This document shows positions 1-39,605 of a stretch of 39,605 nt of DNA, one piece after another; within the stretch, counting starts at the first letter, position 1; the number at the start of each line of letters is the position of its first letter. Both the position numbers and the translations under genes were made by a program. The notes beneath the pieces were generated by a model. The model ran no database searches and was not told the DNA's origin. It worked only from the letters and a program-made list of their open reading frames with translations. Source of the DNA: a virus. The stretch lies in IMG/VR virus record IMGVR_UViG_3300025121_000009; one strand, 5' to 3'.

Positions 1-127
1 TTTGATAGTTCTATTCTTCCCTTAATACTGTCCTTTGTTTCCTCTCTATCTTCCAAGTGTTTTAGGACACCCTCAAAGAAACCTCTTGCTCCATCTTTAC
101 ATCCTACTTCGTACCTCTCGGATAGTA
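1..127. repeat. Direct repeat copy A (127 nt identical to 1629-1755); nt 1-67 are also identical to 39539-39605
   Basis: Base-by-base comparison of tttgatagttctattcttccc...ctctcggatagta at both positions. Confidence 0.9.
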
Positions 128-713
128 GTTGGGATAAATCTCCCAAATTACAAATATCTTCACAACCACAATCTAGACATACTTTAATCCCTATCACTTT
201 AACACCTTTTTTATAATCTGCATCGTGGTATTTTCTTCCTATATTATTTCCAAAACAATTCTTACAGATATCTATCTCTCTCCACTCCTCTTGCTTCTCT
301 GGTTTAACTAAACTTTGGAAAGCTAAGGACTCCTTATCACCCTCTGTTTCTTTTATGAAATCTGGATTATTCTTTAGAAACTCTACTGCTTTCTTTCTAT
401 CTTCCATTAGCTGTCCAACTGTGATGTTTCTCCAGTCCTCTGGTTGCTTCTCTGGTTTATACTCAAATCTTTCTAATTGTTCTTCTGCCTTTTTATCAAA
501 CTCTTCTTTGTGTTTCTTCCATTCTTGATAGTGCTTATCTACATAACCTACCCAGTCATCTGGTTGCTTCTGGGATTGGTCTAACTTCTGATAACACTCA
601 TTACAAAGTATTCGGAAGTTCAAACTAATATTTCTTAACTCTATTGACTTAATAATGACTAGAACCTTCTTACAATTTGAACATACCATAATCAATTCAT
701 TTTTCTTCTTCAT
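1..713 (-). CDS. Modular Zn-ribbon protein, N-terminal 237 codons; the gene runs off the window start and resumes in frame at 39605..39481 (mosaic paralog family, member 1)
   Basis: ATG at 713-711. The minus-strand frame is open to position 1 and is absent from the ORF track because no stop lies inside the window. Hand translation: MKKKNELIMVCSNCKK..CNECYQKLDQSQKQPDDW..YKPEKQPEDWR..VKPEKQEEWREIDICKNC..CLDCGCEDIC..QLLSERYEVGCKDGARGFFEGVLKHLEDREETKDSIKGRIELS. It has several CxxC pairs. The last 127 nt are identical to 1629-1755. Confidence 0.6.
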   Translation of the reverse strand, partial: MKKKNELIMVCSNCKKVLVIIKSIELRNISLNFRILCNECYQKLDQSQKQPDDWVGYVDKHYQEWKKHKEEFDKKAEEQLERFEYKPEKQPEDWRNITVGQLMEDRKKAVEFLKNNPDFIKETEGDKESLAFQSLVKPEKQEEWREIDICKNCFGNNIGRKYHDADYKKGVKVIGIKVCLDCGCEDICNLGDLSQLLSERYEVGCKDGARGFFEGVLKHLEDREETKDSIKGRIELS

Positions 714-716
714 AGG

Positions 717-899
717 TTATCCTTCGTTTAATTTATTTAATACTTCCGTTGCTTCCAATTCCGATGATACTTCTATACTAGCAATATGGTTAAAACAATA
801 AGATAATTCTACAGATATATCCTTCCTAGTTCTAACTATCTCTGCCTTATCCCAGTCAAATCGTATATCATAAATTCCTTTTGTTGTTTGTATTTTCAT
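717..899 (-). CDS. Hypothetical protein (60 aa)
   Basis: ORF on the common strand. AAGGAATAACCT precedes the ATG. The stop lies 4 nt before the next start. No recognisable motif. Confidence 0.5.
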   Translation of the reverse strand: MKIQTTKGIYDIRFDWDKAEIVRTRKDISVELSYCFNHIASIEVSSELEATEVLNKLNEG

Positions 900-910
900 A
901 GGTTATTCCT

Positions 911-1117
911 TTACTTAACTAATTTAGATACTTGGTTTTCAGCAACTCCGAATAACTCCTGAATATGTTTCATACCCTCTATAAATGCTGTTTGTTCTGC
1001 TTTCAATGAATCCTCCTTCTTGAAATTCTCTATGCAAACATCAATTTCGTGCTGAATATTCTCCATTACTTGTTTTGTTGTATATTGAATCATACTCTCG
1101 TCTTTCTCCTTCTTCAT
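911..1117 (-). CDS. Hypothetical protein (68 aa)
   Basis: SD-like GGGGAG lies 7 nt upstream of the ATG. Packed against its neighbours. Confidence 0.5.
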   Translation of the reverse strand: MKKEKDESMIQYTTKQVMENIQHEIDVCIENFKKEDSLKAEQTAFIEGMKHIQELFGVAENQVSKLVK

Positions 1118-1119
1118 AT

Positions 1120-1425
1120 TTACTCCCCTTTCTCTTTAAGATTAAAACTACCATTTTGATAGTCAATGTAAGTATCAAGGTCGACTTCATTTCCAGTCCT
1201 CCTTGTCGTAAGAAGTTTCTTTAACTCCTCAACTGGTATCTCGTAATAGTATCTCCTACCAATACACAAAGCTGTTTTTTTGTTATCGACTGGTAGTCCT
1301 GTTATAAACTTCCCATTTCCCTGTATCTGAAAGTTCAATTCACCACTCTTATCATCTTCAATAGGTACAATGAAAGATATAACTATGCTTTTGTCAGGTA
1401 CTCTTATCTCTCTTTTCTTATCCAT
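1120..1425 (-). CDS. Hypothetical protein (101 aa from the internal ATG; the track ORF extends to 1470)
   Basis: The ATG at 1425 (MDKKREIRV...) is preceded by AAAGGAGTAAAAACA, a canonical SD. The longer 1470 start has none. Confidence 0.5.
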   Translation of the reverse strand: MDKKREIRVPDKSIVISFIVPIEDDKSGELNFQIQGNGKFITGLPVDNKKTALCIGRRYYYEIPVEELKKLLTTRRTGNEVDLDTYIDYQNGSFNLKEKGE

Positions 1426-1493
1426 TGTTTTTACTCCTTTAATTAAATTAAAATCAACATGAACATCCACCAGAAAGACATATCAAGTTTATC

Positions 1494-1517
1494 AAGCAAA
1501 AGGTATAAAAAAATACC
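1494..1517 (-). terminator. Weak intrinsic-terminator-like hairpin after gene 1571..1924
   Basis: Minus strand reads GGTATTTTTTTATACC followed by TTTTGC. The stem is AT-rich and only 5-6 bp. Confidence 0.25.
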
Positions 1518-1570
1518 ACTAATTACCATCCTAATTAACTTCCCTAGTAAACTCGGAAATATACTCTCTC

Positions 1571-1924
1571 TCATTCTCCCTCCTTTAATAGTTTAGATAA
1601 GTCTATTTTATAAACCTCTAAAAGAACCTTTGATAGTTCTATTCTTCCCTTAATACTGTCCTTTGTTTCCTCTCTATCTTCCAAGTGTTTTAGGACACCC
1701 TCAAAGAAACCTCTTGCTCCATCTTTACATCCTACTTCGTACCTCTCGGATAGTAATTCTTGTACAAAGTTGGCAGTTTTTTCCTCATCCAGCTCATATA
1801 GTGATTCCACCCACTTACTTAACTCTTCACCATCGTCTCTCCACAATTTGTGGTCTTTTGTTAATGCCCCATCTTCTGGAAACTTAAACTCCTTTTTCCA
1901 CTCTTTTATTTCTCTTTTTCCCAT
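1571..1924 (-). CDS. Mosaic paralog family member 2 (117 aa); C-terminal 62 aa nearly identical to the junction-spanning gene
   Basis: The C-terminus LLSERYEVGCKDGARGFFEGVLKHLEDREETKDSIKGRIELSKVLLEVYKIDLSKLLKEGE matches my translation of 1..127 plus 39481..39538. Confidence 0.65.
   Translation of the reverse strand: MGKREIKEWKKEFKFPEDGALTKDHKLWRDDGEELSKWVESLYELDEEKTANFVQELLSERYEVGCKDGARGFFEGVLKHLEDREETKDSIKGRIELSKVLLEVYKIDLSKLLKEGE
1629..1755. repeat. Direct repeat copy B (identical to 1-127); similarity continues with mismatches between 1571-1628 and 39481-39538
   Basis: Direct comparison of the sequences. Confidence 0.9.
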
Positions 1925-1929
1925 TATTC

Positions 1930-2499
1930 TTATTCCTTTAATAGTTTAGATATTTTATCTGCAATCTCATCATAAGCATAATTCCCCTTGTTGTGTATAT
2001 CATTCGTAACAAGTTTTAACATAAACAACTCCTCTTTAGTAAATGTCCTCTCGGATAGTAGTTGAGATATAAAATCTCTTAAATCTTCCTCATTAGCTTC
2101 TTTTCCGTCTATCATAAAATATTCTCCATCTTCCCAAGTAATTCTTTTCCTCCACTCCTCTTGCTTCTCTGGTTCTTTATTGCTAGTAGTATATACATCT
2201 CCTGTATAAAACACCCTAACAGGTTCTTCTTTAATTCTTAAATCCCAATACTCTAAAAGCTTTTCTAAATCAGTCCTAAAATTCTCTGCTACAAATCCAT
2301 CAAGTTCATCATAAGTGTTCCACCTATCCAACATCTTCTGTAAATATTCTTTTACTTCTATCCCCCCTGGTCGCTTCTGGGATTGGTTGAATGCTTCTAT
2401 AAGCTCGTTAAGCTTACTCATTATTCCCCATTCACTACTTGTTATATCAAGAGGGTCTTTCCTCAAATCCAGATTACTTAACTTCTCTATCTTCTTCAT
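1930..2499 (-). CDS. Mosaic paralog family member 3 (189 aa)
   Basis: Shares the modules NQSQKRPG, PEKQEEWRKRITW and SQLLSER with the other members. A 24-nt exact match (tccactcctcttgcttctctggtt) occurs at 2150-2173 and 281-304. Confidence 0.6.
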   Translation of the reverse strand: MKKIEKLSNLDLRKDPLDITSSEWGIMSKLNELIEAFNQSQKRPGGIEVKEYLQKMLDRWNTYDELDGFVAENFRTDLEKLLEYWDLRIKEEPVRVFYTGDVYTTSNKEPEKQEEWRKRITWEDGEYFMIDGKEANEEDLRDFISQLLSERTFTKEELFMLKLVTNDIHNKGNYAYDEIADKISKLLKE

Positions 2500-2502
2500 A
2501 GG

Positions 2503-2988
2503 TTATTCCTTTACTTTTAATTTAGATAACCTCCTCATAACAAAACCCTCTGCTTCTCTAAGTGTTGTAAACTTGTTCATATCTGAATATCCACTTTCAC
2601 CTTCCACCTGTACTACCTCCCATTCAAACTTTCTGGTCAAAGGATTCTTTATCCTTATTACACTGAATACTTCATTTCCACGACTAAATAGGTATTGGTA
2701 CTTCCCAAATATCTGTGTTTTTGGGCTAATTCTTTCAAATTCCAGCCACTGTTCATGTATCACCCTTGTCTTCTTTATCCCTTCTGTTGCCTTTATTGGC
2801 TCCACCTCTAAATCCTCTAGCTCTTTATTCCTTGTGAACGCCATATCTACACATAAATCAATAGCCTCCTCTGCATCACTTTTTATCTCTGGTTGCTTCT
2901 GGGATTGGTTAAGGTAATCTATTATCTCGTTGATTTTAAGCTTCATAGTTACTTCACTATATCCACTCATCTTCTCTATCTTATCCAT
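2503..2988 (-). CDS. Mosaic paralog family member 4 (161 aa)
   Basis: Contains NQSQKQPE. A 22-nt exact match (tctggttgcttctgggattggt) occurs at 2889-2910 and 559-580. Confidence 0.6.
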   Translation of the reverse strand: MDKIEKMSGYSEVTMKLKINEIIDYLNQSQKQPEIKSDAEEAIDLCVDMAFTRNKELEDLEVEPIKATEGIKKTRVIHEQWLEFERISPKTQIFGKYQYLFSRGNEVFSVIRIKNPLTRKFEWEVVQVEGESGYSDMNKFTTLREAEGFVMRRLSKLKVKE

Positions 2989-3304
2989 TGTTTTTACTTT
3001 GTTTAATGTTATCTAACTCTTTCTCAATATCATCTACTAAAACATACTCTAATGTGACCCTATATCCGTGTTCCTCTTTTTCTATTTTGTAATTAGTTTT
3101 CTTCTTTAGTACCTCCTCTAACACCTCCCTTTTTGCTTCTTGTCTAACCTCGTTTATCTTTTCAGTCATATGGTCTGCAAGTTCCCCTATATTTACTCCA
3201 CATAGAGGACAGTTCATATGTTTTTGTTCGTCTGAATGGTAAATAGCAATCATCTTTATTAAATGTTCTGACCACTCTCTAATCTCTTTCTCCTGCTGTG
3301 TCAT
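2981..3304 (-). CDS. Hypothetical protein (107 aa)
   Basis: ORF overlapping the next gene by 8 nt. It has a single CPLC motif and nothing else recognisable. Confidence 0.5.
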   Translation of the reverse strand: MTQQEKEIREWSEHLIKMIAIYHSDEQKHMNCPLCGVNIGELADHMTEKINEVRQEAKREVLEEVLKKKTNYKIEKEEHGYRVTLEYVLVDDIEKELDNIKQSKNNG

Positions 3305-3331
3305 TTTGTGTCCTGTTTAATGTTAGATAGT

Positions 3332-3700
3332 TTAATCAATATCATCTTTAACAAATCCTGATATATCTATTGTAATCTCTGGTCTTCCCTCTTGATTAAC
3401 AATTATTGATAAACTACTAGAATAATACCCATTTTGAGAATTGTAACAAGGTACTGCATAAGTACCATTCAACACTATTCCTAATAACGGATTGCCTGTT
3501 ATTCTAATCTTCCTAAACTCCTCTTCCATTATTCCTGTATCCGATAACTGCTCCCAGTCTGCATACACATACTCACAGCAGTCTTGGTCATGGTAATCGG
3601 TTATTTTTGTACCATCACTAAACTCTAAACCCTCTTTGTCAAGCTTAATTAGCTTAACTGGTTTATCAAACTCAATTGTAAATATTCTCTTCTCTTCCAT
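3332..3700 (-). CDS. Hypothetical protein (122 aa) immediately downstream of rtcB
   Basis: Contains the motif HDQDCCEYVYADWEQL. It shares the same 16-nt upstream box as rtcB, at the same distance from the ATG. Function unknown. Confidence 0.55.
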   Translation of the reverse strand: MEEKRIFTIEFDKPVKLIKLDKEGLEFSDGTKITDYHDQDCCEYVYADWEQLSDTGIMEEEFRKIRITGNPLLGIVLNGTYAVPCYNSQNGYYSSSLSIIVNQEGRPEITIDISGFVKDDID

Positions 3701-3709
3701 TCTCTGTAA

Positions 3710-3725
3710 TGATTAAATTAAACTA
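3710..3725 (-). promoter_or_regulatory. Conserved box TAGTTTAATTTAATCA, 25 nt (box start to ATG) upstream of gene 3332..3700
   Basis: 16-nt exact match with 4914-4929. Confidence 0.4.
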
Positions 3726-4904
3726 ACCTTTAACAACAGCTAGCGGCTTTAACTCTACCAGTATCTTTGTTAAATCTTTCTGGTTTTCCATAACAACATC
3801 TATATCCTTATATGCTTGAGGAGCTTCTCCAAAGTCTAGATTACCTTTTCTATCCTTTCCCCACCTACCGTATACAACCCCCTCCATAGATTTGTCTGCC
3901 TCTTCTAGAGTTATGTTTCTACTTGCTTCCATTCTACCCATTTTCCTACCCGCTCCGTGTGAACAACTCATAAAGGATTGAACATTTCCCAGTCCCTCTG
4001 TTATATAGGACTTAGTACCCATAGACCCTGGAATAATTCCAACCTCTCCTAGCCTTGCACTTGTAGCACCTTTTCTATGAACCCATACATTCCTACCCAT
4101 GTGGTTTTCCAGTCTTGCGTAGTTGTGTGCTATGTTAATTATCTCTTCTGCTTTATAATCGCCAAGAGTATCAGCTACAACACCCATGACCCTCTCCATC
4201 ATCAGTTTCCTATTCGCAAATGCAAAGTCCACACAATACTGCATTTCCTGTATATAATCTTGACCCTCTTTAGTGTCGGTAGGTAGATATGCTAAGTCTT
4301 GTTCTACAACATTTGGTATATACCACTTCTTAGCTAATTCAATAGCTTTTGCATTGTAGTAATCACACACTTGCTTACCAAGATTTCTACTACCAGAATG
4401 TATCATTATCCACAATTCACCCTCGCTACTTCTTTGTAGTTCTATAAAGTGATTACCACCACCAAGCGTTCCTATTTGTGTAAGGGCGTTGTCATACTCC
4501 TGAGCTACAACGACACCATTAGCACTTTTGCTATTACTAAATGGCATTAGGCTCTCCTCTTGTTTCTTCTGGTGGTGTGCAAACCCAACTGGTACAACCT
4601 TTCTTATTCCACCCAATGTTTCTTTTAATTGTTCCTGCGTAATATCCTCTGTTTTTATATGAGTATTAACTACACACATACCACAACCTATATCTACGCC
4701 CACCATATTAGGGCTAATAACATCAGCAAGAGCTACAACCCCACCAATAGGCATTCCGTACCCTTGATGACTATCTGGCATTACTGCAACCCACTTGTAT
4801 ACAAAAGGTAGGTTAGCAATATTTTTAATCTGCTCCATAGCACCATCCTCGATATCTTCTAACCATAGTTTTACCTGTATCTTTTCAGTATTTATTTCTT
4901 TCAT
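3723..4904 (-). CDS. rtcB: RtcB-family 3'-phosphate/5'-hydroxyl RNA ligase
   Basis: 393 aa carrying RtcB hallmark blocks: DSHQGYGMPIGGV, GGGNHFIELQ, IHSGSRNLG, AHNY, HRKGAT, IIPGSMG and SCSHGAGR. Confidence 0.9.
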   Translation of the reverse strand: MKEINTEKIQVKLWLEDIEDGAMEQIKNIANLPFVYKWVAVMPDSHQGYGMPIGGVVALADVISPNMVGVDIGCGMCVVNTHIKTEDITQEQLKETLGGIRKVVPVGFAHHQKKQEESLMPFSNSKSANGVVVAQEYDNALTQIGTLGGGNHFIELQRSSEGELWIMIHSGSRNLGKQVCDYYNAKAIELAKKWYIPNVVEQDLAYLPTDTKEGQDYIQEMQYCVDFAFANRKLMMERVMGVVADTLGDYKAEEIINIAHNYARLENHMGRNVWVHRKGATSARLGEVGIIPGSMGTKSYITEGLGNVQSFMSCSHGAGRKMGRMEASRNITLEEADKSMEGVVYGRWGKDRKGNLDFGEAPQAYKDIDVVMENQKDLTKILVELKPLAVVKG

Positions 4905-4913
4905 CTTCTCTTT

Positions 4914-4929
4914 TGATTAAATTAAACTA
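4914..4929 (-). promoter_or_regulatory. Conserved box TAGTTTAATTTAATCA upstream of rtcB, preceded by AAGGAG
   Basis: Exact 16-nt repeat of 3710-3725. The GGAG ends exactly 25 nt before the ATG. Confidence 0.4.
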
Positions 4930-4946
4930 CTCCTTAATAACTCATG

Positions 4947-5211
4947 ACGGACATCCTCTTACTACTTTTTGGTGTGCTTCTTCCAAAAGGGTTTAATTAC
5001 TACCCACAAGAAGCGTAGTTACCATTTAGAGGTCTGTCCGTTTGAATTATCAAAGAGCTAATAACCTGTATGAGATACTCTGGGAACTTACTACTGAGTT
5101 GGCAGTGCCGTTCTTCACTGCTTCTTCTAGGATAGTTGTTTCCCTCGCTCTCCATTATGCTACTAAGATGATAGTAAGTCGCACTTCGCATTCTCACCAA
5201 AGTACCTCATA
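4947..5211 (-). ncRNA. Candidate structured ncRNA made of two adjacent domains, each closed by a long stem; class unknown
   Basis: Domain A (5069-5211): an 11-bp closing helix pairs TATGAGGTACT with AGTATCTCATA. Nested inside are a 9-bp helix (5172-5180 with 5085-5093) and the hairpin GCAGTG/CACTGC (5102-5121). Domain B (4947-5041): ACGGACA..CCTCT pairs with AGAGG..TGTCCGT. Nested inside are GCTTCTT/AAGAAGC and GGGT/ACCC. The region has no convincing CDS. Confidence 0.4.
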
Positions 5212-5310
5212 CAAATTATTAAAAGAACTGGTAGGTGCAACTGTTTTATTCTTAGTATTCAACAGAACCCAACAAATCTTTGTTGTAGCCTTTATTTAAC
5301 ACCCACCATA

Positions 5311-5382
5311 TTGCAGGGGTTAGAATTGAACTAACTACTCTTAGGCTATGAACCTAAAGTGCAACCGTTACACTTCCCTGCG
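5311..5382 (-). tRNA. tRNA with CAU anticodon (Met; initiator-like C1xA72 mismatch; Ile2 not excluded)
   Basis: A hand fold gives a full cloverleaf. Acceptor CGCAGGG/CCCTGCA with C1 opposite A72. D arm GTGT-AACGGTT-GCAC. Anticodon arm TTAGG-TTCATAG-CCTAA. Variable loop GAGTA. T arm GTTAG-TTCAATT-CTAAC. Discriminator A. No CCA is encoded. Confidence 0.8.
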
Positions 5383-5485
5383 ATGTTACCTGTGCCTTAG
5401 CTCCAGACTTAGCGTGGTGTCGTTTAAGAATTGCTATAATTAAATGTCCACATCCAGAACCAGGGTACAAGTAACACCCTAATTT

Positions 5486-6181
5486 TTAATTCATTTCTAA
5501 AAGAGCTTTTTGTACATTACCCATCCAAGTTGTAGTGTGGTCGTTCCCTGTATATCTCTTGGCTTTCTCGTAATTAGTAGCTACATCGCTATAATACTTT
5601 CCAATACCCCTACAAATAACCTTTGCCATTTCCTCTTGGCTTGGATCATAACTTCTATTTCCGTTATAAAAATACCCAAAATAGTTTGTGTCTCTGTTTG
5701 TATTTTTTCCCATCCCTGTCTCTGCTACACTTATTGCAACTACAAGTTTAAGTGTTGGTATATCACAATAATTTCTCAAGTGTTTAATGTAACTTGTGTC
5801 ATACTCCCCACCATACCTTGTAATATATTTTTCAATATTATCTGGAAGGGGCTGTGGTGCCTCTAAAACCTCTTGTTTTTGTGGAGTGGTCTGTTGAGCC
5901 ACAGGGGACACCTCTCTAATTTCTAGGGGCACTACAGGGGCTTGGGTAATAGTTTGAGTAGTCGCCTGTACTTGCCTTTGCTCGTTTGTGGTTATCCAAC
6001 CCTTGTCTACTAGCAAATCTAGTAAAACATATATCGCTAGAATTAGTAAAATAAGTACTAACACTCTCCTAGCTATAACCTCTCCTCTTTTTTGTCCGTC
6101 AAAGAGATCAACACCCATAACGCTACCAACAACCTTATTTCTAAGTCTGCTAGTCTTTTCTTTTAAATTAATTACCTTCAT
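5486..6181 (-). CDS. Membrane-anchored protein with a possible glucosaminidase-like (peptidoglycan hydrolase) C-terminal domain
   Basis: N-terminal TM segment VLVLILLILAIYVLLDLLV. The C-terminal block AISVAETGMGKN..TNYFGY resembles the ALESGWG..NNLFG signature. Based on weak motifs only. Confidence 0.4.
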   Translation of the reverse strand: MKVINLKEKTSRLRNKVVGSVMGVDLFDGQKRGEVIARRVLVLILLILAIYVLLDLLVDKGWITTNEQRQVQATTQTITQAPVVPLEIREVSPVAQQTTPQKQEVLEAPQPLPDNIEKYITRYGGEYDTSYIKHLRNYCDIPTLKLVVAISVAETGMGKNTNRDTNYFGYFYNGNRSYDPSQEEMAKVICRGIGKYYSDVATNYEKAKRYTGNDHTTTWMGNVQKALLEMN

Positions 6182-6213
6182 ATTTGTAATATAATAAGTT
6201 ATATATTGTTTAT

Positions 6214-6241
6214 ATCTTACACCCTATGTAACTGGTGTCAA
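6214..6241 (-). promoter_or_regulatory. Sigma70-like promoter TTGACA-N16-TAAGAT upstream of gene 5486..6181
   Basis: The minus strand reads TTGACACCAGTTACATAGGGTGTAAGATATAAACAATATATAAC. It shares a TAAACAATATA block with the promoter at 7326-7354. Confidence 0.5.
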
Positions 6242-6262
6242 GTGTTTAACAAATCTTATAGT

Positions 6263-6391
6263 AATGGGGGCTGGGAATTAAACCCAGCAACGGTTATTAC
6301 AGGGAGATATGAAACTCCCTTGCTAAGCTTTCGCTATAAAGCCACCCTGCTTATTATTTAGCAAACCCCTTACTCTTTTGGATACCCCATT
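6263..6391 (-). ncRNA. tRNA-like structured RNA (129 nt), not a canonical cloverleaf
   Basis: A 7-bp terminal stem, AATGGGG/CCCCATT, abuts a T-arm-like hairpin GCTGGG-TTTAATT-CCCAGC. Other hairpins: AGGGAG-TTTCATAT-CTCCCT (8-nt loop containing CAT), GCTTT-ATAGCG-AAAGC and TTGCT-AAATAATA-AGCAG. Confidence 0.35.
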
Positions 6392-6403
6392 TTAAGGAAC
6401 TAC

Positions 6404-6631
6404 TTAATCAGCTTCGTACAACTTTTTACTAAAGCTCTCTTCTAGGTCTTTCATAAACCTTATCTTAACCTCGTATAACTTTTCTTTCTGCTCAATAGTC
6501 ATTTCTTTGTTCAACTCTTTTTTCAATCTTTCTCTAATTCTCATTCTCTCCTCTAACCTACTAAACACACTTGGAGTGTCTTCTGTTAGATCCACTACCC
6601 TCACACCTTTAATTGGTCTTGATATTTTCAT
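6404..6631 (-). CDS. Hypothetical protein (75 aa)
   Basis: ORF packed 2 nt after the upstream gene. No motif. Confidence 0.5.
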   Translation of the reverse strand: MKISRPIKGVRVVDLTEDTPSVFSRLEERMRIRERLKKELNKEMTIEQKEKLYEVKIRFMKDLEESFSKKLYEAD

Positions 6632-6633
6632 AT

Positions 6634-7083
6634 TTATAATTTGTTAAAGTAATCTGTTAAACCCAATATCCTAGCTCCTGCCTTATCAACAGGGTTGCCA
6701 TAGGTGTCTAAGTCTACCCACTTAAAATCTAGGTCGTAGAGAAACCTACCTATACCCCACTTAACAGCAGCTCTCTTAAAGGAATCACTAAACTCCCCCT
6801 TTTCTCCCTCAAATGGACTTGGTACCCCAGTGTCTTCTTTTGCTACCCACTCCCCACCTATTCTCAACTCAAGTTTACAAATAAGACTACCCTCTCTTCT
6901 GTAACTATCCCTCCAGTTTTCTATTCCAACTGCTCGGTCCAGTAAGTCCATAACATCTCTTGCGTCTATGTAAGCAACACATTGTGCTTTCTTTCCGTCT
7001 TTAGCTTTGCTTTGTATCTTCCACTTGTATGGAATTGCATAAGTAAGCTTTTCGGTTAATGTATATTCTTTTTTATTTTCCAT
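6634..7083 (-). CDS. Rad52/Sak-like single-strand annealing protein
   Basis: The block FSDSFKRAAVKWGIGRFLY with upstream ENWRDSY..L.L.IGGEW matches the Rad52/Rad22-type phage SSAP signature. Confidence 0.6.
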   Translation of the reverse strand: MENKKEYTLTEKLTYAIPYKWKIQSKAKDGKKAQCVAYIDARDVMDLLDRAVGIENWRDSYRREGSLICKLELRIGGEWVAKEDTGVPSPFEGEKGEFSDSFKRAAVKWGIGRFLYDLDFKWVDLDTYGNPVDKAGARILGLTDYFNKL

Positions 7084-7100
7084 CCTCTTGGTAATAAAAA

Positions 7101-7292
7101 TTATCTAACTATCTTGTAAACACGATTTAACATTTCTATTAAATCAAATAGATCATCAGCTGTTAGTGATAACCTAACCCCACCAAAGTCTATTGTGAAA
7201 TGCTTAAACCCCCTATCAACTACAAGTGTGAGTTCATCTCCGCCATACCTATTTTGTAGTATGATGGTCTTACTTTGTACTTGTTCTTTCAT
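7101..7292 (-). CDS. Hypothetical protein (63 aa)
   Basis: ORF downstream of the promoter at 7326-7354. Confidence 0.5.
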   Translation of the reverse strand: MKEQVQSKTIILQNRYGGDELTLVVDRGFKHFTIDFGGVRLSLTADDLFDLIEMLNRVYKIVR

Positions 7293-7325
7293 ATTAAATA
7301 ATAAGTAATAATTTATATTGTTTAC

Positions 7326-7354
7326 ATATTACACCAACTTAAAAGCAGTGTCAA
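7326..7354 (-). promoter_or_regulatory. Sigma70-like promoter TTGACA-N17-TAATAT upstream of gene 7101..7292
   Basis: The minus strand reads TTGACACTGCTTTTAAGTTGGTGTAATATGTAAACAATATAAAT. Confidence 0.5.
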
Positions 7355-7535
7355 CAAGGATATTATCCTCTAGTAATTGTATTTCCTCTACATAAAATCT
7401 ATCATCTGAACTCTTGTTATGCTCAATACTTATGATTTGTGCAGCTTTTATATTATCAACTGTTCTTATAACTTTGTCGGTTGCCATTCTTTTAGGAAAC
7501 TGTGTGTACTTTTTAACTCTGTAAATCTTAAACAT
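7329..7535 (-). CDS. Hypothetical protein (68 aa)
   Basis: ORF on the common strand. No motif. Confidence 0.45.
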   Translation of the reverse strand: MFKIYRVKKYTQFPKRMATDKVIRTVDNIKAAQIISIEHNKSSDDRFYVEEIQLLEDNILVDTAFKLV

Positions 7536-7552
7536 GAAAATAAAAATAAAAA

Positions 7553-7801
7553 TTAAATAGTTTCTATTACACTCTTGGTAACTAGCTTGTCATCATCTCC
7601 CTGTAGCCACTTCCAGAAGTTTATGTAATTGGTAGACCTTCTTGTAAACCCATAATCACCATACTCTCTATCAAATAGCATTAGTTTTTCTTGTATTGCA
7701 TATTCAACCCTACTTCTAGGTGCAGTGCCTAGTGTCATAGAGTGTAAATGCTCAACCCCATTAACACTAACCTTTGTAACAAACAACTGTTTCTTTTTCA
7801 T
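7553..7801 (-). CDS. Hypothetical protein (82 aa)
   Basis: ATGA overlap with the upstream gene. Confidence 0.5.
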   Translation of the reverse strand: MKKKQLFVTKVSVNGVEHLHSMTLGTAPRSRVEYAIQEKLMLFDREYGDYGFTRRSTNYINFWKWLQGDDDKLVTKSVIETI

Positions 7802-8331
7802 TTGGTGTATTGATCTAATAACTTAGCTGTTCTCTTCTTTTCCTCTACTAACCAATCAAAGGGTAAACTCTCTTCTATTTCTGATTTCTTATTTAGGATT
7901 TCTGATTTCTTATTTTTGTTTTCTGATTTATGATTTATGGTTTCTAGGAGTATAGGGGTACTATATATACTACTATCTATACTAGTATCAGACAGTAGTG
8001 TATCAATTACCACTCTTGGAATACATTCAATCTCTTTAATAAAAGCGACTTGGTTCTTTGGAGAGTTCCTATACGAATTATATTTCTCAATATTAGGAAT
8101 AAACACCCACCCCATACAAAAGATTGCTTTGGGTTTTAACTCACCTTTGGTTTTCTCTGATATTTGAAACCCCATATCAAACTCCAACTCTCTGTCCGTC
8201 AGCTCATAGATACCTGATATGTTGATCTTGTCGTTTGTTAAAAGATAGAGCCAAAGGAATTTAGCCTCTTTAGATAAATTAGCAAACCACAAGTCCTTCC
8301 AAACCTTTGTGTGTATGATTCTTGTTTTCAT
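7798..8331 (-). CDS. Putative replisome-organizer / replication-initiation-like protein
   Basis: The N-terminus HTKVWKDLWF..LSKEAKFLWLYLLTNDKINISGIYE resembles the N-terminal winged-helix domain of phage replisome organizers. Supported by weak motifs and context only. Confidence 0.35.
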   Translation of the reverse strand: MKTRIIHTKVWKDLWFANLSKEAKFLWLYLLTNDKINISGIYELTDRELEFDMGFQISEKTKGELKPKAIFCMGWVFIPNIEKYNSYRNSPKNQVAFIKEIECIPRVVIDTLLSDTSIDSSIYSTPILLETINHKSENKNKKSEILNKKSEIEESLPFDWLVEEKKRTAKLLDQYTK

Positions 8332-8348
8332 TTTTGCTTGGTCTTAAA

Positions 8349-8444
8349 TTAAATAGCCAAATAAGAGAGTTGGCGACCAAGCGTGGAAACCAACCCCCTT
8401 ATTTGAATATCTAACTTTGAAACATTTTGCTTGGTCTTTTTCAT
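8349..8444 (-). CDS. Possible 31-codon leader ORF in the 5' region of gene 7798..8331
   Basis: Encodes MKKTKQNVSKLDIQIRGLVSTLGRQLSYLAI. It has no SD and spans two of the three GACCAAGC/GCTTGGTC segments. Confidence 0.2.
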   Translation of the reverse strand: MKKTKQNVSKLDIQIRGLVSTLGRQLSYLAI

Positions 8445-8543
8445 ACTAAATCTAATATATATCCATTTTTAAACGATGTAAATAGGGTTGTAGTAAATAA
8501 TTAGGGGATAGTGTTATACATAAAATGTCGGGTCAATAATGAA

Positions 8544-8945
8544 CTACATTACCAATTTTGAACTACCATCTCCCTCTAGGGACTCCTCGCTATCATATAT
8601 AGGTTGAACACGATAACTCCTTGTAAAAGAGAACTTATTATCAATGGTTTTATCAATAGGTTTCATACCAGATACCAATAGGTCGTTTAGCCTTTTATCT
8701 AGTTGTCTTCTTGTGGAAATCATTTGCTCCTTCACTACGGTCCTAATTAAATCTTTGGTTGCCTTTTCTTGTTTAGGTGTGAGATTAAGGGTTTCTACTA
8801 GTGTTAATATTTTTCCCAACAAATTATTTTGTATTTCTGTTAACTCCCATTCAACCTGTACTGGAAAATAATACACATCTGGAATAAATTGTTCTGGAAC
8901 TTTAGGTTGTGAAGCACCACTGCTGTTTTGTTGTTTGTTTGACAT
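8544..8945 (-). CDS. Hypothetical protein (133 aa)
   Basis: An ORF with its own TATAAT element and 5' UTR repeats. It is flanked by inverted 10-mers. Confidence 0.55.
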   Translation of the reverse strand: MSNKQQNSSGASQPKVPEQFIPDVYYFPVQVEWELTEIQNNLLGKILTLVETLNLTPKQEKATKDLIRTVVKEQMISTRRQLDKRLNDLLVSGMKPIDKTIDNKFSFTRSYRVQPIYDSEESLEGDGSSKLVM

Positions 8946-8995
8946 AACATTACTGAACTAAACTTAAAATTGAACTAAACTTGACCCGACTATTT

Positions 8996-9004
8996 ATTAT
9001 ACAA
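8996..9004 (-). promoter_or_regulatory. -10 element TTGTATAAT upstream of gene 8544..8945
   Basis: The minus strand reads TTGTATAAT followed by a UTR of about 44 nt that carries two copies of AAGTTTAGTTCA (8954-8965 and 8971-8982). Confidence 0.4.
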
Positions 9005-9024
9005 CATTGTTAAAAGGAGATGGT

Positions 9025-9077
9025 GAGGGGGTTGCCAATACGAGTACAAGTACAAGATATAAGAAGCAAACCCCCTC
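9025..9077 (-). terminator. Long-loop hairpin after the HNH gene (possible terminator or protein-binding site)
   Basis: GAGGGGGTT pairs with AACCCCCTC (9 bp). The 35-nt loop contains CTTGTACTTGTACTCGTA. CTCCTTTT follows the hairpin. Confidence 0.25.
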
Positions 9078-9082
9078 TTTGG

Positions 9083-9343
9083 TTAAATTGGATTACCATA
9101 ATTATCAGACACCTTTAAGCCCCACTTTGCGTTATACTTCCTATGGCACTCTAAACACCAACCTACACAATTATCTTTTGTGTTTTTCCCTCCCTTACAT
9201 TTTGGTTTTTTGTGATGGATTGTTAAGTTCCTTTCGTGGTATTTTCTACCGCAACATAAACAGATACAATCTTGAGATACCTTAATTTCGTGTTTCCAGT
9301 CTAGCTTGGGTTCTCGTTGAACGTGCGTTTTGTGTTTGGACAC
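9083..9343 (-). CDS. HNH endonuclease
   Basis: Motif CLCCGRKYHERNLTIHHKKPKCKGGKNTKDNCVGWCLECH. GTG start preceded by ACGAGGTG. Confidence 0.75.
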   Translation of the reverse strand: MSKHKTHVQREPKLDWKHEIKVSQDCICLCCGRKYHERNLTIHHKKPKCKGGKNTKDNCVGWCLECHRKYNAKWGLKVSDNYGNPI

Positions 9344-9344
9344 A

Positions 9345-9524
9345 TCACACCTCGTCTTCTGGGGGTACTAATCTCATCTTTTGCAAGATGGTTAGGTTGT
9401 GCATTACAGCGTACATAATGCATACCACGACAAGAAATCCGTCTGAAGTCATACAAAGGTACAACTCGCAGTCGTAGGATTCCTCCTTACCACAGTCAAT
9501 ACATGGTAGGACTTTAATAGGCAT
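9345..9524 (-). CDS. Small Cys-rich protein (59 aa from the ATG; the track start at 9530 is TTG)
   Basis: AAAGGAG lies 7 nt upstream of the ATG at 9524. Contains CIDCGKEESYDCELYLC. Confidence 0.45.
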   Translation of the reverse strand: MPIKVLPCIDCGKEESYDCELYLCMTSDGFLVVVCIMYAVMHNLTILQKMRLVPPEDEV

Positions 9525-9808
9525 TTCCAATCTCCTTTTTAAAGAACTTGAGGTATTACCTCTTGAGGCTCAGAATTGAACACTCAACAGAGTTGGTAAT
9601 GGCGCAGTAAGTCCTAGTTGTAGTCTACAAGATTGAGTGTGCTAGTTATGTGTATTACCAACCCTATTAAGTTTTCAACGAGCCTTAAACACCTTCCTGT
9701 CTTTAAACTCCGATTTTTTCCCAGGGTTCCATTGGCTAATGGGTCTAATGTAACCCACTATTCTTGAATAAACCTCACATCTTTGTCTTGTTATCATGTT
9801 TCTATGTC

Positions 9809-10840
9809 TTAAATATAACCTTTCATTGTTTCAAGCATTTCCTCATTACTTGAGCATACCCTTACCATTTTCCTATCATGGTTTAATACTATCCAGTTAC
9901 AACCAAGTTGCTCTGCTGTTATAGGCGTATAGCCTTGATCCTTACCATAAGCGTCTAGTTTTTTAAATGTCTTTCCATTAACAAGGGCAACCTTTCTAGC
10001 ACCACCACCATACTCAGGTTGGTATATAACACTCTCTCCAGGCTTGTGGGTATGTCCTGCCATGATAATGTCTGCACCTTGTAACTCTCTGTTGGCCCTG
10101 CTTTCTTGGTGAGTAGGGTTATACATACTTTCTCCCCTAAACCTATGTGCCATCATAAGCCTATAAGGTATCTTACCTACTGTTAAATCAACAAAACTAA
10201 CACCACGAAGTAGAGGTCTTTGTGTATGATTACTAAACTCTATGTAATTGGTTACGCCACTCTTTCTAGCCCAGCTCTCATGGTTACCAACAATACCAGC
10301 TAATATATTATCTGAACCTATCCAAGAAAGTAGTTTGTGCATGTAAACATATTGTTCTTGCATGTTTAGTATCTCTTCCCCATAGTCAAAGAAAAGAGAG
10401 TCTGTTATATCTCCTGCTGTTATACAATAGGCTAGGGGGTGTTCTTTAATAATCCTTCCTGTTTCTTTTAAAAGCTCATAGTCTATTCCTGCATTTCCAA
10501 TGTGCAGGTCTGATAGGAAAGCTATTGCTATTGGTTTGTTGGTTTCTATACTAATTTCAACATGTCTTTTCTCACCCTCAACTCTTTCCCTAAAGTCTGA
10601 TCTACGCAAAGCCTCTTCGTGGAAGTCCTCAAAAGTTAAGTTTGCAGGCATAGAGCCTTCTTCAATTTCTATTCTTGCTTTCTGTAAGTAACTTTGTTCA
10701 ATTTCCCTCTTTGACTCAAAACTATCCTCTTTGTTTGATTTGTATATACCCTCGGTTTCTAGGCTAGACATGGTGTTTGGTAGTGTAATTTTAATGGTGG
10801 GTTGTTTTGGTTTGTTTTTACTTCCTCGTGGTCTACTCAT
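9809..10840 (-). CDS. Calcineurin-like metallophosphoesterase
   Basis: Ordered motifs DLHIGN, GDITD, GNHE and GHTH, with a basic N-terminal tail. Confidence 0.8.
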   Translation of the reverse strand: MSRPRGSKNKPKQPTIKITLPNTMSSLETEGIYKSNKEDSFESKREIEQSYLQKARIEIEEGSMPANLTFEDFHEEALRRSDFRERVEGEKRHVEISIETNKPIAIAFLSDLHIGNAGIDYELLKETGRIIKEHPLAYCITAGDITDSLFFDYGEEILNMQEQYVYMHKLLSWIGSDNILAGIVGNHESWARKSGVTNYIEFSNHTQRPLLRGVSFVDLTVGKIPYRLMMAHRFRGESMYNPTHQESRANRELQGADIIMAGHTHKPGESVIYQPEYGGGARKVALVNGKTFKKLDAYGKDQGYTPITAEQLGCNWIVLNHDRKMVRVCSSNEEMLETMKGYI

Positions 10841-10841
10841 G

Positions 10842-10982
10842 TTAGAAATTAGCTAGTGTAATTACAAGTTTAGAAAAAAGTAGGGCAATAGCCCTAGTAA
10901 AATCACAAAGTATAATCCAAAATATGCAACACACGACTATCGCAAATAGTAGGGAAATAATACACACCGTGTTCTTGTTCAT
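10842..10982 (-). CDS. Small membrane protein (46 aa, below the track cutoff)
   Basis: Hand translation: MNKNTVCIISLLFAIVVCCIFWIILCDFTRAIALLFSKLVITLANF. The stop lies 1 nt before the next ATG. Confidence 0.4.
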   Translation of the reverse strand: MNKNTVCIISLLFAIVVCCIFWIILCDFTRAIALLFSKLVITLANF

Positions 10983-11015
10983 GTTCGAGCAGTTTAAGTT
11001 AGTGTTGTTTTGGTG

Positions 11016-11246
11016 TTATTTTGTTCCGTTTTCTCCTTTTATATATGCTGAAACCCCATATATAAGGGTGTTAATTAATAAATAAACCCCAAGTGTTGCC
11101 CAAGTTGGAAGTTCAACTTCAGCAACAACATCCAAAAGTCCTGTTAAGAAAAATGTTGCAGTTCCAGATATTAAAATCCATTTTGAGGCTTTTAACACCT
11201 TAACACCTGCAAACTCAGCTCTCGCCGTATTAGTTAGCTCACTCAT
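11016..11246 (-). CDS. Holin candidate (76 aa, two TM segments)
   Basis: Two hydrophobic spans and a position next to the M23 peptidase gene. Confidence 0.45.
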   Translation of the reverse strand: MSELTNTARAEFAGVKVLKASKWILISGTATFFLTGLLDVVAEVELPTWATLGVYLLINTLIYGVSAYIKGENGTK

Positions 11247-11322
11247 TGCACCTTTTAAAAAAAATTAAACTAATCATCCCGAAAAACAACCCTAACGCAA
11301 TTATTAAATATATCCAATCCAT
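11239..11322 (-). CDS. Small TM peptide (27 aa, below the track cutoff)
   Basis: Encodes MDWIYLIIALGLFFGMISLIFFKRCNE. TAATG overlap with the peptidase stop. Confidence 0.35.
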   Translation of the reverse strand: MDWIYLIIALGLFFGMISLIFFKRCNE

Positions 11323-12098
11323 TATTTTCTGTTAAATAAATTATGCAAAATATCTGCAATACGATTAATCCATGTGTCCCGACCAGCTTTCAACTCATTA
11401 AGTTCTGTTACCACCTTTTTATGTTCTGCTTGCCAATAATCCCTTGATGTTTTTAACCCTGCTATATCTTCTTCTGCTTGAACCAACTCTTCCTGTCTAA
11501 TTGCTAAAGTTCCCTCTAAAAAGCCAACCCTCTCTTTTGCAAGGTTTAAATCTATAACCAACTGTGCGTTGGTATCTGTAACCTGTTTCACGGTACCTTC
11601 AAGCCCCGTTACCACCCCCTGTAGCCTCTTTACCTCATCTTCACATGGCGTTGGTTGTGGGGGCTGTGGCGGCTCTACAATAGCGTCTCCTAAAACATAG
11701 GGTGCTGGGTCTATTGCAACCCCTGAAGAGTTGAGTAAAACATAGTGTAAGTGATCCCCAACTGAATTGCCCGAGTTCCCTGTTCTGTATACTTGTTGTC
11801 CAACTGAAACTCTATCTCCCTTATTAACTACCTTGTCGGCTACATACCCATGAAAATGTCTACTAGTCATTCCGTTATCGTACTTAATATAAACAACTAA
11901 AGAATTAACCCATGCCTTACCTGCTGAATCTGTGTATGAAGTAGCAACATATGATACTGTGCCAGCTCCTAGTTTGTTTGGTGAATAAATAGCGTTTCTA
12001 GTTTTGTAGTTTCCTAGGTCAATAGCCTTGTGTGTGGATTTGAATGGCGTGGTAACATGAACATTACCTTTAAATAACGAACTGTATATCTCTGCCAT
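11322..12098 (-). CDS. M23-family peptidoglycan peptidase (endolysin or virion lysin) with a C-terminal coiled coil
   Basis: Motifs HKAIDL, HFHG and GNSGNSVGDHLHY (HxxxD and HxH). PPQPPQP linker followed by a heptad-rich tail. Confidence 0.75.
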   Translation of the reverse strand: MAEIYSSLFKGNVHVTTPFKSTHKAIDLGNYKTRNAIYSPNKLGAGTVSYVATSYTDSAGKAWVNSLVVYIKYDNGMTSRHFHGYVADKVVNKGDRVSVGQQVYRTGNSGNSVGDHLHYVLLNSSGVAIDPAPYVLGDAIVEPPQPPQPTPCEDEVKRLQGVVTGLEGTVKQVTDTNAQLVIDLNLAKERVGFLEGTLAIRQEELVQAEEDIAGLKTSRDYWQAEHKKVVTELNELKAGRDTWINRIADILHNLFNRK

Positions 12099-12124
12099 GT
12101 AAGTTTGTTTAAACTTAATAGTAT

Positions 12125-12133
12125 ATTATACCA
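12125..12133 (-). promoter_or_regulatory. Extended -10 promoter TGGTATAAT (lysis genes)
   Basis: The minus strand reads GTGGTATAATATACTAT, 26 nt before the ATG at 12098. Confidence 0.55.
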
Positions 12134-12286
12134 CTTCCCCTATTCCACTCCCCCACTCTGCTGGGTATATCCCCTATTTTACAAAAACATTGGTAATACA
12201 ACACTTTTAATATCCCCCTACTGGGGAAAACCCCCTACTACACTCTACTCTACCGATGTTGTAAAATATTAAACTGTAATAGTATT

Positions 12287-12664
12287 TTATCGTGTATGTA
12301 CTAAGCTTGTTAGCCAGTCTGCAATAGTATTCCCGAAACTTAGTATAAAAACAATTGCACCACCTATTCCTGCAATTACTTTATTATTTGTTTTAAGGCT
12401 GGTTATACTTTTCTCAAACCCCTCGTATTCCTTCATACTAATGTTTACAACACCCTGAAAAGCTCTGAACTCGTCTTTGGTAACATAATTTTCCATTATA
12501 TCTTTAAAAACACTAGGTAGGTCTGTCATTAGTTTGTCAGTTTTACCATCCATTTTGTCTAGTTTAACATCCACTGCATCCACCTTTTCTTTTAAATAGG
12601 ACACATCTTTTTGTACCCCTGTTATTTGTATCTCTAAACTAGCAGTCTTTTGCTCCATGTTCAT
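12287..12664 (-). CDS. Coiled-coil protein with a C-terminal TM anchor
   Basis: C-terminal VIAGIGGAIVFILSFGNTIADWL. Function unknown. Confidence 0.5.
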   Translation of the reverse strand: MNMEQKTASLEIQITGVQKDVSYLKEKVDAVDVKLDKMDGKTDKLMTDLPSVFKDIMENYVTKDEFRAFQGVVNISMKEYEGFEKSITSLKTNNKVIAGIGGAIVFILSFGNTIADWLTSLVHTR

Positions 12665-12682
12665 GTTCTCTATCGTGTTATA

Positions 12683-14575
12683 TTATTGTAGTCCTAGTGT
12701 TTGGAGTATGTCGGTGTTATTAGTGTCGGTTGTTTGTGTTGAGTTTGCCATTCCACCAAAGACCTGCCTTAGTAGTTGCAATTTATAAGCCCGTCTCTCT
12801 GGTGTGTCTGTTATCTTTGGAATATACCCACGATACATTTTCTCTTCCTCTTCGTTTATTACTGCACCAGTTCTCAATCTCGCTAGTGTGTCCATTATGT
12901 CAGTTGCTGCACTGTTATAGATTTGGGCCTGTGAGTTTCCACCCTGTAAAGGTAGCAGTTGTCCAAGTAAAACATTATTTCCACCCTGCTGTAATATACC
13001 TTCCAGGGTGTTAATAGAAGTTAGTGCAGACTCTGCTTTTCTTTGTAGGTCGCTCTTTTTACCACCACCACCCATTCCAAGCAAAGATAATACTGCATTA
13101 GCTTCGCTTGAGCTTATTTGTCCACTTAAAACTCCCTGTGCTAACATAATATTTATTGGATTTAATTCGTCTTGTACTTGCATTTCTGGTTGAACCCCCT
13201 GTTGTACCTGTTGTTCCCCACTTGTAGCACCAATTACACCTGGAATAGCCCTCTGTCCACCTTTAATAAGAGTGTCTAGTAATGAGGAGGTTCCCATACC
13301 TTGTGATACTGAGCCTTGTAAACCTCTTCCTATTGCTTCTGGTACTCTTTCTTGAAGTCCAAAGCTAGGTACTGCAACATTTGTAGAAGCTGTACCAACC
13401 TTGATTGATCCTGCACCTGGTGCTTTAGCTTGAAAGAATGGTCTTACTGTATAAATGTTTTTCATTTTAGCAAGTAAGTCTTTAGAACCTGGTACACTAT
13501 TTTTAAAGAAGTCGTCAATTACATCAAAAACCTGTGAGGTTGCTCTTTGGCTTACTGCAGCATTATTGGTGGAAGACCAGTTGATTAACTCCCTTGCCTT
13601 TTCTCTAACTGTGTTTAATGCACTTGGGCTATAATTATTTCCAAGCATTCTCAAGTCCCCAAGTAACTCTTGGTATTGTGCATTCTGTGCTATCTTAGGG
13701 TTGTTAATAAATCCTTTTTCAATGTTTGATATTATCTTATTTGTGTCTTTAACTGTAAATGTTTTTACACTGTCTGCACTACCAAGTAAGCCCTTAAACT
13801 CGTCTCCATACTTAGCTAGTGCTTTATCAGAGCTTGTTGAGGCTATTTCCGATGTGTGCGTTGGTAACCCTAAAGTATCCATATCGTCAAAGTAATCTCT
13901 TATTACCTGTTTACCCTGTGTTGAAGATGTTACACTTGTTTTGTTACTTGTTGCTAGTTTATTAGCGTCTAATCCTATTGCCTTACCTCTTGTTTCCAAA
14001 CCAAACTCGCTTGTTTTTGGTAGTTTAGCACCCTTAATAGCCCTTACACCCTCACCAACACCCTGTAATGCCCCACCAAGTAGTCCACCCAACGCTCCGC
14101 CTTTAAGTGTATCACTCAACTCTTCACCCTCATCACTATAAGCAAATCCACCTGCTGTTCCTGCTAACGCACCTTTTCCTGCTGCTTGTCCTATTCTACC
14201 TAGTGCAGTTATTGCAGCTGGTGCCTTTGACACACCACCAAGCCCATAAGAAGCTACACCAGCACCTGATTTTAAACCAAACTTCAATGGGTCTTTTTTA
14301 AGTGTTTCTGACTCTTCTTGTGATAATAGTGCATACTTATCAGGTCTTTTAACAGTATCTTTTCCCTGTGCCATTCTTATAATATCGGCTAAGGTAAGCC
14401 CAAACTCTTGTGCAACCCCAGCACCACCTCTAAAAGGTTGTGTTATTCCTGCTAAAAGCTTTTCAATACCAGATTTTTGTCTAGCTATTGTTTGTCCTGA
14501 TATATTGTCTGTATAAGAAGCATTTGGGTTTTGTGCTAACCATGCCCTTGCAGCCTCTCCTATTAGTCTTGCCAT
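12683..14575 (-). CDS. Large Gly/Ala-rich virion protein (candidate internal or ejection protein)
   Basis: 630 aa with low-complexity Gly runs. Assigned from its position in the tail/internal protein block. No motif. Confidence 0.4.
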   Translation of the reverse strand: MARLIGEAARAWLAQNPNASYTDNISGQTIARQKSGIEKLLAGITQPFRGGAGVAQEFGLTLADIIRMAQGKDTVKRPDKYALLSQEESETLKKDPLKFGLKSGAGVASYGLGGVSKAPAAITALGRIGQAAGKGALAGTAGGFAYSDEGEELSDTLKGGALGGLLGGALQGVGEGVRAIKGAKLPKTSEFGLETRGKAIGLDANKLATSNKTSVTSSTQGKQVIRDYFDDMDTLGLPTHTSEIASTSSDKALAKYGDEFKGLLGSADSVKTFTVKDTNKIISNIEKGFINNPKIAQNAQYQELLGDLRMLGNNYSPSALNTVREKARELINWSSTNNAAVSQRATSQVFDVIDDFFKNSVPGSKDLLAKMKNIYTVRPFFQAKAPGAGSIKVGTASTNVAVPSFGLQERVPEAIGRGLQGSVSQGMGTSSLLDTLIKGGQRAIPGVIGATSGEQQVQQGVQPEMQVQDELNPINIMLAQGVLSGQISSSEANAVLSLLGMGGGGKKSDLQRKAESALTSINTLEGILQQGGNNVLLGQLLPLQGGNSQAQIYNSAATDIMDTLARLRTGAVINEEEEKMYRGYIPKITDTPERRAYKLQLLRQVFGGMANSTQTTDTNNTDILQTLGLQ

Positions 14576-14576
14576 G

Positions 14577-15320
14577 TTATCTGTTAAACAACTTATCTAA
14601 GAAAGATTGGTTTTTTCTCTTCGGTACTTGTATATTACCAAGTAGGTTTCCAAGTAGGTTTACTCCAGTTCCAAGTATTGATGGTAACCCTAATGCGTCA
14701 GTTCCAAGCCATTTGCTAGTATCTGTTTTTCCACCAGCCGATTTTATAAGTTTATTTCCAAGAGAAGAGTCTGGAACAGTTATGTCTAAATTATCTTCAA
14801 CCACATCTTGTGTTTGTCCACCACCATATAATTGTGCAAGTAAATCTGCAATGCTTGACCCACCACTAGAAGCAGCTCTAGCTCTTGCAGCCTCTTGTTG
14901 AGCTACCGCGTCTTGATACAATCTCCACGCATTCTCTGCTGCACTGTTGGCTTGTTCTGCGTCTGTCTGGTATGCACCGAAAGCTTTTCCTAATATATCT
15001 TGGTATCTATTTCCCCTTGCAGTTAATAAATTAGCAGCTGTTCCATACTGTGTAATAGGTGCTTGTCTTGCCTGTGCTATTAAAGACATTTGTTTCGTTG
15101 GGTCTGAGATAAGCGTATTTGCGTACTTTTCTCTCAATGTAGGAGCTACACTTTGTAATTGCCCTAGTGCTTGGGACTGTTGGTTGATTAAATCTTGGTT
15201 GTAGTTAGTAGCCTCTCCATAAGACTTCTCAAACTCGCCCTTAAACCTATTAGGGTCAAAGGATTGAGCTTTCTTAAAAAGTTCCTCGTATTCTGCTAAC
15301 CTCTGTTCTGTTGTTGCCAT
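14577..15320 (-). CDS. Virion-associated protein (247 aa), function unknown
   Basis: ORF whose stop abuts the next start. Assigned by synteny only. Confidence 0.4.
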   Translation of the reverse strand: MATTEQRLAEYEELFKKAQSFDPNRFKGEFEKSYGEATNYNQDLINQQSQALGQLQSVAPTLREKYANTLISDPTKQMSLIAQARQAPITQYGTAANLLTARGNRYQDILGKAFGAYQTDAEQANSAAENAWRLYQDAVAQQEAARARAASSGGSSIADLLAQLYGGGQTQDVVEDNLDITVPDSSLGNKLIKSAGGKTDTSKWLGTDALGLPSILGTGVNLLGNLLGNIQVPKRKNQSFLDKLFNR

Positions 15321-15336
15321 TTTTGTTTATATTAAA

Positions 15337-15990
15337 CTAAACTCTTGTAGCCTTGTTAAGCCAATCAAGATAAGAAGACCCATAAGTACCAGCACTTGTA
15401 GTTGGTTTTGCCACTTTATATGGCGTATATGTCGTTTGTGTTGGTTTCTGTTTTCCTGAGCTTGACTCATAAAGGTCTTGTAGTCTGCTATAATCCTCTC
15501 TTGCCATTTGTTGCTGTTGCATTACATCAGCTTCAATACCTGCCTGTTGCTCACTTCCATACTTTCTGTATAAATCACCTAGGTTCTGTCCTCTTATTCC
15601 ACTTCTTGTTAATCCCCTATTAGCAAAGTTAGTCTCTAACTCTCCCTGTGCCTGTTGTACAATAGGTGCATAGTAATTAGCATACACTTGCTCTGCACTT
15701 CCCTGTGCTAGTTCTGGTGCAAAATATTGCTCCCATGGTAGTACACTAGCAAAGTTAATTGGTTGAGCAGCTCCTGCCTCTGTACCTAGTGTTGTTGCAT
15801 TTGAAACTGGTGCTACAGGTGTTACTGCTGGTGTTGATCCGTATGACAGCTGTTGCCCACTTCTGATTAAGTTAGGATTACTACCTATTAAGGCTTTGTT
15901 AGCATCATATAGAGTTCTCCAATTTGATATTCCAAGCCTATTGGCAATCGCACTAAGAGTGTCTCCTGGTTTTACGACATATATGGACAT
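15337..15990 (-). CDS. LysM-domain protein
   Basis: The N-terminus YVVKPGDTLSAIANRLGISNWRTLYDANKALIGSNPNLIRSGQQL is a typical LysM motif. Confidence 0.75.
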   Translation of the reverse strand: MSIYVVKPGDTLSAIANRLGISNWRTLYDANKALIGSNPNLIRSGQQLSYGSTPAVTPVAPVSNATTLGTEAGAAQPINFASVLPWEQYFAPELAQGSAEQVYANYYAPIVQQAQGELETNFANRGLTRSGIRGQNLGDLYRKYGSEQQAGIEADVMQQQQMAREDYSRLQDLYESSSGKQKPTQTTYTPYKVAKPTTSAGTYGSSYLDWLNKATRV

Positions 15991-16029
15991 TTGTTAATCG
16001 TACCAAATTAAGCACCCTCGTATAGTATA

Positions 16030-16038
16030 ATTATAACA
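16030..16038 (-). promoter_or_regulatory. Extended -10 promoter TGTTATAAT
   Basis: The minus strand reads TGTTATAATTATACTATACGAGGG. Confidence 0.5.
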
Positions 16039-16040
16039 TA

Positions 16041-17099
16041 TCATAACAAGTTCATTTCCTCGCTTGCTGGATTATAAAAGATAGTATAATCTACCGAAGT
16101 TGTACCAGTAGGCTCTGGTGTGTAATCATAAAGGTCTGGTATGCTAGGTGAAACAACTCTTGTAAGCTCTAAAACAAGTTGTGTGGCTGTTGAGTAGTAT
16201 TTTATGTAGTGGTAATTGTGCATTTGGTCGTCCCCAAACACCCAAAGATTAATCTTAGTGTCTTCTAGGTTGTTTACATATGTGTTTATTAGGTCTGGGT
16301 CTGCGTAAAGCTCCCAGTAATCTGTCCAGCTAGCACCAATACCAGGTTGTGTAATCGCACTTGATACATGGGTTTGTTTACAAGAATACCAAACAAAGTT
16401 GTCATCCATAACATCTTCGTCAATATAATATTGTGAACCTATCAACCAGAAACCAGAGTTTACAACAGAAGTATTAAACGCTTCGTTTGCCATATGATAA
16501 AACCACATATCAGTTTCATAATCTACAAAAGGTGCAAACATAGGTGCATATCCTAAGTTATGATTAACAGTAACCGTTTGTACATCTACACCACCACCAC
16601 TTCCTGGGTCATAAGCTGGTGCGTCAATGGTTAGTGTACCCGTACTATGAACCTTAAAAGTATCATACCCACTATGTAACTTAAAATCGTAATCTGTTCC
16701 CGTGTCAACACCAAGTAATAACTTTGGCTTGCCATCCATATTCTTTTTGTAAACACCAGGTGTTAAATTGTCAATTAAAACATGGGTTATATTTGAAACA
16801 TCACTTTCTGTTGTATAGAGTATATAGTCAATAGTGTGTGTTCCAAGTGTTGTAATAATATTCGTGTTGCTGAGCTTAGTATTTGCAAACCACCCATACC
16901 TACCCGAAATAGGCTCTTTCATGGTTAAAAACTTCGGTGTGTAAGTAAGCCCATGTGCCACTGTTGAGTCCCCCGTTGCTCGTACTGTTTTAGCTATTTT
17001 ATTAAGGTTATACTCACTACTAAACGACAAATCTTTAAGGGCTGCTGTCCTTATATCAAAACGGGGTCTTGCTACTTTTACATTAGGAACTCCAGGCAT
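16041..17099 (-). CDS. Tail or baseplate-associated protein (352 aa from the second ATG; the track start is 17114)
   Basis: From M6 the N-terminus, MPGVPNVKVARPRFDIRTAALKDL, parallels the N-terminus of the upstream gene, MVGDNVPKILAARDDYDVRTAEVRYL. Confidence 0.5.
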   Translation of the reverse strand: MPGVPNVKVARPRFDIRTAALKDLSFSSEYNLNKIAKTVRATGDSTVAHGLTYTPKFLTMKEPISGRYGWFANTKLSNTNIITTLGTHTIDYILYTTESDVSNITHVLIDNLTPGVYKKNMDGKPKLLLGVDTGTDYDFKLHSGYDTFKVHSTGTLTIDAPAYDPGSGGGVDVQTVTVNHNLGYAPMFAPFVDYETDMWFYHMANEAFNTSVVNSGFWLIGSQYYIDEDVMDDNFVWYSCKQTHVSSAITQPGIGASWTDYWELYADPDLINTYVNNLEDTKINLWVFGDDQMHNYHYIKYYSTATQLVLELTRVVSPSIPDLYDYTPEPTGTTSVDYTIFYNPASEEMNLL

Positions 17100-17529
17100 T
17101 TTTGTATGGATCAATGTAAATTATATACTTATATTCAAACTGTTCACTGTAATCTGGGTAAAATGGGTCGGCTGTATAAAAACAAATCTGTATCATGTTT
17201 AAGGTTGGTCTTGAAATACCACATCCAAAAGACACATCTGTACCCTCAACATTAACAACAACTACATCTGGTATTTTATGCCATTCATTTTCCCCAGCCT
17301 TTCTAAACCACCCATGAAACAATGGCTGATACCCTATGTTATGTGCAATTTCTACAATTTCCTTATCTGTATTATCTCCTATTTTAGAAACAGTTACAGT
17401 ACCTCCACCTGATAAAAACTCTTTGAGCTGATTTTTGGTTGAGTCAATAGTTAAATATCTCACCTCTGCGGTTCGTACATCGTAATCATCCCTTGCGGCT
17501 AATATTTTAGGAACATTATCTCCAACCAT
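17083..17529 (-). CDS. Tail-associated protein (148 aa), N-terminal paralog of 16041..17099
   Basis: Shared N-terminal motif and position in the tail block. Confidence 0.5.
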   Translation of the reverse strand: MVGDNVPKILAARDDYDVRTAEVRYLTIDSTKNQLKEFLSGGGTVTVSKIGDNTDKEIVEIAHNIGYQPLFHGWFRKAGENEWHKIPDVVVVNVEGTDVSFGCGISRPTLNMIQICFYTADPFYPDYSEQFEYKYIIYIDPYKNAWSS

Positions 17530-17745
17530 TTAAAAGCCAATAAAAATTGATAATCGGTTCTCGTTATCGTACAAACTTATATCTCCCTGATTTTTAATAA
17601 TAAACGACCCACTAAGCCCACCTGTAGATAGGGCTGTTGACGATAGTGTCTGCTGTGTAGACATCACACCAGAGCCAACCTCTAAAGGTTTAGTTAAATA
17701 AGCCCCTAATTGTTGTCTAATTTGTTCTGCTGTAATTACTAACAT
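17530..17745 (-). CDS. Hypothetical virion protein (71 aa)
   Basis: TAATG overlap with the upstream gene. Confidence 0.45.
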   Translation of the reverse strand: MLVITAEQIRQQLGAYLTKPLEVGSGVMSTQQTLSSTALSTGGLSGSFIIKNQGDISLYDNENRLSIFIGF

Positions 17746-19220
17746 TAATGTATTTCCCTTGCCTCGGTATCATAAATTAGGTTGAGTCCATAAATAGAAA
17801 GACCTGCCCCACTTGAGCTATGAGAAAGTTTTAATTCTATAAACTTACCAGCTGCTTTACTTGGCATTATAAGTCTTTGTACTTTAATCTCGTCTGTTCC
17901 TGATAGGTTCACATTACTTGTTGTTCCCTCCACATTACTCCAGTTACCCGTTCCACCTATTCTATACTGGGCTGTTAAAAACTCACTAGCACCAGTTGGC
18001 TTGTAAACAACCTGTACTTCGTAAGCATTCTTAACATCATCAACATTCTCTGCTGCTCCAAACAACTTTGGTGTTTGATAAACTGAACCCTGTGCAGATC
18101 CATTTAGTGCATACCCCAAATCTGTTTGCCATACCTGTTGTCCGTCTGGATTAGTTGTGTATACTTCATAAACACCACTTGCCTTGTTTCTTGTCCAATA
18201 CTTAAAAGGTCTGTTAATAAGCACATCCCATGAGTTAATTAGTATGTCATACCTTAAAACAACATCTGTATAAGCAGTCCCATTAAATGTAACATCTCCA
18301 ATATATAAGCAATACCTACCCCTTGAGTCTAACCCACCCGTAACATTATCTGCTGTTGTAACTACACTTAACCAGTCTTGAATTGGTCTACTAATAAGTG
18401 TTGCTTCTGTACCACCTGCATAGATATATACTCCACCTCGGTTATACCAAAGTAGTCTACTTTCACTTACCTGTATTGTTTCTTTGTTAGTTGTTCCACC
18501 ATTAGTATTTAAAACCCTTAGTGCATATTCATCCCATGCTGCTACCTTGTCTTGTGTAAACACAAAAAGAGACCCACTATACTCTTTAAGACCTATTATA
18601 GCCTCTCCCATATCGTCAAAATAGTTATTCTCTGGGAAGCTGTCTTTACTTACTTCACTAAATATAACCCTTGATGGGTATGTTTTTGTACTTGTTTTAA
18701 CATTTCCTAGGTATAATCTCCCCTTATAAACCTCTAAATGCTTGGCATAAACATTGGCTATACTTGATATACTAGCCCCTGTTGTAAACTTTATAGTACC
18801 CTCTAAACCCTGTGTTACATACATTCTTTCTACAAAGGTCTCTGCTGCTGTTCCTACACCAGTTCCAGTGTTGATAAAAGACACCCCAAACTCAACTGGG
18901 CTAGAGCCTGTTCCAAAACCACTCCCTATTGAAGCAAAACTTGAACCATTGTACTTATAAAGATTAGCCCCGTATACTTGATATAACTCATCAGTGCCAC
19001 TTTCCTTGTTCCATGCAAACACACCCCTATTACTACCACTACCTACACCAGTTCCTATCTGTGCAAAGCCCAAAGACTTGCCAAGTATTCCTGGTTTACT
19101 AATATCTACATTGTAAAGAAAAGGGGACTCATTTACCTTGAGTAGTAAAGGCGAGGTGAATGTCTGATACCCACCACTAAAGTCAATGTACTTCTGGATA
19201 ACTCGTTTACTTCTTGCCAT
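17745..19220 (-). CDS. Large tail structural protein (491 aa)
   Basis: Beta-rich sequence. Assigned from size and position. No specific motif. Confidence 0.4.
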   Translation of the reverse strand: MARSKRVIQKYIDFSGGYQTFTSPLLLKVNESPFLYNVDISKPGILGKSLGFAQIGTGVGSGSNRGVFAWNKESGTDELYQVYGANLYKYNGSSFASIGSGFGTGSSPVEFGVSFINTGTGVGTAAETFVERMYVTQGLEGTIKFTTGASISSIANVYAKHLEVYKGRLYLGNVKTSTKTYPSRVIFSEVSKDSFPENNYFDDMGEAIIGLKEYSGSLFVFTQDKVAAWDEYALRVLNTNGGTTNKETIQVSESRLLWYNRGGVYIYAGGTEATLISRPIQDWLSVVTTADNVTGGLDSRGRYCLYIGDVTFNGTAYTDVVLRYDILINSWDVLINRPFKYWTRNKASGVYEVYTTNPDGQQVWQTDLGYALNGSAQGSVYQTPKLFGAAENVDDVKNAYEVQVVYKPTGASEFLTAQYRIGGTGNWSNVEGTTSNVNLSGTDEIKVQRLIMPSKAAGKFIELKLSHSSSGAGLSIYGLNLIYDTEAREIH

Positions 19221-19257
19221 GTTTGTAATGTTAAACTAAAACCCTCGTGTATATATA

Positions 19258-19266
19258 ATTATACCA
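19258..19266 (-). promoter_or_regulatory. Extended -10 promoter TGGTATAAT
   Basis: The minus strand reads ATGGTATAATTATATATACACGAGGG and overlaps the stop region of the GT gene. Confidence 0.5.
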
Positions 19267-20482
19267 TTACAAGCGACCAACCCTTAGTGTTAGGCACTGT
19301 TGCCGACAGGTACACTTGATACAACTCTCTTATCCAGTCCTCAAGCTCCCACATCATGTTATCCATTAAGTATCTTTCTGCGTGTTTCCTAATCTTTTTA
19401 GGGTCTAGTGTGTCTACTAACTTAGCACATTGAACAAAATCATTAAGTGTATGGCACCTAAAACCTGTTACACCTTGTACTACTGTGTCTAAGAACGCAC
19501 CAAAGTCCGTTGTGAGTACAGGAGTACCACAAAGTTGGCTCTCTACATTAGTACCTCCAAAAGGCTCTAAATACCATGTTGGAATAAAACAAGCCTTAGC
19601 ATTAGCCATTAGCTCTGTTCTTTTATCTGGATCAACATACCCTACATACTCAACAAGTGGGTTACTTAAATCAATCTTCTCGTTATCGTCCATTTGTCCT
19701 GCAATTATTATCTTTGTATTAAGAGCTTTAGCTGTTTCTATGGCAGTTTGAACCCCTTTTCTATGAATAAGTCGCCCTATATAAAAGAAGTAATCCTGTT
19801 TTTTACTCTTAAAGGTAAAATCTTTTCCATCAAAGTAATTAGGAAATACTCGGTCATAATAAGCACCATTGGGTGTTTCTCCTGTTTGGGCGTTCTCTCG
19901 CCCATATGTGAAGTTCATTATATAGCTACTCTCAAAACCCCTGTAAACAGTTCTACCACTACTAAGCTGTGGTACACTTCCTCTATATCCAATACCAGGC
20001 TCCATTGTTAAAAATAGGTCTACTGCGTCAGCTATGGGCTTATCAAACCACCCTTGCATTATCATTAAAAAGTCGTCAGGTTGCTTGCGTTTGTTTATCT
20101 CTTTTATACTATTAGCTATAAACTTCTGGGTACACACAGTTGGTGCTTTATTTATATCGTGTCTAAACATACCCTCCCTCCAGTTATACCCTATGTCAAA
20201 CCTATTATCTCCGTCTCCCCATGCGTCTCTAATGTCCTGTAAGGAATGAGTTACAATGTACTCTGTACAAGGCACATCACCACCCTCTGCTCCGTATACA
20301 TAAACCTCATGACCTAAGTCCATAAGCATTTGAGCCATATGGTATTTTTTCATTGTGAAAGCACAGCCCATATACTTTCTTGACACTGGTAAATGACTTA
20401 AACCTACAATATGTACTCTAAACTTCTTTTGTCTTGGTATCATAGTGGTGTCCAAGAAAGACACCGATGAAAGCTTGTCCAT
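19259..20482 (-). CDS. GT-B fold glycosyltransferase (GT4/GT1-like)
   Basis: The C-terminal block EPFGGTNVESQLCGTPVLTTDFGAFLDTV matches the EX7E-type retaining GT signature. Confidence 0.7.
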   Translation of the reverse strand: MDKLSSVSFLDTTMIPRQKKFRVHIVGLSHLPVSRKYMGCAFTMKKYHMAQMLMDLGHEVYVYGAEGGDVPCTEYIVTHSLQDIRDAWGDGDNRFDIGYNWREGMFRHDINKAPTVCTQKFIANSIKEINKRKQPDDFLMIMQGWFDKPIADAVDLFLTMEPGIGYRGSVPQLSSGRTVYRGFESSYIMNFTYGRENAQTGETPNGAYYDRVFPNYFDGKDFTFKSKKQDYFFYIGRLIHRKGVQTAIETAKALNTKIIIAGQMDDNEKIDLSNPLVEYVGYVDPDKRTELMANAKACFIPTWYLEPFGGTNVESQLCGTPVLTTDFGAFLDTVVQGVTGFRCHTLNDFVQCAKLVDTLDPKKIRKHAERYLMDNMMWELEDWIRELYQVYLSATVPNTKGWSLVMV

Positions 20483-21038
20483 AAAGCCCTTGTGATGATA
20501 AATTAACTACTTGTCCACTTCCACCTAGCCACTTCTCAAGTTGTTCTTTAGTAAACGAGTGTGGGTGTCCATCATTTGTTCCTGTGTTGATCCATTCAAA
20601 TATTCTTACTTCTTTGGAAATTGCTAGTGCGTTTTTAATAATTCTTTTGGGATTTTGGGTGTGTTGGAGGCAATTATATATAAGTACAATGTCATATCTG
20701 GCGTTTGTTGGTATGTCTTCACCTTTAATTTTAAGGTACTTAATACCACTTGCTTTGTATCTCTCGCCCACCCATGCAGGATAATCACAAGGGTCTACAA
20801 CTGTTCCTTTAATATTTTCACATTTAAGAAGTATTGAAGAGGGTCCTCCCCCTATATCAAGCACACTTTCCCCATTCATGGGTATTCTGTACTGTGTATA
20901 CGCATTTGGAACTATTTTGAGTCCTAAGTACGGGGCTAGGCCTATTTGTTTAACATCCTCCCAGACAGTGTTAGCACAAGTGTTCCACCACTCTTTTTCC
21001 CATTGTTGTGCTTCTTGCCATTTAATCCTCGTGTTCAT
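20418..21038 (-). CDS. Class I SAM-dependent methyltransferase
   Basis: Motif I, VLDIGGGPSS, with a Rossmann-like alternation downstream. Confidence 0.65.
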   Translation of the reverse strand: MNTRIKWQEAQQWEKEWWNTCANTVWEDVKQIGLAPYLGLKIVPNAYTQYRIPMNGESVLDIGGGPSSILLKCENIKGTVVDPCDYPAWVGERYKASGIKYLKIKGEDIPTNARYDIVLIYNCLQHTQNPKRIIKNALAISKEVRIFEWINTGTNDGHPHSFTKEQLEKWLGGSGQVVNLSSQGLYGQAFIGVFLGHHYDTKTKEV

Positions 21039-21043
21039 AGTAT

Positions 21044-21052
21044 ATTATACCA
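21044..21052 (-). promoter_or_regulatory. Extended -10 promoter TGGTATAAT only 5 nt from the ATG (predicts a leaderless mRNA)
   Basis: The minus strand reads GTGGTATAATATACTATGAAC. Confidence 0.5.
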
Positions 21053-21060
21053 CTACAATC

Positions 21061-21180
21061 TTATTTTAATAACTGCCACATCATAAAGGTAGTCACCTGA
21101 TATTTAAACAACCAGATTAAAACCAGAACTGTTGAAACTCCAAGTAAATACCATACTACCGACTTAATATTCTGTTTCAT
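21061..21180 (-). CDS. Small membrane protein (39 aa, below the track cutoff)
   Basis: Hand translation: MKQNIKSVVWYLLGVSTVLVLIWLFKYQVTTFMMWQLLK. AAGGAAAAT precedes the ATG. Confidence 0.45.
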   Translation of the reverse strand: MKQNIKSVVWYLLGVSTVLVLIWLFKYQVTTFMMWQLLK

Positions 21181-21238
21181 ATTTTCCTTGTTATGAATTA
21201 ATTTATTATCTACATATTATACGTCTATTATAAACATA

Positions 21239-22837
21239 TTACGCATTTGATATTATCATTTGAACTACGTTTGTTGCTGCACCAGCCGATATTGTAAAAC
21301 TCCTTGTAGGACTACTCCAAGCCCCCCAAGTGTTAGAACCACCTGGGTCAGTTGCTCTAACTCTCCAATAGTATGTATCTCCTGCTGGTAGCGCACTCCC
21401 TGCTGGTATTGTATAGGTTATCTCGTTTCCACTAGGAAAAGGATTAGGAGAACCTGTACCAGACCAGTTAGCATCGTCATCGGTAGAGGAGAGGGTGTCT
21501 ATTAAAGGTATTGCGGTATCGCTGTTGTCAAAATAGTAAGTATCAACCCCACTATCGTGAGTAACCTCGACTTCAAATCTGTAGAATCTTACAATGTAAG
21601 TTGAAGAGTATAAGTACCCCTTAACTTCAAGATGACTAACTTTTTCCCAATTCCAACCACCCGTAGGAACAGCTAGTGTTGTATATGCACTCCAGTCTGT
21701 TCCTCCAGTGTCGTTTGTAAAACCAAGTTCCTCCACAAGCCCATCGGTATAATAATATGCGCGTGCCTCCTGCGCCTCGTTAAGTTCATACGAGAACATT
21801 CTGGCACGAACCTGTGTTATTGAGTCACCAGAGGTAGGAGCATTAGTCCCCTCTCCCTTAATATAATATTGGGAAGTGCTACCATTCTGCGTAGTCGTTT
21901 GTGCATAAGTTGATGTTGAACCATCAAAAGCCTGAGCATCATCTGTCCAAACACCATCTGGGTCATAGGGCGCACTCTGACCATTGAAAGTATTCACCGT
22001 ATCCACCTGTACCTCATATTCAACTTCACTAGCATTAGCATCTGTTCCTGTAAACTGGAAAGCTGGAGTTGTATCTGTAATAGTAGCTGCGTCTACAACA
22101 TTCGTTCCCAGAGTAACAGTAGGAGAGAACTCTGGTATTAAAGCAAAACCAACTACACCCCAGGGACACGATGTAATAGCATCCGTTCCACCGTTAATTG
22201 TTCCTGCACTAGCCATTACAGCAGTAACAAGTGCTATTGTTCCATCAGTACCAGCACTGTCTCCATAAGCTGCAACTGGGTATGTCCAATCCCCACCAGT
22301 TTCACCAGTCATAGCAGTTAGCTCAGTAGCTTGTGGATCGTCATTTGTTGCTATAAAGTTGAGAGCCAACCTACCAAGACCTAGTGTAGTAACACCTACA
22401 TCAGCAACAGAGTTGGAAGTAGCAGCTGCAGAAGCCACACCACCAGCAGTACCATTTTCTATAACTAGTGCTAAAGTACCACCCTTACTTACACCACTAA
22501 ACTCATACATTCTTGCAAAGACATCTTCACTTGTACTATTTCCACCAGTAAAGGTGGGTGCAGTTGTAGAAAGAGAACGCCCAATCCAAAGGTATTGTCT
22601 GGCTTCGTCTGAACCACCAACCGAATACTCCCCAATAGCAGTCCATGTGTTATCTGTACCTGCTAAGTTTTCAATATTAGTTGCACTGGTAAAAGTTACA
22701 GCACCATCAGTCGTTCCGTCTTGAACAATTTGTAAAATGATTATATTACCAGCAGCACTTGGAGCAGCACCAGTAATGGTAAACGCACCCCCTGCGTCTG
22801 TTGCACCTGTACTAGCTGTAATATACGAAATAGCCAT
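21239..22837 (-). CDS. Fibre or receptor-binding-like structural protein with a C-terminal Fn3/Ig-like segment
   Basis: Thr/Gly/Ala-rich and beta-rich. The C-terminal YYWRVRATDPGGSNTWGAWSSPTRSFTI is Fn3-like. It lies directly after the collagen-like fibre gene. Confidence 0.45.
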   Translation of the reverse strand: MAISYITASTGATDAGGAFTITGAAPSAAGNIIILQIVQDGTTDGAVTFTSATNIENLAGTDNTWTAIGEYSVGGSDEARQYLWIGRSLSTTAPTFTGGNSTSEDVFARMYEFSGVSKGGTLALVIENGTAGGVASAAATSNSVADVGVTTLGLGRLALNFIATNDDPQATELTAMTGETGGDWTYPVAAYGDSAGTDGTIALVTAVMASAGTINGGTDAITSCPWGVVGFALIPEFSPTVTLGTNVVDAATITDTTPAFQFTGTDANASEVEYEVQVDTVNTFNGQSAPYDPDGVWTDDAQAFDGSTSTYAQTTTQNGSTSQYYIKGEGTNAPTSGDSITQVRARMFSYELNEAQEARAYYYTDGLVEELGFTNDTGGTDWSAYTTLAVPTGGWNWEKVSHLEVKGYLYSSTYIVRFYRFEVEVTHDSGVDTYYFDNSDTAIPLIDTLSSTDDDANWSGTGSPNPFPSGNEITYTIPAGSALPAGDTYYWRVRATDPGGSNTWGAWSSPTRSFTISAGAATNVVQMIISNA

Positions 22838-22866
22838 TATTCATTCAGTATTATATTAAACCAACA

Positions 22867-26304
<3,438 letters not shown>

Positions 26305-26306
26305 TG

Positions 26307-26573
26307 TTAAATGTCGTTTATTTTAGTCCAAATGTTTGCTATATCAGCAATATCAGTCCATATTTCCACATCCTCGCCATGGCTTATTACTATATAGTCA
26401 AGTCTTGCCTCTGTCATTATGTCGTCTCTATCACCCTCTGTACAAAGCCTTATAAGCCCTCCATAAGCCTTCCACTGTATTACATCATCTGCCACCTCAC
26501 TATAACTAGTGGTAGCATCTGTAATCTTAGTAAAGCTTGTAGGGATGTCTGCTATTTTTGTGTAAGTAGTCAT
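26307..26573 (-). CDS. Hypothetical virion protein (88 aa)
   Basis: ATGA-type overlap upstream. The stop lies 2 nt before the fibre ATG. Confidence 0.45.
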
Positions 26574-27232
26574 TATAACCCTCCATACTCATCTACAAGT
26601 GCGATTGTTCCACCACTATCTATGTTTCTTTCTACAATATTGTTCTCCATTTCGTCTAAACCACCTCTAAATTGAATCATAAAGTCGTCACCTTCTTGCT
26701 TCAATCCTAGTGTATATTTAGCCTTCCCTGCTGCGTATAAAGGCAGTAAACTATCGTAATCAAGTGGAAGTCCTGTAACATCACTATCCCCACTCATATC
26801 GGCAGGGTTTTCTACATAAAGCATGTACAAACCATCCGTTACAGCAACAAGAGGTGTTGGTCTAAGCTCAAACATATTCCCTATTATTGTGTACTTTGGG
26901 TTGCTTTGTGAAAATTGGTCTGTACTATCTCTTATTTCTGAAACATCTATTTGATTAACCTTAACCCTATCGGTTGCATTAACATACCCTATCTCTAGTC
27001 TTGCAAACTTTCTAAAATCTGTTGGAAGTGAATACAATGATTGGTTGGCGACTGTATCAGCCTTAGCAATCCTTAAAAAGTAATTCTGTCCTAATGTAAG
27101 GAGTCTATTAAGTACTAAGTCTCTTGCTGTGTTTAAGTCTCTTTTAACCTGAGTCGTTGTAACAGTGCTATTAGCACTTATTGTCATATTGAGTAAATCC
27201 CCAACCTCTGTTTGCATTACCGAGAATGTCAT
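26573..27232 (-). CDS. Candidate head-tail connector or adaptor protein
   Basis: 219 aa, placed between the capsid block and the fibre genes. Assigned by synteny only. Confidence 0.35.
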   Translation of the reverse strand: MTFSVMQTEVGDLLNMTISANSTVTTTQVKRDLNTARDLVLNRLLTLGQNYFLRIAKADTVANQSLYSLPTDFRKFARLEIGYVNATDRVKVNQIDVSEIRDSTDQFSQSNPKYTIIGNMFELRPTPLVAVTDGLYMLYVENPADMSGDSDVTGLPLDYDSLLPLYAAGKAKYTLGLKQEGDDFMIQFRGGLDEMENNIVERNIDSGGTIALVDEYGGL

Positions 27233-27270
27233 ATTATTACATTGTAAATTAATACATCCTCGTATACTTA

Positions 27271-27279
27271 ATTATACCA
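27271..27279 (-). promoter_or_regulatory. Extended -10 promoter TGGTATAAT
   Basis: The minus strand reads GTGGTATAATTAAGTATACGAGGAT. Confidence 0.5.
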
Positions 27280-27282
27280 CGA

Positions 27283-28461
27283 CTACAAAAGTTCCCCTTG
27301 AACATCTTTAGGTAAAATACTCTTATAAAGCTTGACTAAATGCCCCGCTTCAATATCAATATTCCTCTCTTTTTTAACCCACTCTTGCCCTGTTTTTACC
27401 TTTTCTTGCCAGTTTTTACCTGCCTTAATATCCTCTATCATAGCTCTCAACTTCACTTCAAACTCACCATTATCCTTAAAAGGATAGCTATTGTCCTCTG
27501 TAACGACCCTTGAGTAAGGCAACATATTCTTAACCACACAAGGAACACCCTGTGCTGTAAACTCTACCCACTTTATCTCACTCTTGTACTCGTTAAAAGG
27601 CTTACTTTCAAGTGGAATAATAGCACCATCAAGTCCCATGGTCTTAATCCTGTATGTATAGGCCCTAAATGGATACCAAGGATACCTTGTAACCCTATCT
27701 TCTATCTCTTTGAACTGATTTCTGTAATAACTTCCTAAAATATGTAGTGTAACCTCTGGATAATCCTTTAAAACCCTATTTAAAGGCTCTTTTATCTCTT
27801 CCCAGTCCCCCAAATGGCTCACACCACCCTGCCAACCTAGTCTAATCTCACCTTTTTTCTTATCTTTTGGTAAAAAAGTCCCCTCTGGGTACAAATCATA
27901 GTTAATAGCATTGTGAACAATACCAGTTTTAACCTCTTTACTACCAAACTGTGCATAGAAGTCTACAAGGTTCTCTACAGGTCCTGTAATGAGCTGAGAC
28001 GCTGCTAAAATATACAGTAGATTCATTTGTCCACTTAAATTAGTATACCTGTTAAACCCGTCTGTTAATCCTGTTACCCATACTGGTTTAAGATTGCCAT
28101 TAAATAAAGCCCAAGCGTCTTCTGTACCAAACTCTTTATAATGCTCACTCGTTGGCAATACCTCCATTGTATTATCATCATGGTCAAACACCATAGGCTT
28201 GTTAGGGTCTACCTCTTCTTTAATCAATTTGTAATACTGATAATCTCCTAGCCTACCAACAACAACATCAGCACTTTTTATCATTTCAATTTGCTTGTTA
28301 GCTTCCTCATGTCCGTCCATTAAGTAGCTTTTAACATCACTTCTCAACTGAAAGGCATCATCAAATTGCCTTATCCTATACCAACCACACCCACCGTCAT
28401 CAGCTGGTAAAAATAATACTTGTAAAGGTCTTTTCCCTTTCGTCTTGGATTTATGACTCAT
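27283..28461 (-). CDS. Putative glycosyltransferase embedded in the head module (392 aa from the SD-led ATG; the track start is 28509)
   Basis: The ATG at 28461 is preceded by TTAAGCGAGGATACT, the same RBS string as the methyltransferase at 36716. The N-terminus VLFLPADDGGCGWYRIRQ resembles GT-B N-terminal nucleotide-sugar folds. Weak call. Confidence 0.45.
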   Translation of the reverse strand: MSHKSKTKGKRPLQVLFLPADDGGCGWYRIRQFDDAFQLRSDVKSYLMDGHEEANKQIEMIKSADVVVGRLGDYQYYKLIKEEVDPNKPMVFDHDDNTMEVLPTSEHYKEFGTEDAWALFNGNLKPVWVTGLTDGFNRYTNLSGQMNLLYILAASQLITGPVENLVDFYAQFGSKEVKTGIVHNAINYDLYPEGTFLPKDKKKGEIRLGWQGGVSHLGDWEEIKEPLNRVLKDYPEVTLHILGSYYRNQFKEIEDRVTRYPWYPFRAYTYRIKTMGLDGAIIPLESKPFNEYKSEIKWVEFTAQGVPCVVKNMLPYSRVVTEDNSYPFKDNGEFEVKLRAMIEDIKAGKNWQEKVKTGQEWVKKERNIDIEAGHLVKLYKSILPKDVQGELL

Positions 28462-28478
28462 AGTATCCTCGCTTAAAA

Positions 28479-28880
28479 TTATATTGTTCTTGGGTCTACT
28501 GTTAAACACAGTTGCCCCAACTCATCTTCTACAAACGCCTCTTTAAACTTCTCAGGGTTAGTCAACACATCATCACCCCACATCTGCCTAGCCACATACA
28601 ACATTTCATTTGGTACTTTAGCAATAAGTCTCCAGTCTCTCTCGTTATTAAACCCATCAGTATTTTGTTTAAGCCTTGCGTTATCAGCAAACACTCCATT
28701 AAAACCACTCTTAACACCCTTATTCATCTTAGCTTTACGAGCAGCTTCAATTTTCTCTCCTATTGCTGTTGCTAGTATTCTTTCTTGTTCTTTGTTTTTG
28801 GGTGCCAAGTCTTGTAACATCTTCATTACTTCACTGGTACTCTTTTCTAGTTTATTACCCTCTGGGTCTATTAATTCCAT
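28479..28880 (-). CDS. Hypothetical protein (133 aa)
   Basis: ORF directly after the promoter at 28886-28894. No motif. Confidence 0.5.
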   Translation of the reverse strand: MELIDPEGNKLEKSTSEVMKMLQDLAPKNKEQERILATAIGEKIEAARKAKMNKGVKSGFNGVFADNARLKQNTDGFNNERDWRLIAKVPNEMLYVARQMWGDDVLTNPEKFKEAFVEDELGQLCLTVDPRTI

Positions 28881-28885
28881 ATCAT

Positions 28886-28894
28886 ATTATACCA
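28886..28894 (-). promoter_or_regulatory. Extended -10 promoter TGGTATAAT 5 nt from the ATG (predicts a leaderless mRNA)
   Basis: The minus strand reads ATGGTATAATATGATATGGAA. Confidence 0.5.
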
Positions 28895-28901
28895 TTACAA
28901 C

Positions 28902-28922
28902 AAAAAAGGGGCCTAAGCCCCC
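28902..28922 (-). terminator. Intrinsic terminator after the major capsid gene
   Basis: The minus strand reads GGGGC-TTAG-GCCCC followed by TTTTTT. Confidence 0.7.
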
Positions 28923-28943
28923 TCTCTGCTACTTGAATAGTAA

Positions 28944-29819
28944 TTAGCTTACTAATCCAGTCATCTTACCGTTCATAGCTTCTGCTCTTGCTTCAAGAGT
29001 TAGCTCTCCGATAAGGACACCATTCTTAGCGTCTGCTGTCTCTGGTGTATCTTTCTTGCTGACAGGTCTTAACTGTGCAACTGCCCACATATCTTTCTGC
29101 AATACTGCTAATTCTGTTGCAGCTATTTGGCTATCTCCCTCTACTGAGAGTCTTCCAAATGGTGATTGATATACTAATGTTTCGTTAGTATAAGTCGTGT
29201 TGCCATCGTTAAATGTTCTCTTTGCTGCCATTAAAGCCGCAATAGCGTTTACCTGTGTGTAAGAACCTAGTAACCAATCTGGTCTACCACCGTTCTCATA
29301 ACAACTTTGAATTAAGCTGTTAAGTTCTGCTGCTGCTAATGCTCTACCAGTACCAGTTCCAGTTGAAATATTGGTCGTAATGAATGCCATTATTCCCTTT
29401 AATCTTCTACCAGTTCCTGATGCTCCTGAGTTTGCAGTTCCGTTGATAAGAGCTTTCTCAATGTCTCTACCAATAGCTTCTAGTCCTACTTTTACTCTAA
29501 ATGCGTACTCGTCTTCCATTCCTGCTGGATCTACAGCCTGTTGAGTCTGTGATACCTGGAATGTCTTACTGAATATCTGAGTATAGTTAGATAGTCTGCT
29601 TGGTGCTGTCAATGCTCCGTATGAGAAACTTGCTCCCTCAACCTGTGCATTTACTGCTGCGGCATCCTGTGCGTATGTGCTCCACTCATGAATTGAGTTT
29701 CTTGCACTGACTTTTCTTAGCTTTGCGTAAGCTGGTGTAGTCATATCACCAATTTTTGTTAATACATCTGTCAAATCTTCATGATTTGTAGATGAATCGT
29801 ATGTCTGATAAACAGCCAT
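28944..29819 (-). CDS. Major capsid protein
   Basis: 291 aa, following the scaffold gene and followed by a strong terminator. The N-terminal pattern NHEDLTDVLTKI..TPAYAKL..ARNSIHEW resembles HK97-fold (SU10-type) capsid proteins. Confidence 0.6.
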   Translation of the reverse strand: MAVYQTYDSSTNHEDLTDVLTKIGDMTTPAYAKLRKVSARNSIHEWSTYAQDAAAVNAQVEGASFSYGALTAPSRLSNYTQIFSKTFQVSQTQQAVDPAGMEDEYAFRVKVGLEAIGRDIEKALINGTANSGASGTGRRLKGIMAFITTNISTGTGTGRALAAAELNSLIQSCYENGGRPDWLLGSYTQVNAIAALMAAKRTFNDGNTTYTNETLVYQSPFGRLSVEGDSQIAATELAVLQKDMWAVAQLRPVSKKDTPETADAKNGVLIGELTLEARAEAMNGKMTGLVS

Positions 29820-29918
29820 GTTAGTATCTAAAATAGTTTAAAGTCCTCGTGTCTCTTAATGGCTGCTGCGATAATTTACGCTTTTCCAATTCCTAACCTA
29901 TATGTTAAGGCTGTCTTT

Positions 29919-30656
29919 TTAAGACTTAGGCATTGGTGCATGCTTCTTAAGAAACTGTGTAAAATCTCCAGTTTTACTTGCAGCCTCTAGCTCTGAACTT
30001 CTAGTATCGTTTACTTGGTTCATGCCTCCTTGCTGCTTCTCTGAAAATGTTGAGCTTCTCTGTTGCTTTGCTTTTGTCTCGGCTATCTGGTCAAGGTATT
30101 TGAGTTTATAAGCTGTCTCAGGGTCAGATATATACTGTCCACTCTTAGCTAACTCATCCATGTACTCTGCCACTTCTGTAGCAACAAACTTAGGCATACC
30201 ATCCGAGCCATCGTGCTTACCCTCTAGTCTATTACATTCTGCAATAAACATGTTGGCAGCTTTCTGCTCTTGTGCCATTTTCTCCTGTTCCTCTTTAGTA
30301 ACAAATCCAAGCTTTTGTAGAGTTTGTTTTGCAACCTCTAATTGCTCTTCTTGGTACTGTTGCTCTGGAGTCATGGTTGAAAGTCTTTCACTTTCACTCT
30401 TTTGCCTCTCTATCTCTTCCATTTTCTTACGAAGTTCATTCCTTTCGGAAATTACTTCATCTAAACGAGCTTTCGGTATAAGTTGTCCGTTAGCGTCTCT
30501 ATCGGAACCTACCGTGCTATCCTGTTCTATTTCTTGAGTGGTTTGCGTCTTCTCTGACGATTCAACAGAAATATTCTCAGTGCTTGTTTCTACTGGTGCT
30601 GATGCAGTAACGGAAGCCTCCGTTGGTGTTGCAGCTATTGAGTTTGTGTCCTCCAT
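29919..30656 (-). CDS. Scaffolding protein candidate
   Basis: Acidic, Glu/Gln/Lys-rich helical sequence lying between the portal and capsid genes. Confidence 0.5.
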   Translation of the reverse strand: MEDTNSIAATPTEASVTASAPVETSTENISVESSEKTQTTQEIEQDSTVGSDRDANGQLIPKARLDEVISERNELRKKMEEIERQKSESERLSTMTPEQQYQEEQLEVAKQTLQKLGFVTKEEQEKMAQEQKAANMFIAECNRLEGKHDGSDGMPKFVATEVAEYMDELAKSGQYISDPETAYKLKYLDQIAETKAKQQRSSTFSEKQQGGMNQVNDTRSSELEAASKTGDFTQFLKKHAPMPKS

Positions 30657-30779
30657 TAAACTTGCCTACATTTTAACGACTTCTGTGTCGTACAGGCTAA
30701 AACAATTTAAATATAAAGAGCTAATATGCTCACTGTGTAATGGGCCGAGGATAGACCCACTACGCACTAAGTACATTAA

Positions 30780-30788
30780 ATTATAACA
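30780..30788 (-). promoter_or_regulatory. Extended -10 promoter TGTTATAAT with a leader of about 125 nt ahead of the scaffold gene
   Basis: The minus strand reads CATGTTATAATTTAATG. The leader contains the hairpin TGGGTC-TATCCTC-GGCCCA. Confidence 0.45.
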
Positions 30789-30803
30789 TGCTCGTAACAC
30801 TAC

Positions 30804-32486
30804 TTAGGGTACCTGTAATTGCATACCCTCTGGTAGTGGCATGTTAGGATCCATTTCTGTCGGCATTCCTCCCTGTGGCTCAGGTGGCATTTGTTCTTCT
30901 AGTAACCTCTCTGCTTCTTCTTCGCTGTCAATGTCTAATCCCTCAAGTAGGGTCTTTCTACTCACATCTCCACCTGCTCTTAGGGTCATTAGTATCTCTT
31001 TCTTACCCTCTTTGGTATGTGCTACCCCACTGGTTATTCTTACCTTAACCTCTGGGTTAGATGGTATTGCAACAACCTGCATAAGTCTTTTCATTTCCTT
31101 TGGTTCCATTCCACCACCTAATATTCCATAATACTCCCCTGTAGAGCTTCTGAATGGCTTTGTAAGTAACTGATACTTGTATCCCATTTCAAGTATGTCT
31201 TCTCCAAGCCTTGCTAAGGTGCTAGATAGGTTGTTTACCAAGTCGTACAACTGGTTAAAGTTAGCTGCAATTAAGCTTTCAATAGCTATTCCACTCTTAA
31301 CTCCTGTTGGTGTTTGTCCAATGAATGCTTCGTTTGCAGCACCTATTAACTGAATGTATGTTCCTAGTGCATTAATCTGCCTGTCTACATCACTTCCCAT
31401 TGGAGGTGTTGGTAGGAACTCTGGTTTAAATCCGTTCTTATAATATATCTTTTCACCATTTTGATTTGTAACACTCTTAACCCCTGCACCCTTTGGTATG
31501 AGAAGTCTTCCCTTGTTTATGAGGATGTTGTACTCAAGCCTACTTGTTTCAAGGTAATTAGAAGCTTTATTAAGAGGTACTATGTTTTTTACCCAACCCT
31601 CACCATAAATACCACCTATGTTAATATCAGGTTGATATATTTCAAATGGAAGTTTCTTAAACTCAGATAGCTCGTTTCTTAGTATCTCGTCATTACAAGT
31701 TGTTATTACTCGTATACCGTCTTTAGTAACACACCATGTCTCGTGAAGTATTAGGTTTTTGGTAGAATTACTCGTGTTATTTTCACTATTAAGTATGAGG
31801 TTTTTATAATCACTTTCACTCAGTGCCGAGGTGGTACTTAAATCTTCTATTATCTTCTTGTCGTAGTTAGGGTTGTCTTTAATAAGTTCGTAAGGCTTGC
31901 TCATAACCTTAACAACATACCTTGCGTCTTCCATACTTGTACAATATGGGTCAATGTAGGTATCAAACGGATCAAGTGCTTCTATCCAAGCATTCCCCTC
32001 TCCATCGTCTAACCTATCATCGTATCCGTACTGAAATACACCAAGTCCGTAAAGCAAACCATACAACAACCCCTTGTTCATTTTCTCTTCTATATTGAGC
32101 CTGTCGTATTGGAACGCTAAGTATTCACCTAATATTCTACTTGTATCTTTATCTAATTCCCCGTAAGGCAAAGCGTCTACATCCCAAGTAGGTCTTGTCT
32201 TCATTACAGCGTTTCTTACAGCTCTACACACCATATATGTATGGTTAATGTAAAAGGTAAGTGGGTTTCTAACATCTTTTACAAAACTACCTGTTGTTTT
32301 ATCAAACTTGAGGTTCTGGTTGCCCTTGTAGTACATGTAATTAACAAACCACTGCAACTCTACTTTCTCTCCTCTCCAGTTTCTACTTTCTTCAAACTTC
32401 TCTTTAGTATAGGATAGCCAATATGCTTTATCATACTCCTTTTTTTTCCCCTTTTCCTCGTAGTCTTGGGCTGTACTTGTTGCCAT
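30804..32486 (-). CDS. Portal protein
   Basis: 560 aa, lying after TerL with only the small TM gene at 32518..32775 between them, and with an acidic C-terminus. Assigned from synteny and size. Confidence 0.6.
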   Translation of the reverse strand: MATSTAQDYEEKGKKKEYDKAYWLSYTKEKFEESRNWRGEKVELQWFVNYMYYKGNQNLKFDKTTGSFVKDVRNPLTFYINHTYMVCRAVRNAVMKTRPTWDVDALPYGELDKDTSRILGEYLAFQYDRLNIEEKMNKGLLYGLLYGLGVFQYGYDDRLDDGEGNAWIEALDPFDTYIDPYCTSMEDARYVVKVMSKPYELIKDNPNYDKKIIEDLSTTSALSESDYKNLILNSENNTSNSTKNLILHETWCVTKDGIRVITTCNDEILRNELSEFKKLPFEIYQPDINIGGIYGEGWVKNIVPLNKASNYLETSRLEYNILINKGRLLIPKGAGVKSVTNQNGEKIYYKNGFKPEFLPTPPMGSDVDRQINALGTYIQLIGAANEAFIGQTPTGVKSGIAIESLIAANFNQLYDLVNNLSSTLARLGEDILEMGYKYQLLTKPFRSSTGEYYGILGGGMEPKEMKRLMQVVAIPSNPEVKVRITSGVAHTKEGKKEILMTLRAGGDVSRKTLLEGLDIDSEEEAERLLEEQMPPEPQGGMPTEMDPNMPLPEGMQLQVP

Positions 32487-32517
32487 TTGTATTTACTAAC
32501 TAGATTAAGTTCCTCGT

Positions 32518-32775
32518 TTACTTTTCGTTTTTCTCTAAAGCTTCTGCTATTACACTATCAATGTTTTCAAGCTCTACTAAATTACTAACATCCTCAACCT
32601 CTTCTTCTTGTGGCTCACTAAAGGTTGTGTACTCTGGTAAGTCCCTTGCTTTAAGTAGTTTCTGAAGCTCTCTTCTTTCCCTTGAACCTGTTAGTATCTG
32701 TAAAGAGGCTATAACCCCAAGAGCTATTACTGCTATACCAAGTAAAATACACAATACAATGACTATTGTTTCCAT
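32518..32775 (-). CDS. Small membrane protein (85 aa from the second ATG; the track start is 32781)
   Basis: N-terminal TM segment IVIVLCILLGIAVIALGVIASL. The TATAAT lies 7 nt upstream of the ATG at 32775. Confidence 0.45.
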   Translation of the reverse strand: METIVIVLCILLGIAVIALGVIASLQILTGSRERRELQKLLKARDLPEYTTFSEPQEEEVEDVSNLVELENIDSVIAEALEKNEK

Positions 32776-32782
32776 ATACATA

Positions 32783-32791
32783 ATTATAACA
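32783..32791 (-). promoter_or_regulatory. Extended -10 promoter TGTTATAAT
   Basis: The minus strand reads ATATGTTATAATTATGTATATGG. Confidence 0.45.
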
Positions 32792-32793
32792 TA

Positions 32794-34128
32794 TTAGATA
32801 ATACCCCTATCACTCATCATGTCGTCAATTGTATCATTAATATCAATCTCTTCATCTTCCTCTTCTTGCTCAAGTAGCCCATACATATTAACCTTGGGGT
32901 GTTCAAAGTAGTCAGGTCGTGAGTGAATTACATACCTTAGGGTGTCTGCTAAGTCCTCCCCTAACTTAAATGGTTCTGCTCTACTACTATCTTTCTCTTC
33001 ATTCCACTTACGCCAATGATAATTATTCAACTCGTCTCTTAACATAGAACACCTCTTGGCTATAAACAATTTATCATCTCTAAACATTCTAGTTACCCTG
33101 TTAATTCCTGCCATAACATCATTATTACCAGGTACAAACCCCCACCCTTCCTCTTGCAGTTGGAACATCATACTCTGCCCACTTGTTTGCTGTGTTCCCT
33201 TACTTGCAGGGTCTATAATAAACATTTCTATATTATCCTCTCTAAGTCCATTTCTAGCCAACAACCCATGTAGTTGATTACTTATGTCTTTAGCTGTTAA
33301 GTATTGCTCTCTAAACTCATCAACAACAAACACATTACCATTGGTATCTTCTTTAACAAGTATTCCTGCTGTTGGATGGTTCCAACCTACATCTAATCCT
33401 ACAAAGTAAATATCGGTAATTTGTTTCTCTGTTTCTCTTACATGTCTTCTTTCATTGAAATCAGGATAAACAAGCCCTTCAAACTTCTCAAAGCTAGCTA
33501 AATACTCCTGCTTAAACATAATGTCGCTTAAATCTTTCTTTGCTTGTTCTACTAAACTCTTGTCAATGTACGGATTATCCAGTGTTGTAAACTTCCAAGC
33601 TTCAAACCCCTCCTCTTTACTTATTGCTGGTTTGTAAAAGGTGTCATACACCCAGTCATACCCTTGTGGGGTTGTTGTTACCCATGCTATACCATTCTTA
33701 TCTGTTAATGTTGGATATATTACTTCCCATACAGCCTTACTCATAAAACATGCCTCATCAAGCCATATCCAGTCCAGCCCTACACCCCTTAACCTATCAG
33801 GGTTCTCACCACTTCTAAGTGTTATTGTACTTCCATTAATTAACTCTAGCCTGTTGTCTGATTTATTCCAATCCCTTATAGCACTTGGTGGACACCACTC
33901 AAGCAGTATTGGTATGTTTACATCCTTAAGCATTTGATATGTAGGTGATATGATCCACCCATGAGTTGGTCTACCCTTAATCTTTGGTACTTGGTCTGCT
34001 TGCCATAAAGCCTCTATGGTACCTGCTACGCTCTTACCACCCCTTCTTCCTGCAATAAAGGTTCTAAACCTCGCGTTGGAAGCATGAAACTCTTTTTGGT
34101 ACTTATGTGGTTTATATGTTTGTATCAT
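32794..34128 (-). CDS. terL: Terminase large subunit
   Basis: Walker A (FIAGRRGGKS), Walker B-like (WIWLDEA) and a C-terminal nuclease-like half. The track start at 34131 is TTG and the ATG is at 34128. Confidence 0.8.
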   Translation of the reverse strand: MIQTYKPHKYQKEFHASNARFRTFIAGRRGGKSVAGTIEALWQADQVPKIKGRPTHGWIISPTYQMLKDVNIPILLEWCPPSAIRDWNKSDNRLELINGSTITLRSGENPDRLRGVGLDWIWLDEACFMSKAVWEVIYPTLTDKNGIAWVTTTPQGYDWVYDTFYKPAISKEEGFEAWKFTTLDNPYIDKSLVEQAKKDLSDIMFKQEYLASFEKFEGLVYPDFNERRHVRETEKQITDIYFVGLDVGWNHPTAGILVKEDTNGNVFVVDEFREQYLTAKDISNQLHGLLARNGLREDNIEMFIIDPASKGTQQTSGQSMMFQLQEEGWGFVPGNNDVMAGINRVTRMFRDDKLFIAKRCSMLRDELNNYHWRKWNEEKDSSRAEPFKLGEDLADTLRYVIHSRPDYFEHPKVNMYGLLEQEEEDEEIDINDTIDDMMSDRGII

Positions 34129-34399
34129 CAACGAATATCCCCGCAGTTATCTTCTCTCCCTGACTTGTCATGTCTACATTCTGCCTCGCCTTTCCTACAC
34201 CCATTTCAATTAGCCATTTGTAATTATCACTCTTAACCTTTTCATCATCAGTTGTTAATGTTATCCCCCATAAACCTCGCAGTGCACTATCAAGGATTGC
34301 AAGCTCATCGTAAACTATCATTAAGTCTTCGTAAGTGTGTCTTTGAATAATAGCTTTGTTCTCACTGTCTTGTACTATGTCTTTTACTTTCTTTAGCAT
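34112..34399 (-). CDS. Candidate terminase small subunit (95 aa)
   Basis: Lies immediately upstream of terL and overlaps it. No motif. Confidence 0.3.
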   Translation of the reverse strand: MLKKVKDIVQDSENKAIIQRHTYEDLMIVYDELAILDSALRGLWGITLTTDDEKVKSDNYKWLIEMGVGKARQNVDMTSQGEKITAGIFVDDTNI

Positions 34400-34416
34400 T
34401 ACTAATTATGGGCTTA

Positions 34417-34484
34417 ATTATACAATAGAAGCCTTCGCTATTGACGGGTACTACCCTATATGGCTTCTATAACATATTATACCA
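34417..34484 (-). promoter_or_regulatory. Promoter, hairpin, promoter unit upstream of the packaging genes
   Basis: TGGTATAAT (34476-34484), then a 9-bp hairpin ATAGAAGCC/GGCTTCTAT (34425-34470), then TTGTATAAT (34417-34425). Confidence 0.45.
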
Positions 34485-34739
34485 CTATTTTAACCTGTCT
34501 AATTCTTTTATTATTTTTGTTCTCTTTTTCTTTAATACCTCTAGCTTATCCTCAGTTGTTTGTGATCTGTTTCTTTTAGCTTGTAGACTATTGATTATAT
34601 TATGTCTTTCAAGGTTAATTTGGGCCAGTTGTTTTTTAAGCCTATCTCTTTTACCAAATATTCTATCCCAGTTTTCTTCATAGTTTTTAACATCTTGCTT
34701 GGTTCTGGTTGTCGTTGGTTTACTTATATCACTACTCAT
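34485..34739 (-). CDS. Basic coiled-coil protein (84 aa from the ATG; the track start at 34754 is TTG)
   Basis: ATGA overlap with the upstream stop at 34736-34739. Confidence 0.45.
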   Translation of the reverse strand: MSSDISKPTTTRTKQDVKNYEENWDRIFGKRDRLKKQLAQINLERHNIINSLQAKRNRSQTTEDKLEVLKKKRTKIIKELDRLK

Positions 34740-35539
34740 AGTTGTGTAGCCCAAATGGCAATATCAATTAAATCTAAACTAGGTCTCTGTATATGCTCGT
34801 CCATGTCAATTTTCTTTTGCCTTGGTAGTTTATCTCCTATTTTTAAGTATGTGTTGTTCATTGGCATTCTGTTTGGCTCTCCACTTGCCTTAAAAGCCTC
34901 GTGCTCGTCTACTACATACACTGGTATTCCCATAAGCCTCGCAAAACTCTCAAAGGTAGACGGATTAGGAGTAAACACCATGTCGTAACTAGGCAACTTC
35001 TCTTTAATGTCTGCTAAAATAGTATCACTCTCTACATTGTTAAACCACTTACCCTTGTCTGTTGTAATATCTCCTGACTTGTCAATAAGTTTTACAGTCC
35101 AGTCTAGCTCTGGGTATGCCTTAACTAACTGGTCAAAGAGTACCTGATTATAAATAGACATATCTTTCACCCAGTGCAATGCTACAAACAACGCCTTGTT
35201 GCCTGTGTGCTTTGTCTTTTTAATGTCGTCATAAATTGGATTACCTGTTATTAGTATTTTACTCATTGGCACACCCTTTCTTACTAAAGACATAAAACTT
35301 CCCTGCCCTAATGCTAAATACCCATCAGCCATAGGCTCCCTGTTGTTTAATTCATAATCATACAAAGCACCAAAGCCATGTTCAAACACAACTACTTTCT
35401 TTCCTAGCCCTTTAAGTGTCCTCACATGTTGAGCAAACGGAAAGTCTGCCCACATAAACACCACCTCTGCATCTACTAACTCACTATTACTTGGCTCCCA
35501 TTGCCAAAAATTATGATGGTTGTATACAAGATATTTCAT
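34736..35539 (-). CDS. Hypothetical protein in the sugar cluster (possible glycosyltransferase)
   Basis: 267 aa from the ATG at 35539, which forms an ATGA overlap with the upstream stop. The alternating beta/alpha pattern is Rossmann-like. Assigned from context only. Confidence 0.3.
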   Translation of the reverse strand: MKYLVYNHHNFWQWEPSNSELVDAEVVFMWADFPFAQHVRTLKGLGKKVVVFEHGFGALYDYELNNREPMADGYLALGQGSFMSLVRKGVPMSKILITGNPIYDDIKKTKHTGNKALFVALHWVKDMSIYNQVLFDQLVKAYPELDWTVKLIDKSGDITTDKGKWFNNVESDTILADIKEKLPSYDMVFTPNPSTFESFARLMGIPVYVVDEHEAFKASGEPNRMPMNNTYLKIGDKLPRQKKIDMDEHIQRPSLDLIDIAIWATQL

Positions 35540-36147
35540 ATTAGTTTCCATTTCTCTGGAATTAAATTAGCTATTGATCGCCTATGCTCTAGGTCTCCCT
35601 CGTTGTAAACTGCACCTATTTTCTTATTCCTTTCCTTAACCAAATCAACATCAATGTCTCTTAGATGTAGCATAATTAAATCTGCATCAAGCAGGGTAGT
35701 ACCCTTTACACGATGATTACTTAAATACACTTGAGGCTTTGTTATTATCACACACTTGTCGTACATTTCGTCTCTACTCCAATGAGTCCTTTGCGATAGT
35801 ATAGGTTTACTTAAATCTATTGGTTTATCCCCTACCATTTGTAGTACATTATAACCAACACACCTTACTGCACTCTCCTTAACCCTATCCAAATACTCTC
35901 CTAAATCCTTATACTTCTCTGGATTGGCTACCACTATCTCGTCTATATCAGCAAACAAGATTAAGTCGTACTCCTTAAACAACTCTTCTTGGAGAGAATT
36001 AAGCAAAGAATAAGTGGCACCCCAGTCTCTTCTTAAAATATCCCCTATCTTAACTATTTTAATGTCTAAATACTTTGAGTAATAGTCCTTCCAAATACTG
36101 GTCATGTCTGAGTGGTCGTGTTCAAATGTTACTGCTATTCTTTTCAT
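35536..36147 (-). CDS. Putative GT-A-like glycosyltransferase
   Basis: The DxD-like motif LFADIDEIVV follows a short N-terminal beta-alpha region. ATGA overlap with the methyltransferase gene. Confidence 0.4.
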   Translation of the reverse strand: MKRIAVTFEHDHSDMTSIWKDYYSKYLDIKIVKIGDILRRDWGATYSLLNSLQEELFKEYDLILFADIDEIVVANPEKYKDLGEYLDRVKESAVRCVGYNVLQMVGDKPIDLSKPILSQRTHWSRDEMYDKCVIITKPQVYLSNHRVKGTTLLDADLIMLHLRDIDVDLVKERNKKIGAVYNEGDLEHRRSIANLIPEKWKLI

Positions 36148-36716
36148 TTTTGAATAATACCTAGTCCGTTTGAGTTAAGTCGCTCACTAAATGTCCATTC
36201 CGGATGTTGCTCTTGTAACTCTTTGAAATACTGCTTAACACCAAACCCTCTCTCTGTTACCTGAGTATCATGAAGTATAATACGCCCACCCTTTGGTACG
36301 AACTTACTCCAGTTCTCAAAGTCTTCTTTAATGTCCTCATAAAAATGTCTTCCATCAATATGAAGTAAGTCTATAGGTTTATTCCAACCTTTAAGTGCCT
36401 CGTTAAATGTCTTTTTGATTACTTTTACATTAGGGTACTGGTTGAGAGTTTCCATTGCTATGTCTTCTATCTCATTACCAAACTTCCCACTGTGTTCGTC
36501 TCCTATAAAGTGATCCACACCATACAGCTTTGTTGACGACCCGTTATCTAAACAACTCTCTGCCATTGTAGCAAGCGAGTGTCCTAAATATACCCCAAGT
36601 TCAACGATTACCTTTGGCTTCCAAACGGGTATCTGGTTGTAAATGTAAAGTATATGCCCTTCCCATGCAGACTTATATTTTCCTAAGTGTTCGTACCATT
36701 TAAACTCTTCAAACAT
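36144..36716 (-). CDS. CmcI/TylF-like class I SAM-dependent (sugar O-)methyltransferase
   Basis: Motifs VELGVYLGHSLATMAE, LLHIDGRH and GGRIILHD. The ATG at 36716 is preceded by TTAAGCGAGGATAGTG. Confidence 0.6.
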   Translation of the reverse strand: MFEEFKWYEHLGKYKSAWEGHILYIYNQIPVWKPKVIVELGVYLGHSLATMAESCLDNGSSTKLYGVDHFIGDEHSGKFGNEIEDIAMETLNQYPNVKVIKKTFNEALKGWNKPIDLLHIDGRHFYEDIKEDFENWSKFVPKGGRIILHDTQVTERGFGVKQYFKELQEQHPEWTFSERLNSNGLGIIQK

Positions 36717-36745
36717 CACTATCCTCGCTTAATTTATCTATATAC

Positions 36746-36754
36746 ATTATACCA
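36746..36754 (-). promoter_or_regulatory. Extended -10 promoter TGGTATAAT
   Basis: The minus strand reads AATGGTATAATGTATATAG. Confidence 0.5.
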
Positions 36755-36756
36755 TT

Positions 36757-37113
36757 TCACATGACAGGGAACACATAATCAGCCCTTAAATCGTCTAGTG
36801 CTTCCTTGAGTTCCTTGTACCACTCGTGGTTAATTTCACCCTTGTTTAGGATACGCTCTGAAACTACAATACACTCTGATAGTTCACAAATGGGTAATTT
36901 TTCCCCTAACCAATAACTGTTGATTAACTCTGGCCAGTTGATTTTCCTACATCTGTAGATACAAGCCCTGTGTGGGTCAAATGTTAAATCGTCTGGGTAA
37001 ATATCGTGCCACATCAAGTACGCTATTAGCCCTATACTAGATGTAACAAAGTCGGCTTCTCCTTTATTCATGGCAGTAATAAAGTAAATTATATTCAATA
37101 TACCCCCACTCAA
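36757..37113 (-). CDS. Hypothetical protein (start uncertain: TTG at 37113 or ATG at 37068)
   Basis: ORF between the rmlB-like gene and the methyltransferase gene. No motif. Confidence 0.4.
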   Translation of the reverse strand: MSGGILNIIYFITAMNKGEADFVTSSIGLIAYLMWHDIYPDDLTFDPHRACIYRCRKINWPELINSYWLGEKLPICELSECIVVSERILNKGEINHEWYKELKEALDDLRADYVFPVM

Positions 37114-37122
37114 GTTACGATG

Positions 37123-38124
37123 TCAATTACCTAACCAGTGTGGATGGTTCATTGTCCATTTAACGGTCTTTTCTAAACTCTCCTCAAACCTAAACGGTGC
37201 TTCCCAACCCAAATCCTTTAGCTTTTTACCACTCATCGCATACCTACGGTCGTGTCCTGGGCGATTCAAATGGAAATCTTGATATACAAAATCTCTACCC
37301 TCTTTAACATCTTCAACACCCATTGCCTTGGCTATTAACTTAAACATTTGTAAATTGTCCATTTCAATATCCCCCACAATATGCACCTTATCATTTACTA
37401 TACTATGCTGTAATAAAAACAAAGTAGCGTCTGCTGCGTTTCTGGCATGTAACCAATGCCTCTTACCTACATTACCCGGTGTTCCATGTATTGTCATTGG
37501 TTGGTTGTTATAAAGAAACTGCATTGACTTTGGTATGAGCTTCTCAGGGTCTTGTCTTTCTCCAAATATATTCATGGTGTTGGTTATTAGGTACGGTAAT
37601 CCATAAGTAACACCATACGCCTGTACTATCATTTCCCCTGCTGCTTTTCCTGCACTATATGGATTACTTGGATGTAGCTTATCTTCCTCTGTAAAATCAT
37701 AATTCTCTGGTGCTGGTCCGTAAACTTCATCCGTTGAAAAGTACAAAAACTTCTTTAAATTAGGTTGCATGGTTCTTGCATACTCAAGCATTTGAACTGT
37801 ACTCTGGGCGTTATTACAAAACACTTCAACTGGTTCTTTAATACTTGTGTCCACATGACTACATGCTGCTAAGTGTGCTATGTAATCAACCTCTCCTATG
37901 TGTTTATGAACTGTTGCCAAACTATCGTTTAGATCGTGTCTAACTATTACAGTTCTCTCTCTCCACTCTGGGTGGTCAAGTAAGGTCTCCTCTATCCTAT
38001 TTAAGTCTCCTGCCCTATTCATTTTAACCAAACCAATAGCTGTCCAGTCTGTTGTCTTCATAACATGCTCCCACAAATGAGACCCTACAAACCCTGACAT
38101 ACCCGAAATTAGTAATTTAACCAT
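37123..38124 (-). CDS. rmlB: dTDP-glucose 4,6-dehydratase-like SDR (RmlB/RfbB type)
   Basis: GMSGFVGSHL (GxxGxxG), STDEVYG and YSAGKAAGE (YxxxK). Confidence 0.8.
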   Translation of the reverse strand: MVKLLISGMSGFVGSHLWEHVMKTTDWTAIGLVKMNRAGDLNRIEETLLDHPEWRERTVIVRHDLNDSLATVHKHIGEVDYIAHLAACSHVDTSIKEPVEVFCNNAQSTVQMLEYARTMQPNLKKFLYFSTDEVYGPAPENYDFTEEDKLHPSNPYSAGKAAGEMIVQAYGVTYGLPYLITNTMNIFGERQDPEKLIPKSMQFLYNNQPMTIHGTPGNVGKRHWLHARNAADATLFLLQHSIVNDKVHIVGDIEMDNLQMFKLIAKAMGVEDVKEGRDFVYQDFHLNRPGHDRRYAMSGKKLKDLGWEAPFRFEESLEKTVKWTMNHPHWLGN

Positions 38125-38479
38125 TATAATCTTGTAATAATTTAAGTTGCTCTTGCATATCCTCTAAGCTCCATTTTTTAATTTCATTTCTAACCGACAT
38201 AATATAAGCTAGGTCTTCCCACCTGTTCTCTTCTAAAAAGAAATGAAACCACTCTGGCGACTGGTGTGCCGATTCTTTTCTGAAAACATGACACCCACTA
38301 CATAAACAAACACCATTTCTTAAATCCCACCTCAGCCTAAAGTTTCTCCTGCCCTCAATATGATGTGGATTTAAATGTTCGATGCTTCCGCACACTTCAC
38401 ACTTCCCTTTTGAAAGTATTGCCCTACTCCACGCCTTGTCTAGTTTATCTCCTAGTGTTGTTTTTGTAATCTTCCGCAC
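38117..38479 (-). CDS. NinG/Rap-like or HNH-type nuclease
   Basis: Motif CEVCGS..HLNPHHIEGRR..RNGVCLCSGCH. I prefer the GTG at 38479 because AAGGGGGAG lies 5 nt upstream. The track start is 38500. Confidence 0.55.
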   Translation of the reverse strand: MRKITKTTLGDKLDKAWSRAILSKGKCEVCGSIEHLNPHHIEGRRNFRLRWDLRNGVCLCSGCHVFRKESAHQSPEWFHFFLEENRWEDLAYIMSVRNEIKKWSLEDMQEQLKLLQDYNG

Positions 38480-38645
38480 TCTTTCTCCCCCTTTTAGCAT
38501 AAGTTAAAACTTGCTTTTCTTGGCACTCGTCTAAGTACATCACACCTTTAATTATTCTAGGCTTAATTCCTCTTGCTCGTATTCTTTTGTAAATTATTAC
38601 AGGATACGACTTATTATCTTTTGCTATCTGATAGACTGTCTTCAT
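38445..38645 (-). CDS. Excisionase/HTH_17-like DNA-binding protein (66 aa from the internal ATG)
   Basis: MKTVYQIAKDNKSYPVIIYKRIRARGIKPRIIKGVMYLDE. ATGA overlap with the upstream stop at 38642. Confidence 0.4.
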   Translation of the reverse strand: MKTVYQIAKDNKSYPVIIYKRIRARGIKPRIIKGVMYLDECQEKQVLTYAKRGRKSAEDYKNNTRR

Positions 38646-38767
38646 TGTGCTAAACTCCAAATGTAAAGTAATACTAAAAAACCCCAATAAACCACTACAC
38701 ACCCAAAGAACCCTAAGACAATTAAAAGTAGTGTTAATTTCAAACCATCTTTTATATCTTCTTTCAT
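38642..38767 (-). CDS. Small TM protein (41 aa)
   Basis: Encodes MKEDIKDGLKLTLLLIVLGFFGCVVVYWGFLVLLYIWSLAQ. The upstream part of the 62-aa track ORF is better explained by the ORF at 38779..38937 in another frame. Confidence 0.4.
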   Translation of the reverse strand: MKEDIKDGLKLTLLLIVLGFFGCVVVYWGFLVLLYIWSLAQ

Positions 38768-38778
38768 ATTATACAATA

Positions 38779-38937
38779 TCAAAAAATTAAAATAAGTAAA
38801 ACTATAATAACCAACACCCACACTAACCATCCAGCATCCTCTTCAACTAACATTCCTATAAAAGCCCCTACAATTTGAATAATTAGGGGTAGTACAAATA
38901 CTACAAAGGCTACTGCTAAAACTATTGTCCAAAACAT
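38779..38937 (-). CDS. Small two-TM protein (52 aa, below the track cutoff)
   Basis: Encodes MFWTIVLAVAFVVFVLPLIIQIVGAFIGMLVEEDAGWLVWVLVIIVLLILIF. TAATG overlap with the upstream stop. Confidence 0.45.
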   Translation of the reverse strand: MFWTIVLAVAFVVFVLPLIIQIVGAFIGMLVEEDAGWLVWVLVIIVLLILIF

Positions 38938-39200
38938 TAGTTCATCCTCCTTTCTGTGTTAAAGGTTTCGTGAACCTTTCTTAAACTTCTTACAATTTCC
39001 TGTGTTGATCCAGTTATCATCTTCCAAGTATTAGCCTCGTTCTCTGCTTCTGCTCGTACCAAATTAGCACTACTCATAAGGGCTGTTAGCTCCATGTCTA
39101 GCTTATCAATCATAAACACATCAGGGTTTTCGGATAAGATTACCTCTTTAGCTTGTCCTATCTTTTCAAATATCTGCTCTTTAAGTTCGTCTTTTTTCAT
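38937..39200 (-). CDS. Hypothetical coiled-coil protein (87 aa from the ATG; the track start at 39212 is GTG)
   Basis: GGAGAGTAAA precedes the ATG at 39200. ATGA overlap with the upstream stop. Confidence 0.5.
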   Translation of the reverse strand: MKKDELKEQIFEKIGQAKEVILSENPDVFMIDKLDMELTALMSSANLVRAEAENEANTWKMITGSTQEIVRSLRKVHETFNTERRMN

Positions 39201-39484
39201 TTTACTCTCCACATATAATTTAATTGTCCATAATCGCCCTCTTTTTTAGAGGTAGTCTTCACAAGCAAACCCATTTTCGTAAGGTTTGTAATAGCTCTCC
39301 TAACACTTGTAATTGGATATACCTTCCCTTGGAGCATTAAGAACTGTTGAATATCAAAAGGTGTGTACTCTCCCTTACCATCCTTGAATATGGAAAGTAT
39401 TAAATCCTCTTGTGTTTTAGCTTTTTGATTAGAACTAAACAAATCTAACCCTTTAAGTCTGTTTGTGTTGTAATAACTATTCAT
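39197..39484 (-). CDS. Winged-helix DNA-binding protein candidate
   Basis: PITSVRRAITNLTKMGLLVKT followed by a ...W wing-like end. Motif level only. Confidence 0.4.
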   Translation of the reverse strand: MNSYYNTNRLKGLDLFSSNQKAKTQEDLILSIFKDGKGEYTPFDIQQFLMLQGKVYPITSVRRAITNLTKMGLLVKTTSKKEGDYGQLNYMWRVK

Positions 39485-39605
39485 TCTTCCTCTTTTAATA
39501 GTTTATATAAGTCTATTTTATAAACCTCTAAAAGAACCTTTGATAGTTCTATTCTTCCCTTAATACTGTCCTTTGTTTCCTCTCTATCTTCCAAGTGTTT
39601 TAGGA
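39481..39605 (-). CDS. C-terminal fragment of the junction-spanning modular gene (continues from 713..1)
   Basis: Reads ...SKVLLEVYKIDLYKLLKEEE then TGA, in frame with the 1..713 ORF once the 67-nt overlap is collapsed. The TGA overlaps the ATG of the next gene. Confidence 0.6.
   Translation of the reverse strand, partial: LKHLEDREETKDSIKGRIELSKVLLEVYKIDLYKLLKEEE
39539..39605. repeat. Terminal overlap: 67 nt identical to positions 1-67
   Basis: Direct comparison. Consistent with a circular assembly or terminal redundancy. Confidence 0.9.

Follow-up and report, generated by a model that had tools for sequence, protein, structure and literature searches.

RtcB ligases catalyse the GTP- and Mn-dependent joining of 3'-phosphate or 2',3'-cyclic-phosphate RNA ends to 5'-OH ends. 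Breaks that leave 2',3'-cyclic phosphate and 5'-OH in tRNA or rRNA are the products of metal-independent host ribotoxins and anticodon nucleases. Long helices around or between functional RNAs are familiar as RNase III stems, both as the leader-trailer helices around 16S and 23S rRNA and as the intergenic sites of T7. In a survey of jumbo phages, the rationale given for phage RtcB is the resealing of tRNAs cut by metal-independent RNases (PMC7824862). The YrlA and YrlB RNAs of Salmonella lie between rsr and rtcB (rsr-yrlBA-rtcBA; PMC4201824, PMC7790460); YrlA has a Ro-binding stem with the motif GNCGAAN0-1G and a permuted order of T-arm, closed acceptor stem-loop and D-arm (PMC4201824). T4 produces the small stable RNAs RNAC and RNAD from its tRNA region, with roles that are unknown (PMC3014915), and in T4-type phages PeSL promoter/stem-loop cassettes mediate modular shuffling (PMC2839356, PMC4122927).

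The window analysed here (the whole stretch of 39,605 nucleotides from IMG/VR virus record IMGVR_UViG_3300025121_000009) carries an rtcB gene, a tRNA(CAU) gene and several structured RNA modules on the minus strand (Table 1). RtcB is already known from phages, with homologues in 708 GenBank phage records. The first-pass annotation had described a clear RtcB with all signature His/Cys blocks, and this description is borne out: the 393-aa ORF is intact, PF01139 covers the protein over its full length (model positions 1-426 of 426, 390.9 bits, E = 1.2e-116), and PHROG 1075 ("tRNA splicing ligase") is a second family match. The blocks MPDSH (D44, H46), DIGCG (D71, C74), GNHF (N151, H152), HSGSR (H169), AHN (H260) and SHGAGR (H316) all align to the RtcB of Pyrococcus horikoshii, in which the metal ligands and guanylylated His are D65, H67, D95, C98, N202, H203, H234, H329 and H404. 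In comparison with solved RtcBs, all of the metal and GMP ligands are kept in the alignment, and the enzyme looks catalytically competent. A domain scan of the window's ORFs of about 60 aa or more, together with two smaller ones, found no TROVE/Ro60, archease, RtcA, Pnkp or Rnl domain, in line with the earlier remark that no Pnkp, Rnl, archease or Ro60 homologue was recognisable; neither a second ligase nor healing enzymes accompany RtcB in the window.

Table 1. Features of the rtcB-tRNA region, with positions numbered from the first letter of the window.
Feature	Position	Strand	Description	Evidence
DUF7448 protein gene	3332..3700	-	122 aa	PF24240, 33.6 bits; sole Pfam match
Gene-start box TAGTTTAATTTAATCA, copy 2	3710-3725	-	overlaps rtcB stop codon	exact match
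rtcB	3723..4904	-	393 aa; RNA 3'-phosphate/2',3'-cyclic-phosphate to 5'-OH ligase	Pfam, PHROG, ligand alignment
Gene-start box TAGTTTAATTTAATCA, copy 1	4914-4929	-	upstream of rtcB	exact match
S2	4930..5057	-	helix of about 27 bp (15 + 7 + 5) around a 68-nt interior	fold
S1 module	5058-5222	-	closed domain	fold
S1 frame, 3' strand CCAGAGUAUCUCAUACAGGUUAUUAG	5058..5083	-	pairs with 5' strand	fold and 13 copies
S1 cargo	5084..5196	-	113 nt, window-specific interior	arm scan, no Rfam match at E<=10
S1 frame, 5' strand UUAAUAAUUUGUAUGAGGUACUUUGG	5197..5222	-	26 bp pairing with 5058-5083	fold and 13 copies
X	5229..5308	-	three-way junction, closing helix of 9-10 bp	fold
tRNA-Met(CAT), i.e. tRNA(CAU)	5310..5383	-		ARAGORN; Rfam RF00005, 47.7 bits
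M0	5384..5476	-	end-paired stem domain, flanked by the tRNA and by the stop codon of the 231-aa gene that lies upstream	

The tRNA is separated from the start codon of rtcB, which lies downstream of it, by 405 nt, in agreement with the distance of about 400 nt from a canonical tRNA that had been noted before; both ARAGORN and RF00005 recognise it. Its sequence is identical in the closest relative of the window (L001). Bacterial initiator tRNAs (tRNAfMet) are marked by the anticodon CAU, a C1xA72 mismatch, G2:C71, C3:G70, A73, G:C pairs at 29-31:39-41, and A11:U24. The acceptor end of the phage tRNA (CGCAGGG...CCCUGCA-A) is of the initiator type, with the C1xA72 mismatch (flagged as a non-pair in the RF00005 alignment), G2:C71, C3:G70 and A73; CCA is not encoded. 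The run of three G:C pairs is absent from the anticodon stem (UUAGG/CCUAA, with only G30:C40 and G31:C39), as is A11:U24: the Rfam alignment places U:A at 11:24 and A at position 8. Because these anticodon-stem pairs and A11:U24 are absent, we refer to an initiator-type acceptor end and not to a proven initiator.

When 38 related IMG/VR loci were scanned for tRNAs, 10 had one within 100 nt of rtcB, which in seven cases was tRNA-Pro(UGG). The placement of RtcB beside tRNA genes is a recurrent arrangement. It is not universal, since the cultured phages PHB04 and ANB28 carry RtcB without a tRNA nearby. The first-pass annotation had suggested that the locus may be a combined repair-and-replace module. 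For the ligase and the tRNA this is a reasonable and already published reading, given a competent-looking RtcB, recurrent tRNA adjacency and the failure to find other repair domains; for the structured RNAs and the 122-aa protein, which had been included in the module, it is not supported.

The 122-aa protein belongs to a family for which 34 homologues were found, with H37, D40, C42, E43, C85, Y86, Q89, G91, Y92 and Y93 invariant. AlphaFold2 predicts an all-beta fold (pLDDT 88.9), and comparison of the model with the PDB gave no match with E<0.4, archease-like or other. Archease was rejected as an identity for this protein, as Pfam returns DUF7448 only and the confident model has no PDB fold match. 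Co-travel of DUF7448 with RtcB was also rejected: no RtcB was seen in the genomic context of the four distant homologues checked, and in the closest relative a tRNA-Pro occupies the slot of this gene. These contexts, like the failure to match an archease fold, do not support a place for the protein in the module. The upstream box that it was said to share with rtcB is real, with 16 nt matching exactly before both genes. The same box and start region precede at least four genes in the first 10 kb of the window (1418, 3688, 4892 and 8319; family D2), so the sharing is not special to these two genes; in L001 and L044 the box precedes other genes. It is a generic gene-start box.

The intergenic region that contains the tRNA is 581 nt in length and consists of a chain of five end-paired units, back to back: M0, the tRNA, X, S1 and S2. 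The sense (minus) strand of the gap between rtcB and the tRNA (4905..5309) has a minimum free energy (MFE) of -128.9 kcal/mol and a z-score of -6.8, with none of 100 shuffles folding as well; sense-strand z-scores range from -6.8 to -7.5, and the antisense strand reaches only -3.6. Two long-stem RNA domains had been proposed for this gap. The strong structure is upheld and the count is revised, as the gap holds three closed domains (X, S1 and S2); a fourth, M0, precedes the tRNA and lies outside it. Rfam scans of the window and 34 related loci, at the gathering threshold and at permissive ones, gave no matches other than tRNAs and one tmRNA, M0, X, S1 and S2 being without a family match even at E<=10, and a blastn search against GenBank phages retrieved nothing similar to the intergenic region. 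Scanning the window for sigma-70 and terminator consensus sequences gave nothing above shuffle expectation, the sigma-70 consensus possibly not being that of the host. In L174 and L175, too, the island comes after a homologue of the 231-aa gene, with different genes downstream. The window and L044 are near-identical only in patches of 30-50 nt at gene boundaries. The non-coding gaps of two other rtcB loci (L005 and L019) are only moderately structured and unrelated to the island.

Our census of the S1 frame comprises at least 13 distinct copies, spread over the window and 14 contigs of uncultured phages; these were collected by exact-pattern scans of public collections, which are biased to copies whose core has not changed. 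Over 13 copies, 93.2% of the cells in the frame are paired and 7 of the 26 pairs have changed on both sides; none of 500 shuffles paired as highly, and slid controls gave 34-46%. The helix is 24-35 bp in length across copies. Its outer pairs covary, and its inner 14 bp are invariant in all 13 copies, including two wobble pairs. This invariant core points to recognition by a sequence-specific reader factor, as covariation would be unconstrained in plain double-stranded RNA. A metagenome scan with a 19-mer yielded one further relative and two chance matches, and nearly all of the approximately 110 matches to a 17-nt degenerate junction pattern are due to chance.

The cargo enclosed by the frame differs in nearly every copy, and MAFFT was unable to align the cargos beyond their tRNA-like ends. 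Most relatives have a tRNA-like head with U8-G9, a D-arm and a canonical T-arm, without a usable anticodon arm. The D-arm-like hairpins come after UG or AG. In L001, L154, L174/175, L177, L178 and L192, the 3' frame strand is directly adjoined by a canonical T-loop (UUCAAAU, UUUGAAU or UGCAAAU). It is in these contigs that the full tRNA-like layout is seen, defined as a 7-bp acceptor, U8-R9, a D-arm hairpin and, directly next to the 3' strand of the acceptor, a T-stem of 5-6 bp with a T-loop of 7 nt; it is absent from L176, L190, the 32-nt mini copies and the S1 of the window, in whose cargo an arm scan found no convincing D-arm or T-arm. The heads do not match the tRNA covariance model RF00005 at E<=1 or E<=10 and are not called by ARAGORN at default settings. 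With lowered thresholds and an "intron" ARAGORN does call S1 heads, many of these calls being implausible and only that of L154 looking coherent. S1 appears to be built like a tRNA with an acceptor stem (ACUUUGG/CCAGAGU) prolonged by leader-trailer pairing, and the head in the window appears to have lost its tRNA-like arms. We also considered the T-arm and acceptor strand as an attP (a copy of a tRNA 3' end). This was rejected, as conservation of the complementary 5' strand is just as strong and no integrase was seen in the scanned ORFs of the window.

The remaining modules are conserved to different extents. M0 (MFE -30.5 kcal/mol, z-score -3.25, none of 200 shuffles as good) is approximately 90% identical in L001. 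X is missing from L001 and has homologues directly upstream of S1 in L180 and L192; across the three sequences, 4 of 24 consensus pairs show compensatory changes. The basal helix of S2 is kept in L001, L044 and L154, with inner helices that are unrelated in sequence yet still paired. In both lineages that have rtcB beside the island (the window and L001/L156), this gene directly follows S2, and there may be a local functional link between the two.

At the base of S2, CUCUUU is paired with AAGGAG, and the end of the module is always just upstream of a gene start. This arrangement would suit a cis-regulatory leader, in which S1 and S2 form an attenuator or translational switch for the gene that follows, for instance through sequestration of AAGGAG at the base of S2. 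We consider such a leader unlikely. Located 26-31 nt ahead of the ATG, AAGGAG is too distant to be a Shine-Dalgarno sequence for rtcB, and the genes downstream of the modules are unrelated to one another (rtcB, a 70-aa ORF, an MDKIEK-family gene and others). Several chained modules with wholesale interior swaps are unexpected for a leader that senses a ligand or factor, and the tRNA-like heads indicate stand-alone RNAs.

On balance, we favour the view that this is a stable-RNA island of an uncultured podovirus-like groundwater phage, in which a conventional pair of tRNA(CAU) and RtcB is combined with independent, modular, co-transcribed small RNAs. The tRNA and RtcB would serve as a translation-maintenance pair, with RtcB resealing the breaks made by ribotoxins and anticodon nucleases. 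M0, X, S1 and S2 would form, together with the tRNA, a co-transcribed array of processed stable RNAs, and the S1 helix would be a conserved frame bearing an exchangeable head. Judging from their length, the long helices may be processing and stability signals that are cut by an RNase III-type enzyme; the geometry of the tRNA-like heads suggests RNase P and RNase Z as the enzymes that would trim these afterwards. Such processing would release stable small RNAs and part the tRNA from the rtcB mRNA. Being nearly identical, the frames may also act as recombination joints for the exchange of heads and adjacent genes (rtcB, DUF7448, tRNA-Pro) from phage to phage. RtcB would be one optional cargo gene of the island and not a partner of the RNAs. 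Against this view, extended leader-trailer pairing is expected to hinder RNase P, the invariant S1 core points to a reader factor that the model does not name, and the S1 head of the window itself shows neither D-arm nor T-arm.

A reader factor has a place in another interpretation, which places M0, X, S1 and S2 in a phage RNA class of their own, new to science: tRNA mimics with an invariant acceptor helix that is read by a factor and heads that are swapped under diversifying selection. They might act as decoys for tRNA-targeting immunity or as RNAs that are cut at the frame and resealed or circularised by an RtcB-type ligase (that of the phage here, that of the host elsewhere). We regard this as distinctly improbable.

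The stable-RNA island differs most from the first-pass annotation in separating the structured RNAs from RtcB. If the annotation were correct in assigning them to the RtcB module, the long-stem RNAs could be dedicated RtcB accessories (scaffold, guide, decoy or substrate), like YrlA and YrlB. Two or three of them do immediately precede rtcB in the window and L001/L156, superficially resembling rsr-yrlBA-rtcBA, and the heads of some relatives are tRNA-like, as is YrlA (PMC4201824). However, rtcB adjoins only two of the 13 S1 copies, those of the window and its closest relative (L001/L156). The other 11 are without an adjacent rtcB, although in one of these contigs (L002) the gene is found 2.4 kb away on the opposite strand. 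At rtcB loci other than these, the S1 frame was found neither by pattern scans nor by a frame covariance model, which detects copies with cargo of up to 88 nt, misses long-cargo copies and recovered nothing new there. No TROVE/Ro60 gene was found in the scanned ORFs of the window, its RNAs are without an Rfam match even at the most permissive threshold, and their architecture is unlike that of YrlA, with the order D...T and a long helix that prolongs an open acceptor stem. An accessory role is very unlikely in our opinion, and the assignment of the RNAs to an RtcB module is not sustained. They appear to be an unclassified family of their own, partly tRNA-like and mostly found without RtcB in related phages.

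Mobile DNA palindromes of a MITE- or REP-like kind, such as the Correia/nemis repeats of Neisseria, offer a further comparison. The S1 and S2 arms would then be terminal inverted repeats and their transcription incidental, and the conserved inverted-repeat-like ends with a variable interior, the intergenic sites, the presence of two S1 copies in separate intergenic spaces of one contig and the existence of an "empty" 32-nt version would all be accommodated. We give this reading little credence. Differences between S1 strands are transitions that produce G-U pairs on the coding-sense RNA only (3-10 per helix), and the outer pairs covary, indicating selection on an RNA helix; the frame covariance model likewise scores sense copies at 51-63 bits and antisense copies at 20-32 bits. 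MITE families are homogeneous, unlike the interiors here, which show no relationship from copy to copy. No transposase was found in the window, and the S1 pattern has only chance matches in bacterial and archaeal reference genomes, which therefore give no clue to the host. Finally, the proposal that S1 heads are intron-bearing tRNA genes, with splicing ends (2',3'-cyclic phosphate and 5'-OH) sealed by the phage RtcB, can draw on the role of RtcB as the tRNA-splicing ligase of archaea and animals and on the relaxed ARAGORN call of the L154 head as a tRNA whose anticodon loop carries a 39-nt insert, but is scarcely credible: a standard anticodon stem-loop cannot be drawn for most heads, the Rfam tRNA model is silent at E<=1, no splicing-endonuclease domain was found in the window, and rtcB was not seen in the retrieved flanks of most phages with such heads.

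With the stable-RNA island as the preferred reading, the ligase and tRNA are one more small-phage case of a known counter-defence theme. What is new is a small-RNA framework absent from Rfam, which combines a long helix of invariant core and covarying outer pairs with mostly tRNA-like, ever-different interiors, and which is chained with tRNAs inside one intergenic island. Provided that the RNAs are expressed and undergo processing, small phages would carry diversified tRNA mimics, and conserved RNA helices would act as joints of genome mosaicism. The locus also advises caution, in that the neighbour of a repair enzyme is not automatically its partner.

In comparison with the described systems, the RtcB of the window resembles those of jumbo phages in its enzyme family and catalytic residues, and the related loci resemble them in the tRNAs that lie near rtcB in 10 of 38 cases. 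In contrast, this phage is small (about 39.6 kb) and has neither healing enzymes nor a second ligase; its neighbouring tRNA is of the initiator type, whereas that of seven relatives is tRNA-Pro(UGG). The likeness to YrlA and YrlB consists of a long terminal helix, a domain that is tRNA-like in most relatives and a position just upstream of rtcB. The RNAs of the window differ in being without a Ro60 gene, the GNCGAAN0-1G motif or an Rfam match, and in occurring mostly without rtcB; moreover, the S1 arm order is unpermuted, and the long helix extends the acceptor stem and does not replace the anticodon stem. Both gene content (no TROVE match) and architecture (D...T, open extended acceptor) led us to reject a Y RNA identity.

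RNAC and RNAD of T4 are likewise non-tRNA RNAs of unassigned function inside a phage tRNA island, with no relationship in sequence expected; the RNAs studied here differ in having a conserved long frame helix with exchangeable heads. As with PeSLs, short conserved intergenic stem-loop motifs flank variable inserts and persist between phages with differing neighbour genes: S1 frames stay nearly the same as the heads and adjacent genes change. PeSLs, however, are terminator-promoter units of about 50-60 nt that flank protein genes, whereas the frames are RNA helices of 24-35 bp that enclose RNA cargo. What the frames share with RNase III stems is a long helix whose strands lie on either side of a structured RNA within a polycistronic transcript. 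They differ in the invariant 14-bp core, which suggests sequence-specific recognition of a kind that RNase III does not need.

The gap between tRNA(CAU) and rtcB folds to -128.9 kcal/mol on the sense strand, with z-scores of -6.8 for the sense strand and -3.6 for the antisense strand. The first-pass annotation had described two structured domains here; the strong fold stands, but the number does not, as there are three end-paired domains (X, S1, and S2). A further such domain, M0, lies between the upstream gene and the tRNA, and the 581-nt intergenic region is therefore a chain of five closed units separated by short linkers.

Features of the window discussed in the text
Feature	Coordinates	Strand	Description
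Direct repeat	1-130 and 1629-1758		130 nt
Paralogous early genes	1930-2988		small family near the repeat
122-aa gene	3332-3700	-	DUF7448 member
rtcB	3723-4904	-	393-aa RtcB; PF01139 end to end, E 1.2e-116
S2	4930-5057	-	end-paired domain
S1	5058-5222	-	end-paired domain
X	5229-5308	-	end-paired domain
tRNA(CAU)	5310-5383	-	405 nt upstream of rtcB start
M0	5384-5476	-	end-paired domain between upstream gene and tRNA
Recurring motif	5462-5480		forms a hairpin at start of RNA island in several relatives
HNH endonuclease ORF	9083-9343		
Additional RNA module	~9582-9672	-	second intergenic space
40-aa ORF	9675-9797	-	match to NrdD C-terminus

S1 has a conserved 26-bp helix (the frame). Scanning IMG/VR and the JGI metagenomes with exact and gapped patterns recovered this frame in 13 distinct copies, the copies being those of the window and of related phage contigs L001/L156, L044, L046/L154, L174, L175, L176, L177, L178, L179 (= L002; L003 alike), L180, L190/191, L192, and L193. 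With interiors replaced by GAAA and the helix counted over the 13 frames, 93.2% of cells are paired, versus 34-46% in slid controls. Seven pairs have changed on both sides, and the observed covariation was reached by 0 of 500 shuffles. The inner 14 pairs, two wobble pairs among them, are constant in all 13 frames, and this invariant core suggests a specific reader. The differences between the two strands are transitions: they produce 3-10 G-U pairs in the sense RNA, whereas in the antisense RNA the same positions would be A-C mismatches. Under a covariance model, sense copies score 51-63 bits and antisense copies 20-32 bits. Selection has therefore acted on an RNA helix rather than on a DNA palindrome.

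While the frames are conserved, the heads that they enclose have been swapped. S1 interiors are 32, 88-113, or 146-158 nt in length and cannot be aligned with one another, apart from a common head in L174 and L175 and a common mini head in L179 and L180. Many of these heads are tRNA-like. In tRNA numbering, ACUUUGG/CCAGAGU forms a 7-bp acceptor stem (A1-U72 to G7-C66) followed by U8-G9, with the leader-trailer pairing running outwards from position -1:73. The interior terminates in a T-stem of 5-6 bp with a 7-nt T-loop (UUCAAAU, UUUGAAU, or UGCAAAU) directly abutting C66 in L001, L154, L174/175, L177, L178, and L192; most of these copies have a D-arm-like hairpin at the beginning of the interior. 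No standard anticodon arm is found between the D- and T-arms, and these heads are rejected both by the Rfam tRNA model and by ARAGORN at default settings. Just upstream of S1, L154 has a free-standing tRNA-Leu-like gene whose D-loop (AAUAGGUAGAC) and T-arm recur in the L001 head. No tRNA-like arms are seen in the heads of the window, L176, and L190 or in the two 32-nt mini copies. Given a tRNA-style acceptor, arms in many copies, and varying interiors, S1 is best described as a putative tRNA derivative in which the acceptor helix is greatly lengthened and the head can be exchanged.

The remaining modules are likewise RNA structures under selection. In L180 and L192, too, X is found immediately upstream of S1, and the three sequences show four compensatory pairs. 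The basal helix of S2 is kept in four lineages (including CUCUUU paired with AAGGAG) and its inner helix is wholly replaced. In the closest relative, L001, the tRNA and both S1 helix strands are the same as in the window and the S1 interior is completely different; X is missing, and the S2 helix consists of other sequences that remain complementary. The motif CCCTG(A/G)TTCTGGAT...ATCTGGG...AGGAATAG occurs in the window and upstream of S1 in L174, L176, L177, and L190. In several relatives it folds into a hairpin where the island begins, and homology to M0 is possible. In L044 (6972-7200, minus strand), the tRNA upstream of S1 is replaced by a G+C-rich, moderately structured stretch of ~230 nt (z -2.8) that starts with the frame motif GCTCTTTAAAA and has no Rfam match. 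An additional end-paired module (z -3.0), closed by a 19-bp helix, lies in a second intergenic space of the window, with GTTCTTTAAAA and a Shine-Dalgarno sequence after it.

The tRNA(CAU) lies at the distance from rtcB originally reported (about 400 nt). In alignment, its acceptor end is of the bacterial initiator type (C1xA72 mismatch, G2:C71, C3:G70, and A73). Of the three signature G:C pairs of the anticodon stem, only two are present; U:A is found at 11:24, position 8 is A, and CCA is not encoded. We classify this tRNA as putatively initiator-type, a label that makes no claim of initiation.

The island is independent of rtcB. Only in the window and L001/L156 is it followed by rtcB; other genes follow it in L044, L154, L174, L175, L176, L177, L180, L190, L192, and L193. 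L174 and L175 retain a homologue of the 231-aa gene that lies upstream of the island; it is thus this gene, rather than rtcB, to which the island is anchored. On the L002 contig, S1 is present twice, in separate intergenic spaces, and one copy lies 2.4 kb from rtcB, which is on the opposite strand. S1 was found at no rtcB loci other than those named. The proposal that the structured RNAs are RtcB accessories is thus not supported, as most S1 copies lack an adjacent rtcB and other rtcB loci lack S1. The ORFs directly after the island in L177 (6688-7434, S1-sense orientation) and L190/L191 consist largely of tandem N-T-G-x-x pentapeptide-like repeats.

The identification of a clear RtcB is borne out by the full PF01139 match and by motifs for two metals and the guanylylated histidine that align with solved RtcBs (MPDSH, DIGCG, GNHF, HSGSR, AHN, and SHGAGR). 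RtcB homologues occur in 708 GenBank phage records, and phage RtcBs have been described in a survey as tRNA-repair ligases accompanying phage tRNAs (PMC7824862). Among 43 related IMG/VR rtcB loci, 38 were scanned for tRNAs; 10 of the 38 have a tRNA within 100 nt of rtcB, which in seven is tRNA-Pro(UGG), and in one related locus rtcB is embedded in a 23-tRNA array. No tRNA is found near rtcB in two cultured phages. The seven tRNA-Pro(UGG) loci (L001, L002, L003, L005, L007, L009, and L023) encode RtcBs 57-95% identical to that of the window. In L015 (1953-2300), a phage-borne tmRNA lies ~700 nt upstream of the rtcB homologue. In agreement with the first-pass annotation, a scan of the window ORFs of ~60 aa or more and of two shorter ones detected no Ro60/TROVE, archease, Pnkp, or Rnl domain; RtcA and splicing-endonuclease domains were likewise not found in these ORFs. 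The 16-mer TAGTTTAATTTAATCA is indeed present upstream of both rtcB and the next gene, but is no private link: this box and its start region (family D2) precede four genes in the first 10 kb.

That next gene encodes the 122-aa protein. When the window protein was aligned with 30 of its 34 homologues (31 sequences in all), H-x2-D-x-C-E, with a second, nearly invariant Cys, and C-Y-x2-Q-x-G-Y-Y were invariant; the nearly invariant residues are C41, N87, N90, S94, and S95. AlphaFold2 gives a confident all-beta model (pLDDT 88.9). This model has no fold match in the PDB, and archease identity was rejected on that basis; DUF7448 may be a small, undescribed metal-binding fold. Four distant homologues lie within early regions of phage genomes and have no neighbouring RtcB, the gene is absent from all other rtcB loci, and in L001 (RtcB 95% identical) tRNA-Pro occupies its slot. 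This gene is an unrelated accessory gene ("moron"), not a part of an RtcB module as had been proposed. The recurrence of tRNA-Pro(UGG) within 100 nt of rtcB in the seven loci suggests that the two are a conserved pair that was lost from the window, where DUF7448 now fills the slot. The repair-and-replace reading is reasonable for the ligase and tRNA, as an already known theme, but does not extend to the "accessory" RNAs or the 122-aa protein.

The window covers all or most of a phage genome. Its convincing genes, all on the minus strand, include those for terminase, portal, major head protein, SU10-type adaptor, tail fibre, endolysin-like peptidases, Erf/Rad52, and a DnaD-like loader. The same phage was found on 22 assembled contigs, groundwater metagenome assemblies among them, and its capsid protein is at most 35% identical to any GenBank phage counterpart. 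The two copies of the direct repeat are 99% identical (spacing 1628 nt); the nearby paralogous early genes share MKKIEK/MDKIEK N-termini and an NQSQK motif, with related copies in L044 and L154. The match of the 40-aa ORF is confined to the final ~32 residues of the anaerobic ribonucleotide reductase NrdD (the glycyl-radical C-terminus; PF13597 positions 531-562 of 562, 40.6 bits, E 1.7e-10). No other NrdD parts were found in the window, and an HNH endonuclease ORF lies ~330 nt downstream. The short ORF may encode a glycyl-radical peptide serving as a stand-alone "spare part", or it may be a remnant.

The finding of interest is a modular RNA family, unclassified and in part tRNA-like, that occurs in a clade of uncultured phages. 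We propose that the island would be transcribed together with its neighbour genes, that its 24-35 bp helices would be cut by an RNase III-type enzyme, and that the tRNA-like heads would next be trimmed by RNase P/Z-type enzymes, yielding stable small RNAs; the frames may double as recombination joints.

The arrangement of RNAs and rtcB is similar to that of the rsr-yrlBA-rtcBA operon. However, YrlA identity was rejected: there is no Ro60 gene among the window ORFs scanned, no Rfam match, and no conserved Ro-binding motif, and, in contrast to YrlA, S1 keeps the tRNA order of arms and has a long helix that continues the acceptor. The leader-trailer helices around rRNAs, which are cut by RNase III, provide a further analogy to the long frame helices. 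The nearest functional analogy is to the small stable RNAs without known role that are encoded in the T4 tRNA region (PMC3014915). The closest match to the island's evolutionary behaviour is found in the PeSL stem-loop cassettes, which mediate modular shuffling in T4-type phages (PMC2839356, PMC4122927): the window and L044 share little beyond near-identical patches of 30-50 nt at gene borders, in line with PeSL-like shuffling.

Follow-up and report, generated by a model that had tools for sequence, protein, structure and literature searches.

How is the start codon marked in phage genes that carry a G-rich, SD-like sequence about 25 nt upstream of the ATG and none at the usual distance? The question arises from a window of 39,605 nt, the whole stretch of DNA analysed, which belongs to an uncultured phage family with an SU10-type capsid, and from genes read on its minus strand. 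A first-pass annotation had reported the long spacing and had suggested a split or structured ribosome-binding site. Two comparison sets were used here. Within the window, 57 starts were tallied against 751 non-start ATGs, and a leader set of 434 distinct gene leaders was drawn from the window and 47 related contigs. Since these leaders share phylogeny and are not independent, counts were also made per gene family.

Spacing and conservation of the distal G-box

Recounting along the minus strand gave the reported gap of 25 nt between GAGG or GGAG and the ATG for the portal, major capsid, adaptor, LysM and rtcB genes. In the portal leader (32484..32517), ACGAGG at 32512-32517 is followed by an A/U box, TAATCT (32502-32507), and by the ATG at 32484-32486. 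The leader of the major capsid gene (29817..29850), which has an SU10_MCP Pfam match, contains ACGAGG at 29845-29850, the A/U box TAAACT at 29835-29840 and the ATG at 29817-29819. At the adaptor gene (27230..27280) a TGGTATAAT promoter precedes ACGAGG (27258-27263), the box TTAATTT (27246-27252) and the ATG (27230-27232), and this order is kept in all orthologues. The LysM gene (15988..16040) shows a TGTTATAAT promoter, ACGAGG at 16016-16021, TTAATTT at 16005-16011 and the ATG at 15988-15990; its leader is the best PWM match of the window, with 17.6 bits. For rtcB (4902..4935), identified by an RtcB Pfam match, GGAG lies at 4930-4933, the box TTAATTT at 4919-4925 within TAGTTTAATTTAAT and the ATG at 4902-4904. 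The 491-aa tail gene (19218..19270) has a TGGTATAAT promoter, ACGAGG at 19243-19248, a degenerate box, TTTAGTTTAA, and the shorter gap of 22 nt to its ATG at 19220 that had been counted before. In the leader of the DUF7448 gene (3698..3731, ATG 3698-3700), the weak G-box AAGGT was found as described; next comes a TAGTTTAATTTAAT block identical to that of rtcB, with the box at 3715-3721.

The absence of a normally spaced SD from these genes also held on inspection, with the small correction that purine runs touch the ATG in rtcB (AGAGAAG) and in the DUF7448 gene (AGAGA); abutting the start codon, they are not properly spaced SDs. At the family level, a canonical SD at 5-9 nt had a frequency of 0 in the portal, capsid, adaptor, LysM and tail families. 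Other genes of the same phages do carry one, including those at 1425 and 28461, for which the canonical SD noted earlier was found again.

In the window, ACGAGG occurs in 19 sense copies and 0 antisense copies, four of which lie at one identical distance to a start, and GRGG or GGAG is found at exactly 25 nt from 6 of 57 starts versus 11 of 751 non-start ATGs (binomial p ~2e-4). Given this strand bias and the enrichment at starts, chance is ruled out as the origin of the distal spacing. Over the 434 leaders the distance from GRGG to ATG is bimodal, with a canonical class at 5-9 nt (n = 52), a distal class at 23-26 nt (n = 75) and almost nothing at 11-21 nt. The two classes exclude each other: a canonical SD accompanies the distal G-box in 2 of 93 leaders, compared with 80 of 341 leaders that lack a distal G-box, and the same exclusivity is seen in counts per gene family.

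The first-pass annotation had named loss of the spacing in related phages as evidence against its proposal. In orthologous leaders, at protein identities of 55-99%, GRGG is still found 22-26 nt from the ATG, most often at 24-25 nt. The portal layout is conserved in this range in 23-28 distinct orthologous leaders, and the spacing is likewise conserved among the orthologous major capsid leaders compared. The sequence of the G-box is clade-specific, ACGAGGA in the window's clade and AGGGGTT in a distant clade, and the identical clade-specific sequence is used at distal and canonical spacings. Together with the exclusivity, this supports a role of the distal G-box as a putative SD equivalent. Homologous capsid genes in distant prophages have ordinary SDs; the arrangement is therefore clade-specific, and it is specific to this phage family.

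The A/U box and its register

The distal G-box is only part of the signal. The dominant element, missed in the first-pass annotation, is a TAAWWT box at -20 to -15, which is more frequent and more sharply positioned than the G-box. In the window, 22 of 57 starts have a TAAWWT box whose end is 14-15 nt from the ATG, versus 7 of 751 other ATGs (p ~5e-30), and the genes that bear it are non-homologous and represent both early and late classes. Within the leader set, 163 of 434 leaders carry a TANNNT hexamer that has A as its third base and ends at this distance of 14-15 nt, and no other spacing is represented by more than 20, so that the box precedes about 40% of start codons in the family. Its bases T1, A2, A3 and T6 are near-invariant. 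Distal G-box and A/U box are associated (OR 5, p 4e-9, for leaders that are phylogenetically non-independent).

In the distal layout the G-box is followed by N3-5 and TAAWWT, with a gap of about 4 nt to the A/U box; in the canonical layout it comes after the A/U box and before the ATG. The register of the box is the same in both layouts. Three loci show the inverse arrangement. Gene 28461 (28459..28481) has the box TAATTT at 28476-28481, a canonical CGAGGA (GAGG at 28467-28470) and the ATG at 28461, and of the 18 leaders of its family, 89% have the box and 94% the canonical SD. Gene 36716 (36714..36750), leaderless in several relatives, has a TGGTATAAT promoter, the box TAAATT at 36731-36736, CGAGGA (GAGG at 36723-36726) and the ATG at 36716. 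Gene 1425 (1423..1446) has TTAATT at 1441-1446, AAAGGAG (GGAG at 1434-1437) and the ATG at 1425. A/U boxes also stand 14-15 nt before starts with no distal G-box, all on the minus strand between 6196 and 38145, at 38139-38145, 37086-37091, 26320-26325, 22853-22858, 14590-14595, 12680-12685, 11262-11268, 8961-8966, 8346-8352, 7550-7556, 7098-7103 and 6196-6201.

Because the box shows no anticorrelation with canonical SDs or with leaderless promoters, it is not simply an SD substitute. In leaderless genes a hexamer of this kind would fall in DNA that is not transcribed, a point against a role at the RNA level. In the leader logo no conserved purine element appears between the box and the ATG, only A-richness: positions -3 to -1 are A-rich and A stands at -6 in 86% of leaders.

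Promoter, operator, processing site or hairpin

The box matches the sigma-70 -10 signature TANNNT, without a TG extension and without a -35 element. TAAWWT could thus be a -10-like element recognised by a putative sigma factor, either phage-encoded or an alternative one of the host, that would also contact the G-box upstream; mRNAs with SD-less leaders of 7-9 nt would be predicted. The purine often found ~7-9 nt downstream of the box fits this idea, as does the fusion of promoter to ATG that leaderless genes of the family do use. The G-box might differ between clades because it co-evolved with a phage protein, many of the small ORFs carry no annotation, and phiEco32-type phages have a single-element promoter, tAATGTAtA. 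The true promoters of the family look different, however. They are of the TGnTATAAT type, with T at position 3 where the box has A in 94% of cases. In leaderless genes the true -10 hexamer ends 5-8 nt before the ATG, as was found for 28880, 32775 and 21038 and for none of the distal-G-box genes; the distance of 14-15 nt from the box to the ATG is sharper than this, a precision that a promoter does not need.

The position of the elements relative to complete promoters also argues against a promoter function. A TGnTATAAT hexamer and the G-box downstream of it are always 9 nt or more apart, with a range of 9 to 33 nt across the family, and A/U boxes, before early and late genes alike, sit in leaders 10-35 nt past complete promoters. 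As predicted from these promoters, the A/U and G elements lie inside 5' UTRs. In genes with the order box, SD, ATG, a transcript that began 7 nt after the box would lack the conserved SD. The scaffold leader (30654..30700, minus strand) contains two covarying helices, one of which spans the box with its 5' arm upstream of it, while the invariant box itself (GTTAAAATGT, 30670-30675), 13 nt before the ATG at 30656, is unpaired. In this fold 90.8% of cells are paired versus 23-49% in slid controls, both sides change in 5 of 8 pairs, and the observed value was matched by 0 of 500 shuffles. Finally, neither a sigma factor nor an RNA polymerase, nor bS21, was detected in the ~50 ORFs scanned with Pfam or PHROGs. 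We consider the promoter explanation unlikely, though less so than the alternatives that follow.

G-box and A/U box could together form an operator for a phage or host RNA-binding activator or repressor of translation, which might be likened to T4 RegA sites or to the start-associated sequences of Cluster K mycobacteriophages. Conservation of primary sequence with structure absent would suit such a site, and the clade-specific flanks of the G-box (AC of ACGAGGA, TT of GGGGTT) exceed what pairing with the anti-SD needs. The motif is also nearly missing from one scanned candidate bacterial genome, although this genome, with 56% GC versus 38%, can hardly be that of the host. SAS/ESAS provide a precedent of a start-associated, phage-restricted element whose reader is unknown: they are 13-bp GC-rich sequences 3-7 bp from the start of non-structural genes only (Pope et al. 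2011; PMC3203893). Like SAS, the element described here is specific to a phage family, occurs in one orientation at a fixed position before many unrelated starts, with ATG preferred, and includes an SD core; unlike SAS, it consists of an A/U hexamer at 14-15 nt and a movable G-box, in structural and early genes. A regulator alone would leave both the one-nucleotide register to the AUG and the exclusivity of distal and canonical G-boxes unexplained, and no RNA-binding protein was identified. An operator therefore seems quite unlikely.

The A/U box might otherwise be a site at which an endonuclease of the RNase E/Y type processes polycistronic late mRNA to its mature form, or a 5'-proximal G-box might be a STAB-SD-like protective ribosome pad. 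Endonuclease sites are typically single-stranded and A/U-rich, as the box is, the AU box that adjoins the RBS of cyanobacterial psbA serves as an RNase E site (PMC6596454), and in promoter-proximal genes the G-box lies 2-25 nt from the predicted 5' end. For neither role would the register to the AUG have to be fixed or canonical SDs be excluded, however, and the G-boxes of the portal and capsid genes lie within operons, which leaves this explanation a slim chance.

The spacers themselves are unstructured. In a set of 72 distinct spacers the mean MFE was -0.72 kcal/mol and the mean z, relative to dinucleotide shuffles, +0.23; over half of the set lacks any predicted pair, z falls below -1 in 5.6%, and for the leader alignments of the portal and capsid genes RNAalifold returned 0 pairs. 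T4 genes 38 and 25 (Nivinskas et al. 1999; Malys and Nivinskas 2009) depend on a stable hairpin that lies between SD and AUG and shortens their spacing to 5-11 nt, as described in PMC3014915. These T4 genes and the leaders studied here both have an SD-like sequence that precedes the AUG of phage structural genes by 22-27 nt and is conserved among close relatives; the leaders differ in that the spacer is unstructured, holds a conserved sequence box and serves many genes as against two in T4. A hairpin-bridged split RBS of the T4 type, the main reading of the first-pass annotation, thus has a negligible probability and was rejected, since the required stem is absent and the conserved part is a primary-sequence motif, even if the SD-like box at 22-26 nt recalls genes 38 (22 nt) and 25 (27 nt) and A-U hairpins of 4-6 bp can be drawn in a few individual leaders. 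What stood of that annotation is the fixed, conserved long spacing, and its alternative of a standby site is compatible with the data.

A candidate modular initiation leader

The reading that we prefer, and to which we give even chances, is a modular translation-initiation leader that acts at the RNA level and is specific to this phage family. From the anatomy of the motifs we infer ribosome docking, the kind of component that reads the box and an effect on expression. The fixed part would be a single-stranded UAAWWU with its 3' end 14-15 nt before the AUG. A G-rich box, putatively complementary to the anti-SD, would be placed either 5-9 nt from the AUG or ~4 nt upstream of the A/U box, the latter position resulting in the 'distal' spacing of 24-26 nt. 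The 30S subunit would dock via the G-box, as SD or standby SD, and a ribosome-associated component that reads sequence, either S1-like or another host or phage factor, would hold the A/U box. The ~18 extra nucleotides would then loop out without a hairpin, and the A-rich, unstructured remaining 14 nt would present the AUG. To our knowledge, S1 does not read a fixed register with near-invariant T1, A2, A3 and T6, and a reader other than S1 may therefore act. Likewise, we know of no SD that positions a bacterial 30S from 25 nt upstream over an unstructured spacer.

The closest parallels to this putative modular leader are the epsilon enhancer of T7 and, in plastids, the psbA arrangement of RBS2 and AU box. 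The epsilon or Enh element of T7 gene 10 (UUAACUUUA; Olins and Rangwala 1989) is A/U-rich, lies 5' of the SD and is thought to act via S1, according to PMC8748333; A/U-rich elements 10-20 nt upstream have been ascribed to bS1 (PMC7043885). The box shares with epsilon its shortness, its A/U-richness and a position 5' of the SD and ~15-25 nt upstream of the AUG, which for epsilon is that of a phage capsid gene. Genes 28461, 36716, 1425 and their relatives have the exact epsilon-type order of box, SD and ATG, and TTAATTTAA of these phages differs from epsilon by one base. Unlike Enh, which reportedly works when moved relative to the SD (PMC8748333), the box has a register fixed within 1 nt, and in the main class the SD-like box is upstream of the A/U box, with none between box and AUG. 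In the tobacco psbA 5' UTR, RBS2 at -22 is followed by the AU box UAAAUAAA and by RBS1 at -9 (Hirose and Sugiura 1996, in PMC3555230), and Chlamydomonas psbD is described there with PRB2, polyU and PRB1; the plastid A/U box has been proposed to loop out and to bind a trans-acting factor (PMC3555230). Here, too, a putative 16S rRNA-complementary element lies more than 20 nt upstream and an A/U box follows, but a proximal RBS1-like purine element near -9 is not conserved, and the system is that of a phage, with dozens of genes and a host not known as cyanobacterial. The unstructured A-rich stretch directly upstream of the AUG recalls SD-independent 'Kozak-like' initiation (Baez et al. 2019, as reported in PMC7043885), whose signals are compositional, unlike the fixed hexamer at -20 to -15 and the distal SD found here.

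An A/U motif combined with a distant G-box and no hairpin would be an unusual way to mark a start, and one not described so far. A bolder version, offered tentatively and on balance rather doubtful, is that UAAWWU is an undescribed register-fixed element read by the host ribosome or a phage factor, which would allow SD docking 25 nt away over an unstructured, looped-out spacer and thereby a second geometry of bacterial start selection, favoured by the highest-expressed phage genes. The only well-studied long-spacing examples that we know of are T4 genes 25 and 38, both hairpin-dependent. If the modular leader is real, bacterial or phage-reprogrammed ribosomes could use an SD-type contact 25 nt from the start without a hairpin, a fixed A/U hexamer would set start selection, and the leader would amount to a compact, portable initiation cassette. 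It would also account for the N-terminally extended capsid proteins that gene callers produce in this abundant uncultured family, and in metagenomic phages the leader signature could help to predict where genes start and to which expression class they belong. One 39-kb genome contains leaderless genes alongside canonical and distal leaders, which offers a natural system in which to compare modes of initiation.

Spacing and conservation of the distal G-box

The window is a phage-like contig (~39.6 kb, ~38% GC) whose genes all lie on the minus strand. Its structural and packaging genes encode SU10-type capsid, portal and adaptor proteins and a large terminase; other products are RtcB, a LysM protein, an M23-type lysin, Erf, a DnaD-like loader and sugar-modification proteins, and there is one tRNA-Met (CAU, 5310-5383). 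A search of cultured phages with the window gave no match. With the portal protein as query, 46 related IMG/VR contigs came up at 60-99% identity, the 445 database clusters of the capsid protein were metagenomic in every case, and the protein atlas and a large protein search returned solely uncultured viral relatives. Genes were called on the window and 47 related loci and 434 distinct leaders were kept. A histogram of GAGG-to-ATG distances made without gene calls was uninformative because of coding periodicity.

The first-pass annotation had reported GAGG or GGAG 25 nt before several start codons. Printing the 60 nt upstream of each ORF and listing all CGAGG occurrences verified every spacing it gave. 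ACGAGG ends 25 nt before the ATGs of the portal (32486), capsid (29819), adaptor (27232) and LysM (15990) genes and 22 nt before that of the 491-aa tail gene (19220), and GGAG ends 25 nt before the ATG of rtcB (4904), which shares a 16-nt box with its neighbour. The sense strand of the window carries 19 copies of ACGAGG and the opposite strand none, and GRGG or GGAG stands at exactly 25 nt before 6 of 57 starts versus 11 of 751 other sense-strand ATGs (p ~2e-4). Hidden upstream starts were ruled out by the in-frame stops inside the spacers, as the annotation had argued, and also by N-termini that align with those of homologues.

Loss of the spacing in relatives, which the annotation had named as evidence against its observation, was not seen. 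In orthologous portal, capsid, adaptor and tail leaders the G-rich box is kept 22-26 nt from the ATG, also in leaders whose spacer is otherwise altered, its sequence being ACGAGG close to the window and GGGGTT in the distant clade. Across the 434 leaders the GRGG-to-ATG distance is bimodal, with 52 leaders at 5-9 nt, almost none at 11-21 nt and 75 at 23-26 nt. The observation therefore stands. Tandem duplication of the G-box a few nt apart (ACGAGG-N4-ACGAGG or GGGGTT-N0-8-GGGGTT) is frequent in the adaptor and capsid leaders of the related loci L006, L007, L010, L036, L037, L039 and L041.

The A/U box and the two arrangements

ATG-anchored logos and a refined weight matrix revealed a T, an A and a T, all near-invariant, a few nt 3' of the G-box. 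When TANNNT hexamers were counted with no sequence prior, they peaked at 14-15 nt before the ATG in 173 of 434 leaders, with A as third base in 94%, and TAAATT was enriched 30-fold at this position. A second peak, of TATAAT at 5-8 nt, corresponds to leaderless genes. In the window, TAA..T is found at 14-15 nt before 22 of 57 starts versus 7 of 751 other ATGs (p ~5e-30). This A/U box is present in 80% or more of the members of at least ten gene families, so descent from one shared leader is no explanation; the genes bearing it are mutually unrelated and include early and late functions. The leader counts and the comparisons of starts with other ATGs rule out chance or base composition as the source of the two boxes.

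The boxes occur in two orders. In the portal, capsid, adaptor, LysM and rtcB leaders the G-box is followed by ~4 nt, the A/U box, 14-15 nt and the ATG; at 28461, 36716 and 1425 and in their relatives the A/U box comes first, followed after 0-5 nt by the G-box and after a further 5-8 nt by the ATG. The register of the A/U box is unchanged between both, and the clade-specific G-box sequence is identical. A distal and a canonical G-box almost never share a leader (2 vs 80 of the 82 distal leaders; Fisher p 1.5e-7), and the exclusion is also seen gene family by gene family. Judged by this exclusion, the unchanged box sequence and the fixed A/U register, the distal G-box behaves like an SD in an alternative position. 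The methyltransferase gene that begins in the region 36714-36750 is leaderless in several relatives (L001, L008, L014, L024) and carries an inserted ~18-nt cassette with box and SD in the window, L027 and L037; close relatives thus exchange initiation modes.

Evidence for an RNA-level location

In leaders preceded by a TGnTATAAT promoter, the G-box is always at least 9 nt past the hexamer, at a variable distance of 9-33 nt, and the G-box-to-ATG distance is fixed. In early-gene leaders the A/U box lies downstream of complete -35/-10 promoters. The A/U box may itself act as a promoter. However, the spacing from the A/U box to the ATG varies less than that from promoter to ATG in truly leaderless genes, and in genes with the A/U box first, a transcription start 7 nt after it would delete the conserved SD. 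Neither a phage sigma factor nor an RNA polymerase or bS21 turned up with Pfam or PHROGs among ~50 ORFs, a search that remote homologues may escape.

In the scaffold-gene leader (30654-30700) the invariant GTTAAAATGT stays unpaired and separates two helices; the fold has its 5' arm upstream of the A/U box. Compensatory changes affect 5 of 8 pairs. Slid controls reach 23-49% pairing where the leader itself reaches 90.8%, and none of 500 shuffles did as well. Together with the promoter distances, the complete promoters and the predicted loss of the SD, this fold places the G-box/A/U-box element in the transcript. The compensatory sets comprise GCCT/AGGC, ACCC/GGGT, GTCC/GGAC and ACTC/GAGT, and CGAC/GTCG vs CGTC/GACG. 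The 3' arm resembles an SD and is 9-13 nt from the ATG, and may thus be masked by the fold.

Archaeal BRE/TATA and Bacteroidetes TAnnTTTG promoters were dropped because the distances misfit and because the phages have TGnTATAAT promoters, hairpin-plus-T-run terminators and LysM/M23 and DnaD-like genes.

The first-pass annotation had favoured a split or structured ribosome-binding site as in T4 genes 38 and 25, a mechanism that needs a hairpin between SD and AUG (PMC3014915). The folding of spacers that it proposed gave no conserved pairing. The mean fold energy of 72 distinct 25-nt spacers was -0.72 kcal/mol, a little weaker than that of dinucleotide shuffles (z +0.23), most formed no pairs whatever, and RNAalifold predicted 0 pairs on the portal and capsid leader alignments. 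Hairpin bridging of the distal G-box and AUG is thereby rejected, and these leaders lack the defining feature of the T4 type. What survives of that interpretation is the distal box as an SD equivalent, in line with the exclusion and the shared box sequence.

Proposed mechanism, host and start assignments

The observation of the first-pass annotation is thus confirmed and extended. The best explanation of the one-nucleotide register is a ruler linked to the ribosome. The G-box would dock the 30S subunit via the anti-SD, an S1-like or other reader might hold the A/U box, the extra ~18 nt would be looped out unstructured, and the A-rich proximal stretch would present the AUG; A is found at -6 in 86% of leaders. 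No fit was obtained when the A/U box was set against textbook 16S sequences, either at the 3' tail or in the stretch preceding the anti-SD; the host's 16S may differ from these. Published analogues are the Enh/epsilon element of T7 gene 10 (PMC8748333), A/U-rich S1 targets 10-20 nt upstream (PMC7043885) and the RBS2/AU-box/RBS1 model of tobacco psbA with its looped-out AU box (PMC3555230). In kind, the phenomenon most resembles the start-associated sequences of Cluster K mycobacteriophages, another signal whose reader is not known (PMC3203893). The arrangement is new relative to known non-canonical initiation signals, as a variant of them, and merits experimental follow-up.

The single genome match of high identity (capsid 82%) was the 4.3-kb contig C39 of a Bacteriovoracaceae MAG (G002; locus L047). 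This related-phage fragment has 41% GC vs 56% in the MAG's large contigs, and the motif is absent from the rest of the MAG apart from one chance match; the fragment is probably a binning error rather than a host link. In other bacterial genomes, the capsid gene's more distant homologues have ordinary SDs.

Three genes of the window are leaderless, with a TG(G/T)TATAAT hexamer ending 5-7 nt before the ATG: 28880 (hexamer region 28881-28900), 32775 (32776-32800) and 21038 (21039-21055). For 28880 and 32775 this arrangement is kept in almost every relative, and the promoter of 28880 lies directly 3' of a GC-hairpin/T-run terminator. In the leaderless methyltransferase gene starting at 21038 (region 21015-21038), ACGAGG falls within codons 3-4 and is followed after 5 nt by an out-of-frame ATG that opens a 16-codon ORF only (MARSTT...); in the relative L022 the same ACGAGGA serves as the canonical SD of this gene.

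Homologue alignments and leader signals suggest that the longest-ORF starts 1470 (GTG), 28509 (GTG), 32781, 34131 (TTG), 36719 (GTG) and 37113 (TTG) are probably wrong, and we favour the ATGs at 1425, 28461, 32775, 34128, 36716 and 37071. Some database capsid copies (P0027, P0070, P0096, P0102) have 305-306 aa vs 291-292 aa; the longer copies probably reflect N-terminal over-extension by gene callers that see no SD close to the true ATG.

What the first reader, a model, noticed from the sequence alone, without database searches (positions are those of the whole stretch)
4947..5211. Two adjacent long-stem structured RNA domains with no coding potential between the tRNA and rtcB
Domain A (5069-5211) is closed by an 11-bp helix, TATGAGGTACT with AGTATCTCATA (one G-U pair). 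A 9-bp helix (GACTTACTA with TAGTAAGTT) and a 6-bp hairpin (GCAGTG/CACTGC) are nested inside it.

Domain B (4947-5041) is closed by a 7+5 bp interrupted helix, ACGGACA..CCTCT with AGAGG..TGTCCGT. A 7-bp helix (GCTTCTT/AAGAAGC) and a GGGT/ACCC hairpin are nested inside it.

That degree of nested complementarity in 265 nt of an otherwise tightly packed genome is unlikely to be spacer DNA. Known RNAs that neighbour rtcB or phage tRNAs (Y-RNA-like YrlA, ROOL, GOLLD) come to mind, but I cannot assign it to any of them by eye. It may be a new class.
Basis: seen in the sequence. Interest (0 to 1): 0.7.

Follow-up and report, generated by a model that had tools for sequence, protein, structure and literature searches.

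The report
Phage structured-RNA array with invariant clamp helix
The gap between a phage tRNA gene and its RNA-ligase gene (rtcB) encodes several real, evolutionarily supported structured RNAs. One belongs to an undescribed phage RNA family: a sequence-invariant 15-bp helix carrying freely swapped tips, sitting where sister phages keep Y RNAs and Ro60.

Summary
All genes lie on the minus strand. The 580 nt between a 231-aa gene and rtcB (3723-4904) hold module U, tRNA-Met, module D0, domain A and domain B. Each folds far better than shuffles (z -3.0 to -6.7).

Domain A belongs to a family of 18 distinct phage or metagenome copies. All share a 25-bp closing helix. Its inner 15 bp are sequence-invariant (TATGAGGTACTTTGG / CCAGAGTATCTCATA, two fixed wobble pairs); the only changes are A-U to G.U, plus one terminal A-to-U that unpairs the end pair. 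The outer 10 bp covary. The interior ranges from a 32-nt hairpin to weakly tRNA-like domains. In the window it is unique and not tRNA-like.

The nearest relative has 88-99% identical flanks but unrelated A and B interiors. Domain B and D0 also have relatives.

Rfam finds nothing here: not YrlA, ROOL or GOLLD. The window encodes no Ro60. Three sister phages, however, carry YrlA-like arrays plus Ro60; in L182 this is shown to be the same genomic slot.

My best reading is co-transcribed, processed stable RNAs with a protein-docking clamp, analogous to Y RNA. The function is inferred, not shown.

The parts
5384..5476 (-). Module U: a long irregular hairpin between the stop of the 231-aa gene and the tRNA
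   Evidence: Fold -30.5 kcal/mol, z = -3.25. Its ends are conserved in L001. By eye, relatives carry structured sequence with a shared YCUGGA...AAUCUGGRG motif at the same place.
5310..5383 (-). tRNA-Met (CAU) with a C1xA72 mismatch and no encoded CCA
   Evidence: ARAGORN. Rfam tRNA 47.7 bits. 98.6% identical in L001.
5229..5308 (-). Module D0: a three-way junction (8-10-bp closing stem, two hairpins, near-invariant GGUUC between them)
   Evidence: z = -3.0. Homologues in L103, L191 and L198: RNAalifold gives 24 pairs, 7 with compensatory changes. A fifth copy in L325 was seen by eye. D0 is absent from the closest relative L001.
5219..5228 (-). Punctuation motif GTTCTTTTAA that precedes domain A
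   Evidence: The same motif (GYTCTTWWAA) precedes A in nearly all family members and precedes the Y-RNA arrays of L182, L200 and L201. B starts with a variant, GCTCTTTGATAA. In the window as a whole it is not enriched: 4 matches against 1.65 expected.
5197..5221 (-). Domain A clamp, 5' strand: outer variable 10 nt (5212-5221) and inner 15 nt TATGAGGTACTTTGG (5197-5211)
   Evidence: 25-bp helix, 94.9% paired across 18 distinct members. 7 pairs have changes on both sides, and 0 of 500 shuffles reach the observed value on 4 of 5 measures.
5084..5196 (-). Domain A interior (cargo): a branched fold with the 9-bp helix and the GCAGUG/CACUGC hairpin. It is unique to this phage.
   Evidence: Folds. 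51% identity (random level) to the L001 interior, although the flanks are 93-97% identical. No homologue in any fetched locus. Not tRNA-like by ARAGORN, even at relaxed thresholds.
5059..5083 (-). Domain A clamp, 3' strand: inner CCAGAGTATCTCATA (5069-5083, nearly invariant across the family) and outer variable 10 nt (5059-5068)
   Evidence: The 3' strand is identical in 17 of 18 members; L107 ends in T instead of A.
5043..5058 (-). Domain B base stem, 5' strand: GCTCTTTGATAATTCA
   Evidence: Conserved in L001, L059, L115 and L191. Pairs with 4929-4944 through 4 G.U pairs.
4945..5042 (-). Domain B interior: a second long helix (ACGGACA/UGUCCGU, CCUCU/AGAGG) with a branched tip. It is unique to this phage.
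   Evidence: Inner part alone z = -3.3; full B z = -6.3 to -6.7. The interiors of L001, L059 and L191 are unrelated in sequence, yet each continues the helix.
4929..4944 (-). Domain B base stem, 3' strand: TGAGTTATTAAGGAGT. It contains an AAGGAG that lies too far (about 24 nt) from the rtcB ATG to serve as its ribosome-binding site.
3723..4904 (-). rtcB (3'-phosphate/5'-OH RNA ligase), immediately downstream and probably co-transcribed
   Evidence: Pfam RtcB 1.2e-116; PHROG tRNA splicing ligase 3.5e-125.

Best explanation
The stretch 4929-5476 (minus strand) is an array of stable structured non-coding RNAs: U, tRNA-Met, D0, A and B. It is transcribed with the flanking genes and cut into separate molecules by host tRNA- and double-strand-processing nucleases.

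Shown here:
- Domain A is a member of an undescribed phage RNA family.
- The family is defined by a 25-bp clamp helix. Its inner 15 bp are fixed in sequence, including a G.U and a U.G pair.
- The tip of the helix is a freely exchanged cargo module. It is a plain hairpin in some phages, a weakly tRNA-like domain in others, and a unique branched fold here.
- Domain B is a second clamp of the same design, a conserved G.U-rich base stem with an unrelated long-helix interior in each phage.

Inferred, not shown:
- The invariant helix is a sequence-specific docking site for a protein, or a processing site. The clamp presents or stabilises the cargo.
- The array works like the Y-RNA/Ro60/RtcB RNA-repair and quality-control modules: a tRNA-like RNA plus a long-hairpin RNA, processed from one precursor.
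- It may act as a scaffold or decoy for host RNA-handling enzymes during infection, rather than as a cis-regulator of rtcB.
For: RNA, on the sense strand:
- Minus-strand fold z = -6.8 against -3.6 for the plus strand.
- The helices are rich in G.U pairs that would be A.C mismatches on the other strand.
- In the invariant core the 5' strand changes only by A to G, that is A-U to G.U. The one change on the 3' strand (L107) breaks the terminal pair.
- The element always lies in the orientation of the surrounding genes. This holds even in L002, where those genes are divergent from rtcB.

Selection on structure:
- 25-bp helix, 94.9% paired in 18 distinct copies. 7 pairs have double changes, 26 cells against 10.6 expected, and 0 of 500 shuffles reach the observed value. 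Slid controls pair at 35-50%.

Selection on sequence:
- The 15-bp core is conserved although neighbouring proteins are mostly unrecognisable between members at blastp 1e-5.

Cargo exchange:
- Window against L001: rtcB 88%, upstream gene 94.5%, tRNA 98.6% and stems 93-97% identical, but the A and B interiors are at 50-51%.
- Interior lengths range from 32 to 169 nt.

tRNA-like cargo in relatives:
- D-arm and T-arm motifs are visible by eye.
- With scoring thresholds relaxed to 80-90%, ARAGORN calls L001, L064, L080 and L103 as full-length intron-bearing tRNA-like sequences. In these calls the inner 7 bp of the clamp serve as the acceptor stem.

Y-RNA analogy:
- L182 shares the upstream gene and has, at the same slot, YrlA-like units (48.5 bits, E 1e-9) followed by TROVE + vWA_Ro60.
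- L200 and L201 show the same arrangement upstream of their Ro60 genes, at 37.7 and 53.5 bits.
- All three arrays follow the same GTTCTTTWAA motif.
- PMC4201824 reports that characterised bacteria have one tRNA-like Y RNA plus one long-hairpin Y RNA, and that in M. smegmatis the two are processed from a single precursor. It also reports that in D. radiodurans Yrn1 the 5'/3' stem sits at the acceptor position, as it does here.

Not rtcB-specific:
- The downstream gene differs in most members.
Against: - There are no expression, end-mapping or binding data. Processing and the protein partner are inferred only.
- No Ro60 gene was found among the window's ORFs, nor within about 4 kb of any other A-family copy.
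- The clamp lacks GNCGAAN0-1G. It also lacks the AC(A/G)G(A/U)UACUUC motif of the sister-phage Y units; the only resemblance is G-UACUU.
- The Rfam YrlA model gives no hit in the window at E <= 10.
- The window's own cargo is not tRNA-like, and its internal helices have no comparative support.
- The family is small, 18 copies in IMG/VR plus 241 million metagenome records. Shared ancestry may therefore inflate the apparent conservation.
- Sequence-invariant inverted repeats could also serve at the DNA level.
Confidence: 0.5

Rival explanations
1. These are true Y RNAs. The invariant helix of A, and/or the ACGGA-type stem of B, is a divergent Ro60-binding site, and the RNAs work with a host-encoded Ro60 (Rsr) and PNPase, with the phage supplying only RtcB.
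For: - Synteny with YrlA-like arrays plus Ro60 in L182, and the same kind of array upstream of Ro60 in L200 and L201.
- The rsr-yrlBA-rtcBA type of linkage is known (PMC4201824, PMC7790460).
- The pairing of a tRNA-like RNA with a long-hairpin RNA matches Y RNA sets.
- B in the window begins AACGGA and B in L001 begins GUACAGA, like the ACRGA stems of the sister-phage Y units. The 3' strand of B in L001 contains CAGUUACUUC, identical to the Y-unit motif.
- L059 and L139 carry GGCGAA right after the clamp.
Against: - There is no Ro60 in the window or near any A copy.
- The YrlA model gives no hit.
- GNCGAAN0-1G is absent from the window's clamp.
- The host is unknown, and only about 5% of bacteria encode Ro60 (PMC4201824).
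- The motif resemblances are short and were found by eye.
Confidence: 0.15
2. These are cis-acting mRNA elements: RNase III or RNase E processing and stability hairpins, or antitermination-type signals. They punctuate the early operon and set the expression of downstream genes, here rtcB. The tips are irrelevant filler.
For: - The long helices (25-30 bp, few bulges) flank or enclose RNAs, as in rRNA and T7 processing stems (own knowledge).
- The element always sits between co-oriented ORFs, often 30-45 nt before the next start codon.
- The tips tolerate any sequence or length.
- UUCUUUU just 5' of A can pair with the purine-rich stretch before the rtcB ATG in both the window and L001, with an A-to-G change keeping a U.G pair.
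Against: - RNase III does not need an invariant 15-bp sequence.
- Several tips carry conserved tRNA-type T-arms and D-arms, which filler would not.
- No terminator or promoter signal accompanies the element.
- The downstream genes are unrelated across members.
Confidence: 0.2
3. It is a DNA-level element. The invariant inverted repeats would be a recombination, replication or mobile-cassette site (MITE-like or attC-like), and the RNA folds would be a by-product.
For: - Sharp cassette-like replacement of the interiors between 88-99% identical flanks.
- Two copies with different interiors in one contig (L324 and L328).
- The location is near Erf/Rad52-type and DnaD-like replication-recombination genes.
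Against: - Both differences between the two arms, and all variation inside the core helix, are of the kind that keeps G.U pairing on the sense strand only.
- The sequences outside the core are complementary and covary, rather than forming direct target-site duplications.
- Orientation always follows the genes.
- No transposase or integrase is consistently nearby; one locus (L100) has an ORF that looks TnpB-like by eye.
Confidence: 0.1
4. These are decaying tRNA pseudogenes or junk with accidental structure and no function.
For: - Weak, degenerate tRNA features in some relatives.
- A small, lineage-restricted family.
Against: - Near-perfect conservation of 30 nt while the flanks diverge, together with compensatory changes. 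Neither is expected of pseudogenes.
- The phage genome is otherwise tightly packed.
Confidence: 0.05

Closest known systems
Bacterial Y RNAs: D. radiodurans Yrn1, YrlA (Rfam RF02553), and the long-hairpin YrlB/Yrn2
   Same: - A long stem formed by the 5' and 3' ends plus a variable or tRNA-like module.
- In Yrn1 the stem sits at the tRNA acceptor position, as in the tRNA-like members of the A family (PMC4201824).
- One tRNA-like RNA plus one long-hairpin RNA per locus; in M. smegmatis the two come from a single precursor.
- Linkage with RtcB and Ro60 genes. The sister phage L182 has YrlA-like arrays plus Ro60 in the same slot, and L200 and L201 have the same arrays upstream of Ro60.
   Different: - No Ro60 gene in this phage.
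- No GNCGAAN0-1G or GGUCCGA motif in the clamp.
- The YrlA model does not match.
- YrlA has the opposite order, T-arm before D-arm.
- The window's cargo is not tRNA-like.
- The invariant part here is a fully paired 15-bp duplex, not a bulged helix read mainly on one strand.
tRNA and tRNA mimics (the tRNA-like domain of tmRNA)
   Same: Several relatives have U8-G9-G10-type starts, class-II-like D-arms (UGGUGGAAUAGGUAGACGC) and T-arms (GGUUCAAAUCC) closed by a 7-bp stem that continues into the clamp.
   Different: - No call by ARAGORN at default settings or by Rfam.
- Large insertions at the anticodon position.
- No CCA or discriminator context.
- The acceptor stem continues as an 18-bp extension.
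- The window's copy has none of these features.
- No tmRNA call.
Processing stems of stable-RNA operons (RNase III stems around rRNA, T7 early-mRNA sites) and virus tRNA-linked small RNAs (T4 species 1 and 2 RNAs; MHV68 tRNA-miRNA TMERs). From own knowledge.
   Same: Small structured RNAs are strung next to a tRNA and enclosed by long helices made of their flanks. This suggests release by tRNA-processing and double-strand-specific nucleases.
   Different: Those stems are not sequence-invariant across diverged genomes and do not carry interchangeable cargo. No processing data exist here.
ROOL and GOLLD large phage-associated RNAs
   Same: Phage-borne, near tRNA genes, highly structured.
   Different: No Rfam match at gathering score or at E <= 10. 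The modules here are far smaller (80-165 nt each) and have a different architecture.

Membership tests
Y RNA (YrlA/Yrn type) | Encoded within a few kb of, and on the same strand as, a Ro60 (TROVE) gene | tested here: not met
   No TROVE domain among 41 window ORFs scanned with Pfam. tblastn with the L182 Ro60 finds none in any A-family locus. The feature is met only in sister phages that lack the A clamp.
Y RNA (YrlA/Yrn type) | Ro60-binding motif GNCGAAN0-1G (bacteria) or GGUCCGA (animals) on the 5' strand of the terminal stem | tested here: not met
   The clamp 5' strand is UAUGAGGUACUUUGG, which does not contain the motif. The window interior has UGCGAAG, and L059 and L139 have GGCGAAUAG, both imperfect.
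Y RNA (YrlA/Yrn type) | Match to the Rfam YrlA covariance model (RF02553) | tested here: not met
   No hit at E <= 10 in window 4700-5600 or in L001. The same model scores 37.7-53.5 bits (gathering score 69) on sister-phage units.
Y RNA (YrlA/Yrn type) | Long stem formed by the 5' and 3' ends that closes a large loop or module | tested here: met
   25-bp helix with covariation.
Y RNA (YrlA/Yrn type) | tRNA-like module (T-arm, D-arm) in at least one RNA of the locus | tested here: not met
   The window's A, B and D0 give no ARAGORN or Rfam tRNA-like signal. Weak signal in the relatives L001, L064, L080 and L103 only.
Y RNA (YrlA/Yrn type) | Physical binding to Ro60 | not testable with these tools
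   Needs a gel-shift or co-immunoprecipitation assay.
tRNA | Cloverleaf recognised by ARAGORN or the Rfam RF00005 model | tested here: not met
   Only the bona fide tRNA-Met at 5310-5383 is called. The window's cargo is not called even at 80% thresholds.
ROOL / GOLLD / tmRNA / group I intron / self-cleaving ribozymes | Match to the corresponding Rfam covariance model | tested here: not met
   Nothing at the gathering score in the whole window. Nothing at E <= 10 in 4700-5600 except the tRNA and one chance snoRNA hit.
New 'invariant-clamp' phage RNA family (defined here) | TRTGRGGTACTTTGG ... CCAGAGTATCTCATA arms that pair, extended by about 10 covarying bp, sense to the flanking genes, usually preceded by GYTCTTWWAA | tested here: met
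   Window 5059-5221 has all of these features.
Protein-coding gene or pseudogene | An ORF with a detectable protein homologue, or codon-like conservation | tested here: not met
   No Pfam or PHROG hit at E <= 1 for the overlapping ORFs. The relatives differ by wholesale replacement and by length changes not in multiples of three.

The most novel reading that the evidence does not exclude
The invariant 15-bp duplex is a universal 'socket' recognised by an as yet unknown phage or host protein. The tips are RNA cassettes exchanged between co-infecting phages. This would be a modular RNA-cargo system, an RNA counterpart of gene cassettes. Its cargoes would include intron-bearing tRNA mimics and unique folds that act as decoys or substrates for host RNA-targeting defences and for RtcB- or Ro60-type repair.
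Probability: 0.2. Interest if true: 0.8.

Novelty: new variant of a known kind. Interest (0 to 1): 0.6.

Why it matters
Phage non-coding RNAs other than tRNAs are poorly catalogued. This locus shows three things.

- There is a hotspot in one group of podophages where structured RNAs, tRNAs, RtcB and Ro60 replace one another. This ties phage RNA-repair genes to dedicated RNA partners.
- An RNA family is conserved the opposite way round from riboswitches and ribozymes: the stem is invariant and the core is free. That pattern points to a sequence-specific duplex reader and to cargo exchange.
- Sister phages carry arrays of Y-RNA-like units that score below Rfam's threshold. These could extend the known range of Y RNAs and give a tractable system for asking what Y-like RNAs do during infection.

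If the clamp binds a defined protein, it could also serve as a natural scaffold for displaying RNAs.

Tried and rejected
- **Rfam:** searched on the window, on L001 and L005, on 13 relatives, on 5 further loci and on the Ro60 loci. Nothing matched in A-family loci except true tRNAs. All 8 searches are used.
- **tRNA and tmRNA finders:** run on all relatives. No calls at default thresholds.
- **Coding potential:** no support.
- **GenBank phages:** no match by blastn to the region or to a clamp construct at E <= 10, where only chance hits appeared. The capsid protein finds only relatives at 35% identity or less, so the host is unknown.
- **Bacterial and archaeal genomes:** the 17-mer of the 5' arm gives 23 hits, all in unrelated contexts and none with the 3' arm. 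No prophage copy was found.
- **Metagenome scan:** 45 hits, of which most are chance matches.
- **The 231-aa upstream protein as an RNA partner:** it has a predicted membrane helix and no Pfam or PHROG family. Its 122 homologues served only as synteny anchors.
- **A protein that co-occurs with the clamp:** the paralogous coiled-coil-like genes downstream are not specific to clamp-bearing loci.
- **Targets for the invariant 3' strand elsewhere in the window:** none beyond chance.
- **The GYTCTTWWAA motif as a genome-wide promoter:** 4 sites against 1.65 expected, which is not significant.
- **Promoter and terminator scan:** nothing informative inside the array.
Full report
**Setting**

The window looks like a near-complete genome of a podophage of about 39.6 kb. 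It has an SU10-type capsid, portal, adaptor and terminase, and every convincing ORF is on the minus strand. The finding lies between tRNA-Met(CAU) at 5310-5383 and rtcB at 3723-4904 (Pfam RtcB 1e-116). Upstream of the tRNA is a 231-aa membrane protein gene (5486-6181) with no family assignment.

**Checking the observation**

| Segment (minus strand unless noted) | Result |
|---|---|
| Whole 405-nt gap | -128.9 kcal/mol, z = -6.8 |
| Whole gap, plus strand | z = -3.6 |
| Domain A with full stem (5059-5221) | z = -5.5 |
| Domain B with base stem (4925-5058) | z = -6.7 |
| D0, 80 nt directly after the tRNA (5229-5308) | z = -3.0 |
| U, between the upstream gene and the tRNA (5384-5476) | z = -3.25 |

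ORFs overlapping the region have no Pfam or PHROG match even at E <= 1.

**Known families**

Rfam 15 finds only the tRNA in the whole window at gathering thresholds. In 4700-5600 at E <= 10 it finds only the tRNA and one chance snoRNA hit. There is no YrlA, ROOL, GOLLD, tmRNA, intron or ribozyme match. The same holds for relatives.

**Relatives of domain A**

RtcB relatives in IMG/VR gave one close phage, L001, with 95% RtcB amino-acid identity.

Aligning the two intergenic regions shows an identical tRNA and identical stems for A and B, no D0 in L001, and completely different interiors. By nucleotide identity:

| Segment, window vs L001 | Identity |
|---|---|
| rtcB | 88% |
| upstream 231-aa gene | 94.5% |
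| tRNA-Met | 98.6% |
| stem segments | 93-97% |
| A interior | 51% (random level) |
| B interior | 50% (random level) |

Pattern scans with the two arms found 18 distinct copies in total. The scans covered viral contigs and metagenomes. Loci anchored on the upstream protein added more. No copies were found in 185,579 bacterial and archaeal genomes or in GenBank phages.

All copies share the arms TRTGRGGTACTTTGG and CCAGAGTATCTCATA. I joined the flanks and arms of each copy into one ungapped alignment. On that alignment the 25-bp helix behaves as follows:
- It is 94.9% paired.
- 7 pairs change on both sides, in 26 cells against 10.6 expected.
- 0 of 500 shuffles reach the observed value on four of five measures.
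- Sliding the partner by 1-3 columns drops pairing to 35-50%.
- The outer 10 bp covary; for example, one pair is GC 5, AU 4, UG 4, GU 2, CG 1, UA 1.
- The inner 15 bp include one G.U and one U.G pair in all 18 copies.
- The 5' strand changes only by A to G, which turns A-U into G.U.
- The 3' strand is identical in 17 of 18 copies. The L107 exception breaks the terminal pair.

This pattern, and the many G.U pairs, fit an RNA on the gene-sense strand. They do not fit a DNA palindrome or an antisense RNA. The element is co-oriented with its neighbouring genes in every locus, including L002, where those genes run opposite to rtcB.

**What sits inside the clamp**

Interiors range from 32 nt to 169 nt.
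- L002, L325 and L130 have a simple hairpin.
- Several relatives start with U-G-G and a class-II-type D-arm (L001 and L107: UGGUG(U/G)AAUAGGUAGACGC).
- Several end with a T-arm directly abutting the clamp. Examples are L080 GUGGGUUCAAAUCCCUACC, L064 GUAGGGUUUGAAUCCCUACC, and similar sequences in L111, L103 and L328.

ARAGORN calls none of them at default thresholds. At thresholds relaxed to 80-90%, it calls L001, L064, L080 and L103 as full-length, intron-bearing tRNA-like sequences. Those calls use exactly the inner 7 bp of the clamp as the acceptor stem.

The window's own interior gets no such call and has no homologue in any fetched locus. Only a short motif, AUCUUAGUAGC, is shared with L059 and L139, seen by eye. 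The helix is therefore the conserved feature, and the tip is cargo.

**Domain B and D0**

B has a 14-16-bp base stem with four G.U pairs, conserved in the window, L001, L059 and L191, and on its 5' side in L115. In the four complete copies the interior is unrelated in sequence, yet it continues the stem as a second long helix: ACGGACA.., GUGUACAGAAGUAAG.., GAAUACUUACCGUUAG.., UUUCUGGGGGUUG... Full-length z-scores are -4.4 to -6.3. The 5' and 3' base sequences of B resemble the outer stem of A (UCUUUnAUAAUU / RGUUAUUA), so B looks like a duplicate clamp without the invariant core; this is by eye.

D0 has homologues in L103, L191 and L198. RNAalifold predicts 24 pairs, 7 of them with compensatory changes among only four sequences. 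A fifth copy precedes the clamp in L325.

**Genomic slot and the Y-RNA connection**

Only the window and L001 have rtcB next to the clamp, so the element is not an rtcB-specific device.

The upstream 231-aa protein has 122 homologues, and looking downstream of several of them shows a variable RNA island.
- In L182 the slot holds 660 nt of very structured RNA (z = -12.7), followed by a TROVE + vWA_Ro60 protein. Rfam YrlA scores 48.5 bits there (E 1e-9 in that search, below the gathering score of 69).
- Two further Ro60 phages, L200 and L201, score 37.7 and 53.5 bits.
- These arrays contain 3-5 units, each starting AC(A/G)G(A/U)UACUUC. They are enclosed in their own long clamp helix.
- They follow the same GTTCTTTWAA motif that precedes domain A.

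The published description of bacterial Y RNAs matches the general design. There is one tRNA-like RNA plus one long-hairpin RNA per locus. In M. smegmatis the two come from a single precursor. Linkage to rtcB is reported. In D. radiodurans Yrn1 the terminal stem sits at the acceptor position (PMC4201824).

Membership nevertheless fails for the window:
- There is no Ro60 among the 41 ORFs scanned, and none near any clamp copy.
- There is no GNCGAAN0-1G motif in the clamp.
- There is no YrlA model hit.
- There is no tRNA-like module.

The resemblances that remain are short and were found by eye: G-UACUU in the clamp, ACGGA and ACAGA starts in B, and CAGUUACUUC in the 3' strand of B in L001.

**Interpretation**

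Shown:
- A multi-module structured RNA array on the sense strand.
- A new family with an invariant 15-bp duplex inside a covarying 25-bp clamp.
- Wholesale exchange of the tips between near-identical phages.
- Placement in a slot where sister phages carry Y-like RNAs and Ro60.

Inferred:
- The modules are released from a common transcript by tRNA-processing and double-strand-specific nucleases.
- The invariant duplex is read by a protein in a sequence-specific way.
- The RNAs act in trans as scaffolds or decoys in RNA repair or quality control, analogous to Y RNAs.

Rivals are a cis-acting processing or stability element, true Y RNAs using a host Ro60, a DNA-level cassette or recombination site, and junk. 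The tRNA-type arms in several cargoes and the invariant sequence argue against plain RNase III hairpins. Sense-strand-only wobble pairing and covarying flanks argue against a DNA element. Strong conservation argues against junk.

**Limits**

- The family is small and lineage-restricted, so shared ancestry contributes to the conservation statistics.
- The shuffle control does not correct for phylogeny. The slid-partner control does, and it is clear.
- The internal helices of the window's own A and B interiors rest on thermodynamics alone.
- The host is unknown.

**Verdict**

This is a real and partly novel feature. It is a new variant of the clamp-stem plus variable-module kind of stable RNA best known from Y RNAs. 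Its function is unproven.

Noticed in passing
window 5229-5308 (-); L103:285-371, L191:3899-3977, L198:4541-4627, L325 (upstream of its clamp): D0 is a separate conserved small RNA: a three-way junction with a near-invariant GGUUC between two hairpins. Seven of its 24 pairs show compensatory changes among four sequences. It is absent from the closest relative L001, so it behaves as an insertable module.
   Followed up: partly
window 5384-5476 (-): Module U is a structured hairpin (z = -3.25) between the 231-aa gene and the tRNA. Relatives have different but structured sequence at the same place, sharing a YCUGGA...AAUCUGGRG motif (by eye).
   Followed up: partly
L182:3733-4391, L200:1900-2500, L201:2160-2500: Sister phages encoding Ro60 (TROVE + vWA) carry arrays of 3-5 Y-RNA-like units. 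Each unit starts AC(A/G)G(A/U)UACUUC, and the array is enclosed in a long outer clamp. Rfam YrlA scores 37.7-53.5 bits, below its gathering score of 69, so these units would be missed by standard annotation.
   Followed up: partly
window 5219-5228 (-), 9538-9547 (-); many loci: The motif G(T/C)TCTT(T/A)(T/A)AA marks the start of RNA modules. In several relatives it directly follows, or overlaps, the stop codon of the upstream gene (TAGTTCTTTAAAA). Its role is unknown; it could be a processing site or a promoter element. It is not enriched across the window as a whole.
   Followed up: partly
window 5310-5383 (-): The tRNA-Met(CAU) has a C1xA72 mismatch, an initiator-like feature. It lacks the three G-C pairs in the anticodon stem and has no encoded CCA. 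It could be an initiator, an elongator or a tRNA-Ile2-type tRNA.
   Followed up: no
L001:4183-4256; also L002, L003, L005, L007, L023: Relatives carry a tRNA-Pro(UGG) immediately downstream of rtcB. The window has none there; a 122-aa DUF7448 ORF follows rtcB directly.
   Followed up: no
L115/L080, about 100 nt upstream of their clamp: A class-II (tRNA-Leu-like) pseudo-tRNA with a normal 7-bp acceptor stem, a GCCG-UUA-CGGC variable arm, the T-loop UGCAAAU and an 11-nt 'anticodon' loop. ARAGORN does not call it. Its D-arm and T-loop resemble the cargo of the L001 clamp.
   Followed up: no
L324 and L328 (both from IMGVR_UViG_3300002220_004406): One phage contig carries two clamp copies. One has a 32-nt hairpin tip. 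The other has a tip containing two T-arm-like motifs.
   Followed up: no
L100, about 1.5 kb downstream of its clamp (386-aa ORF): An ORF that looks like TnpB (IS605 OrfB type) by its N-terminal sequence. It was not scanned against Pfam.
   Followed up: no
window 1930-3304 (-): Three tandem paralogous genes (107, 161 and 189 aa) of unknown function lie downstream of rtcB. Relatives occur in several clamp-bearing loci, but also in L187, which lacks the clamp.
   Followed up: partly
window 9675-9797 (-): A 40-aa ORF (MITRQRCEVYSRIVGYIRPISQWNPGKKSEFKDRKVF...) resembles, from memory, the C-terminal glycyl-radical region of anaerobic ribonucleotide reductase NrdD. It sits in an 860-nt stretch containing only small ORFs and further hairpins. 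Not tested.
   Followed up: no

Follow-up and report, generated by a model that had tools for sequence, protein, structure and literature searches.

Translation relies on a single tRNA without redundancy, the initiator tRNA, and bacterial toxins are known to target it. With a copy of its own, a phage can go on initiating when that of the host is destroyed or limiting. Counter-defence that combines phage tRNAs with RNA ligation is represented by T4, in which Pnkp and Rnl1 counter PrrC. In jumbo phages, tRNAs occur together with RtcB, Rnl and Ro-like repair sets (PMC7824862). Moreover, nuclease-insensitive phage tRNAs have been proposed, in a work whose Shigella/VapC analysis also reports that the phages generally avoid encoding tRNA-fMet (PMC10264068). 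In tRNA-fMet, the cut made by enteric VapC falls between A38 and C39, as stated in the part of PMC4105405 that cites Winther and Gerdes (2011). Phage genes for fMet-tRNA are already known, for example from the Schizotequatrovirus Vibrio phages, which have one in their core set of 26 tRNAs (bioRxiv 10.1101/2024.12.24.630238), and in the literature searched, phage initiator tRNAs as a class receive passing mentions only.

In cellular tRNA-fMet, the pairs G2:C71 and C3:G70 serve as determinants for the formylase and for MetRS (PMC5389676, PMC7949028), and A11:U24, reported for 100% of tRNA-fMet genes (PMC1635315), is said to aid formylation (PMC7949028, PMC1635315). Within the anticodon stem, G30 is crucial and G30:C40 represents the essential pair (PMC5389676). 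Silva et al. (2006, PMC1635315) report that 15% of tRNA-fMet genes have the arm AGG..CCU; such au/GC/GC initiators occur naturally in some mycoplasmas and in alpha-proteobacteria, and they initiate translation and sustain E. coli (Shetty et al., 2017, PMC5389676).

Here we describe a tRNA(CAU) gene from a viral DNA stretch of 39,605 nt, which is called the window in the following. With bacterial tRNA-fMet (E. coli metZWV/metY and the A4:U69 variant of Deinococcus, Meiothermus and Poribacteria) it shares the anticodon CAU, C1xA72, G2:C71, C3:G70, A73, G12:C23, G30:C40, G31:C39 and the 7/4/5/5 stems, and its acceptor stem is identical to the Deinococcus type. It differs from them in the pairs A29:U41 (G:C in the bacterial tRNAs) and U11:A24 (A11:U24), in the anticodon loop UUCAUAG (CUCAUAA), in A8 (U8), in the T loop UUCAAUU (UUCAAAU) and in its low-GC body. 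Exactly the same AGG..CCU signature is found in the au/GC/GC initiators that alpha-proteobacteria, chloroplasts and some mycoplasmas have (PMC5389676, PMC1635315), but these tRNAs are cellular, not viral, and have retained A11:U24 and the loop CUCAUAA. The Schizotequatrovirus gene is also a virus-encoded CAU initiator tRNA; however, it belongs to a full tRNA set in a large genome, whereas the tRNA described here is the only one in about 39.6 kb, lies beside rtcB and has a relaxed body. The likeness to phage counter-defence by tRNA and RNA ligase consists in the two genes being side by side and in an anticodon loop that departs from the host type at a known nuclease site. Unlike in the T4-type systems, the ligase is RtcB and not Rnl.

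The tRNA gene and its fold

The window contains a single tRNA gene, and all of its genes lie on the minus strand (Table 1). The full model of RF00005 (1-71) matched the 72-nt gene with 47.7 bits, compared to a gathering score of 29, and with an E-value of 2.6e-7 computed for the whole 39,605-nt window. The Rfam ends agree to the nucleotide with those of the initial annotation, in which the strand was left unstated. ARAGORN called a tRNA-Met(cat) as well, but with 74 nt at 5383..5310. Compared to the Rfam frame, its acceptor stem has an extra eighth pair, U(-1):A73, and the next base becomes the discriminator. The eight pairs are drawn because U(-1), immediately 5' of C1, is able to pair with A73. 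We rejected this 8-bp acceptor with a U discriminator, since the base after A73 is U in the window and G in the closely related phage G001, and we hence prefer the Rfam frame.

Table 1. Features around the tRNA(CAU) gene, with positions counted from the first nucleotide of the window.
Feature	Position	Strand	Basis or remark
RtcB 3'-phosphate/5'-hydroxyl RNA ligase, 393 aa	3723..4904	-	PF01139 full length, E 1.2e-116; PHROG 1075; Atlas clusters
Spacer between tRNA and rtcB	4905..5310	-	blastn: mostly non-homologous to G001 (366 nt, 4945-5310)
tRNA(CAU), initiator-type	5311..5382	-	Rfam, ARAGORN, own covariance models, fold z-score
5' leader of tRNA(CAU)	5383..5420	-	Conserved in alignment with sister phage G001
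ORF231, 231 aa, upstream of tRNA	5486..6181	-	Without family match
Sigma-70-like promoter match (candidate)	6214..6241	-	TTGACA, 16 nt, TAAGAT; 10/12

Both the Rfam alignment and our own parser recovered the canonical cloverleaf that had previously been folded by hand, with stems of 7/4/5/5 bp, U33, CAU, A37 and the T loop UUCAAUU. The acceptor end likewise has C1 opposite A72 and the discriminator A73, as had been annotated; C1xA72 is flagged as non-standard in the Rfam alignment and is unpaired in the RNAalifold consensus. It is followed by G2:C71, C3:G70, A4:U69 and G5:C68. Positions 8 and 9 are both A, and the D stem GUGU/GCAC contains U11:A24, G12:C23 and U13-G22. The anticodon stem (U27:A43, U28:A42, A29:U41, G30:C40, G31:C39) carries the 7-nt loop UUCAUAG, in which U32 and U33 precede the anticodon CAU and A37 and G38 follow it. 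The body of the tRNA is low in GC, and CCA is absent from the encoded 3' end. The cloverleaf is beyond chance: none of 200 shuffles folded as well as the gene, whose minimum free energy corresponds to a z-score of -3.97. Furthermore, compensatory changes were found at 12 of the 20 cloverleaf pairs among eight viral initiator-like tRNAs, that of the window included, and position 1:72 is never paired in them.

Identity of the tRNA

The exact acceptor end of the window tRNA, combined with UCAU, was searched in 185,579 species genomes, which gave at least 120 stretches. The real tRNAs among the listed acceptor-end matches are classic initiators with GGG/CCC arms, A11:U24 and the T loop UUCAAAU. 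Among the matches listed, initiators of Deinococcus, Meiothermus, Poribacteria, Campylobacter, Clostridiales, actinomycetes and further groups have an acceptor end identical to that of the window tRNA. Hence, A4:U69 in the place of G4:C69 represents a natural variant of the initiator acceptor stem, because it is found in bacterial initiators.

As a reference set, 56 unique CAU tRNAs from 25 diverse bacterial genomes were used. They form three clean groups, one each per genome, with 23 initiators, 12-13 elongator Met and 18 Ile2 tRNAs; 8 of the 23 initiators, which were also used for training, have the A4:U69 acceptor, as they stem from genomes reached through the acceptor-end scan. The 1:72 mismatch and the arm R29G30G31/Y39C40Y41 are each present in 23/23 bacterial initiators and in 0/30 non-initiators, and G12:C23 shows the same distribution (23/23 against 0/30 Met or Ile2). 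The window tRNA has all three. A11:U24 is equally discriminating (23/23 and 0/30) but absent from the window tRNA, which has U11:A24, an elongator-type pair as had already been noted. The RGG/YCY arm was also absent from 22 viral CAU tRNAs with a paired 1:72, which served as controls and likewise never showed three G:C pairs; together with the 30 bacterial non-initiators this amounts to 0/52. The rules of Silva et al. (2006) agree with the sampled discriminators, including G12:C23, R29G30G31/Y39C40Y41 and the 3:70 pair of Ile2 (PMC1635315).

In a strict sense, the three consecutive G:C pairs at 29-31:39-41 (3GC) are incomplete in the window tRNA, since A29:U41 precedes G30:C40 and G31:C39. The initial annotation was right in describing two of three G-C pairs, but taking this as a mismatch to initiators did not hold, because au/GC/GC is a natural initiator signature. 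It is found in 6 of the 23 sampled initiators (Prevotella, Gemmataceae, Novosphingobium, Rhizobium, Chthoniobacterales and Haloferula), and the relaxed arm, which includes the essential G30:C40, describes the window tRNA fully. The bacterial elongator Met tRNAs, on the other hand, combine a paired 1:72 with C11:G24 and U12:A23 in 12/12 cases, where the window tRNA has C1xA72, U11:A24 and G12:C23.

We built three covariance models, R1 for initiator, R2 for elongator Met and R3 for Ile2 tRNAs, as a surrogate for the isotype models of tRNAscan-SE. The window tRNA scored 56.6 bits with the initiator model, 46.9 bits with the elongator Met model and 45.1 bits with the Ile2 model; a preference of isotype models for elongator Met or Ile2, which had been named beforehand as the outcome speaking against an initiator, was therefore not seen with our surrogates. 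The margin of the initiator model is +9.7 bits, and it derives largely from the acceptor stem. For calibration, tRNAs outside the training set were scored. The initiator model was ahead by +1.5 to +27 bits for 22 viral tRNAs of the mismatch type, whereas for 17 viral CAU tRNAs with paired 1:72 its lead never exceeded 2.6 bits and it was mostly behind by 10-60 bits. The margin of the window tRNA is thus within the viral initiator-like range, in its lower half, and outside the range of the paired controls. The best reading of these data is that the gene probably encodes a functional initiator-type tRNA-Met of the phage. The au/GC/GC signature and the ranking of the models bear out what the initial annotation had suggested, and more strongly than it had been put there.

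Nevertheless, by its sequence the window tRNA is not a canonical bacterial tRNA-fMet. Besides U11:A24, the bases U32 and G38 deviate from the near-invariant initiator loop CUCAUAA, U32 being rather elongator-like. A8 in place of the near-universal U8 had been pointed out before and is a real departure, with 1/46 bacterial and 7/153 viral class members (among the matches listed) sharing it.

These features lead to the alternative that survives best, namely that the 1:72 mismatch is tolerated in a tRNA-Met which is only partly formylated and which mainly or also elongates at AUG. Such use has a parallel in mitochondria, whose tRNA-Met serves elongation too. Partial formylation is conceivable because U11:A24 together with U32 and G38 would weaken both formylation and P-site selection, and the window tRNA may be formylated in part and find some use as an elongator. 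Y11:R24 and U32 are elongator-type features, and the elongator Met score is still at 46.9 bits. Furthermore, the rate of formylation decides whether a tRNA-fMet also elongates, and A11:U24 assists formylation (reviewed in PMC7949028). However, the 1:72 mismatch, G12:C23 and the RGG/YCY arm were found in 0/12 sampled bacterial elongator Met tRNAs, true initiators have the very same acceptor stem, and a lead of the initiator model by 9.7 bits is unlike any control with paired 1:72. We regard a mainly elongating or dual-use tRNA as unlikely and prefer the initiator-type tRNA-Met.

A relaxed class of viral initiator-type tRNAs

The initial annotation implied that initiator-type tRNAs are rare in phages, and this was not borne out. 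Two scans of IMG/VR, one with the A4:U69 and one with the G4:C69 acceptor, each combined with UCAU, gave at least 118 stretches each and at least 230 viral loci among the matches listed. Counts for the class were made on 153 unique, well-folded viral members among the matches listed. Within this set, G30:C40 is present in 146/153 members, two G:C pairs in 102/153 and the full 3GC in 22/153; A29:U41 occurs in 49/153, A11:U24 in 75/153 and Y11:R24 in 54/153. G12:C23 was found in 100/149 members of the ARAGORN-parsed set, again among the matches listed. In 76 of 114 loci with a length of 8 kb or more, no tRNA other than the initiator-like one was present, and A38 is missing from 42% of the lone viral initiator-like tRNAs (both among the matches listed). 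The closest homologue among the matches listed (L383:4357-4428) shares the A8A9/GUGU D arm and has the canonical acceptor with G4:C69. Between the two tRNAs, 4:69 shows a compensatory change, with C1xA72 kept.

Every value of the window tRNA at 29:41, 31:39, 11:24, 32 and 38 falls inside the ranges of the viral class. Since Y11:R24, A29:U41 and non-3GC arms are frequent among the viral members, the apparent defects of the window tRNA are normal for its class. As far as can be read from the sequences, the class keeps the acceptor end, C1xA72 and G30:C40, and is relaxed at exactly these five positions, i.e. viral initiator-type tRNAs drift where cellular initiators are fixed. Canonical members located at contig ends are, in some cases, probably tRNAs of the host next to a prophage; their inclusion would only lead to an underestimate of the relaxation. 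This variation in nature is consistent with the laboratory result that singles out G30:C40 as the key pair. The window gene itself is ordinary, and with phage fMet-tRNA genes already known, the relaxation across the class, a testable pattern yielded by the survey, is the more interesting by-product.

In the scans, we also observed a family of 69-70 nt which combines an initiator acceptor end and CAU with a tiny D hairpin (GGGA-CGG-UCCC) and with CUCAUAC in an apparently oversized anticodon loop. It is present in at least 12 viral contigs (L168, L170, L185, L194, L196, L239, L257, L264, L267, L269, L273, L277) and in four bacterial contigs (L054, L072, L090, L122; Akkermansiaceae, Haloferula and Byssovorax).

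Genomic setting and linkage to rtcB

Matches to terminase, portal, tail-fibre and other proteins identify the window as a phage of about 39.6 kb. Searches by blastn and megablast with the tRNA region and with 25 kb gave no match among 50,697 phage records. The nearest virus record is the sister phage G001 (39,077 bp), in which the same tRNA is followed by rtcB and then by a tRNA-Pro(UGG) abutting rtcB. With Rfam at E<=5, the tRNA was the only hit over 3300-7200, and neither a Y RNA nor another family was detected. ORF231 gave no match in Pfam and PHROG; it probably heads the transcription unit of the tRNA and rtcB. The sole good sigma-70-like match upstream of ORF231, tRNA and rtcB is the one listed in Table 1. 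Shuffles gave more such sites, and we mention it as a weak candidate promoter that may serve as a lead only.

The tRNA is identical in 72 of 72 positions between the window and G001, at a background of 93.8% nucleotide identity (blastn); with p of about 0.01, this is modest evidence for constraint on the tRNA. The homology ends exactly at 5311, i.e. at the discriminator, and resumes at rtcB with 88.4%. Because it stops there and the spacer is mostly unrelated, the 3' end of the tRNA marks a mosaic junction. An attP site or integration remnant was considered and rejected, as the tRNA has its full length and no integrase was present among the ORFs scanned.

This setting could also point to a role outside of translation, with the tRNA acting as a nuclease decoy, as a partner or substrate of RtcB, or being a decaying gene kept as a recombination junction. 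The tRNA forms one block with rtcB, the homology to G001 breaks precisely at its 3' end, and A8, U21 and G38 are odd for a working tRNA. However, the cloverleaf is complete and the identity elements for MetRS and formylase are all intact, the gene is fully conserved in G001 in spite of the lower background, and the covarying stems of the class together with the near-constant G30:C40 (146/153 among the matches listed) indicate ribosomal selection. That the scanned ORFs include no integrase makes an attP remnant unlikely as well. We consider a non-translational role to be somewhat less probable still than the elongator alternative, and the initiator-type tRNA-Met remains preferred.

The next gene downstream on the same strand is rtcB, separated from the tRNA by 406 nt, which agrees with the definition of a phage RNA-repair island, namely an rtcB gene on the same strand as one or more tRNA genes and no more than a few hundred nt away. 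Among 43 viral rtcB loci, 11 have a tRNA or tmRNA within approximately 400 nt, mostly tRNA-Pro(UGG). Initiator-like tRNAs beside rtcB were found in three further contigs (L051, L084 and, with U1xU72, L020). In the stretches retrieved around approximately 230 viral loci found by the tRNA pattern, rtcB was absent, and the link to rtcB is not general among viral initiator-type tRNA loci.

Several other arrangements around rtcB were observed. A tRNA-Pro(UGG) lies 3-100 nt from rtcB in seven related viral contigs, G001 included; those with tRNA-Pro(UGG) abutting rtcB are L003 (4183-4256), L004, L005, L007, L009, L011 and L025. The window lacks such a tRNA-Pro, with only 22 nt (3701-3722) between rtcB and the next ORF. 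In two contigs of bacterial MAGs (L051:6290-7964 and L084:6305-7201), between 7 and 17 tRNAs, one of them initiator-like with CAU, are arrayed within a few kb of an RtcB homologue; both contigs probably stem from a prophage or phage and were binned into the MAGs. The viral contig L017 contains a tmRNA gene (1953-2298) approximately 700 nt upstream of rtcB. In an array of 23 tRNAs around rtcB, the CAU tRNA L023:126-199 has A1:U72 but A11:U24, and it scored 62.9 bits as initiator, 60.3 as Met and 53.2 as Ile2; with the initiator model slightly best, it may represent a weak-pair initiator variant. The CAU tRNA L010:4155-4227, which overlaps the end of rtcB, scored 77.7 bits with the Ile2 model R3, 65.4 with Met and 42.4 with initiator. 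Because this tRNA is of the Ile2 type, not all CAU tRNAs adjacent to rtcB are initiators.

Many phage annotations of tRNA-Met are in fact tRNA-Ile2 reading AUA. That the window tRNA could be one, with C34 converted to lysidine by the host TilS, is very improbable: CAU with A37, the pairs G30:C40 and G31:C39, which many Ile2 tRNAs have too, and the Ile2-like tRNA at rtcB in L010 would agree with it, but the window tRNA has C3:G70, A4:U69 and G5:C68, where bacterial Ile2 has G3 or A3 in 18/18 cases (G3:C70 in 17/18) and is described with G3/A3 and C70/U70, frequently with C4:G69 and C5:G68 (PMC1635315), so that C3:G70 speaks against this identity, and, moreover, it has the 1:72 mismatch, G12:C23 instead of U12:A23 and its lowest score with the Ile2 model.

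Possible function

From established identity rules (PMC5389676, PMC7949028), the initiator-type tRNA-Met is expected to be charged by the MetRS of the host via CAU and A73. In its charged form it would be formylated by the formyltransferase of the host and bind EF-Tu poorly, owing to C1xA72, which is unpaired, and to G2:C71 and C3:G70; A29-G30-G31/C39-C40-U41 should permit its passage through the 30S P-site and the IF3 checkpoint. In this way, it would supplement or replace the host tRNA-fMet during infection. As a less certain step, the tRNA and the adjoining RtcB might form an RNA island for "replace and repair". The differences from host initiators at or near the VapC cut (G38 for A38, U32 and A29:U41) could allow it to survive nucleases directed against the host initiator tRNA, and RtcB could reseal RNAs that have been cut.

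The initial annotation had proposed that the phage tRNA substitutes for host tRNA-fMet cleaved by VapC. This suggestion finds circumstantial support in the adjoining RtcB and in position 38, which lies at the A38|C39 site cut by VapC in tRNA-fMet and is G in the window tRNA. Extended to the class, lone phage initiator-type tRNAs might be widespread "nuclease-proof spare starters" that evade VapC-like toxins via positions 32, 38 and 29:41, in the present case teamed with RtcB; in a variant of this idea, the weaker formylation due to U11:A24 would yield a dual initiator/elongator Met tRNA. We put this forward tentatively, as an idea that has some chance of being correct but is more probably wrong. 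The viral class provides candidates for tests of nuclease resistance.

It had also been suggested that the tRNA boosts the translation of SD-less or leaderless mRNAs. The scarcity of SD motifs would be compatible with this and is the sole point in its favour: an SD-like 4-mer at -17..-7 was found in only 16 of 53 window ORFs. The same scarcity hints at a Bacteroidota-like host, and the Atlas neighbours of the window RtcB are viral or belong to Bacillota and Bacteroidota. The canonical arm GGG-CUCAUAA-CCC is shared by 95 of 101 Bacteroidota genomes, and therefore the phage tRNA would not be a simple copy of that of a Bacteroidota-like host; this constancy contrasts with the 42% of lone viral initiator-like tRNAs (among the matches listed) in which A38 is missing. 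Upstream of many start codons of the window, an A/T-rich box of the TTTAATTT type recurs, for example in the regions 3701-3730, 4905-4934, 8332-8360, 11247-11275 and 19221-19250.

Follow-up and report, generated by a model that had tools for sequence, protein, structure and literature searches.

The locus and its tRNA-like RNA

The window (that is, the whole stretch of DNA that was analysed here, IMG/VR record IMGVR_UViG_3300025121_000009, of 39,605 nucleotides or about 39.6 kb) is a tailed-phage genome in which the minus strand is the coding strand for all genes. On this same strand it encodes a tRNA-like RNA of 129 nt, which is read from 6391 to 6263 and whose positions are numbered 1-129 in that direction. 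The features that matter for what follows are these:

3723-4904, minus strand: RtcB
5310-5383, minus strand: genuine, initiator-type tRNA-Met(CAU), 880 nt from the tRNA-like RNA
6214-6241, minus strand: sigma-70-type promoter (TTGACA, 16 nt, TAAGAT), which starts 22 nt past the 3' end of the RNA
6263-6391, minus strand: the tRNA-like RNA
6404-6631, minus strand: upstream ORF of 75 aa, which ends with its stop codon 12 nt ahead of the RNA
6634-7083, minus strand: Erf/Rad52-like annealase
Encoded in the window, minus strand: SU10-type capsid and adaptor, portal, terminase and tail fibre

An earlier, sequence-only reading of this DNA had described a terminal stem, a T-like hairpin and a further hairpin with an 8-nt, CAU-containing loop (termed here hairpin C) at 6263-6391, with a genuine tRNA(CAU) about 900 nt away. 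All of these are present, the element being read 5' to 3' on the minus strand and the tRNA lying at the distance listed above. That reading also counted three hairpins in the interior, but it overlooked both a canonical 3-bp D arm and a short helix (termed here helix P) formed by RNA 46-48 and 98-100, which joins two of the hairpins, B and C, into one branched variable arm. The parts of the RNA are listed below from its 5' end (all on the minus strand; purines are denoted R):

6385-6391, minus strand: acceptor-like stem, 5' strand AAUGGGG (RNA 1-7), paired with 6263-6269
6367-6384, minus strand: U8, A9 and D arm, with stem U10-R25, C11-G24, C12-G23 and loop A13 A14 R A R R G19 U A21 A22
6346-6365, minus strand: hairpin A, in the position of the anticodon arm, with a 5-bp stem (28-32:41-45) and the 8-nt loop AAAUAAUA
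6344-6346, minus strand: helix P, 5' strand (RNA 46-48), paired with 6292-6294 (RNA 98-100) and closing the branched variable arm
6322-6342, minus strand: hairpin B (RNA 50-70), with a GAAA tetraloop
6301-6320, minus strand: hairpin C (RNA 72-91), with a 6-bp stem AGGGAG/CUCCCU and the 8-nt loop UUUCAUAU
6289-6300, minus strand: linker GUAAUAACCGUU (RNA 92-103), of which ACC is the 3' strand of helix P and GUU adjoins the T stem
6270-6288, minus strand: T arm (RNA 104-122), with a 6-bp stem GCUGGG/CCCAGC and the 7-nt loop UUUAAUU, abutting the terminal stem
6263-6269, minus strand: acceptor-like stem, 3' strand CCCCAUU (RNA 123-129)

The order of elements along the RNA is AS-D-A-(P:B,C)-T-AS, where AS denotes the acceptor-like stem. 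CCA is not encoded at the 3' end, where the next base is A. The D arm of the window RNA consists of the stem U10-G25/C11-G24/C12-G23 and the loop A13 A14 A A G A G19 U A21 A22; its 3-bp stem, its unpaired A13.A22 and its large loop are in the style of the class II (Leu/Ser/Tyr) tRNAs. The element is, in other words, a tRNA body--acceptor stem, D arm and T arm--without a working anticodon.

Programs that recognize tRNAs do not recognize this one. ARAGORN, run in default, relaxed, intron and tmRNA modes, made no credible call at the element (it returned spurious low scores only), and Rfam 15, including RF00005, gave no match at gathering score or at E<=10, either around the element or in the contigs that carry the short forms described below; the Rfam check that the sequence-only reading had proposed thus points to no described family. 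Its term 'tRNA-like' is apt in the sense that the element, which keeps the tRNA core and draws no ARAGORN or RF00005 call, is a tRNA mimic and not a tRNA. A tmRNA was also considered and rejected: there is no ARAGORN tmRNA call, pair 3:70 is U-A rather than G3.U70, and 129 nt is too short for a tag ORF.

Relatives in other phages

A first covariance model (R1) was built from the window element and from that of G001, the nearest virus record compared; this model found a third copy, in phage G004, at 64.8 bits. A D-arm word that is invariant in these three was used to scan public collections, and chance matches were filtered out by a script and by a second model (R2). By this filter most of the roughly 85 viral and at least 120 metagenome matches to the D-arm motif were due to chance or to coding sequence, and six of the seven matches in the genome collection were false. 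Four doubtful members (L242, L147, L181 and L185) were excluded. Models R1 and R2 together yield at least nine further copies in at least eight other phage or metagenome contigs. With R2 the window element scores 149 bits, and the elements of G001, G004, L268, L137, L051, L198 and L243, together with the second copy in L053 (termed L053c2), score 39-147 bits:

G001 (IMGVR_UViG_3300029959_000065), L005:3532-3660: 129 nt, 147 bits
G004, L049:1042-916, minus strand: 127 nt, 108.5 bits
L053 copy 1, 884-1127: 244 nt, long form
L053 copy 2, 1131-1266: 136 nt, 115 bits, in tandem with copy 1
L268, 1674-1807: 134 nt, 106 bits
L137, 1248-1370: 123 nt, 89 bits
L051, 556-675: 120 nt, 82 bits
L198, 103-23, minus strand: 81 nt, 39 bits, short form
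L243, 813-896: 84 nt, 39 bits, short form

In addition, a 129-kb phage contig (L275) carries a probable short form (27 bits with R2).

Most copies sit in phages that have almost no proteins in common with the window phage. Even in G001, in which 127 of the 129 bases of the element (98%) are identical, the sequence directly upstream of it has diverged strongly. G004, a complete phage of 36 kb with terminal repeats, has in common with the window only RtcB, at 71% identity, and two to three weakly matching proteins, and L268 is a 3-kb contig binned into an archaeal MAG, in which sigma-70 promoters and a window-like gene adjoin the element. Because almost no shared proteins were found among the element-bearing phages, no candidate protein partner emerges from this comparison. 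A BLAST search with the locus against 50,697 GenBank phages gave no match, and a search of 43 RtcB-bearing phage loci with nhmmer and R1 found by sequence G001 alone, G004 having needed a whole-genome search. The phage RNA family defined in this way is small, and it has no counterpart among the curated RNA families of Rfam 15.

Evidence for a selected RNA structure

When the window sequence is folded alone, its gain over shuffled sequences is modest (z = -2.3 for the minus strand and -2.9 for the plus strand), and it is from the comparison of relatives that the structure can be judged. Nine sequences were fitted to the model and the structure was corrected by hand, by changing the register of the D stem and adding helix P. 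In this alignment (termed A6) standard pairs fill 94.8% of the cells, a proportion that is inflated somewhat by the fitting of the alignment to the model; sliding the 3' partners by 1-3 columns lowers it to 44-57%. Both sides change at 25 of the 37 pairs, and not one of 500 column shuffles matches the observed values.

Because A6 was fitted to the model, the acceptor and T stems were also tallied by hand, anchored at the ends and independently of the model. The T stem has 6 bp and is fully paired in all nine copies, with two to four pair types at five of its six positions (pair 6 is always G-C) and changes on both sides at five of the six pairs. In the acceptor stem all seven pairs vary with standard pairing kept: pairs 1-6 change on both sides, pair 7 only from G-C to G-U, and a one-base bulge occurs in two of the nine copies. 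Within A6 the stems of hairpins A and C covary, as do the lower and upper stems of hairpin B, whose loop is GAAA in five of the seven long forms. Helix P reads G-C/G-C/U-A in the window and G-C/A-U/U-A/A-U in G004 (where G47-C99 has become A-U), and it has 4-5 bp in L053c2, L137 and L268.

The strand can be read from the same comparisons. The helices of the family contain many G.U pairs, which are allowed on the minus strand only; likewise, of the two differences between G001 and the window, C88->U turns a G-C pair of hairpin C into G.U, which is tolerated only in the minus-strand RNA, and U112->C gives a textbook T loop, UUCAAUU. Hence, judged from the aligned sequences, the high proportion of standard pairs, the changes on both sides and the agreement of the hand tally indicate that the element is a real, selected RNA structure of the minus strand. 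The covariation in homologs on which the sequence-only reading had made its own proposal depend is present, in that the stems are conserved with the pairing and the both-side changes given above.

A constant tRNA core and a variable middle

What is constant within the family is the core of a tRNA. All ten aligned copies agree in the D arm, GUAUCCAA.A..GUAAGG, the invariant stretch being G7 U8 A9 U10 C11 C12 A13 A14. A16.. G19 U20 A21 A22 G23 G24. All copies have the tRNA core nucleotides U8, A14, R15, a purine at 18, G19, A21 and G53-C61, and eight of nine have a T loop of the type U54-U55-Y56-R57-A58 (UUYRAAU-type, that is U-U-Y-R-A-A/U-U), the remaining one, in L053 copy 1, being UGCAAAU. 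Together such nucleotides form the elbow and core of a tRNA, through the contacts U8-A14, R15-Y48, R18/G19 with 55/56, and U54-A58. The GUU or CU ahead of the T stem is likewise constant, and ..A(C/U)CGUU is kept in most long forms. The acceptor and T stems stack to 7+6 = 13 bp in all nine copies, rather than the 12 bp (7+5) of a tRNA, a difference that may affect recognition by tRNA enzymes.

The middle of the RNA, by contrast, is modular, with a single hairpin in the shortest RNA (81 nt) and at least three in the longest (244 nt). In the short forms a lone hairpin follows the D arm and precedes a 9-nt variable loop; in the long forms, to which the window RNA belongs, there are hairpin A and a helix P junction bearing hairpins B and C, and in L053 copy 1 additional hairpins take up more than 150 nt. 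The loops of hairpin A (AAAUAAUA, AAGAUAUUA/G, AAAAUUUA, AUAUCAAA, CUGCACA and CUUCACCUGU) are 7-10 nt long, rich in A and U and unconserved, and none has the U33-NNN-R37 arrangement of an anticodon loop. The loops of hairpin C are as follows:

Window and G001: UUUCAUAU
L137: UUUUCAUU
L268: UACUCAUAAG
L053c2: UUUUCUUAUAUU
G004: AUUUAU
L051: UGACGA

The weight that the sequence-only reading had placed on the 8-nt CAU loop of hairpin C is not borne out: across the family this loop has 6-12 nt, and CAU occurs in some lineages only, being absent in G004, L053c2 and L051. Because CAU is kept only in part while the loop length varies, the loop of hairpin C is not an anticodon; the CAU of the window is an ancestral remnant, retained in some lineages, rather than a constrained anticodon, and it lies on a side branch and not under the D arm. 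Nor is the 3' end fixed as in a tRNA: the discriminator base differs from copy to copy (A, U, C or G), and CCA is not encoded.

Transcription and neighbouring genes

The position of the RNA between genes is similar in several of the genomes. In the window, G001, G004 and L268 only 3-12 nt separate the RNA from the stop codon upstream of it, and a TTGACA-type box lies 11-32 nt downstream of the RNA in these four and in L053; no intrinsic terminator was found after the RNA. In L051, on the other hand, the RNA is within a leader of about 190 nt behind a promoter, 25 nt before the RBS. Since a gap of 3-12 nt leaves no room for a promoter of its own, the RNA is made inside a longer early transcript, out of which it must be cut in the manner of phage tRNAs.

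Genes of recombination recur nearby. An Erf/Rad52-like annealase lies one or two genes upstream of the RNA in the window and in G001, a RecT-like gene lies directly downstream of it in G004, and an exonuclease and an Erf-like annealase lie directly downstream in L051, so that three unrelated phages each place an annealase of a different family beside the element. RtcB is encoded 1.4 kb downstream of the RNA in the window and 2.9 kb downstream in G004, these being the two proteins with 71% identity. The model R2, however, found the element at none of 41 other phage RtcB loci (each +/-5 kb), and no RtcB was found in the element-bearing contigs G007 (35 kb) and G008 (12.9 kb), both of which are incomplete; because of its absence from those 41 loci, the idea of an obligatory partnership with RtcB was dropped. 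Neither the link of the element to RtcB nor that to recombinase genes is more than suggestive. Two observations bear on readings considered below: the phage's own RtcB and initiator-type tRNA, 0.9-1.4 kb downstream, form a setting into which the guess of a defence or repair factor as partner would fit; and, as regards the immunity decoy, SSAP modules of three families stand beside the element in three unrelated phages, with RtcB downstream in two lineages.

Comparison with known RNAs

In function the element would work most like species 1 RNA of phage T4 (rnaC, 139 nt; AF158101 70908-71046), an analogy with which homology is not claimed. That RNA, too, is a small stable phage RNA of similar size, whose paired ends form an acceptor-like stem abutting a canonical T arm (CCGGG-UUCGAAU-CCCGG), which has large inner hairpins and no anticodon, and which is encoded with tRNA genes; moreover, the 9 nt before its T stem (UAAUAACCG) match the linker of the window RNA. 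Unlike the family, however, rnaC is without the GUAUCCAA..GUAAGG D arm, has U.U mismatches in its terminal stem and has a T stem of 5 rather than 6 bp. The model R2, applied to the T4 tRNA region with rnaC and rnaD, did not detect rnaC, whose likeness to the family is one of outline only. The function of rnaC itself is still unknown (PMC9697503).

The only non-family match of R2 in the T4 tRNA cluster, a weak one of 17 bits, is to tRNA-Leu. Bacterial class II tRNAs (Leu/Ser/Tyr) resemble the element in their 3-bp D stem, unpaired 13/22, large D loop with G18G19 and long variable arm, and are likely to be the evolutionary source of the family. The family differs from them in that it is without a 7-nt anticodon loop, has a 6-bp T stem (and so a 13-bp stack), a branched variable arm with two hairpins and a variable discriminator base, and draws no call from ARAGORN or RF00005. 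No description of phage tRNA-like RNAs of this kind was found in the open-access literature.

Proposed function and alternatives

The reading to which somewhat better than an even chance is given here is that the element is the gene for a stable, non-decoding tRNA mimic that is cut from a polycistronic early transcript and acts in trans. According to this proposal the body of a class-II-like tRNA would have lost its anticodon loop while its variable region grew into a branched arm, consisting of helix P with hairpins B and C. The RNA would be released from the early transcript by host enzymes of tRNA maturation, with RNase P cutting at position 1, followed by 3' trimming and possibly by CCA addition, to give a stable RNA of about 130 nt. 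Such a mature RNA would presumably act in trans through its tRNA core (the elbow and the acceptor end), by binding a factor that reads the shape of a tRNA and not an anticodon. The leading guess for that factor is a tRNA-directed host factor of stress or defence, or else an RNA-repair factor; the candidates that read tRNA shape include tRNA-directed toxins or defence nucleases as well as surveillance factors and maturation enzymes. In tRNA-Sec a 13-bp stack goes with non-use of EF-Tu, and a stack of this kind would suit a mimic that is kept off the ribosome.

Next in standing, as a lesser possibility that deserves to be kept in view, comes a cis-acting 'punctuation' element, whose tRNA shape would recruit RNase P or RNase Z to cut the early transcript behind the upstream gene and ahead of the next transcription unit, and thereby set the ends and half-lives of mRNAs, the released RNA having no function of its own. 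Mitochondrial tRNA punctuation and MALAT1-mascRNA are precedents for processing of this sort. The placement of the element suits it well: in five genomes it stands where one would look for a terminator, 3-12 nt past a stop codon, with a strong promoter following at 11-32 nt and no intrinsic terminator present, and the L051 copy sits in a 5' leader just ahead of the RBS. RNase P, however, requires little beyond an acceptor/T minihelix. An entire D arm whose sequence is invariant across unrelated phages goes beyond those needs, elaborate inner hairpins have been kept by compensatory change, and the tandem copies in L053 are what one would expect of a gene whose product is an RNA. It is because the full conservation of the elbow and the invariance of the D arm exceed what an RNase P site needs that a mimic acting in trans is preferred over a processing signal.

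A more particular role in trans, which is considered improbable, is that of a phage decoy or inhibitor of tRNA-directed immunity: a tRNA body without an anticodon might bind an immune effector by its elbow and acceptor while offering it no anticodon arm that is cleavable or needed. Several defence nucleases or toxins directed at tRNAs are triggered by the recombination or anti-RecBCD functions of phages, and P2 OLD (PMC12445682) and the PtuAB effector of retron Ec78 are among the tRNA-cleaving effectors of this type. If this idea were true, an immunity decoy would complement replacement tRNAs and repair by RtcB. As for the decoy of the sequence-only reading, one that acts through a copied anticodon loop is unlikely, because the CAU loop is not conserved.

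Less probable again is an adaptor akin to the Y RNAs, in which the mimic would bind host Ro60 (Rsr), PNPase or a similar surveillance machine, as YrlA does. YrlA RNAs are, like the element, non-decoding tRNA mimics that keep the tertiary nucleotides of the D and T loops (Chen et al. 2014, PMC4201824). Their genes lie no more than about 4 kb from a same-strand Ro60 (TROVE) gene; they are associated with RtcB in some bacteria (in Salmonella they lie beside rtcBA), are found also in phages, and include one member that is a substrate of RNase P and of the CCA-adding enzyme, being cut by the former and CCA-tailed (PMC4201824); the window RNA, too, has RtcB nearby. Yet YrlA is circularly permuted (V-T-AS-D), so that its ends form the Ro60-binding stem with the motif GNCGAAN0-1G and its acceptor-like stem is capped, whereas the ends of the element form the acceptor stem and the motif is absent near its 5' end. 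Furthermore, the element has no Rfam YrlA match at E<=10 and no Ro60 neighbour: no Ro60/TROVE domain (PF05731) was found in G001, G004, G007 or G008, nor among the window ORFs scanned, which include all those of at least 400 aa, and no YrlA was found in 13 sister RtcB loci. The membership among Y RNAs or YrlA that the sequence-only reading had entertained accordingly fails on the lack of an Rfam match, on strand topology and on the lack of a Ro60 gene.

The C4 antisense RNA of phages P1 and P7 is cloverleaf-like and is cut from a longer early transcript by RNase P, and the element might by the same token be an antisense regulator on a tRNA-like scaffold, with variable hairpin loops that pair with phage mRNAs. 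The constancy of the scaffold and the phage-specific variability of the loops would fit such a regulator, and by eye loop C and the linker looked able to pair with the start of the gene downstream. The energies of the duplexes with that start are, however, ordinary, being matched by 26% (hairpin A) and 67% (hairpin C with linker) of genome windows; inspection of G004 shows no such complementarity; no antisense target rises above background next door; and there is no Rfam match to C4. An antisense role is thus held to be very unlikely.

Still more doubtful is a working but unorthodox tRNA, either one whose 8-nt CAU loop reads AUG or a four-base codon, or one in which one hairpin provides synthetase identity and another decodes. 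It is true that UUCAUA is common to the loop of the phage's own tRNA(CAU), that CAU recurs in loops of L137, L268 and L275, and that the window RNA has two 8-nt loops. But CAU is absent not only from the three lineages named earlier but also from L198 and L243, and the loops range over 6-12 nt; hairpin C hangs on the helix P branch of the variable arm and not under the D arm; the loop that does occupy the anticodon position is without U33/R37; and an unconserved discriminator base and a 13-bp stack as in tRNA-Sec likewise speak against decoding. Finally, the view that the element is a tRNA pseudogene in decay, or a fold due to chance, for which one could cite the rejection of the element by tRNA finders and a single-sequence z of just -2.3, is hardly credible in view of compensatory changes in every helix across unrelated phages (which also dispose of the degenerate tRNA of the sequence-only reading), the 98% identity of the element in the window and G001 next to a flank that has diverged, and the invariance of the D arm.

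Implications

The element is a phage tRNA-like non-coding RNA and the founding member of an uncurated family, of a sort that standard annotation with tRNA finders and Rfam overlooks. Phage tRNAs have recently come to be recognized as tools of counter-defence, and tRNA-shaped RNAs that do not decode, such as T4 RNA C and YrlA, have been functionally obscure for decades. For experiment the family has useful properties: an invariant tRNA core combined with free inner modules, an occurrence in unrelated phages, and a fixed spot between early genes and promoters. It gives a tractable way of asking what purpose a 'tRNA body without an anticodon' serves, be it that of a processing signal, a decoy or an adaptor.

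Further and candidate RNAs of the tRNA-like family

Family RNAs can occur in tandem, as is illustrated by a phage contig (G008; IMGVR_UViG_3300009671_000088) in which three structured RNAs form a back-to-back array at L053:760-1270, followed by a TTGACAC promoter that resembles the one in the window:

L053, about 770-880: 9-bp framing stem with a T-arm-like hairpin that carries an inner hairpin in place of its loop
L053:884-1127: long form of the family, 244 nt
L053:1131-1266: family copy, 136 nt, starting 3 nt past the preceding RNA

Two further candidates differ in strength. The first (L275:13325-13416, minus strand), located on a 129-kb jumbo phage contig (IMGVR_UViG_3300020048_000038), is probably a 92-nt short form: it has a single middle hairpin, whose loop, ACCAUAUAA, contains CAU here as well, and a small additional variable hairpin. 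The second (L242:1437-1538, minus strand; 29.5 bits), in which an inner hairpin enlarges the T loop to about 19 nt, is a possible member, and was excluded from the family statistics.

Sequences adjoining the T stem and the 3' end

The T4 species 1 RNA (rnaC, L274:2909-3047) and the window element (6289-6300) have in common the 9-nt string UAAUAACCG, which either lies directly 5' of the T stem or extends into it; this could be a coincidence or a remnant of common descent. The 9 nt past the 3' end of the RNA, ACUAUAAGA, are the same in the window (6254-6262), in the element-bearing phage contig G001 (L005) and in an element-bearing 3-kb contig (L268:1808-1816), even though the acceptor stems of these RNAs differ. 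Such identity may point to a 3'-processing signal or, alternatively, to an upstream element of the next promoter.

Neighboring protein-coding genes

Several of these RNAs lie near genes for small, coiled-coil-like proteins of a mosaic family that share the motif (E/K)(E/D)WR(E/T)K(L/I):

L005:2911-3528 (G001): ORF directly upstream of the RNA
L268:1361-1663: ORF directly upstream of the RNA
L053:130-432 (G008): one ORF, lying further upstream

The left end of the window (1-3000) is the comparison region for this family of protein modules. Just downstream of the element in another phage contig, G004, the gene for a RecT-like annealase (L052:1-844, minus strand) is split into ORFs of 80 and 180 aa; a stop codon, a frameshift or faulty assembly could explain this.

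Other non-coding regions and the rtcB loci

In the element-bearing contig G007 (L051:335-555), a non-coding leader of about 190 nt, which may be another structured RNA, separates a sigma-70-type promoter from the tRNA-like RNA. Within the window, about 400 nt between tRNA-Met and the RNA ligase gene rtcB (4905-5309, minus strand) lack ORFs and include, just upstream of the rtcB RBS, a 7-bp clamp (ACGGACA/UGUCCGU) that encloses long helices. The RNAs of this region, in which R1, a covariance model of the family, yielded no match, are distinct from the tRNA-like family.

Many phage RtcB loci harbor a tRNA-Pro(UGG) gene downstream of rtcB, at a distance of a few to about 100 nt:

L005:6183-6256: tRNA-Pro(UGG) after rtcB
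L006:6279-6352: tRNA-Pro(UGG) after rtcB
L007:4114-4187: tRNA-Pro(UGG) after rtcB
L027:1607-1680: tRNA-Pro(UGG) after rtcB
L009:6236-6307: tRNA-Pro(UGG) after rtcB
L011:6206-6276: tRNA-Pro(UGG) after rtcB

The window has no tRNA-Pro(UGG) gene after its rtcB. Where the two genes adjoin, their proximity may hint at a tRNA that needs to be replaced or repaired in these phages.

Follow-up and report, generated by a model that had tools for sequence, protein, structure and literature searches.

What do a methyltransferase and a glycosyltransferase do among the structural genes of a phage, and on which molecule do they act? We addressed this question for a pair of such genes in the IMG/VR virus record IMGVR_UViG_3300025121_000009, a podovirus sequence of 39,605 nucleotides (39.6 kb) referred to here as the window. 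The pair consists of the following features.

20418..21038, minus strand: MT, a 206-aa class I SAM-dependent methyltransferase of the phrog_3603 family (Pfam, PHROGs, AF2, Foldseek)
19259..20482, minus strand: GT, a 407-aa retaining GT-B, GT4-like glycosyltransferase of the phrog_3408 family (Pfam, PHROGs, AF2, Foldseek)
20418..20482, minus strand: the 65-nt overlap of the MT and GT genes (sequence)

MT had been assigned to the class I SAM methyltransferases from the motif VLDIGGGPSS (residues 59-68), and Pfam, the fold and intact SAM motifs all bore this out. It scored 30.4 bits against Methyltransf_23 (cut-off 27) and 23.4 bits against Methyltransf_11 (cut-off 21.2), and its PHROGs match was phrog_3603, a family of "unknown function" (1.6e-47). 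The AF2 model (pLDDT 89.6) contains a seven-strand Rossmann-like sheet and matched many SAM methyltransferase structures in Foldseek with a probability of 1.0, the best matches being small-molecule and sugar methyltransferases at a generic TM of 0.5-0.6. Designed "Cake" repeat proteins, the top PDB sequence matches of MT, were discarded as artefacts of summed weak repeat matches. Motif I LDIGGGP (D61, G63-G65) and D82 are invariant over 23 homologues, and the other invariant residues (N122/Q125/H126, E148/W149, and H158) are all present.

The assignment of GT, whose sequence contains LEPFGGTNVESQLCGTPV, to the retaining GT4/GT-B enzymes was likewise upheld. GT matched Pfam Glycos_transf_1 with 67.3 bits (cut-off 26.4; 1.6e-18) and phrog_3408, annotated "glycosyltransferase" (1.7e-78), and its AF2 model (pLDDT 90.5) shows the two Rossmann-like domains of the GT-B fold. 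The EX7E motif (E293/E301, 394-aa numbering) is intact and, together with R224/K229, invariant across 30 homologues. Nearly all of the top 50 Foldseek matches were GT-B enzymes, mostly GT4, led by the alpha-1,2-glucosyltransferase tll1591 (7fg9, TM 0.73/0.83) and followed by BGluT, ManT, MshA, BshA, and PimA. tll1591, BGluT, and ManT have the retaining GT-B fold and the motifs for donor binding in common with GT, at 14-20% identity, but they act on sugars or a pterin as acceptors, and a highly conserved insert in the acceptor domain (residues ~76-102) belongs to the GT family alone. Mycobacterial ManT works with methyltransferases to produce a methylated glycan. The nearest solved relatives use UDP-glucose, which makes this donor a lead only, since their identity to GT is 14-20%. 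No specific resemblance to known protein O-glycosyltransferases appeared in the fold matches, the nearest of which act on sugars or small molecules. The catalytic motifs of both enzymes are thus intact, and both AlphaFold models are confident.

The pair is embedded in a module with the following features.

26573..27232, minus strand: SU10-type head-tail adaptor (Pfam SU10_adaptor, 8.9e-14)
22867..26304, minus strand: 1145-aa fibre, two collagen-like regions flanking a right-handed beta-helix, proposed acceptor (Pfam)
21239..22837, minus strand: 532-aa hypervariable protein, putative second fibre/receptor-binding protein (synteny)
21061..21180, minus strand: 39-aa hydrophobic ORF between the putative second fibre and MT (sequence)
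21044..21052, minus strand: TGGTATAAT, promoter-like motif of the extended -10 type, 5 nt upstream of the MT ATG
17745..19220, minus strand: 491-aa virion structural protein (phrog_3287 "virion structural protein", 4.9e-15)

The order of transcription is adaptor, collagen/beta-helix fibre, 532-aa protein, 39-aa ORF, MT, GT, and 491-aa protein; the gene order around the pair is conserved in at least 13 related contigs, and the SU10-type adaptor anchors the module as podovirus tail genes. The original prediction had placed the pair directly between two fibre genes and a tail gene. This order held, but the pair does not follow the second fibre directly, because the 39-aa ORF intervenes; this ORF is 100% identical in the related contigs L003 and L013 and matched no family in Pfam or PHROGs. 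As for the labels "fibre 2" and "tail protein", they draw on synteny and one PHROG match, with neither a Pfam match above cut-off nor a significant match to a solved structure. The 532-aa protein has a homologue only in the closest relative, L003, although the flanking genes are conserved; it gave one weak, below-cut-off match to an Ig-like Pfam family and no significant match in a PDB search. The 491-aa protein had no match in Pfam (above cut-off) or the PDB, and its gene always follows GT in the podovirus clade (synteny in L003, L006, and L014-L021). No close relatives were found among GenBank phages by megablast with the window or by searches with the portal and the 491-aa protein, and the capsid protein matched GenBank phages at only ~35%, these being spring-water virome podoviruses and a Pelagibacter phage. 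Among the relatives, GT is usually the best conserved of the genes compared (71-88% identity versus 32-85% for the capsid protein). Accessory genes accumulate readily in fibre modules, and position by itself is weak evidence for virion modification since all window genes lie on one strand.

How tightly are the two genes coupled to each other? The overlap measures 65 nt with a GT start at the ATG at 20482, and 26 nt with a start at the ATG at 20443. The longer GT N-terminus (MDxxxxVSFLDxTM) is kept in relatives that have a homing-endonuclease gene instead of MT upstream, which favours the 65 nt originally noted. MT and GT also overlap by a few codons in most relatives. Both are carried by at least 62 dereplicated phage lineages (IMG/VR totals, at least 412 loci for MT and at least 573 for GT), and in 56 of the 62 MT precedes GT on one strand, with a gap of no more than 100 nt in 44. 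The pair also occurs in SU10-like podoviruses and in contigs of 75-118 kb.

The coupling extends to single polypeptides. Fusion proteins of MT and GT were found in both orders (P0141, P0143, and P0146; P0140 and P0166), with the architectures MT+GT4, MT+GT32+GT4, and MT+GT2+GT32+MT24+GT4; some thus carry extra glycan domains (GT32, GT2, Methyltransf_24, or FkbM). P0172 and P0141 lie on short contigs that offered no useful gene context. The best viral fold match was a 664-aa GT1-fusion protein, and giant-virus GT/MT fusion proteins appeared in the same search. In chlorovirus PBCV-1 A064R and giant-virus enzymes, GT and sugar-methyltransferase domains build the virion glycan within one polypeptide. 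The fusions described here are analogous to these multidomain enzymes, but the likeness to the window is one of domain make-up: the PBCV-1-type enzymes belong to eukaryotic viruses, serve capsid N-glycans, and have different GT folds. From the fusions of MT with GT domains, we infer that MT probably acts on O-positions of sugars rather than on protein. The MT family is not necessarily tied to glycans, as its cellular homologues (38-51% identity, in Saccharibacteria and CPR-like genomes) are solitary; a glycan-cluster setting for them was rejected, their neighbours being translation and housekeeping genes.

To examine which structural genes accompany the pair, we scored a collagen-like gene as nearby when at least 30 G-X-Y triplets lay within 7 kb. 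In the window, the 1145-aa fibre (Pfam Collagen 1.4e-57, Beta_helix 2.5e-15, and NosD) has collagen-like regions at residues 49-224 and 658-1036 with 170 G-X-Y triplets, Y being Thr in 95 and Pro nearly absent, and its last collagen run ends ~2.2 kb upstream of MT. A collagen-like gene was nearby in 36 of 52 dereplicated MT+GT lineages as against 4 of 64 random IMG/VR loci (odds ratio 34, p = 3e-13, an optimistic value because the lineages are 80%-identity clusters and phylogenetically non-independent). The prediction that the pair would travel with collagen-like fibres was therefore confirmed by gene-order comparison. The same criterion picked out 10 of 22 GT-only loci and 1 of 15 MT-only loci; the collagen link goes with GT and not with MT alone. 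The nearest collagen run lay at a median distance of 1.9 kb; of 54 such runs, 44 were upstream and 51 shared the strand, so that the window has the consensus layout. About 30% of the MT+GT lineages have no collagen-like gene nearby. In some lineages the pair has another setting: it adjoins terminase in L008 and L038 and lies among DNA-metabolism genes in L033, while in L007 and L035 only MT was seen beside terminase. Thr at Y was considered as a special mark of cassette-linked collagens and rejected (52% versus 40%, with only 5 control loci); it gives no specific signal because it is general in prokaryotic collagens (PMC8968730).

The same arrangement was found in cultured cyanophages. In Synechococcus phage ACG-2014f, gp017 and gp018 are true homologues of MT (45-46% identity) and GT (36-37%, the GT of S-CAM7 included). 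The order there is collagen gp015, gp016, MT gp017, GT gp018, 2OG oxygenase, and tail fibre; as in the window, MT is followed by GT downstream of a collagen triple-helix protein in the tail-fibre region. ACG-2014f and S-CAM7 are, however, T4-like myoviruses of 215-228 kb, S-CAM7 has GT without MT, and the cyanophage MT is annotated "hypothetical". A further difference is the 2OG-Fe(II) oxygenase, which lies beside GT in both cyanophages but is absent from the window: tblastn with the cyanophage queries found none in the window or in the examined non-cyanophage loci, and the window ORFs scanned gave no Pfam 2OG match.

Regarding expression, the pair had been credited with its own promoter. The motif TGGTATAAT is present, but it is not special to the pair, as its class recurs across the genome: TGNTATAAT occurs in 12 copies versus 3.7 expected, 10 of which immediately precede genes on the coding strand. 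The ten coding-strand copies, which include TGGTATAAT, all lie within 12.1-36.8 kb, and the motif class is confined to the half of the genome that holds the structural and glycan genes. The pair thus shares its motif class with the structural genes, which fits co-expression with virion genes; the pair would probably be expressed late. Of 11 podovirus relatives, 8 keep a TATAAT -10 element 5-7 nt ahead of the MT start codon, and 7 of these 8 also have TG one base upstream of the element. A leaderless MT start, as first proposed, is plausible since the element has stayed this close. A standard scan for sigma-70 promoters and terminators returned fewer sites than shuffled sequences; it was the extended -10 motif that proved informative.

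The window contains further genes for sugar metabolism.

27283..28509, minus strand: second glycosyltransferase-like gene, between the capsid genes and the adaptor (phrog_7162 "glycosyltransferase", 2.1e-18)
37123..38124, minus strand: NDP-sugar 4,6-dehydratase, best match dTDP-glucose 4,6-dehydratase (Pfam GDP_Man_Dehyd/Epimerase; phrog_540)
36144..36719, minus strand: second methyltransferase, sugar O-methyltransferase type (Pfam Methyltransf_24, 8.7e-23)

The second glycosyltransferase-like gene is conserved in L014, L015, L018, and L021 and had no match in Pfam or NCBIfam. The dehydratase matched NCBIfam TIGR01181 at 2.4e-69, below the curated cut-off. For the second methyltransferase, RMNT_CmcI scored just above and TylF just below cut-off, and the Methyltransf_24 domain is also fused to MT+GT2+GT32+GT4 in P0172.

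Taken together, these results lead us to give about an even chance to the hypothesis that the pair works as one cassette for assembling a methylated glycan on a protein of the virion, the most probable target being the upstream collagen-like fibre. The GT4 enzyme would take a nucleotide-hexose and move the sugar onto the fibre, or onto a sugar set there by the other glycosyltransferase of the phage. The obvious acceptors would be the Thr hydroxyls in the G-X-Thr repeats, and MT would then O-methylate the sugar added by GT; the dTDP-glucose-dehydratase-like enzyme and the second, sugar-type methyltransferase may supply or decorate further sugars. Modification of the virion had originally been argued from the position of the enzymes among structural genes; the enzyme identities and the link to collagen stood up, and the modification itself we infer from them.

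Parts of this scheme have precedents. In BclA the glycan includes rhamnose as well as a methylated 6-deoxy sugar, and bclA has sugar-synthesis genes as neighbours; the dehydratase and methyltransferases of the window parallel this arrangement. BclA, an exosporium protein of Bacillus anthracis/cereus, is a glycosylated collagen-like G-X-Thr filament (PMC8968730), and the window fibre has similarly long G-X-Y repeats with Thr at Y. BclA is, however, a bacterial spore surface protein, whereas the window protein is a putative virion fibre, and the comparison draws on no GT homology. Mycobacteriophage glycosyltransferases decorate the virion proteins of their own phage (Freeman et al. 2023, as cited in PMC12619734 and PMC12801897); the glycans are reported at the C-terminal ends of capsid and tail-tube subunits, and no collagen-like target is described. 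The window shares with that system a GT beside structural genes, a likeness of genomic context. Mimivirus L230, a lysyl hydroxylase/glucosyltransferase, glycosylates the collagen-like protein of the virus itself (PMC8968730), but there a fused 2OG oxygenase domain, lacking in the window, makes the hydroxylysine that carries the sugar, and the host is a eukaryote. A hydroxylase-coupled mechanism of the L230 type was rejected, as among the loci examined the 2OG oxygenase was found only in the cyanomyoviruses ACG-2014f and S-CAM7.

The main rival, which we consider unlikely, is that the cassette and the other sugar genes alter a surface glycan of the host (LPS, teichoic acid, capsule, or S-layer), which could block superinfection or keep progeny virions off cell debris. 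GT4 enzymes are typical of cell-envelope glycans, and in several database sources the homologues go by the name "glycosyltransferase involved in cell wall biosynthesis". A cyanomyovirus paper reads cyanophage GT and epimerase genes in this way (PMC12801897), and receptor-related genes could plausibly adjoin receptor-binding fibres. Host remodelling nevertheless leaves unexplained why the linkage is strand-consistent and to collagen-like genes rather than to fibres generally. MT and GT have compact soluble folds with no membrane-protein family match, and the window ORFs scanned include no flippase, polymerase, or lipid-carrier priming transferase and no integrase or lysogeny genes.

We regard it as distinctly improbable that the glycan is built on another virion protein (the capsid, the adaptor/nozzle, or the 491-aa protein) and that the collagen neighbour is incidental. 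Known phage virion glycans, such as those of mycobacteriophages, are on capsid and tail-tube subunits (cited in PMC12619734), and both the invariable position of the 491-aa gene after GT in the podovirus clade and the ~30% of lineages lacking a nearby collagen-like gene would fit such a target. On the other hand, a search of the GenBank phage collection, the pair-carrying cyanomyoviruses included, gave no homologue of the 491-aa protein, and this protein diverges much faster than GT within the clade of the window, while the collagen association holds over unrelated virion architectures.

A soluble methylated oligosaccharide or glycosylated small molecule is a very unlikely product. Mycobacterial methylmannose polysaccharide is made by a GT4 enzyme and methyltransferases, and cyanobacterial pterin glucosides are made by BGluT. 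The nearest GT structures, tll1591 (an alpha-glucan/sucrose glucosyltransferase), BGluT, and ManT, and the resemblance of MT to small-molecule methyltransferases would agree with such a product, but at 13-20% identity structural similarity says little about the acceptor, and neither the structural-module location nor the collagen linkage would be explained. Hypermodification of DNA, in which GT would glycosylate a hydroxylated or hydroxymethylated base and MT modify it further, we consider scarcely credible: GT-B enzymes do glycosylate phage DNA (PMC13326640), the phage DNA glycosyltransferase HY126 (9iqz) stood at rank 39 of the GT fold search, and the L033 cassette adjoins dCMP deaminase and replication genes, but HY126 resembles GT only remotely (13% identity, TM 0.59), the cassette usually lies in a fibre module, and the known pathways need a hydroxylated or hydroxymethylated base (PMC13326640), whereas the window ORFs that were scanned against Pfam and PHROGs include no thymidylate-synthase-like hydroxylase/hydroxymethylase and no DNA polymerase.

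Returning to the collagen-like fibre as the target, the neighbourhood of the pair and collagen genes in many unrelated phages suggests that these phages may sugar-coat their own fibres. We propose tentatively, and at somewhat less than an even chance, a widespread and previously unrecognised phage system that O-glycosylates and methyl-caps Thr-rich collagen-like fibre stalks, with the GT4 enzyme as a dedicated collagen glycosyltransferase. The modification may be needed for stability or recognition, either stabilising proline-poor triple helices or tuning or shielding host recognition. Such a system would range from 39-kb podoviruses to marine T4-like cyanophages, and as Synechococcus WH7803 serves as the culture host of both ACG-2014f and S-CAM7, the idea is directly testable. 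Should it be wrong, the tight GT-collagen linkage would still want an explanation.

If it is true, collagen glycosylation would for the first time be known from bacteriophages, a bacterial-virus counterpart of that in animals, mimivirus, and Bacillus spores, and the system would extend phage virion glycosylation past the capsids and tail tubes of mycobacteriophages. The large "unknown function" family phrog_3603 would gain a function. Receptor-binding fibres would then be glycosylated post-translationally in many environmental phages, abundant marine cyanophages among them, by enzymes that the phages themselves encode, with consequences for host range, fibre stability, and recognition.

With related IMG/VR contigs measuring 37-39 kb, the window has the look of a podovirus genome that is almost complete; all sizeable ORFs of its 39.6 kb lie on the minus strand, in the following order.

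Genes of the window in the direction of transcription
37123-38124 (-), dTDP-glucose-4,6-dehydratase-like enzyme
36144-36719 (-), Methyltransf_24 sugar-type methyltransferase, followed (-) by terminase, portal, and major capsid protein
27283-28509 (-), second glycosyltransferase-like protein, between the capsid genes and the adaptor
(-), SU10-type adaptor, after the second glycosyltransferase-like gene and before the fibre
22867-26304 (-), 1145-aa collagen-like fibre, followed (-) by a 532-aa hypervariable protein and a 39-aa ORF
20418-21038 (-), methyltransferase (MT), 206 aa; Pfam Methyltransf_23 and Methyltransf_11 above cut-offs; phrog_3603 ("unknown function")
19259-20482 (-), glycosyltransferase (GT), 407 aa; Pfam Glycos_transf_1 above cut-off; phrog_3408 ("glycosyltransferase")
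(-), 491-aa virion protein, further virion proteins, then M23 peptidase
(-), replication/recombination module (exonuclease, DnaD-like loader, Rad52, RtcB), last

The MT and GT of the original prediction coincide exactly with two of these ORFs, both proteins contain the motifs quoted for them, and the Pfam matches bear out both enzyme identities. The two genes overlap by 65 nt if the GT starts at ATG 20482 and by 26 nt if it starts at ATG 20443; the 65-nt overlap originally proposed is favored because the longer GT N terminus is kept in relatives with another gene upstream. The window ORFs that were scanned yielded no integrase, DNA polymerase, or base-hydroxylating enzyme. The RtcB-type RNA ligase (3723-4904; phrog_1075, 3.5e-125), here in a small podovirus, may counter host tRNA-cleaving defences.

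The catalytic residues, whose loss would have spoken against the original prediction, are intact: the SAM-binding motifs are invariant in an alignment of 23 MT homologues, the E-x7-E and phosphate-binding residues are invariant in an alignment of 30 GT homologues, all are present in the window proteins, and the AlphaFold models are confident (pLDDT 89.6 for MT and 90.5 for GT). The nearest GT structures are retaining GT4 enzymes, namely the tll1591 alpha-1,2-glucosyltransferase (TM 0.73/0.83), BGluT, ManT, MshA, BshA, and PimA, while the fold of the MT is generic class I, closest to small-molecule and sugar methyltransferases.

On sequence criteria, the MT and GT are one unit. The MT precedes the GT on one strand in 56 of the 62 dereplicated lineages with both genes, with a gap of at most 100 nt in 44, and an exhaustive representative search returned many single-chain MT/GT fusions in both domain orders. 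Bigger proteins join MT and GT with GT32, GT2, Methyltransf_24, or FkbM domains, and among viral folds the MT best matches a 664-aa fusion that bears the annotation "Glycosyl transferase, family 1". Since these partner domains are glycan-building enzymes, the simplest inference is that the MT methylates sugars. What counts against a glycan role is that cellular MT homologues (38-51% identity) of Saccharibacteria, CPR-like, and Bacillota genomes are solitary among translation and housekeeping genes. Lone homologues in MAGs of these groups (34-51% identity; loci L026:10001-10618, L045:9980-10603, and L048:10010-10597) have as neighbors seryl- or Trp/Tyr-tRNA synthetase, ribosomal protein S7, pseudouridine synthase, and hibernation factor, and the phage gene may derive from them. 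In one 600-aa MT-GT fusion (P0143), the interdomain linker is a short collagen-like stretch, GTTGAVGATGPLGTKG.

In the gene-order comparison that the original prediction called for, the pair travels with collagen-like fibres. The order adaptor, collagen fibre, variable fibre, MT, GT, 491-aa protein is kept in about 13 related podovirus contigs, and the same layout occurs in SU10-like podoviruses, in 75-118-kb contigs, and in cultured Synechococcus myoviruses, among them ACG-2014f (collagen gp015, gp016, MT gp017, GT gp018, 2OG oxygenase, tail fibre). We gathered 195 loci, reduced to 108 clusters at 80% identity, and asked whether a gene with at least 30 G-X-Y triplets, counted as collagen-like, lay within 7 kb; 120 random IMG/VR loci drawn by an arbitrary 14-mer served as control. 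Such a gene was present at 36 of 52 MT+GT loci, 10 of 22 GT-only loci, 1 of 15 MT-only loci, and 4 of 64 control loci (MT+GT versus control: odds ratio 34, p = 3e-13, with clusters that are not phylogenetically independent and accessory genes that gather in fibre modules generally). The nearest collagen run lies at a median of 1.9 kb (about 2.2 kb in the window); of 54 cases, 44 have it upstream and 51 have it on the same strand. By the locus-type counts, the linkage follows the GT. About 30% of MT+GT lineages have no collagen gene nearby, and in some the pair adjoins terminase or sits among DNA-metabolism genes.

Among the related podoviruses, the GT is usually the best conserved of the compared genes (71-88% identity versus 32-85% for the capsid protein), for which homing-driven gene conversion might be part of the explanation. 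A free-standing homing-endonuclease-like gene of 179-187 aa, with putative HNH/NUMOD-type resemblance at the sequence level, is inserted exactly between MT and GT in some close relatives (L013:3567-4106, L014:9405-9968, and also L015); the window has no such gene there, and its MT C terminus differs from theirs.

In the fibre, a beta-helix is flanked by two collagen-like regions; the protein contains 170 G-X-Y triplets, in which Y is Thr in 95 and Pro is nearly absent. Our preferred reading, to which we give about an even chance, is that the GT would add a hexose to this fibre, with a Thr in the G-X-T repeats or a primer sugar as the probable acceptor, and that the added sugar would be methylated by the MT; the phage dehydratase, second MT, and second GT could supply further sugars. 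Virion glycosylation is known in phages, and mycobacteriophage virions are glycosylated according to work cited in PMC12619734; the G-X-T collagen of BclA carries glycan, and mimivirus modifies its own collagen (PMC8968730). The heptad G-x-K-G-D-T-G recurs about 10 times in the fibre, each time with Lys at Y, the setting in which animal and mimivirus collagens have their hydroxylysine glycosylated; a hydroxylase, however, did not turn up in the window. Remodelling of the host envelope, favored in the cyanophage literature (PMC12801897), is unlikely, as it leaves unexplained the collagen linkage and the lack of export genes among the scanned ORFs. A different virion target appears improbable, and a soluble glycan or small molecule as product very improbable. 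DNA glycosylation hardly merits credence, with no hydroxylated-base synthase among the scanned window ORFs.

The extended -10 promoter-like motif TGNTATAAT occurs 12 times in the window versus 3.7 expected. The 10 coding-strand copies lie just upstream of genes, all within 12.1-36.8 kb (minus strand 12125-36754), where the structural, lysis, and glycan genes lie, with none in the replication/recombination module (1-12 kb), a distribution suggestive of a promoter class specific to a module. One copy (21044-21052) lies 5 nt ahead of the MT ATG, and a TATAAT -10 element lies 5-7 nt ahead of the MT start in 8 of 11 relatives, and in 7 of these TG stands one base upstream of the element; the MT mRNA could plausibly be leaderless. 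Given the motif distribution and the copy at the MT start, the pair and the virion genes share a common predicted promoter class, so that the "own promoter" first ascribed to the pair holds for its position and not for exclusivity. The composite TATAAT-N(4-16)-CGAGG has six coding-strand copies versus 0.15 expected (16016-16035, 16058-16076, 19243-19263, 21027-21049, 27258-27276, and 28467-28483, all minus strand) and could be a promoter or leader element specific to the phage; three copies have ACGAGG 24-26 nt ahead of a start codon, and in the MT copy it lies inside codons 3-4. Directly after the major capsid gene, a GC-rich hairpin with a T-run (GGGGC-TTAG-GCCCC-TTTTTT, 28902-28922, minus strand) immediately precedes TGGTATAAT; from this motif it is 5 nt to the next ATG (28880), a leaderless-type spacing identical to that of the MT. 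In ACG-2014f, TGGTATAAT lies 24 nt upstream of the MT gene gp017 (L001:8396-8432). Because sigma-70-type motifs usually mark early genes in T4-like cyanophages, late timing cannot be assumed there.

A second set of glycan genes (34736-38500 and 27283-28509) comprises the dehydratase-like enzyme, the Methyltransf_24 methyltransferase, the second glycosyltransferase, and several small unannotated ORFs, with a weak GT92-like 203-aa protein in 34736-38500. The MT and GT superfamilies are well known, and no MT-GT4 cassette tied to collagen-like fibres was described in the literature searched; homologues are deposited, uncharacterised, from cultured cyanophages. For a phage of 39.6 kb this glycan-gene content is a heavy commitment, and the cassette is directly testable in cultured phages.
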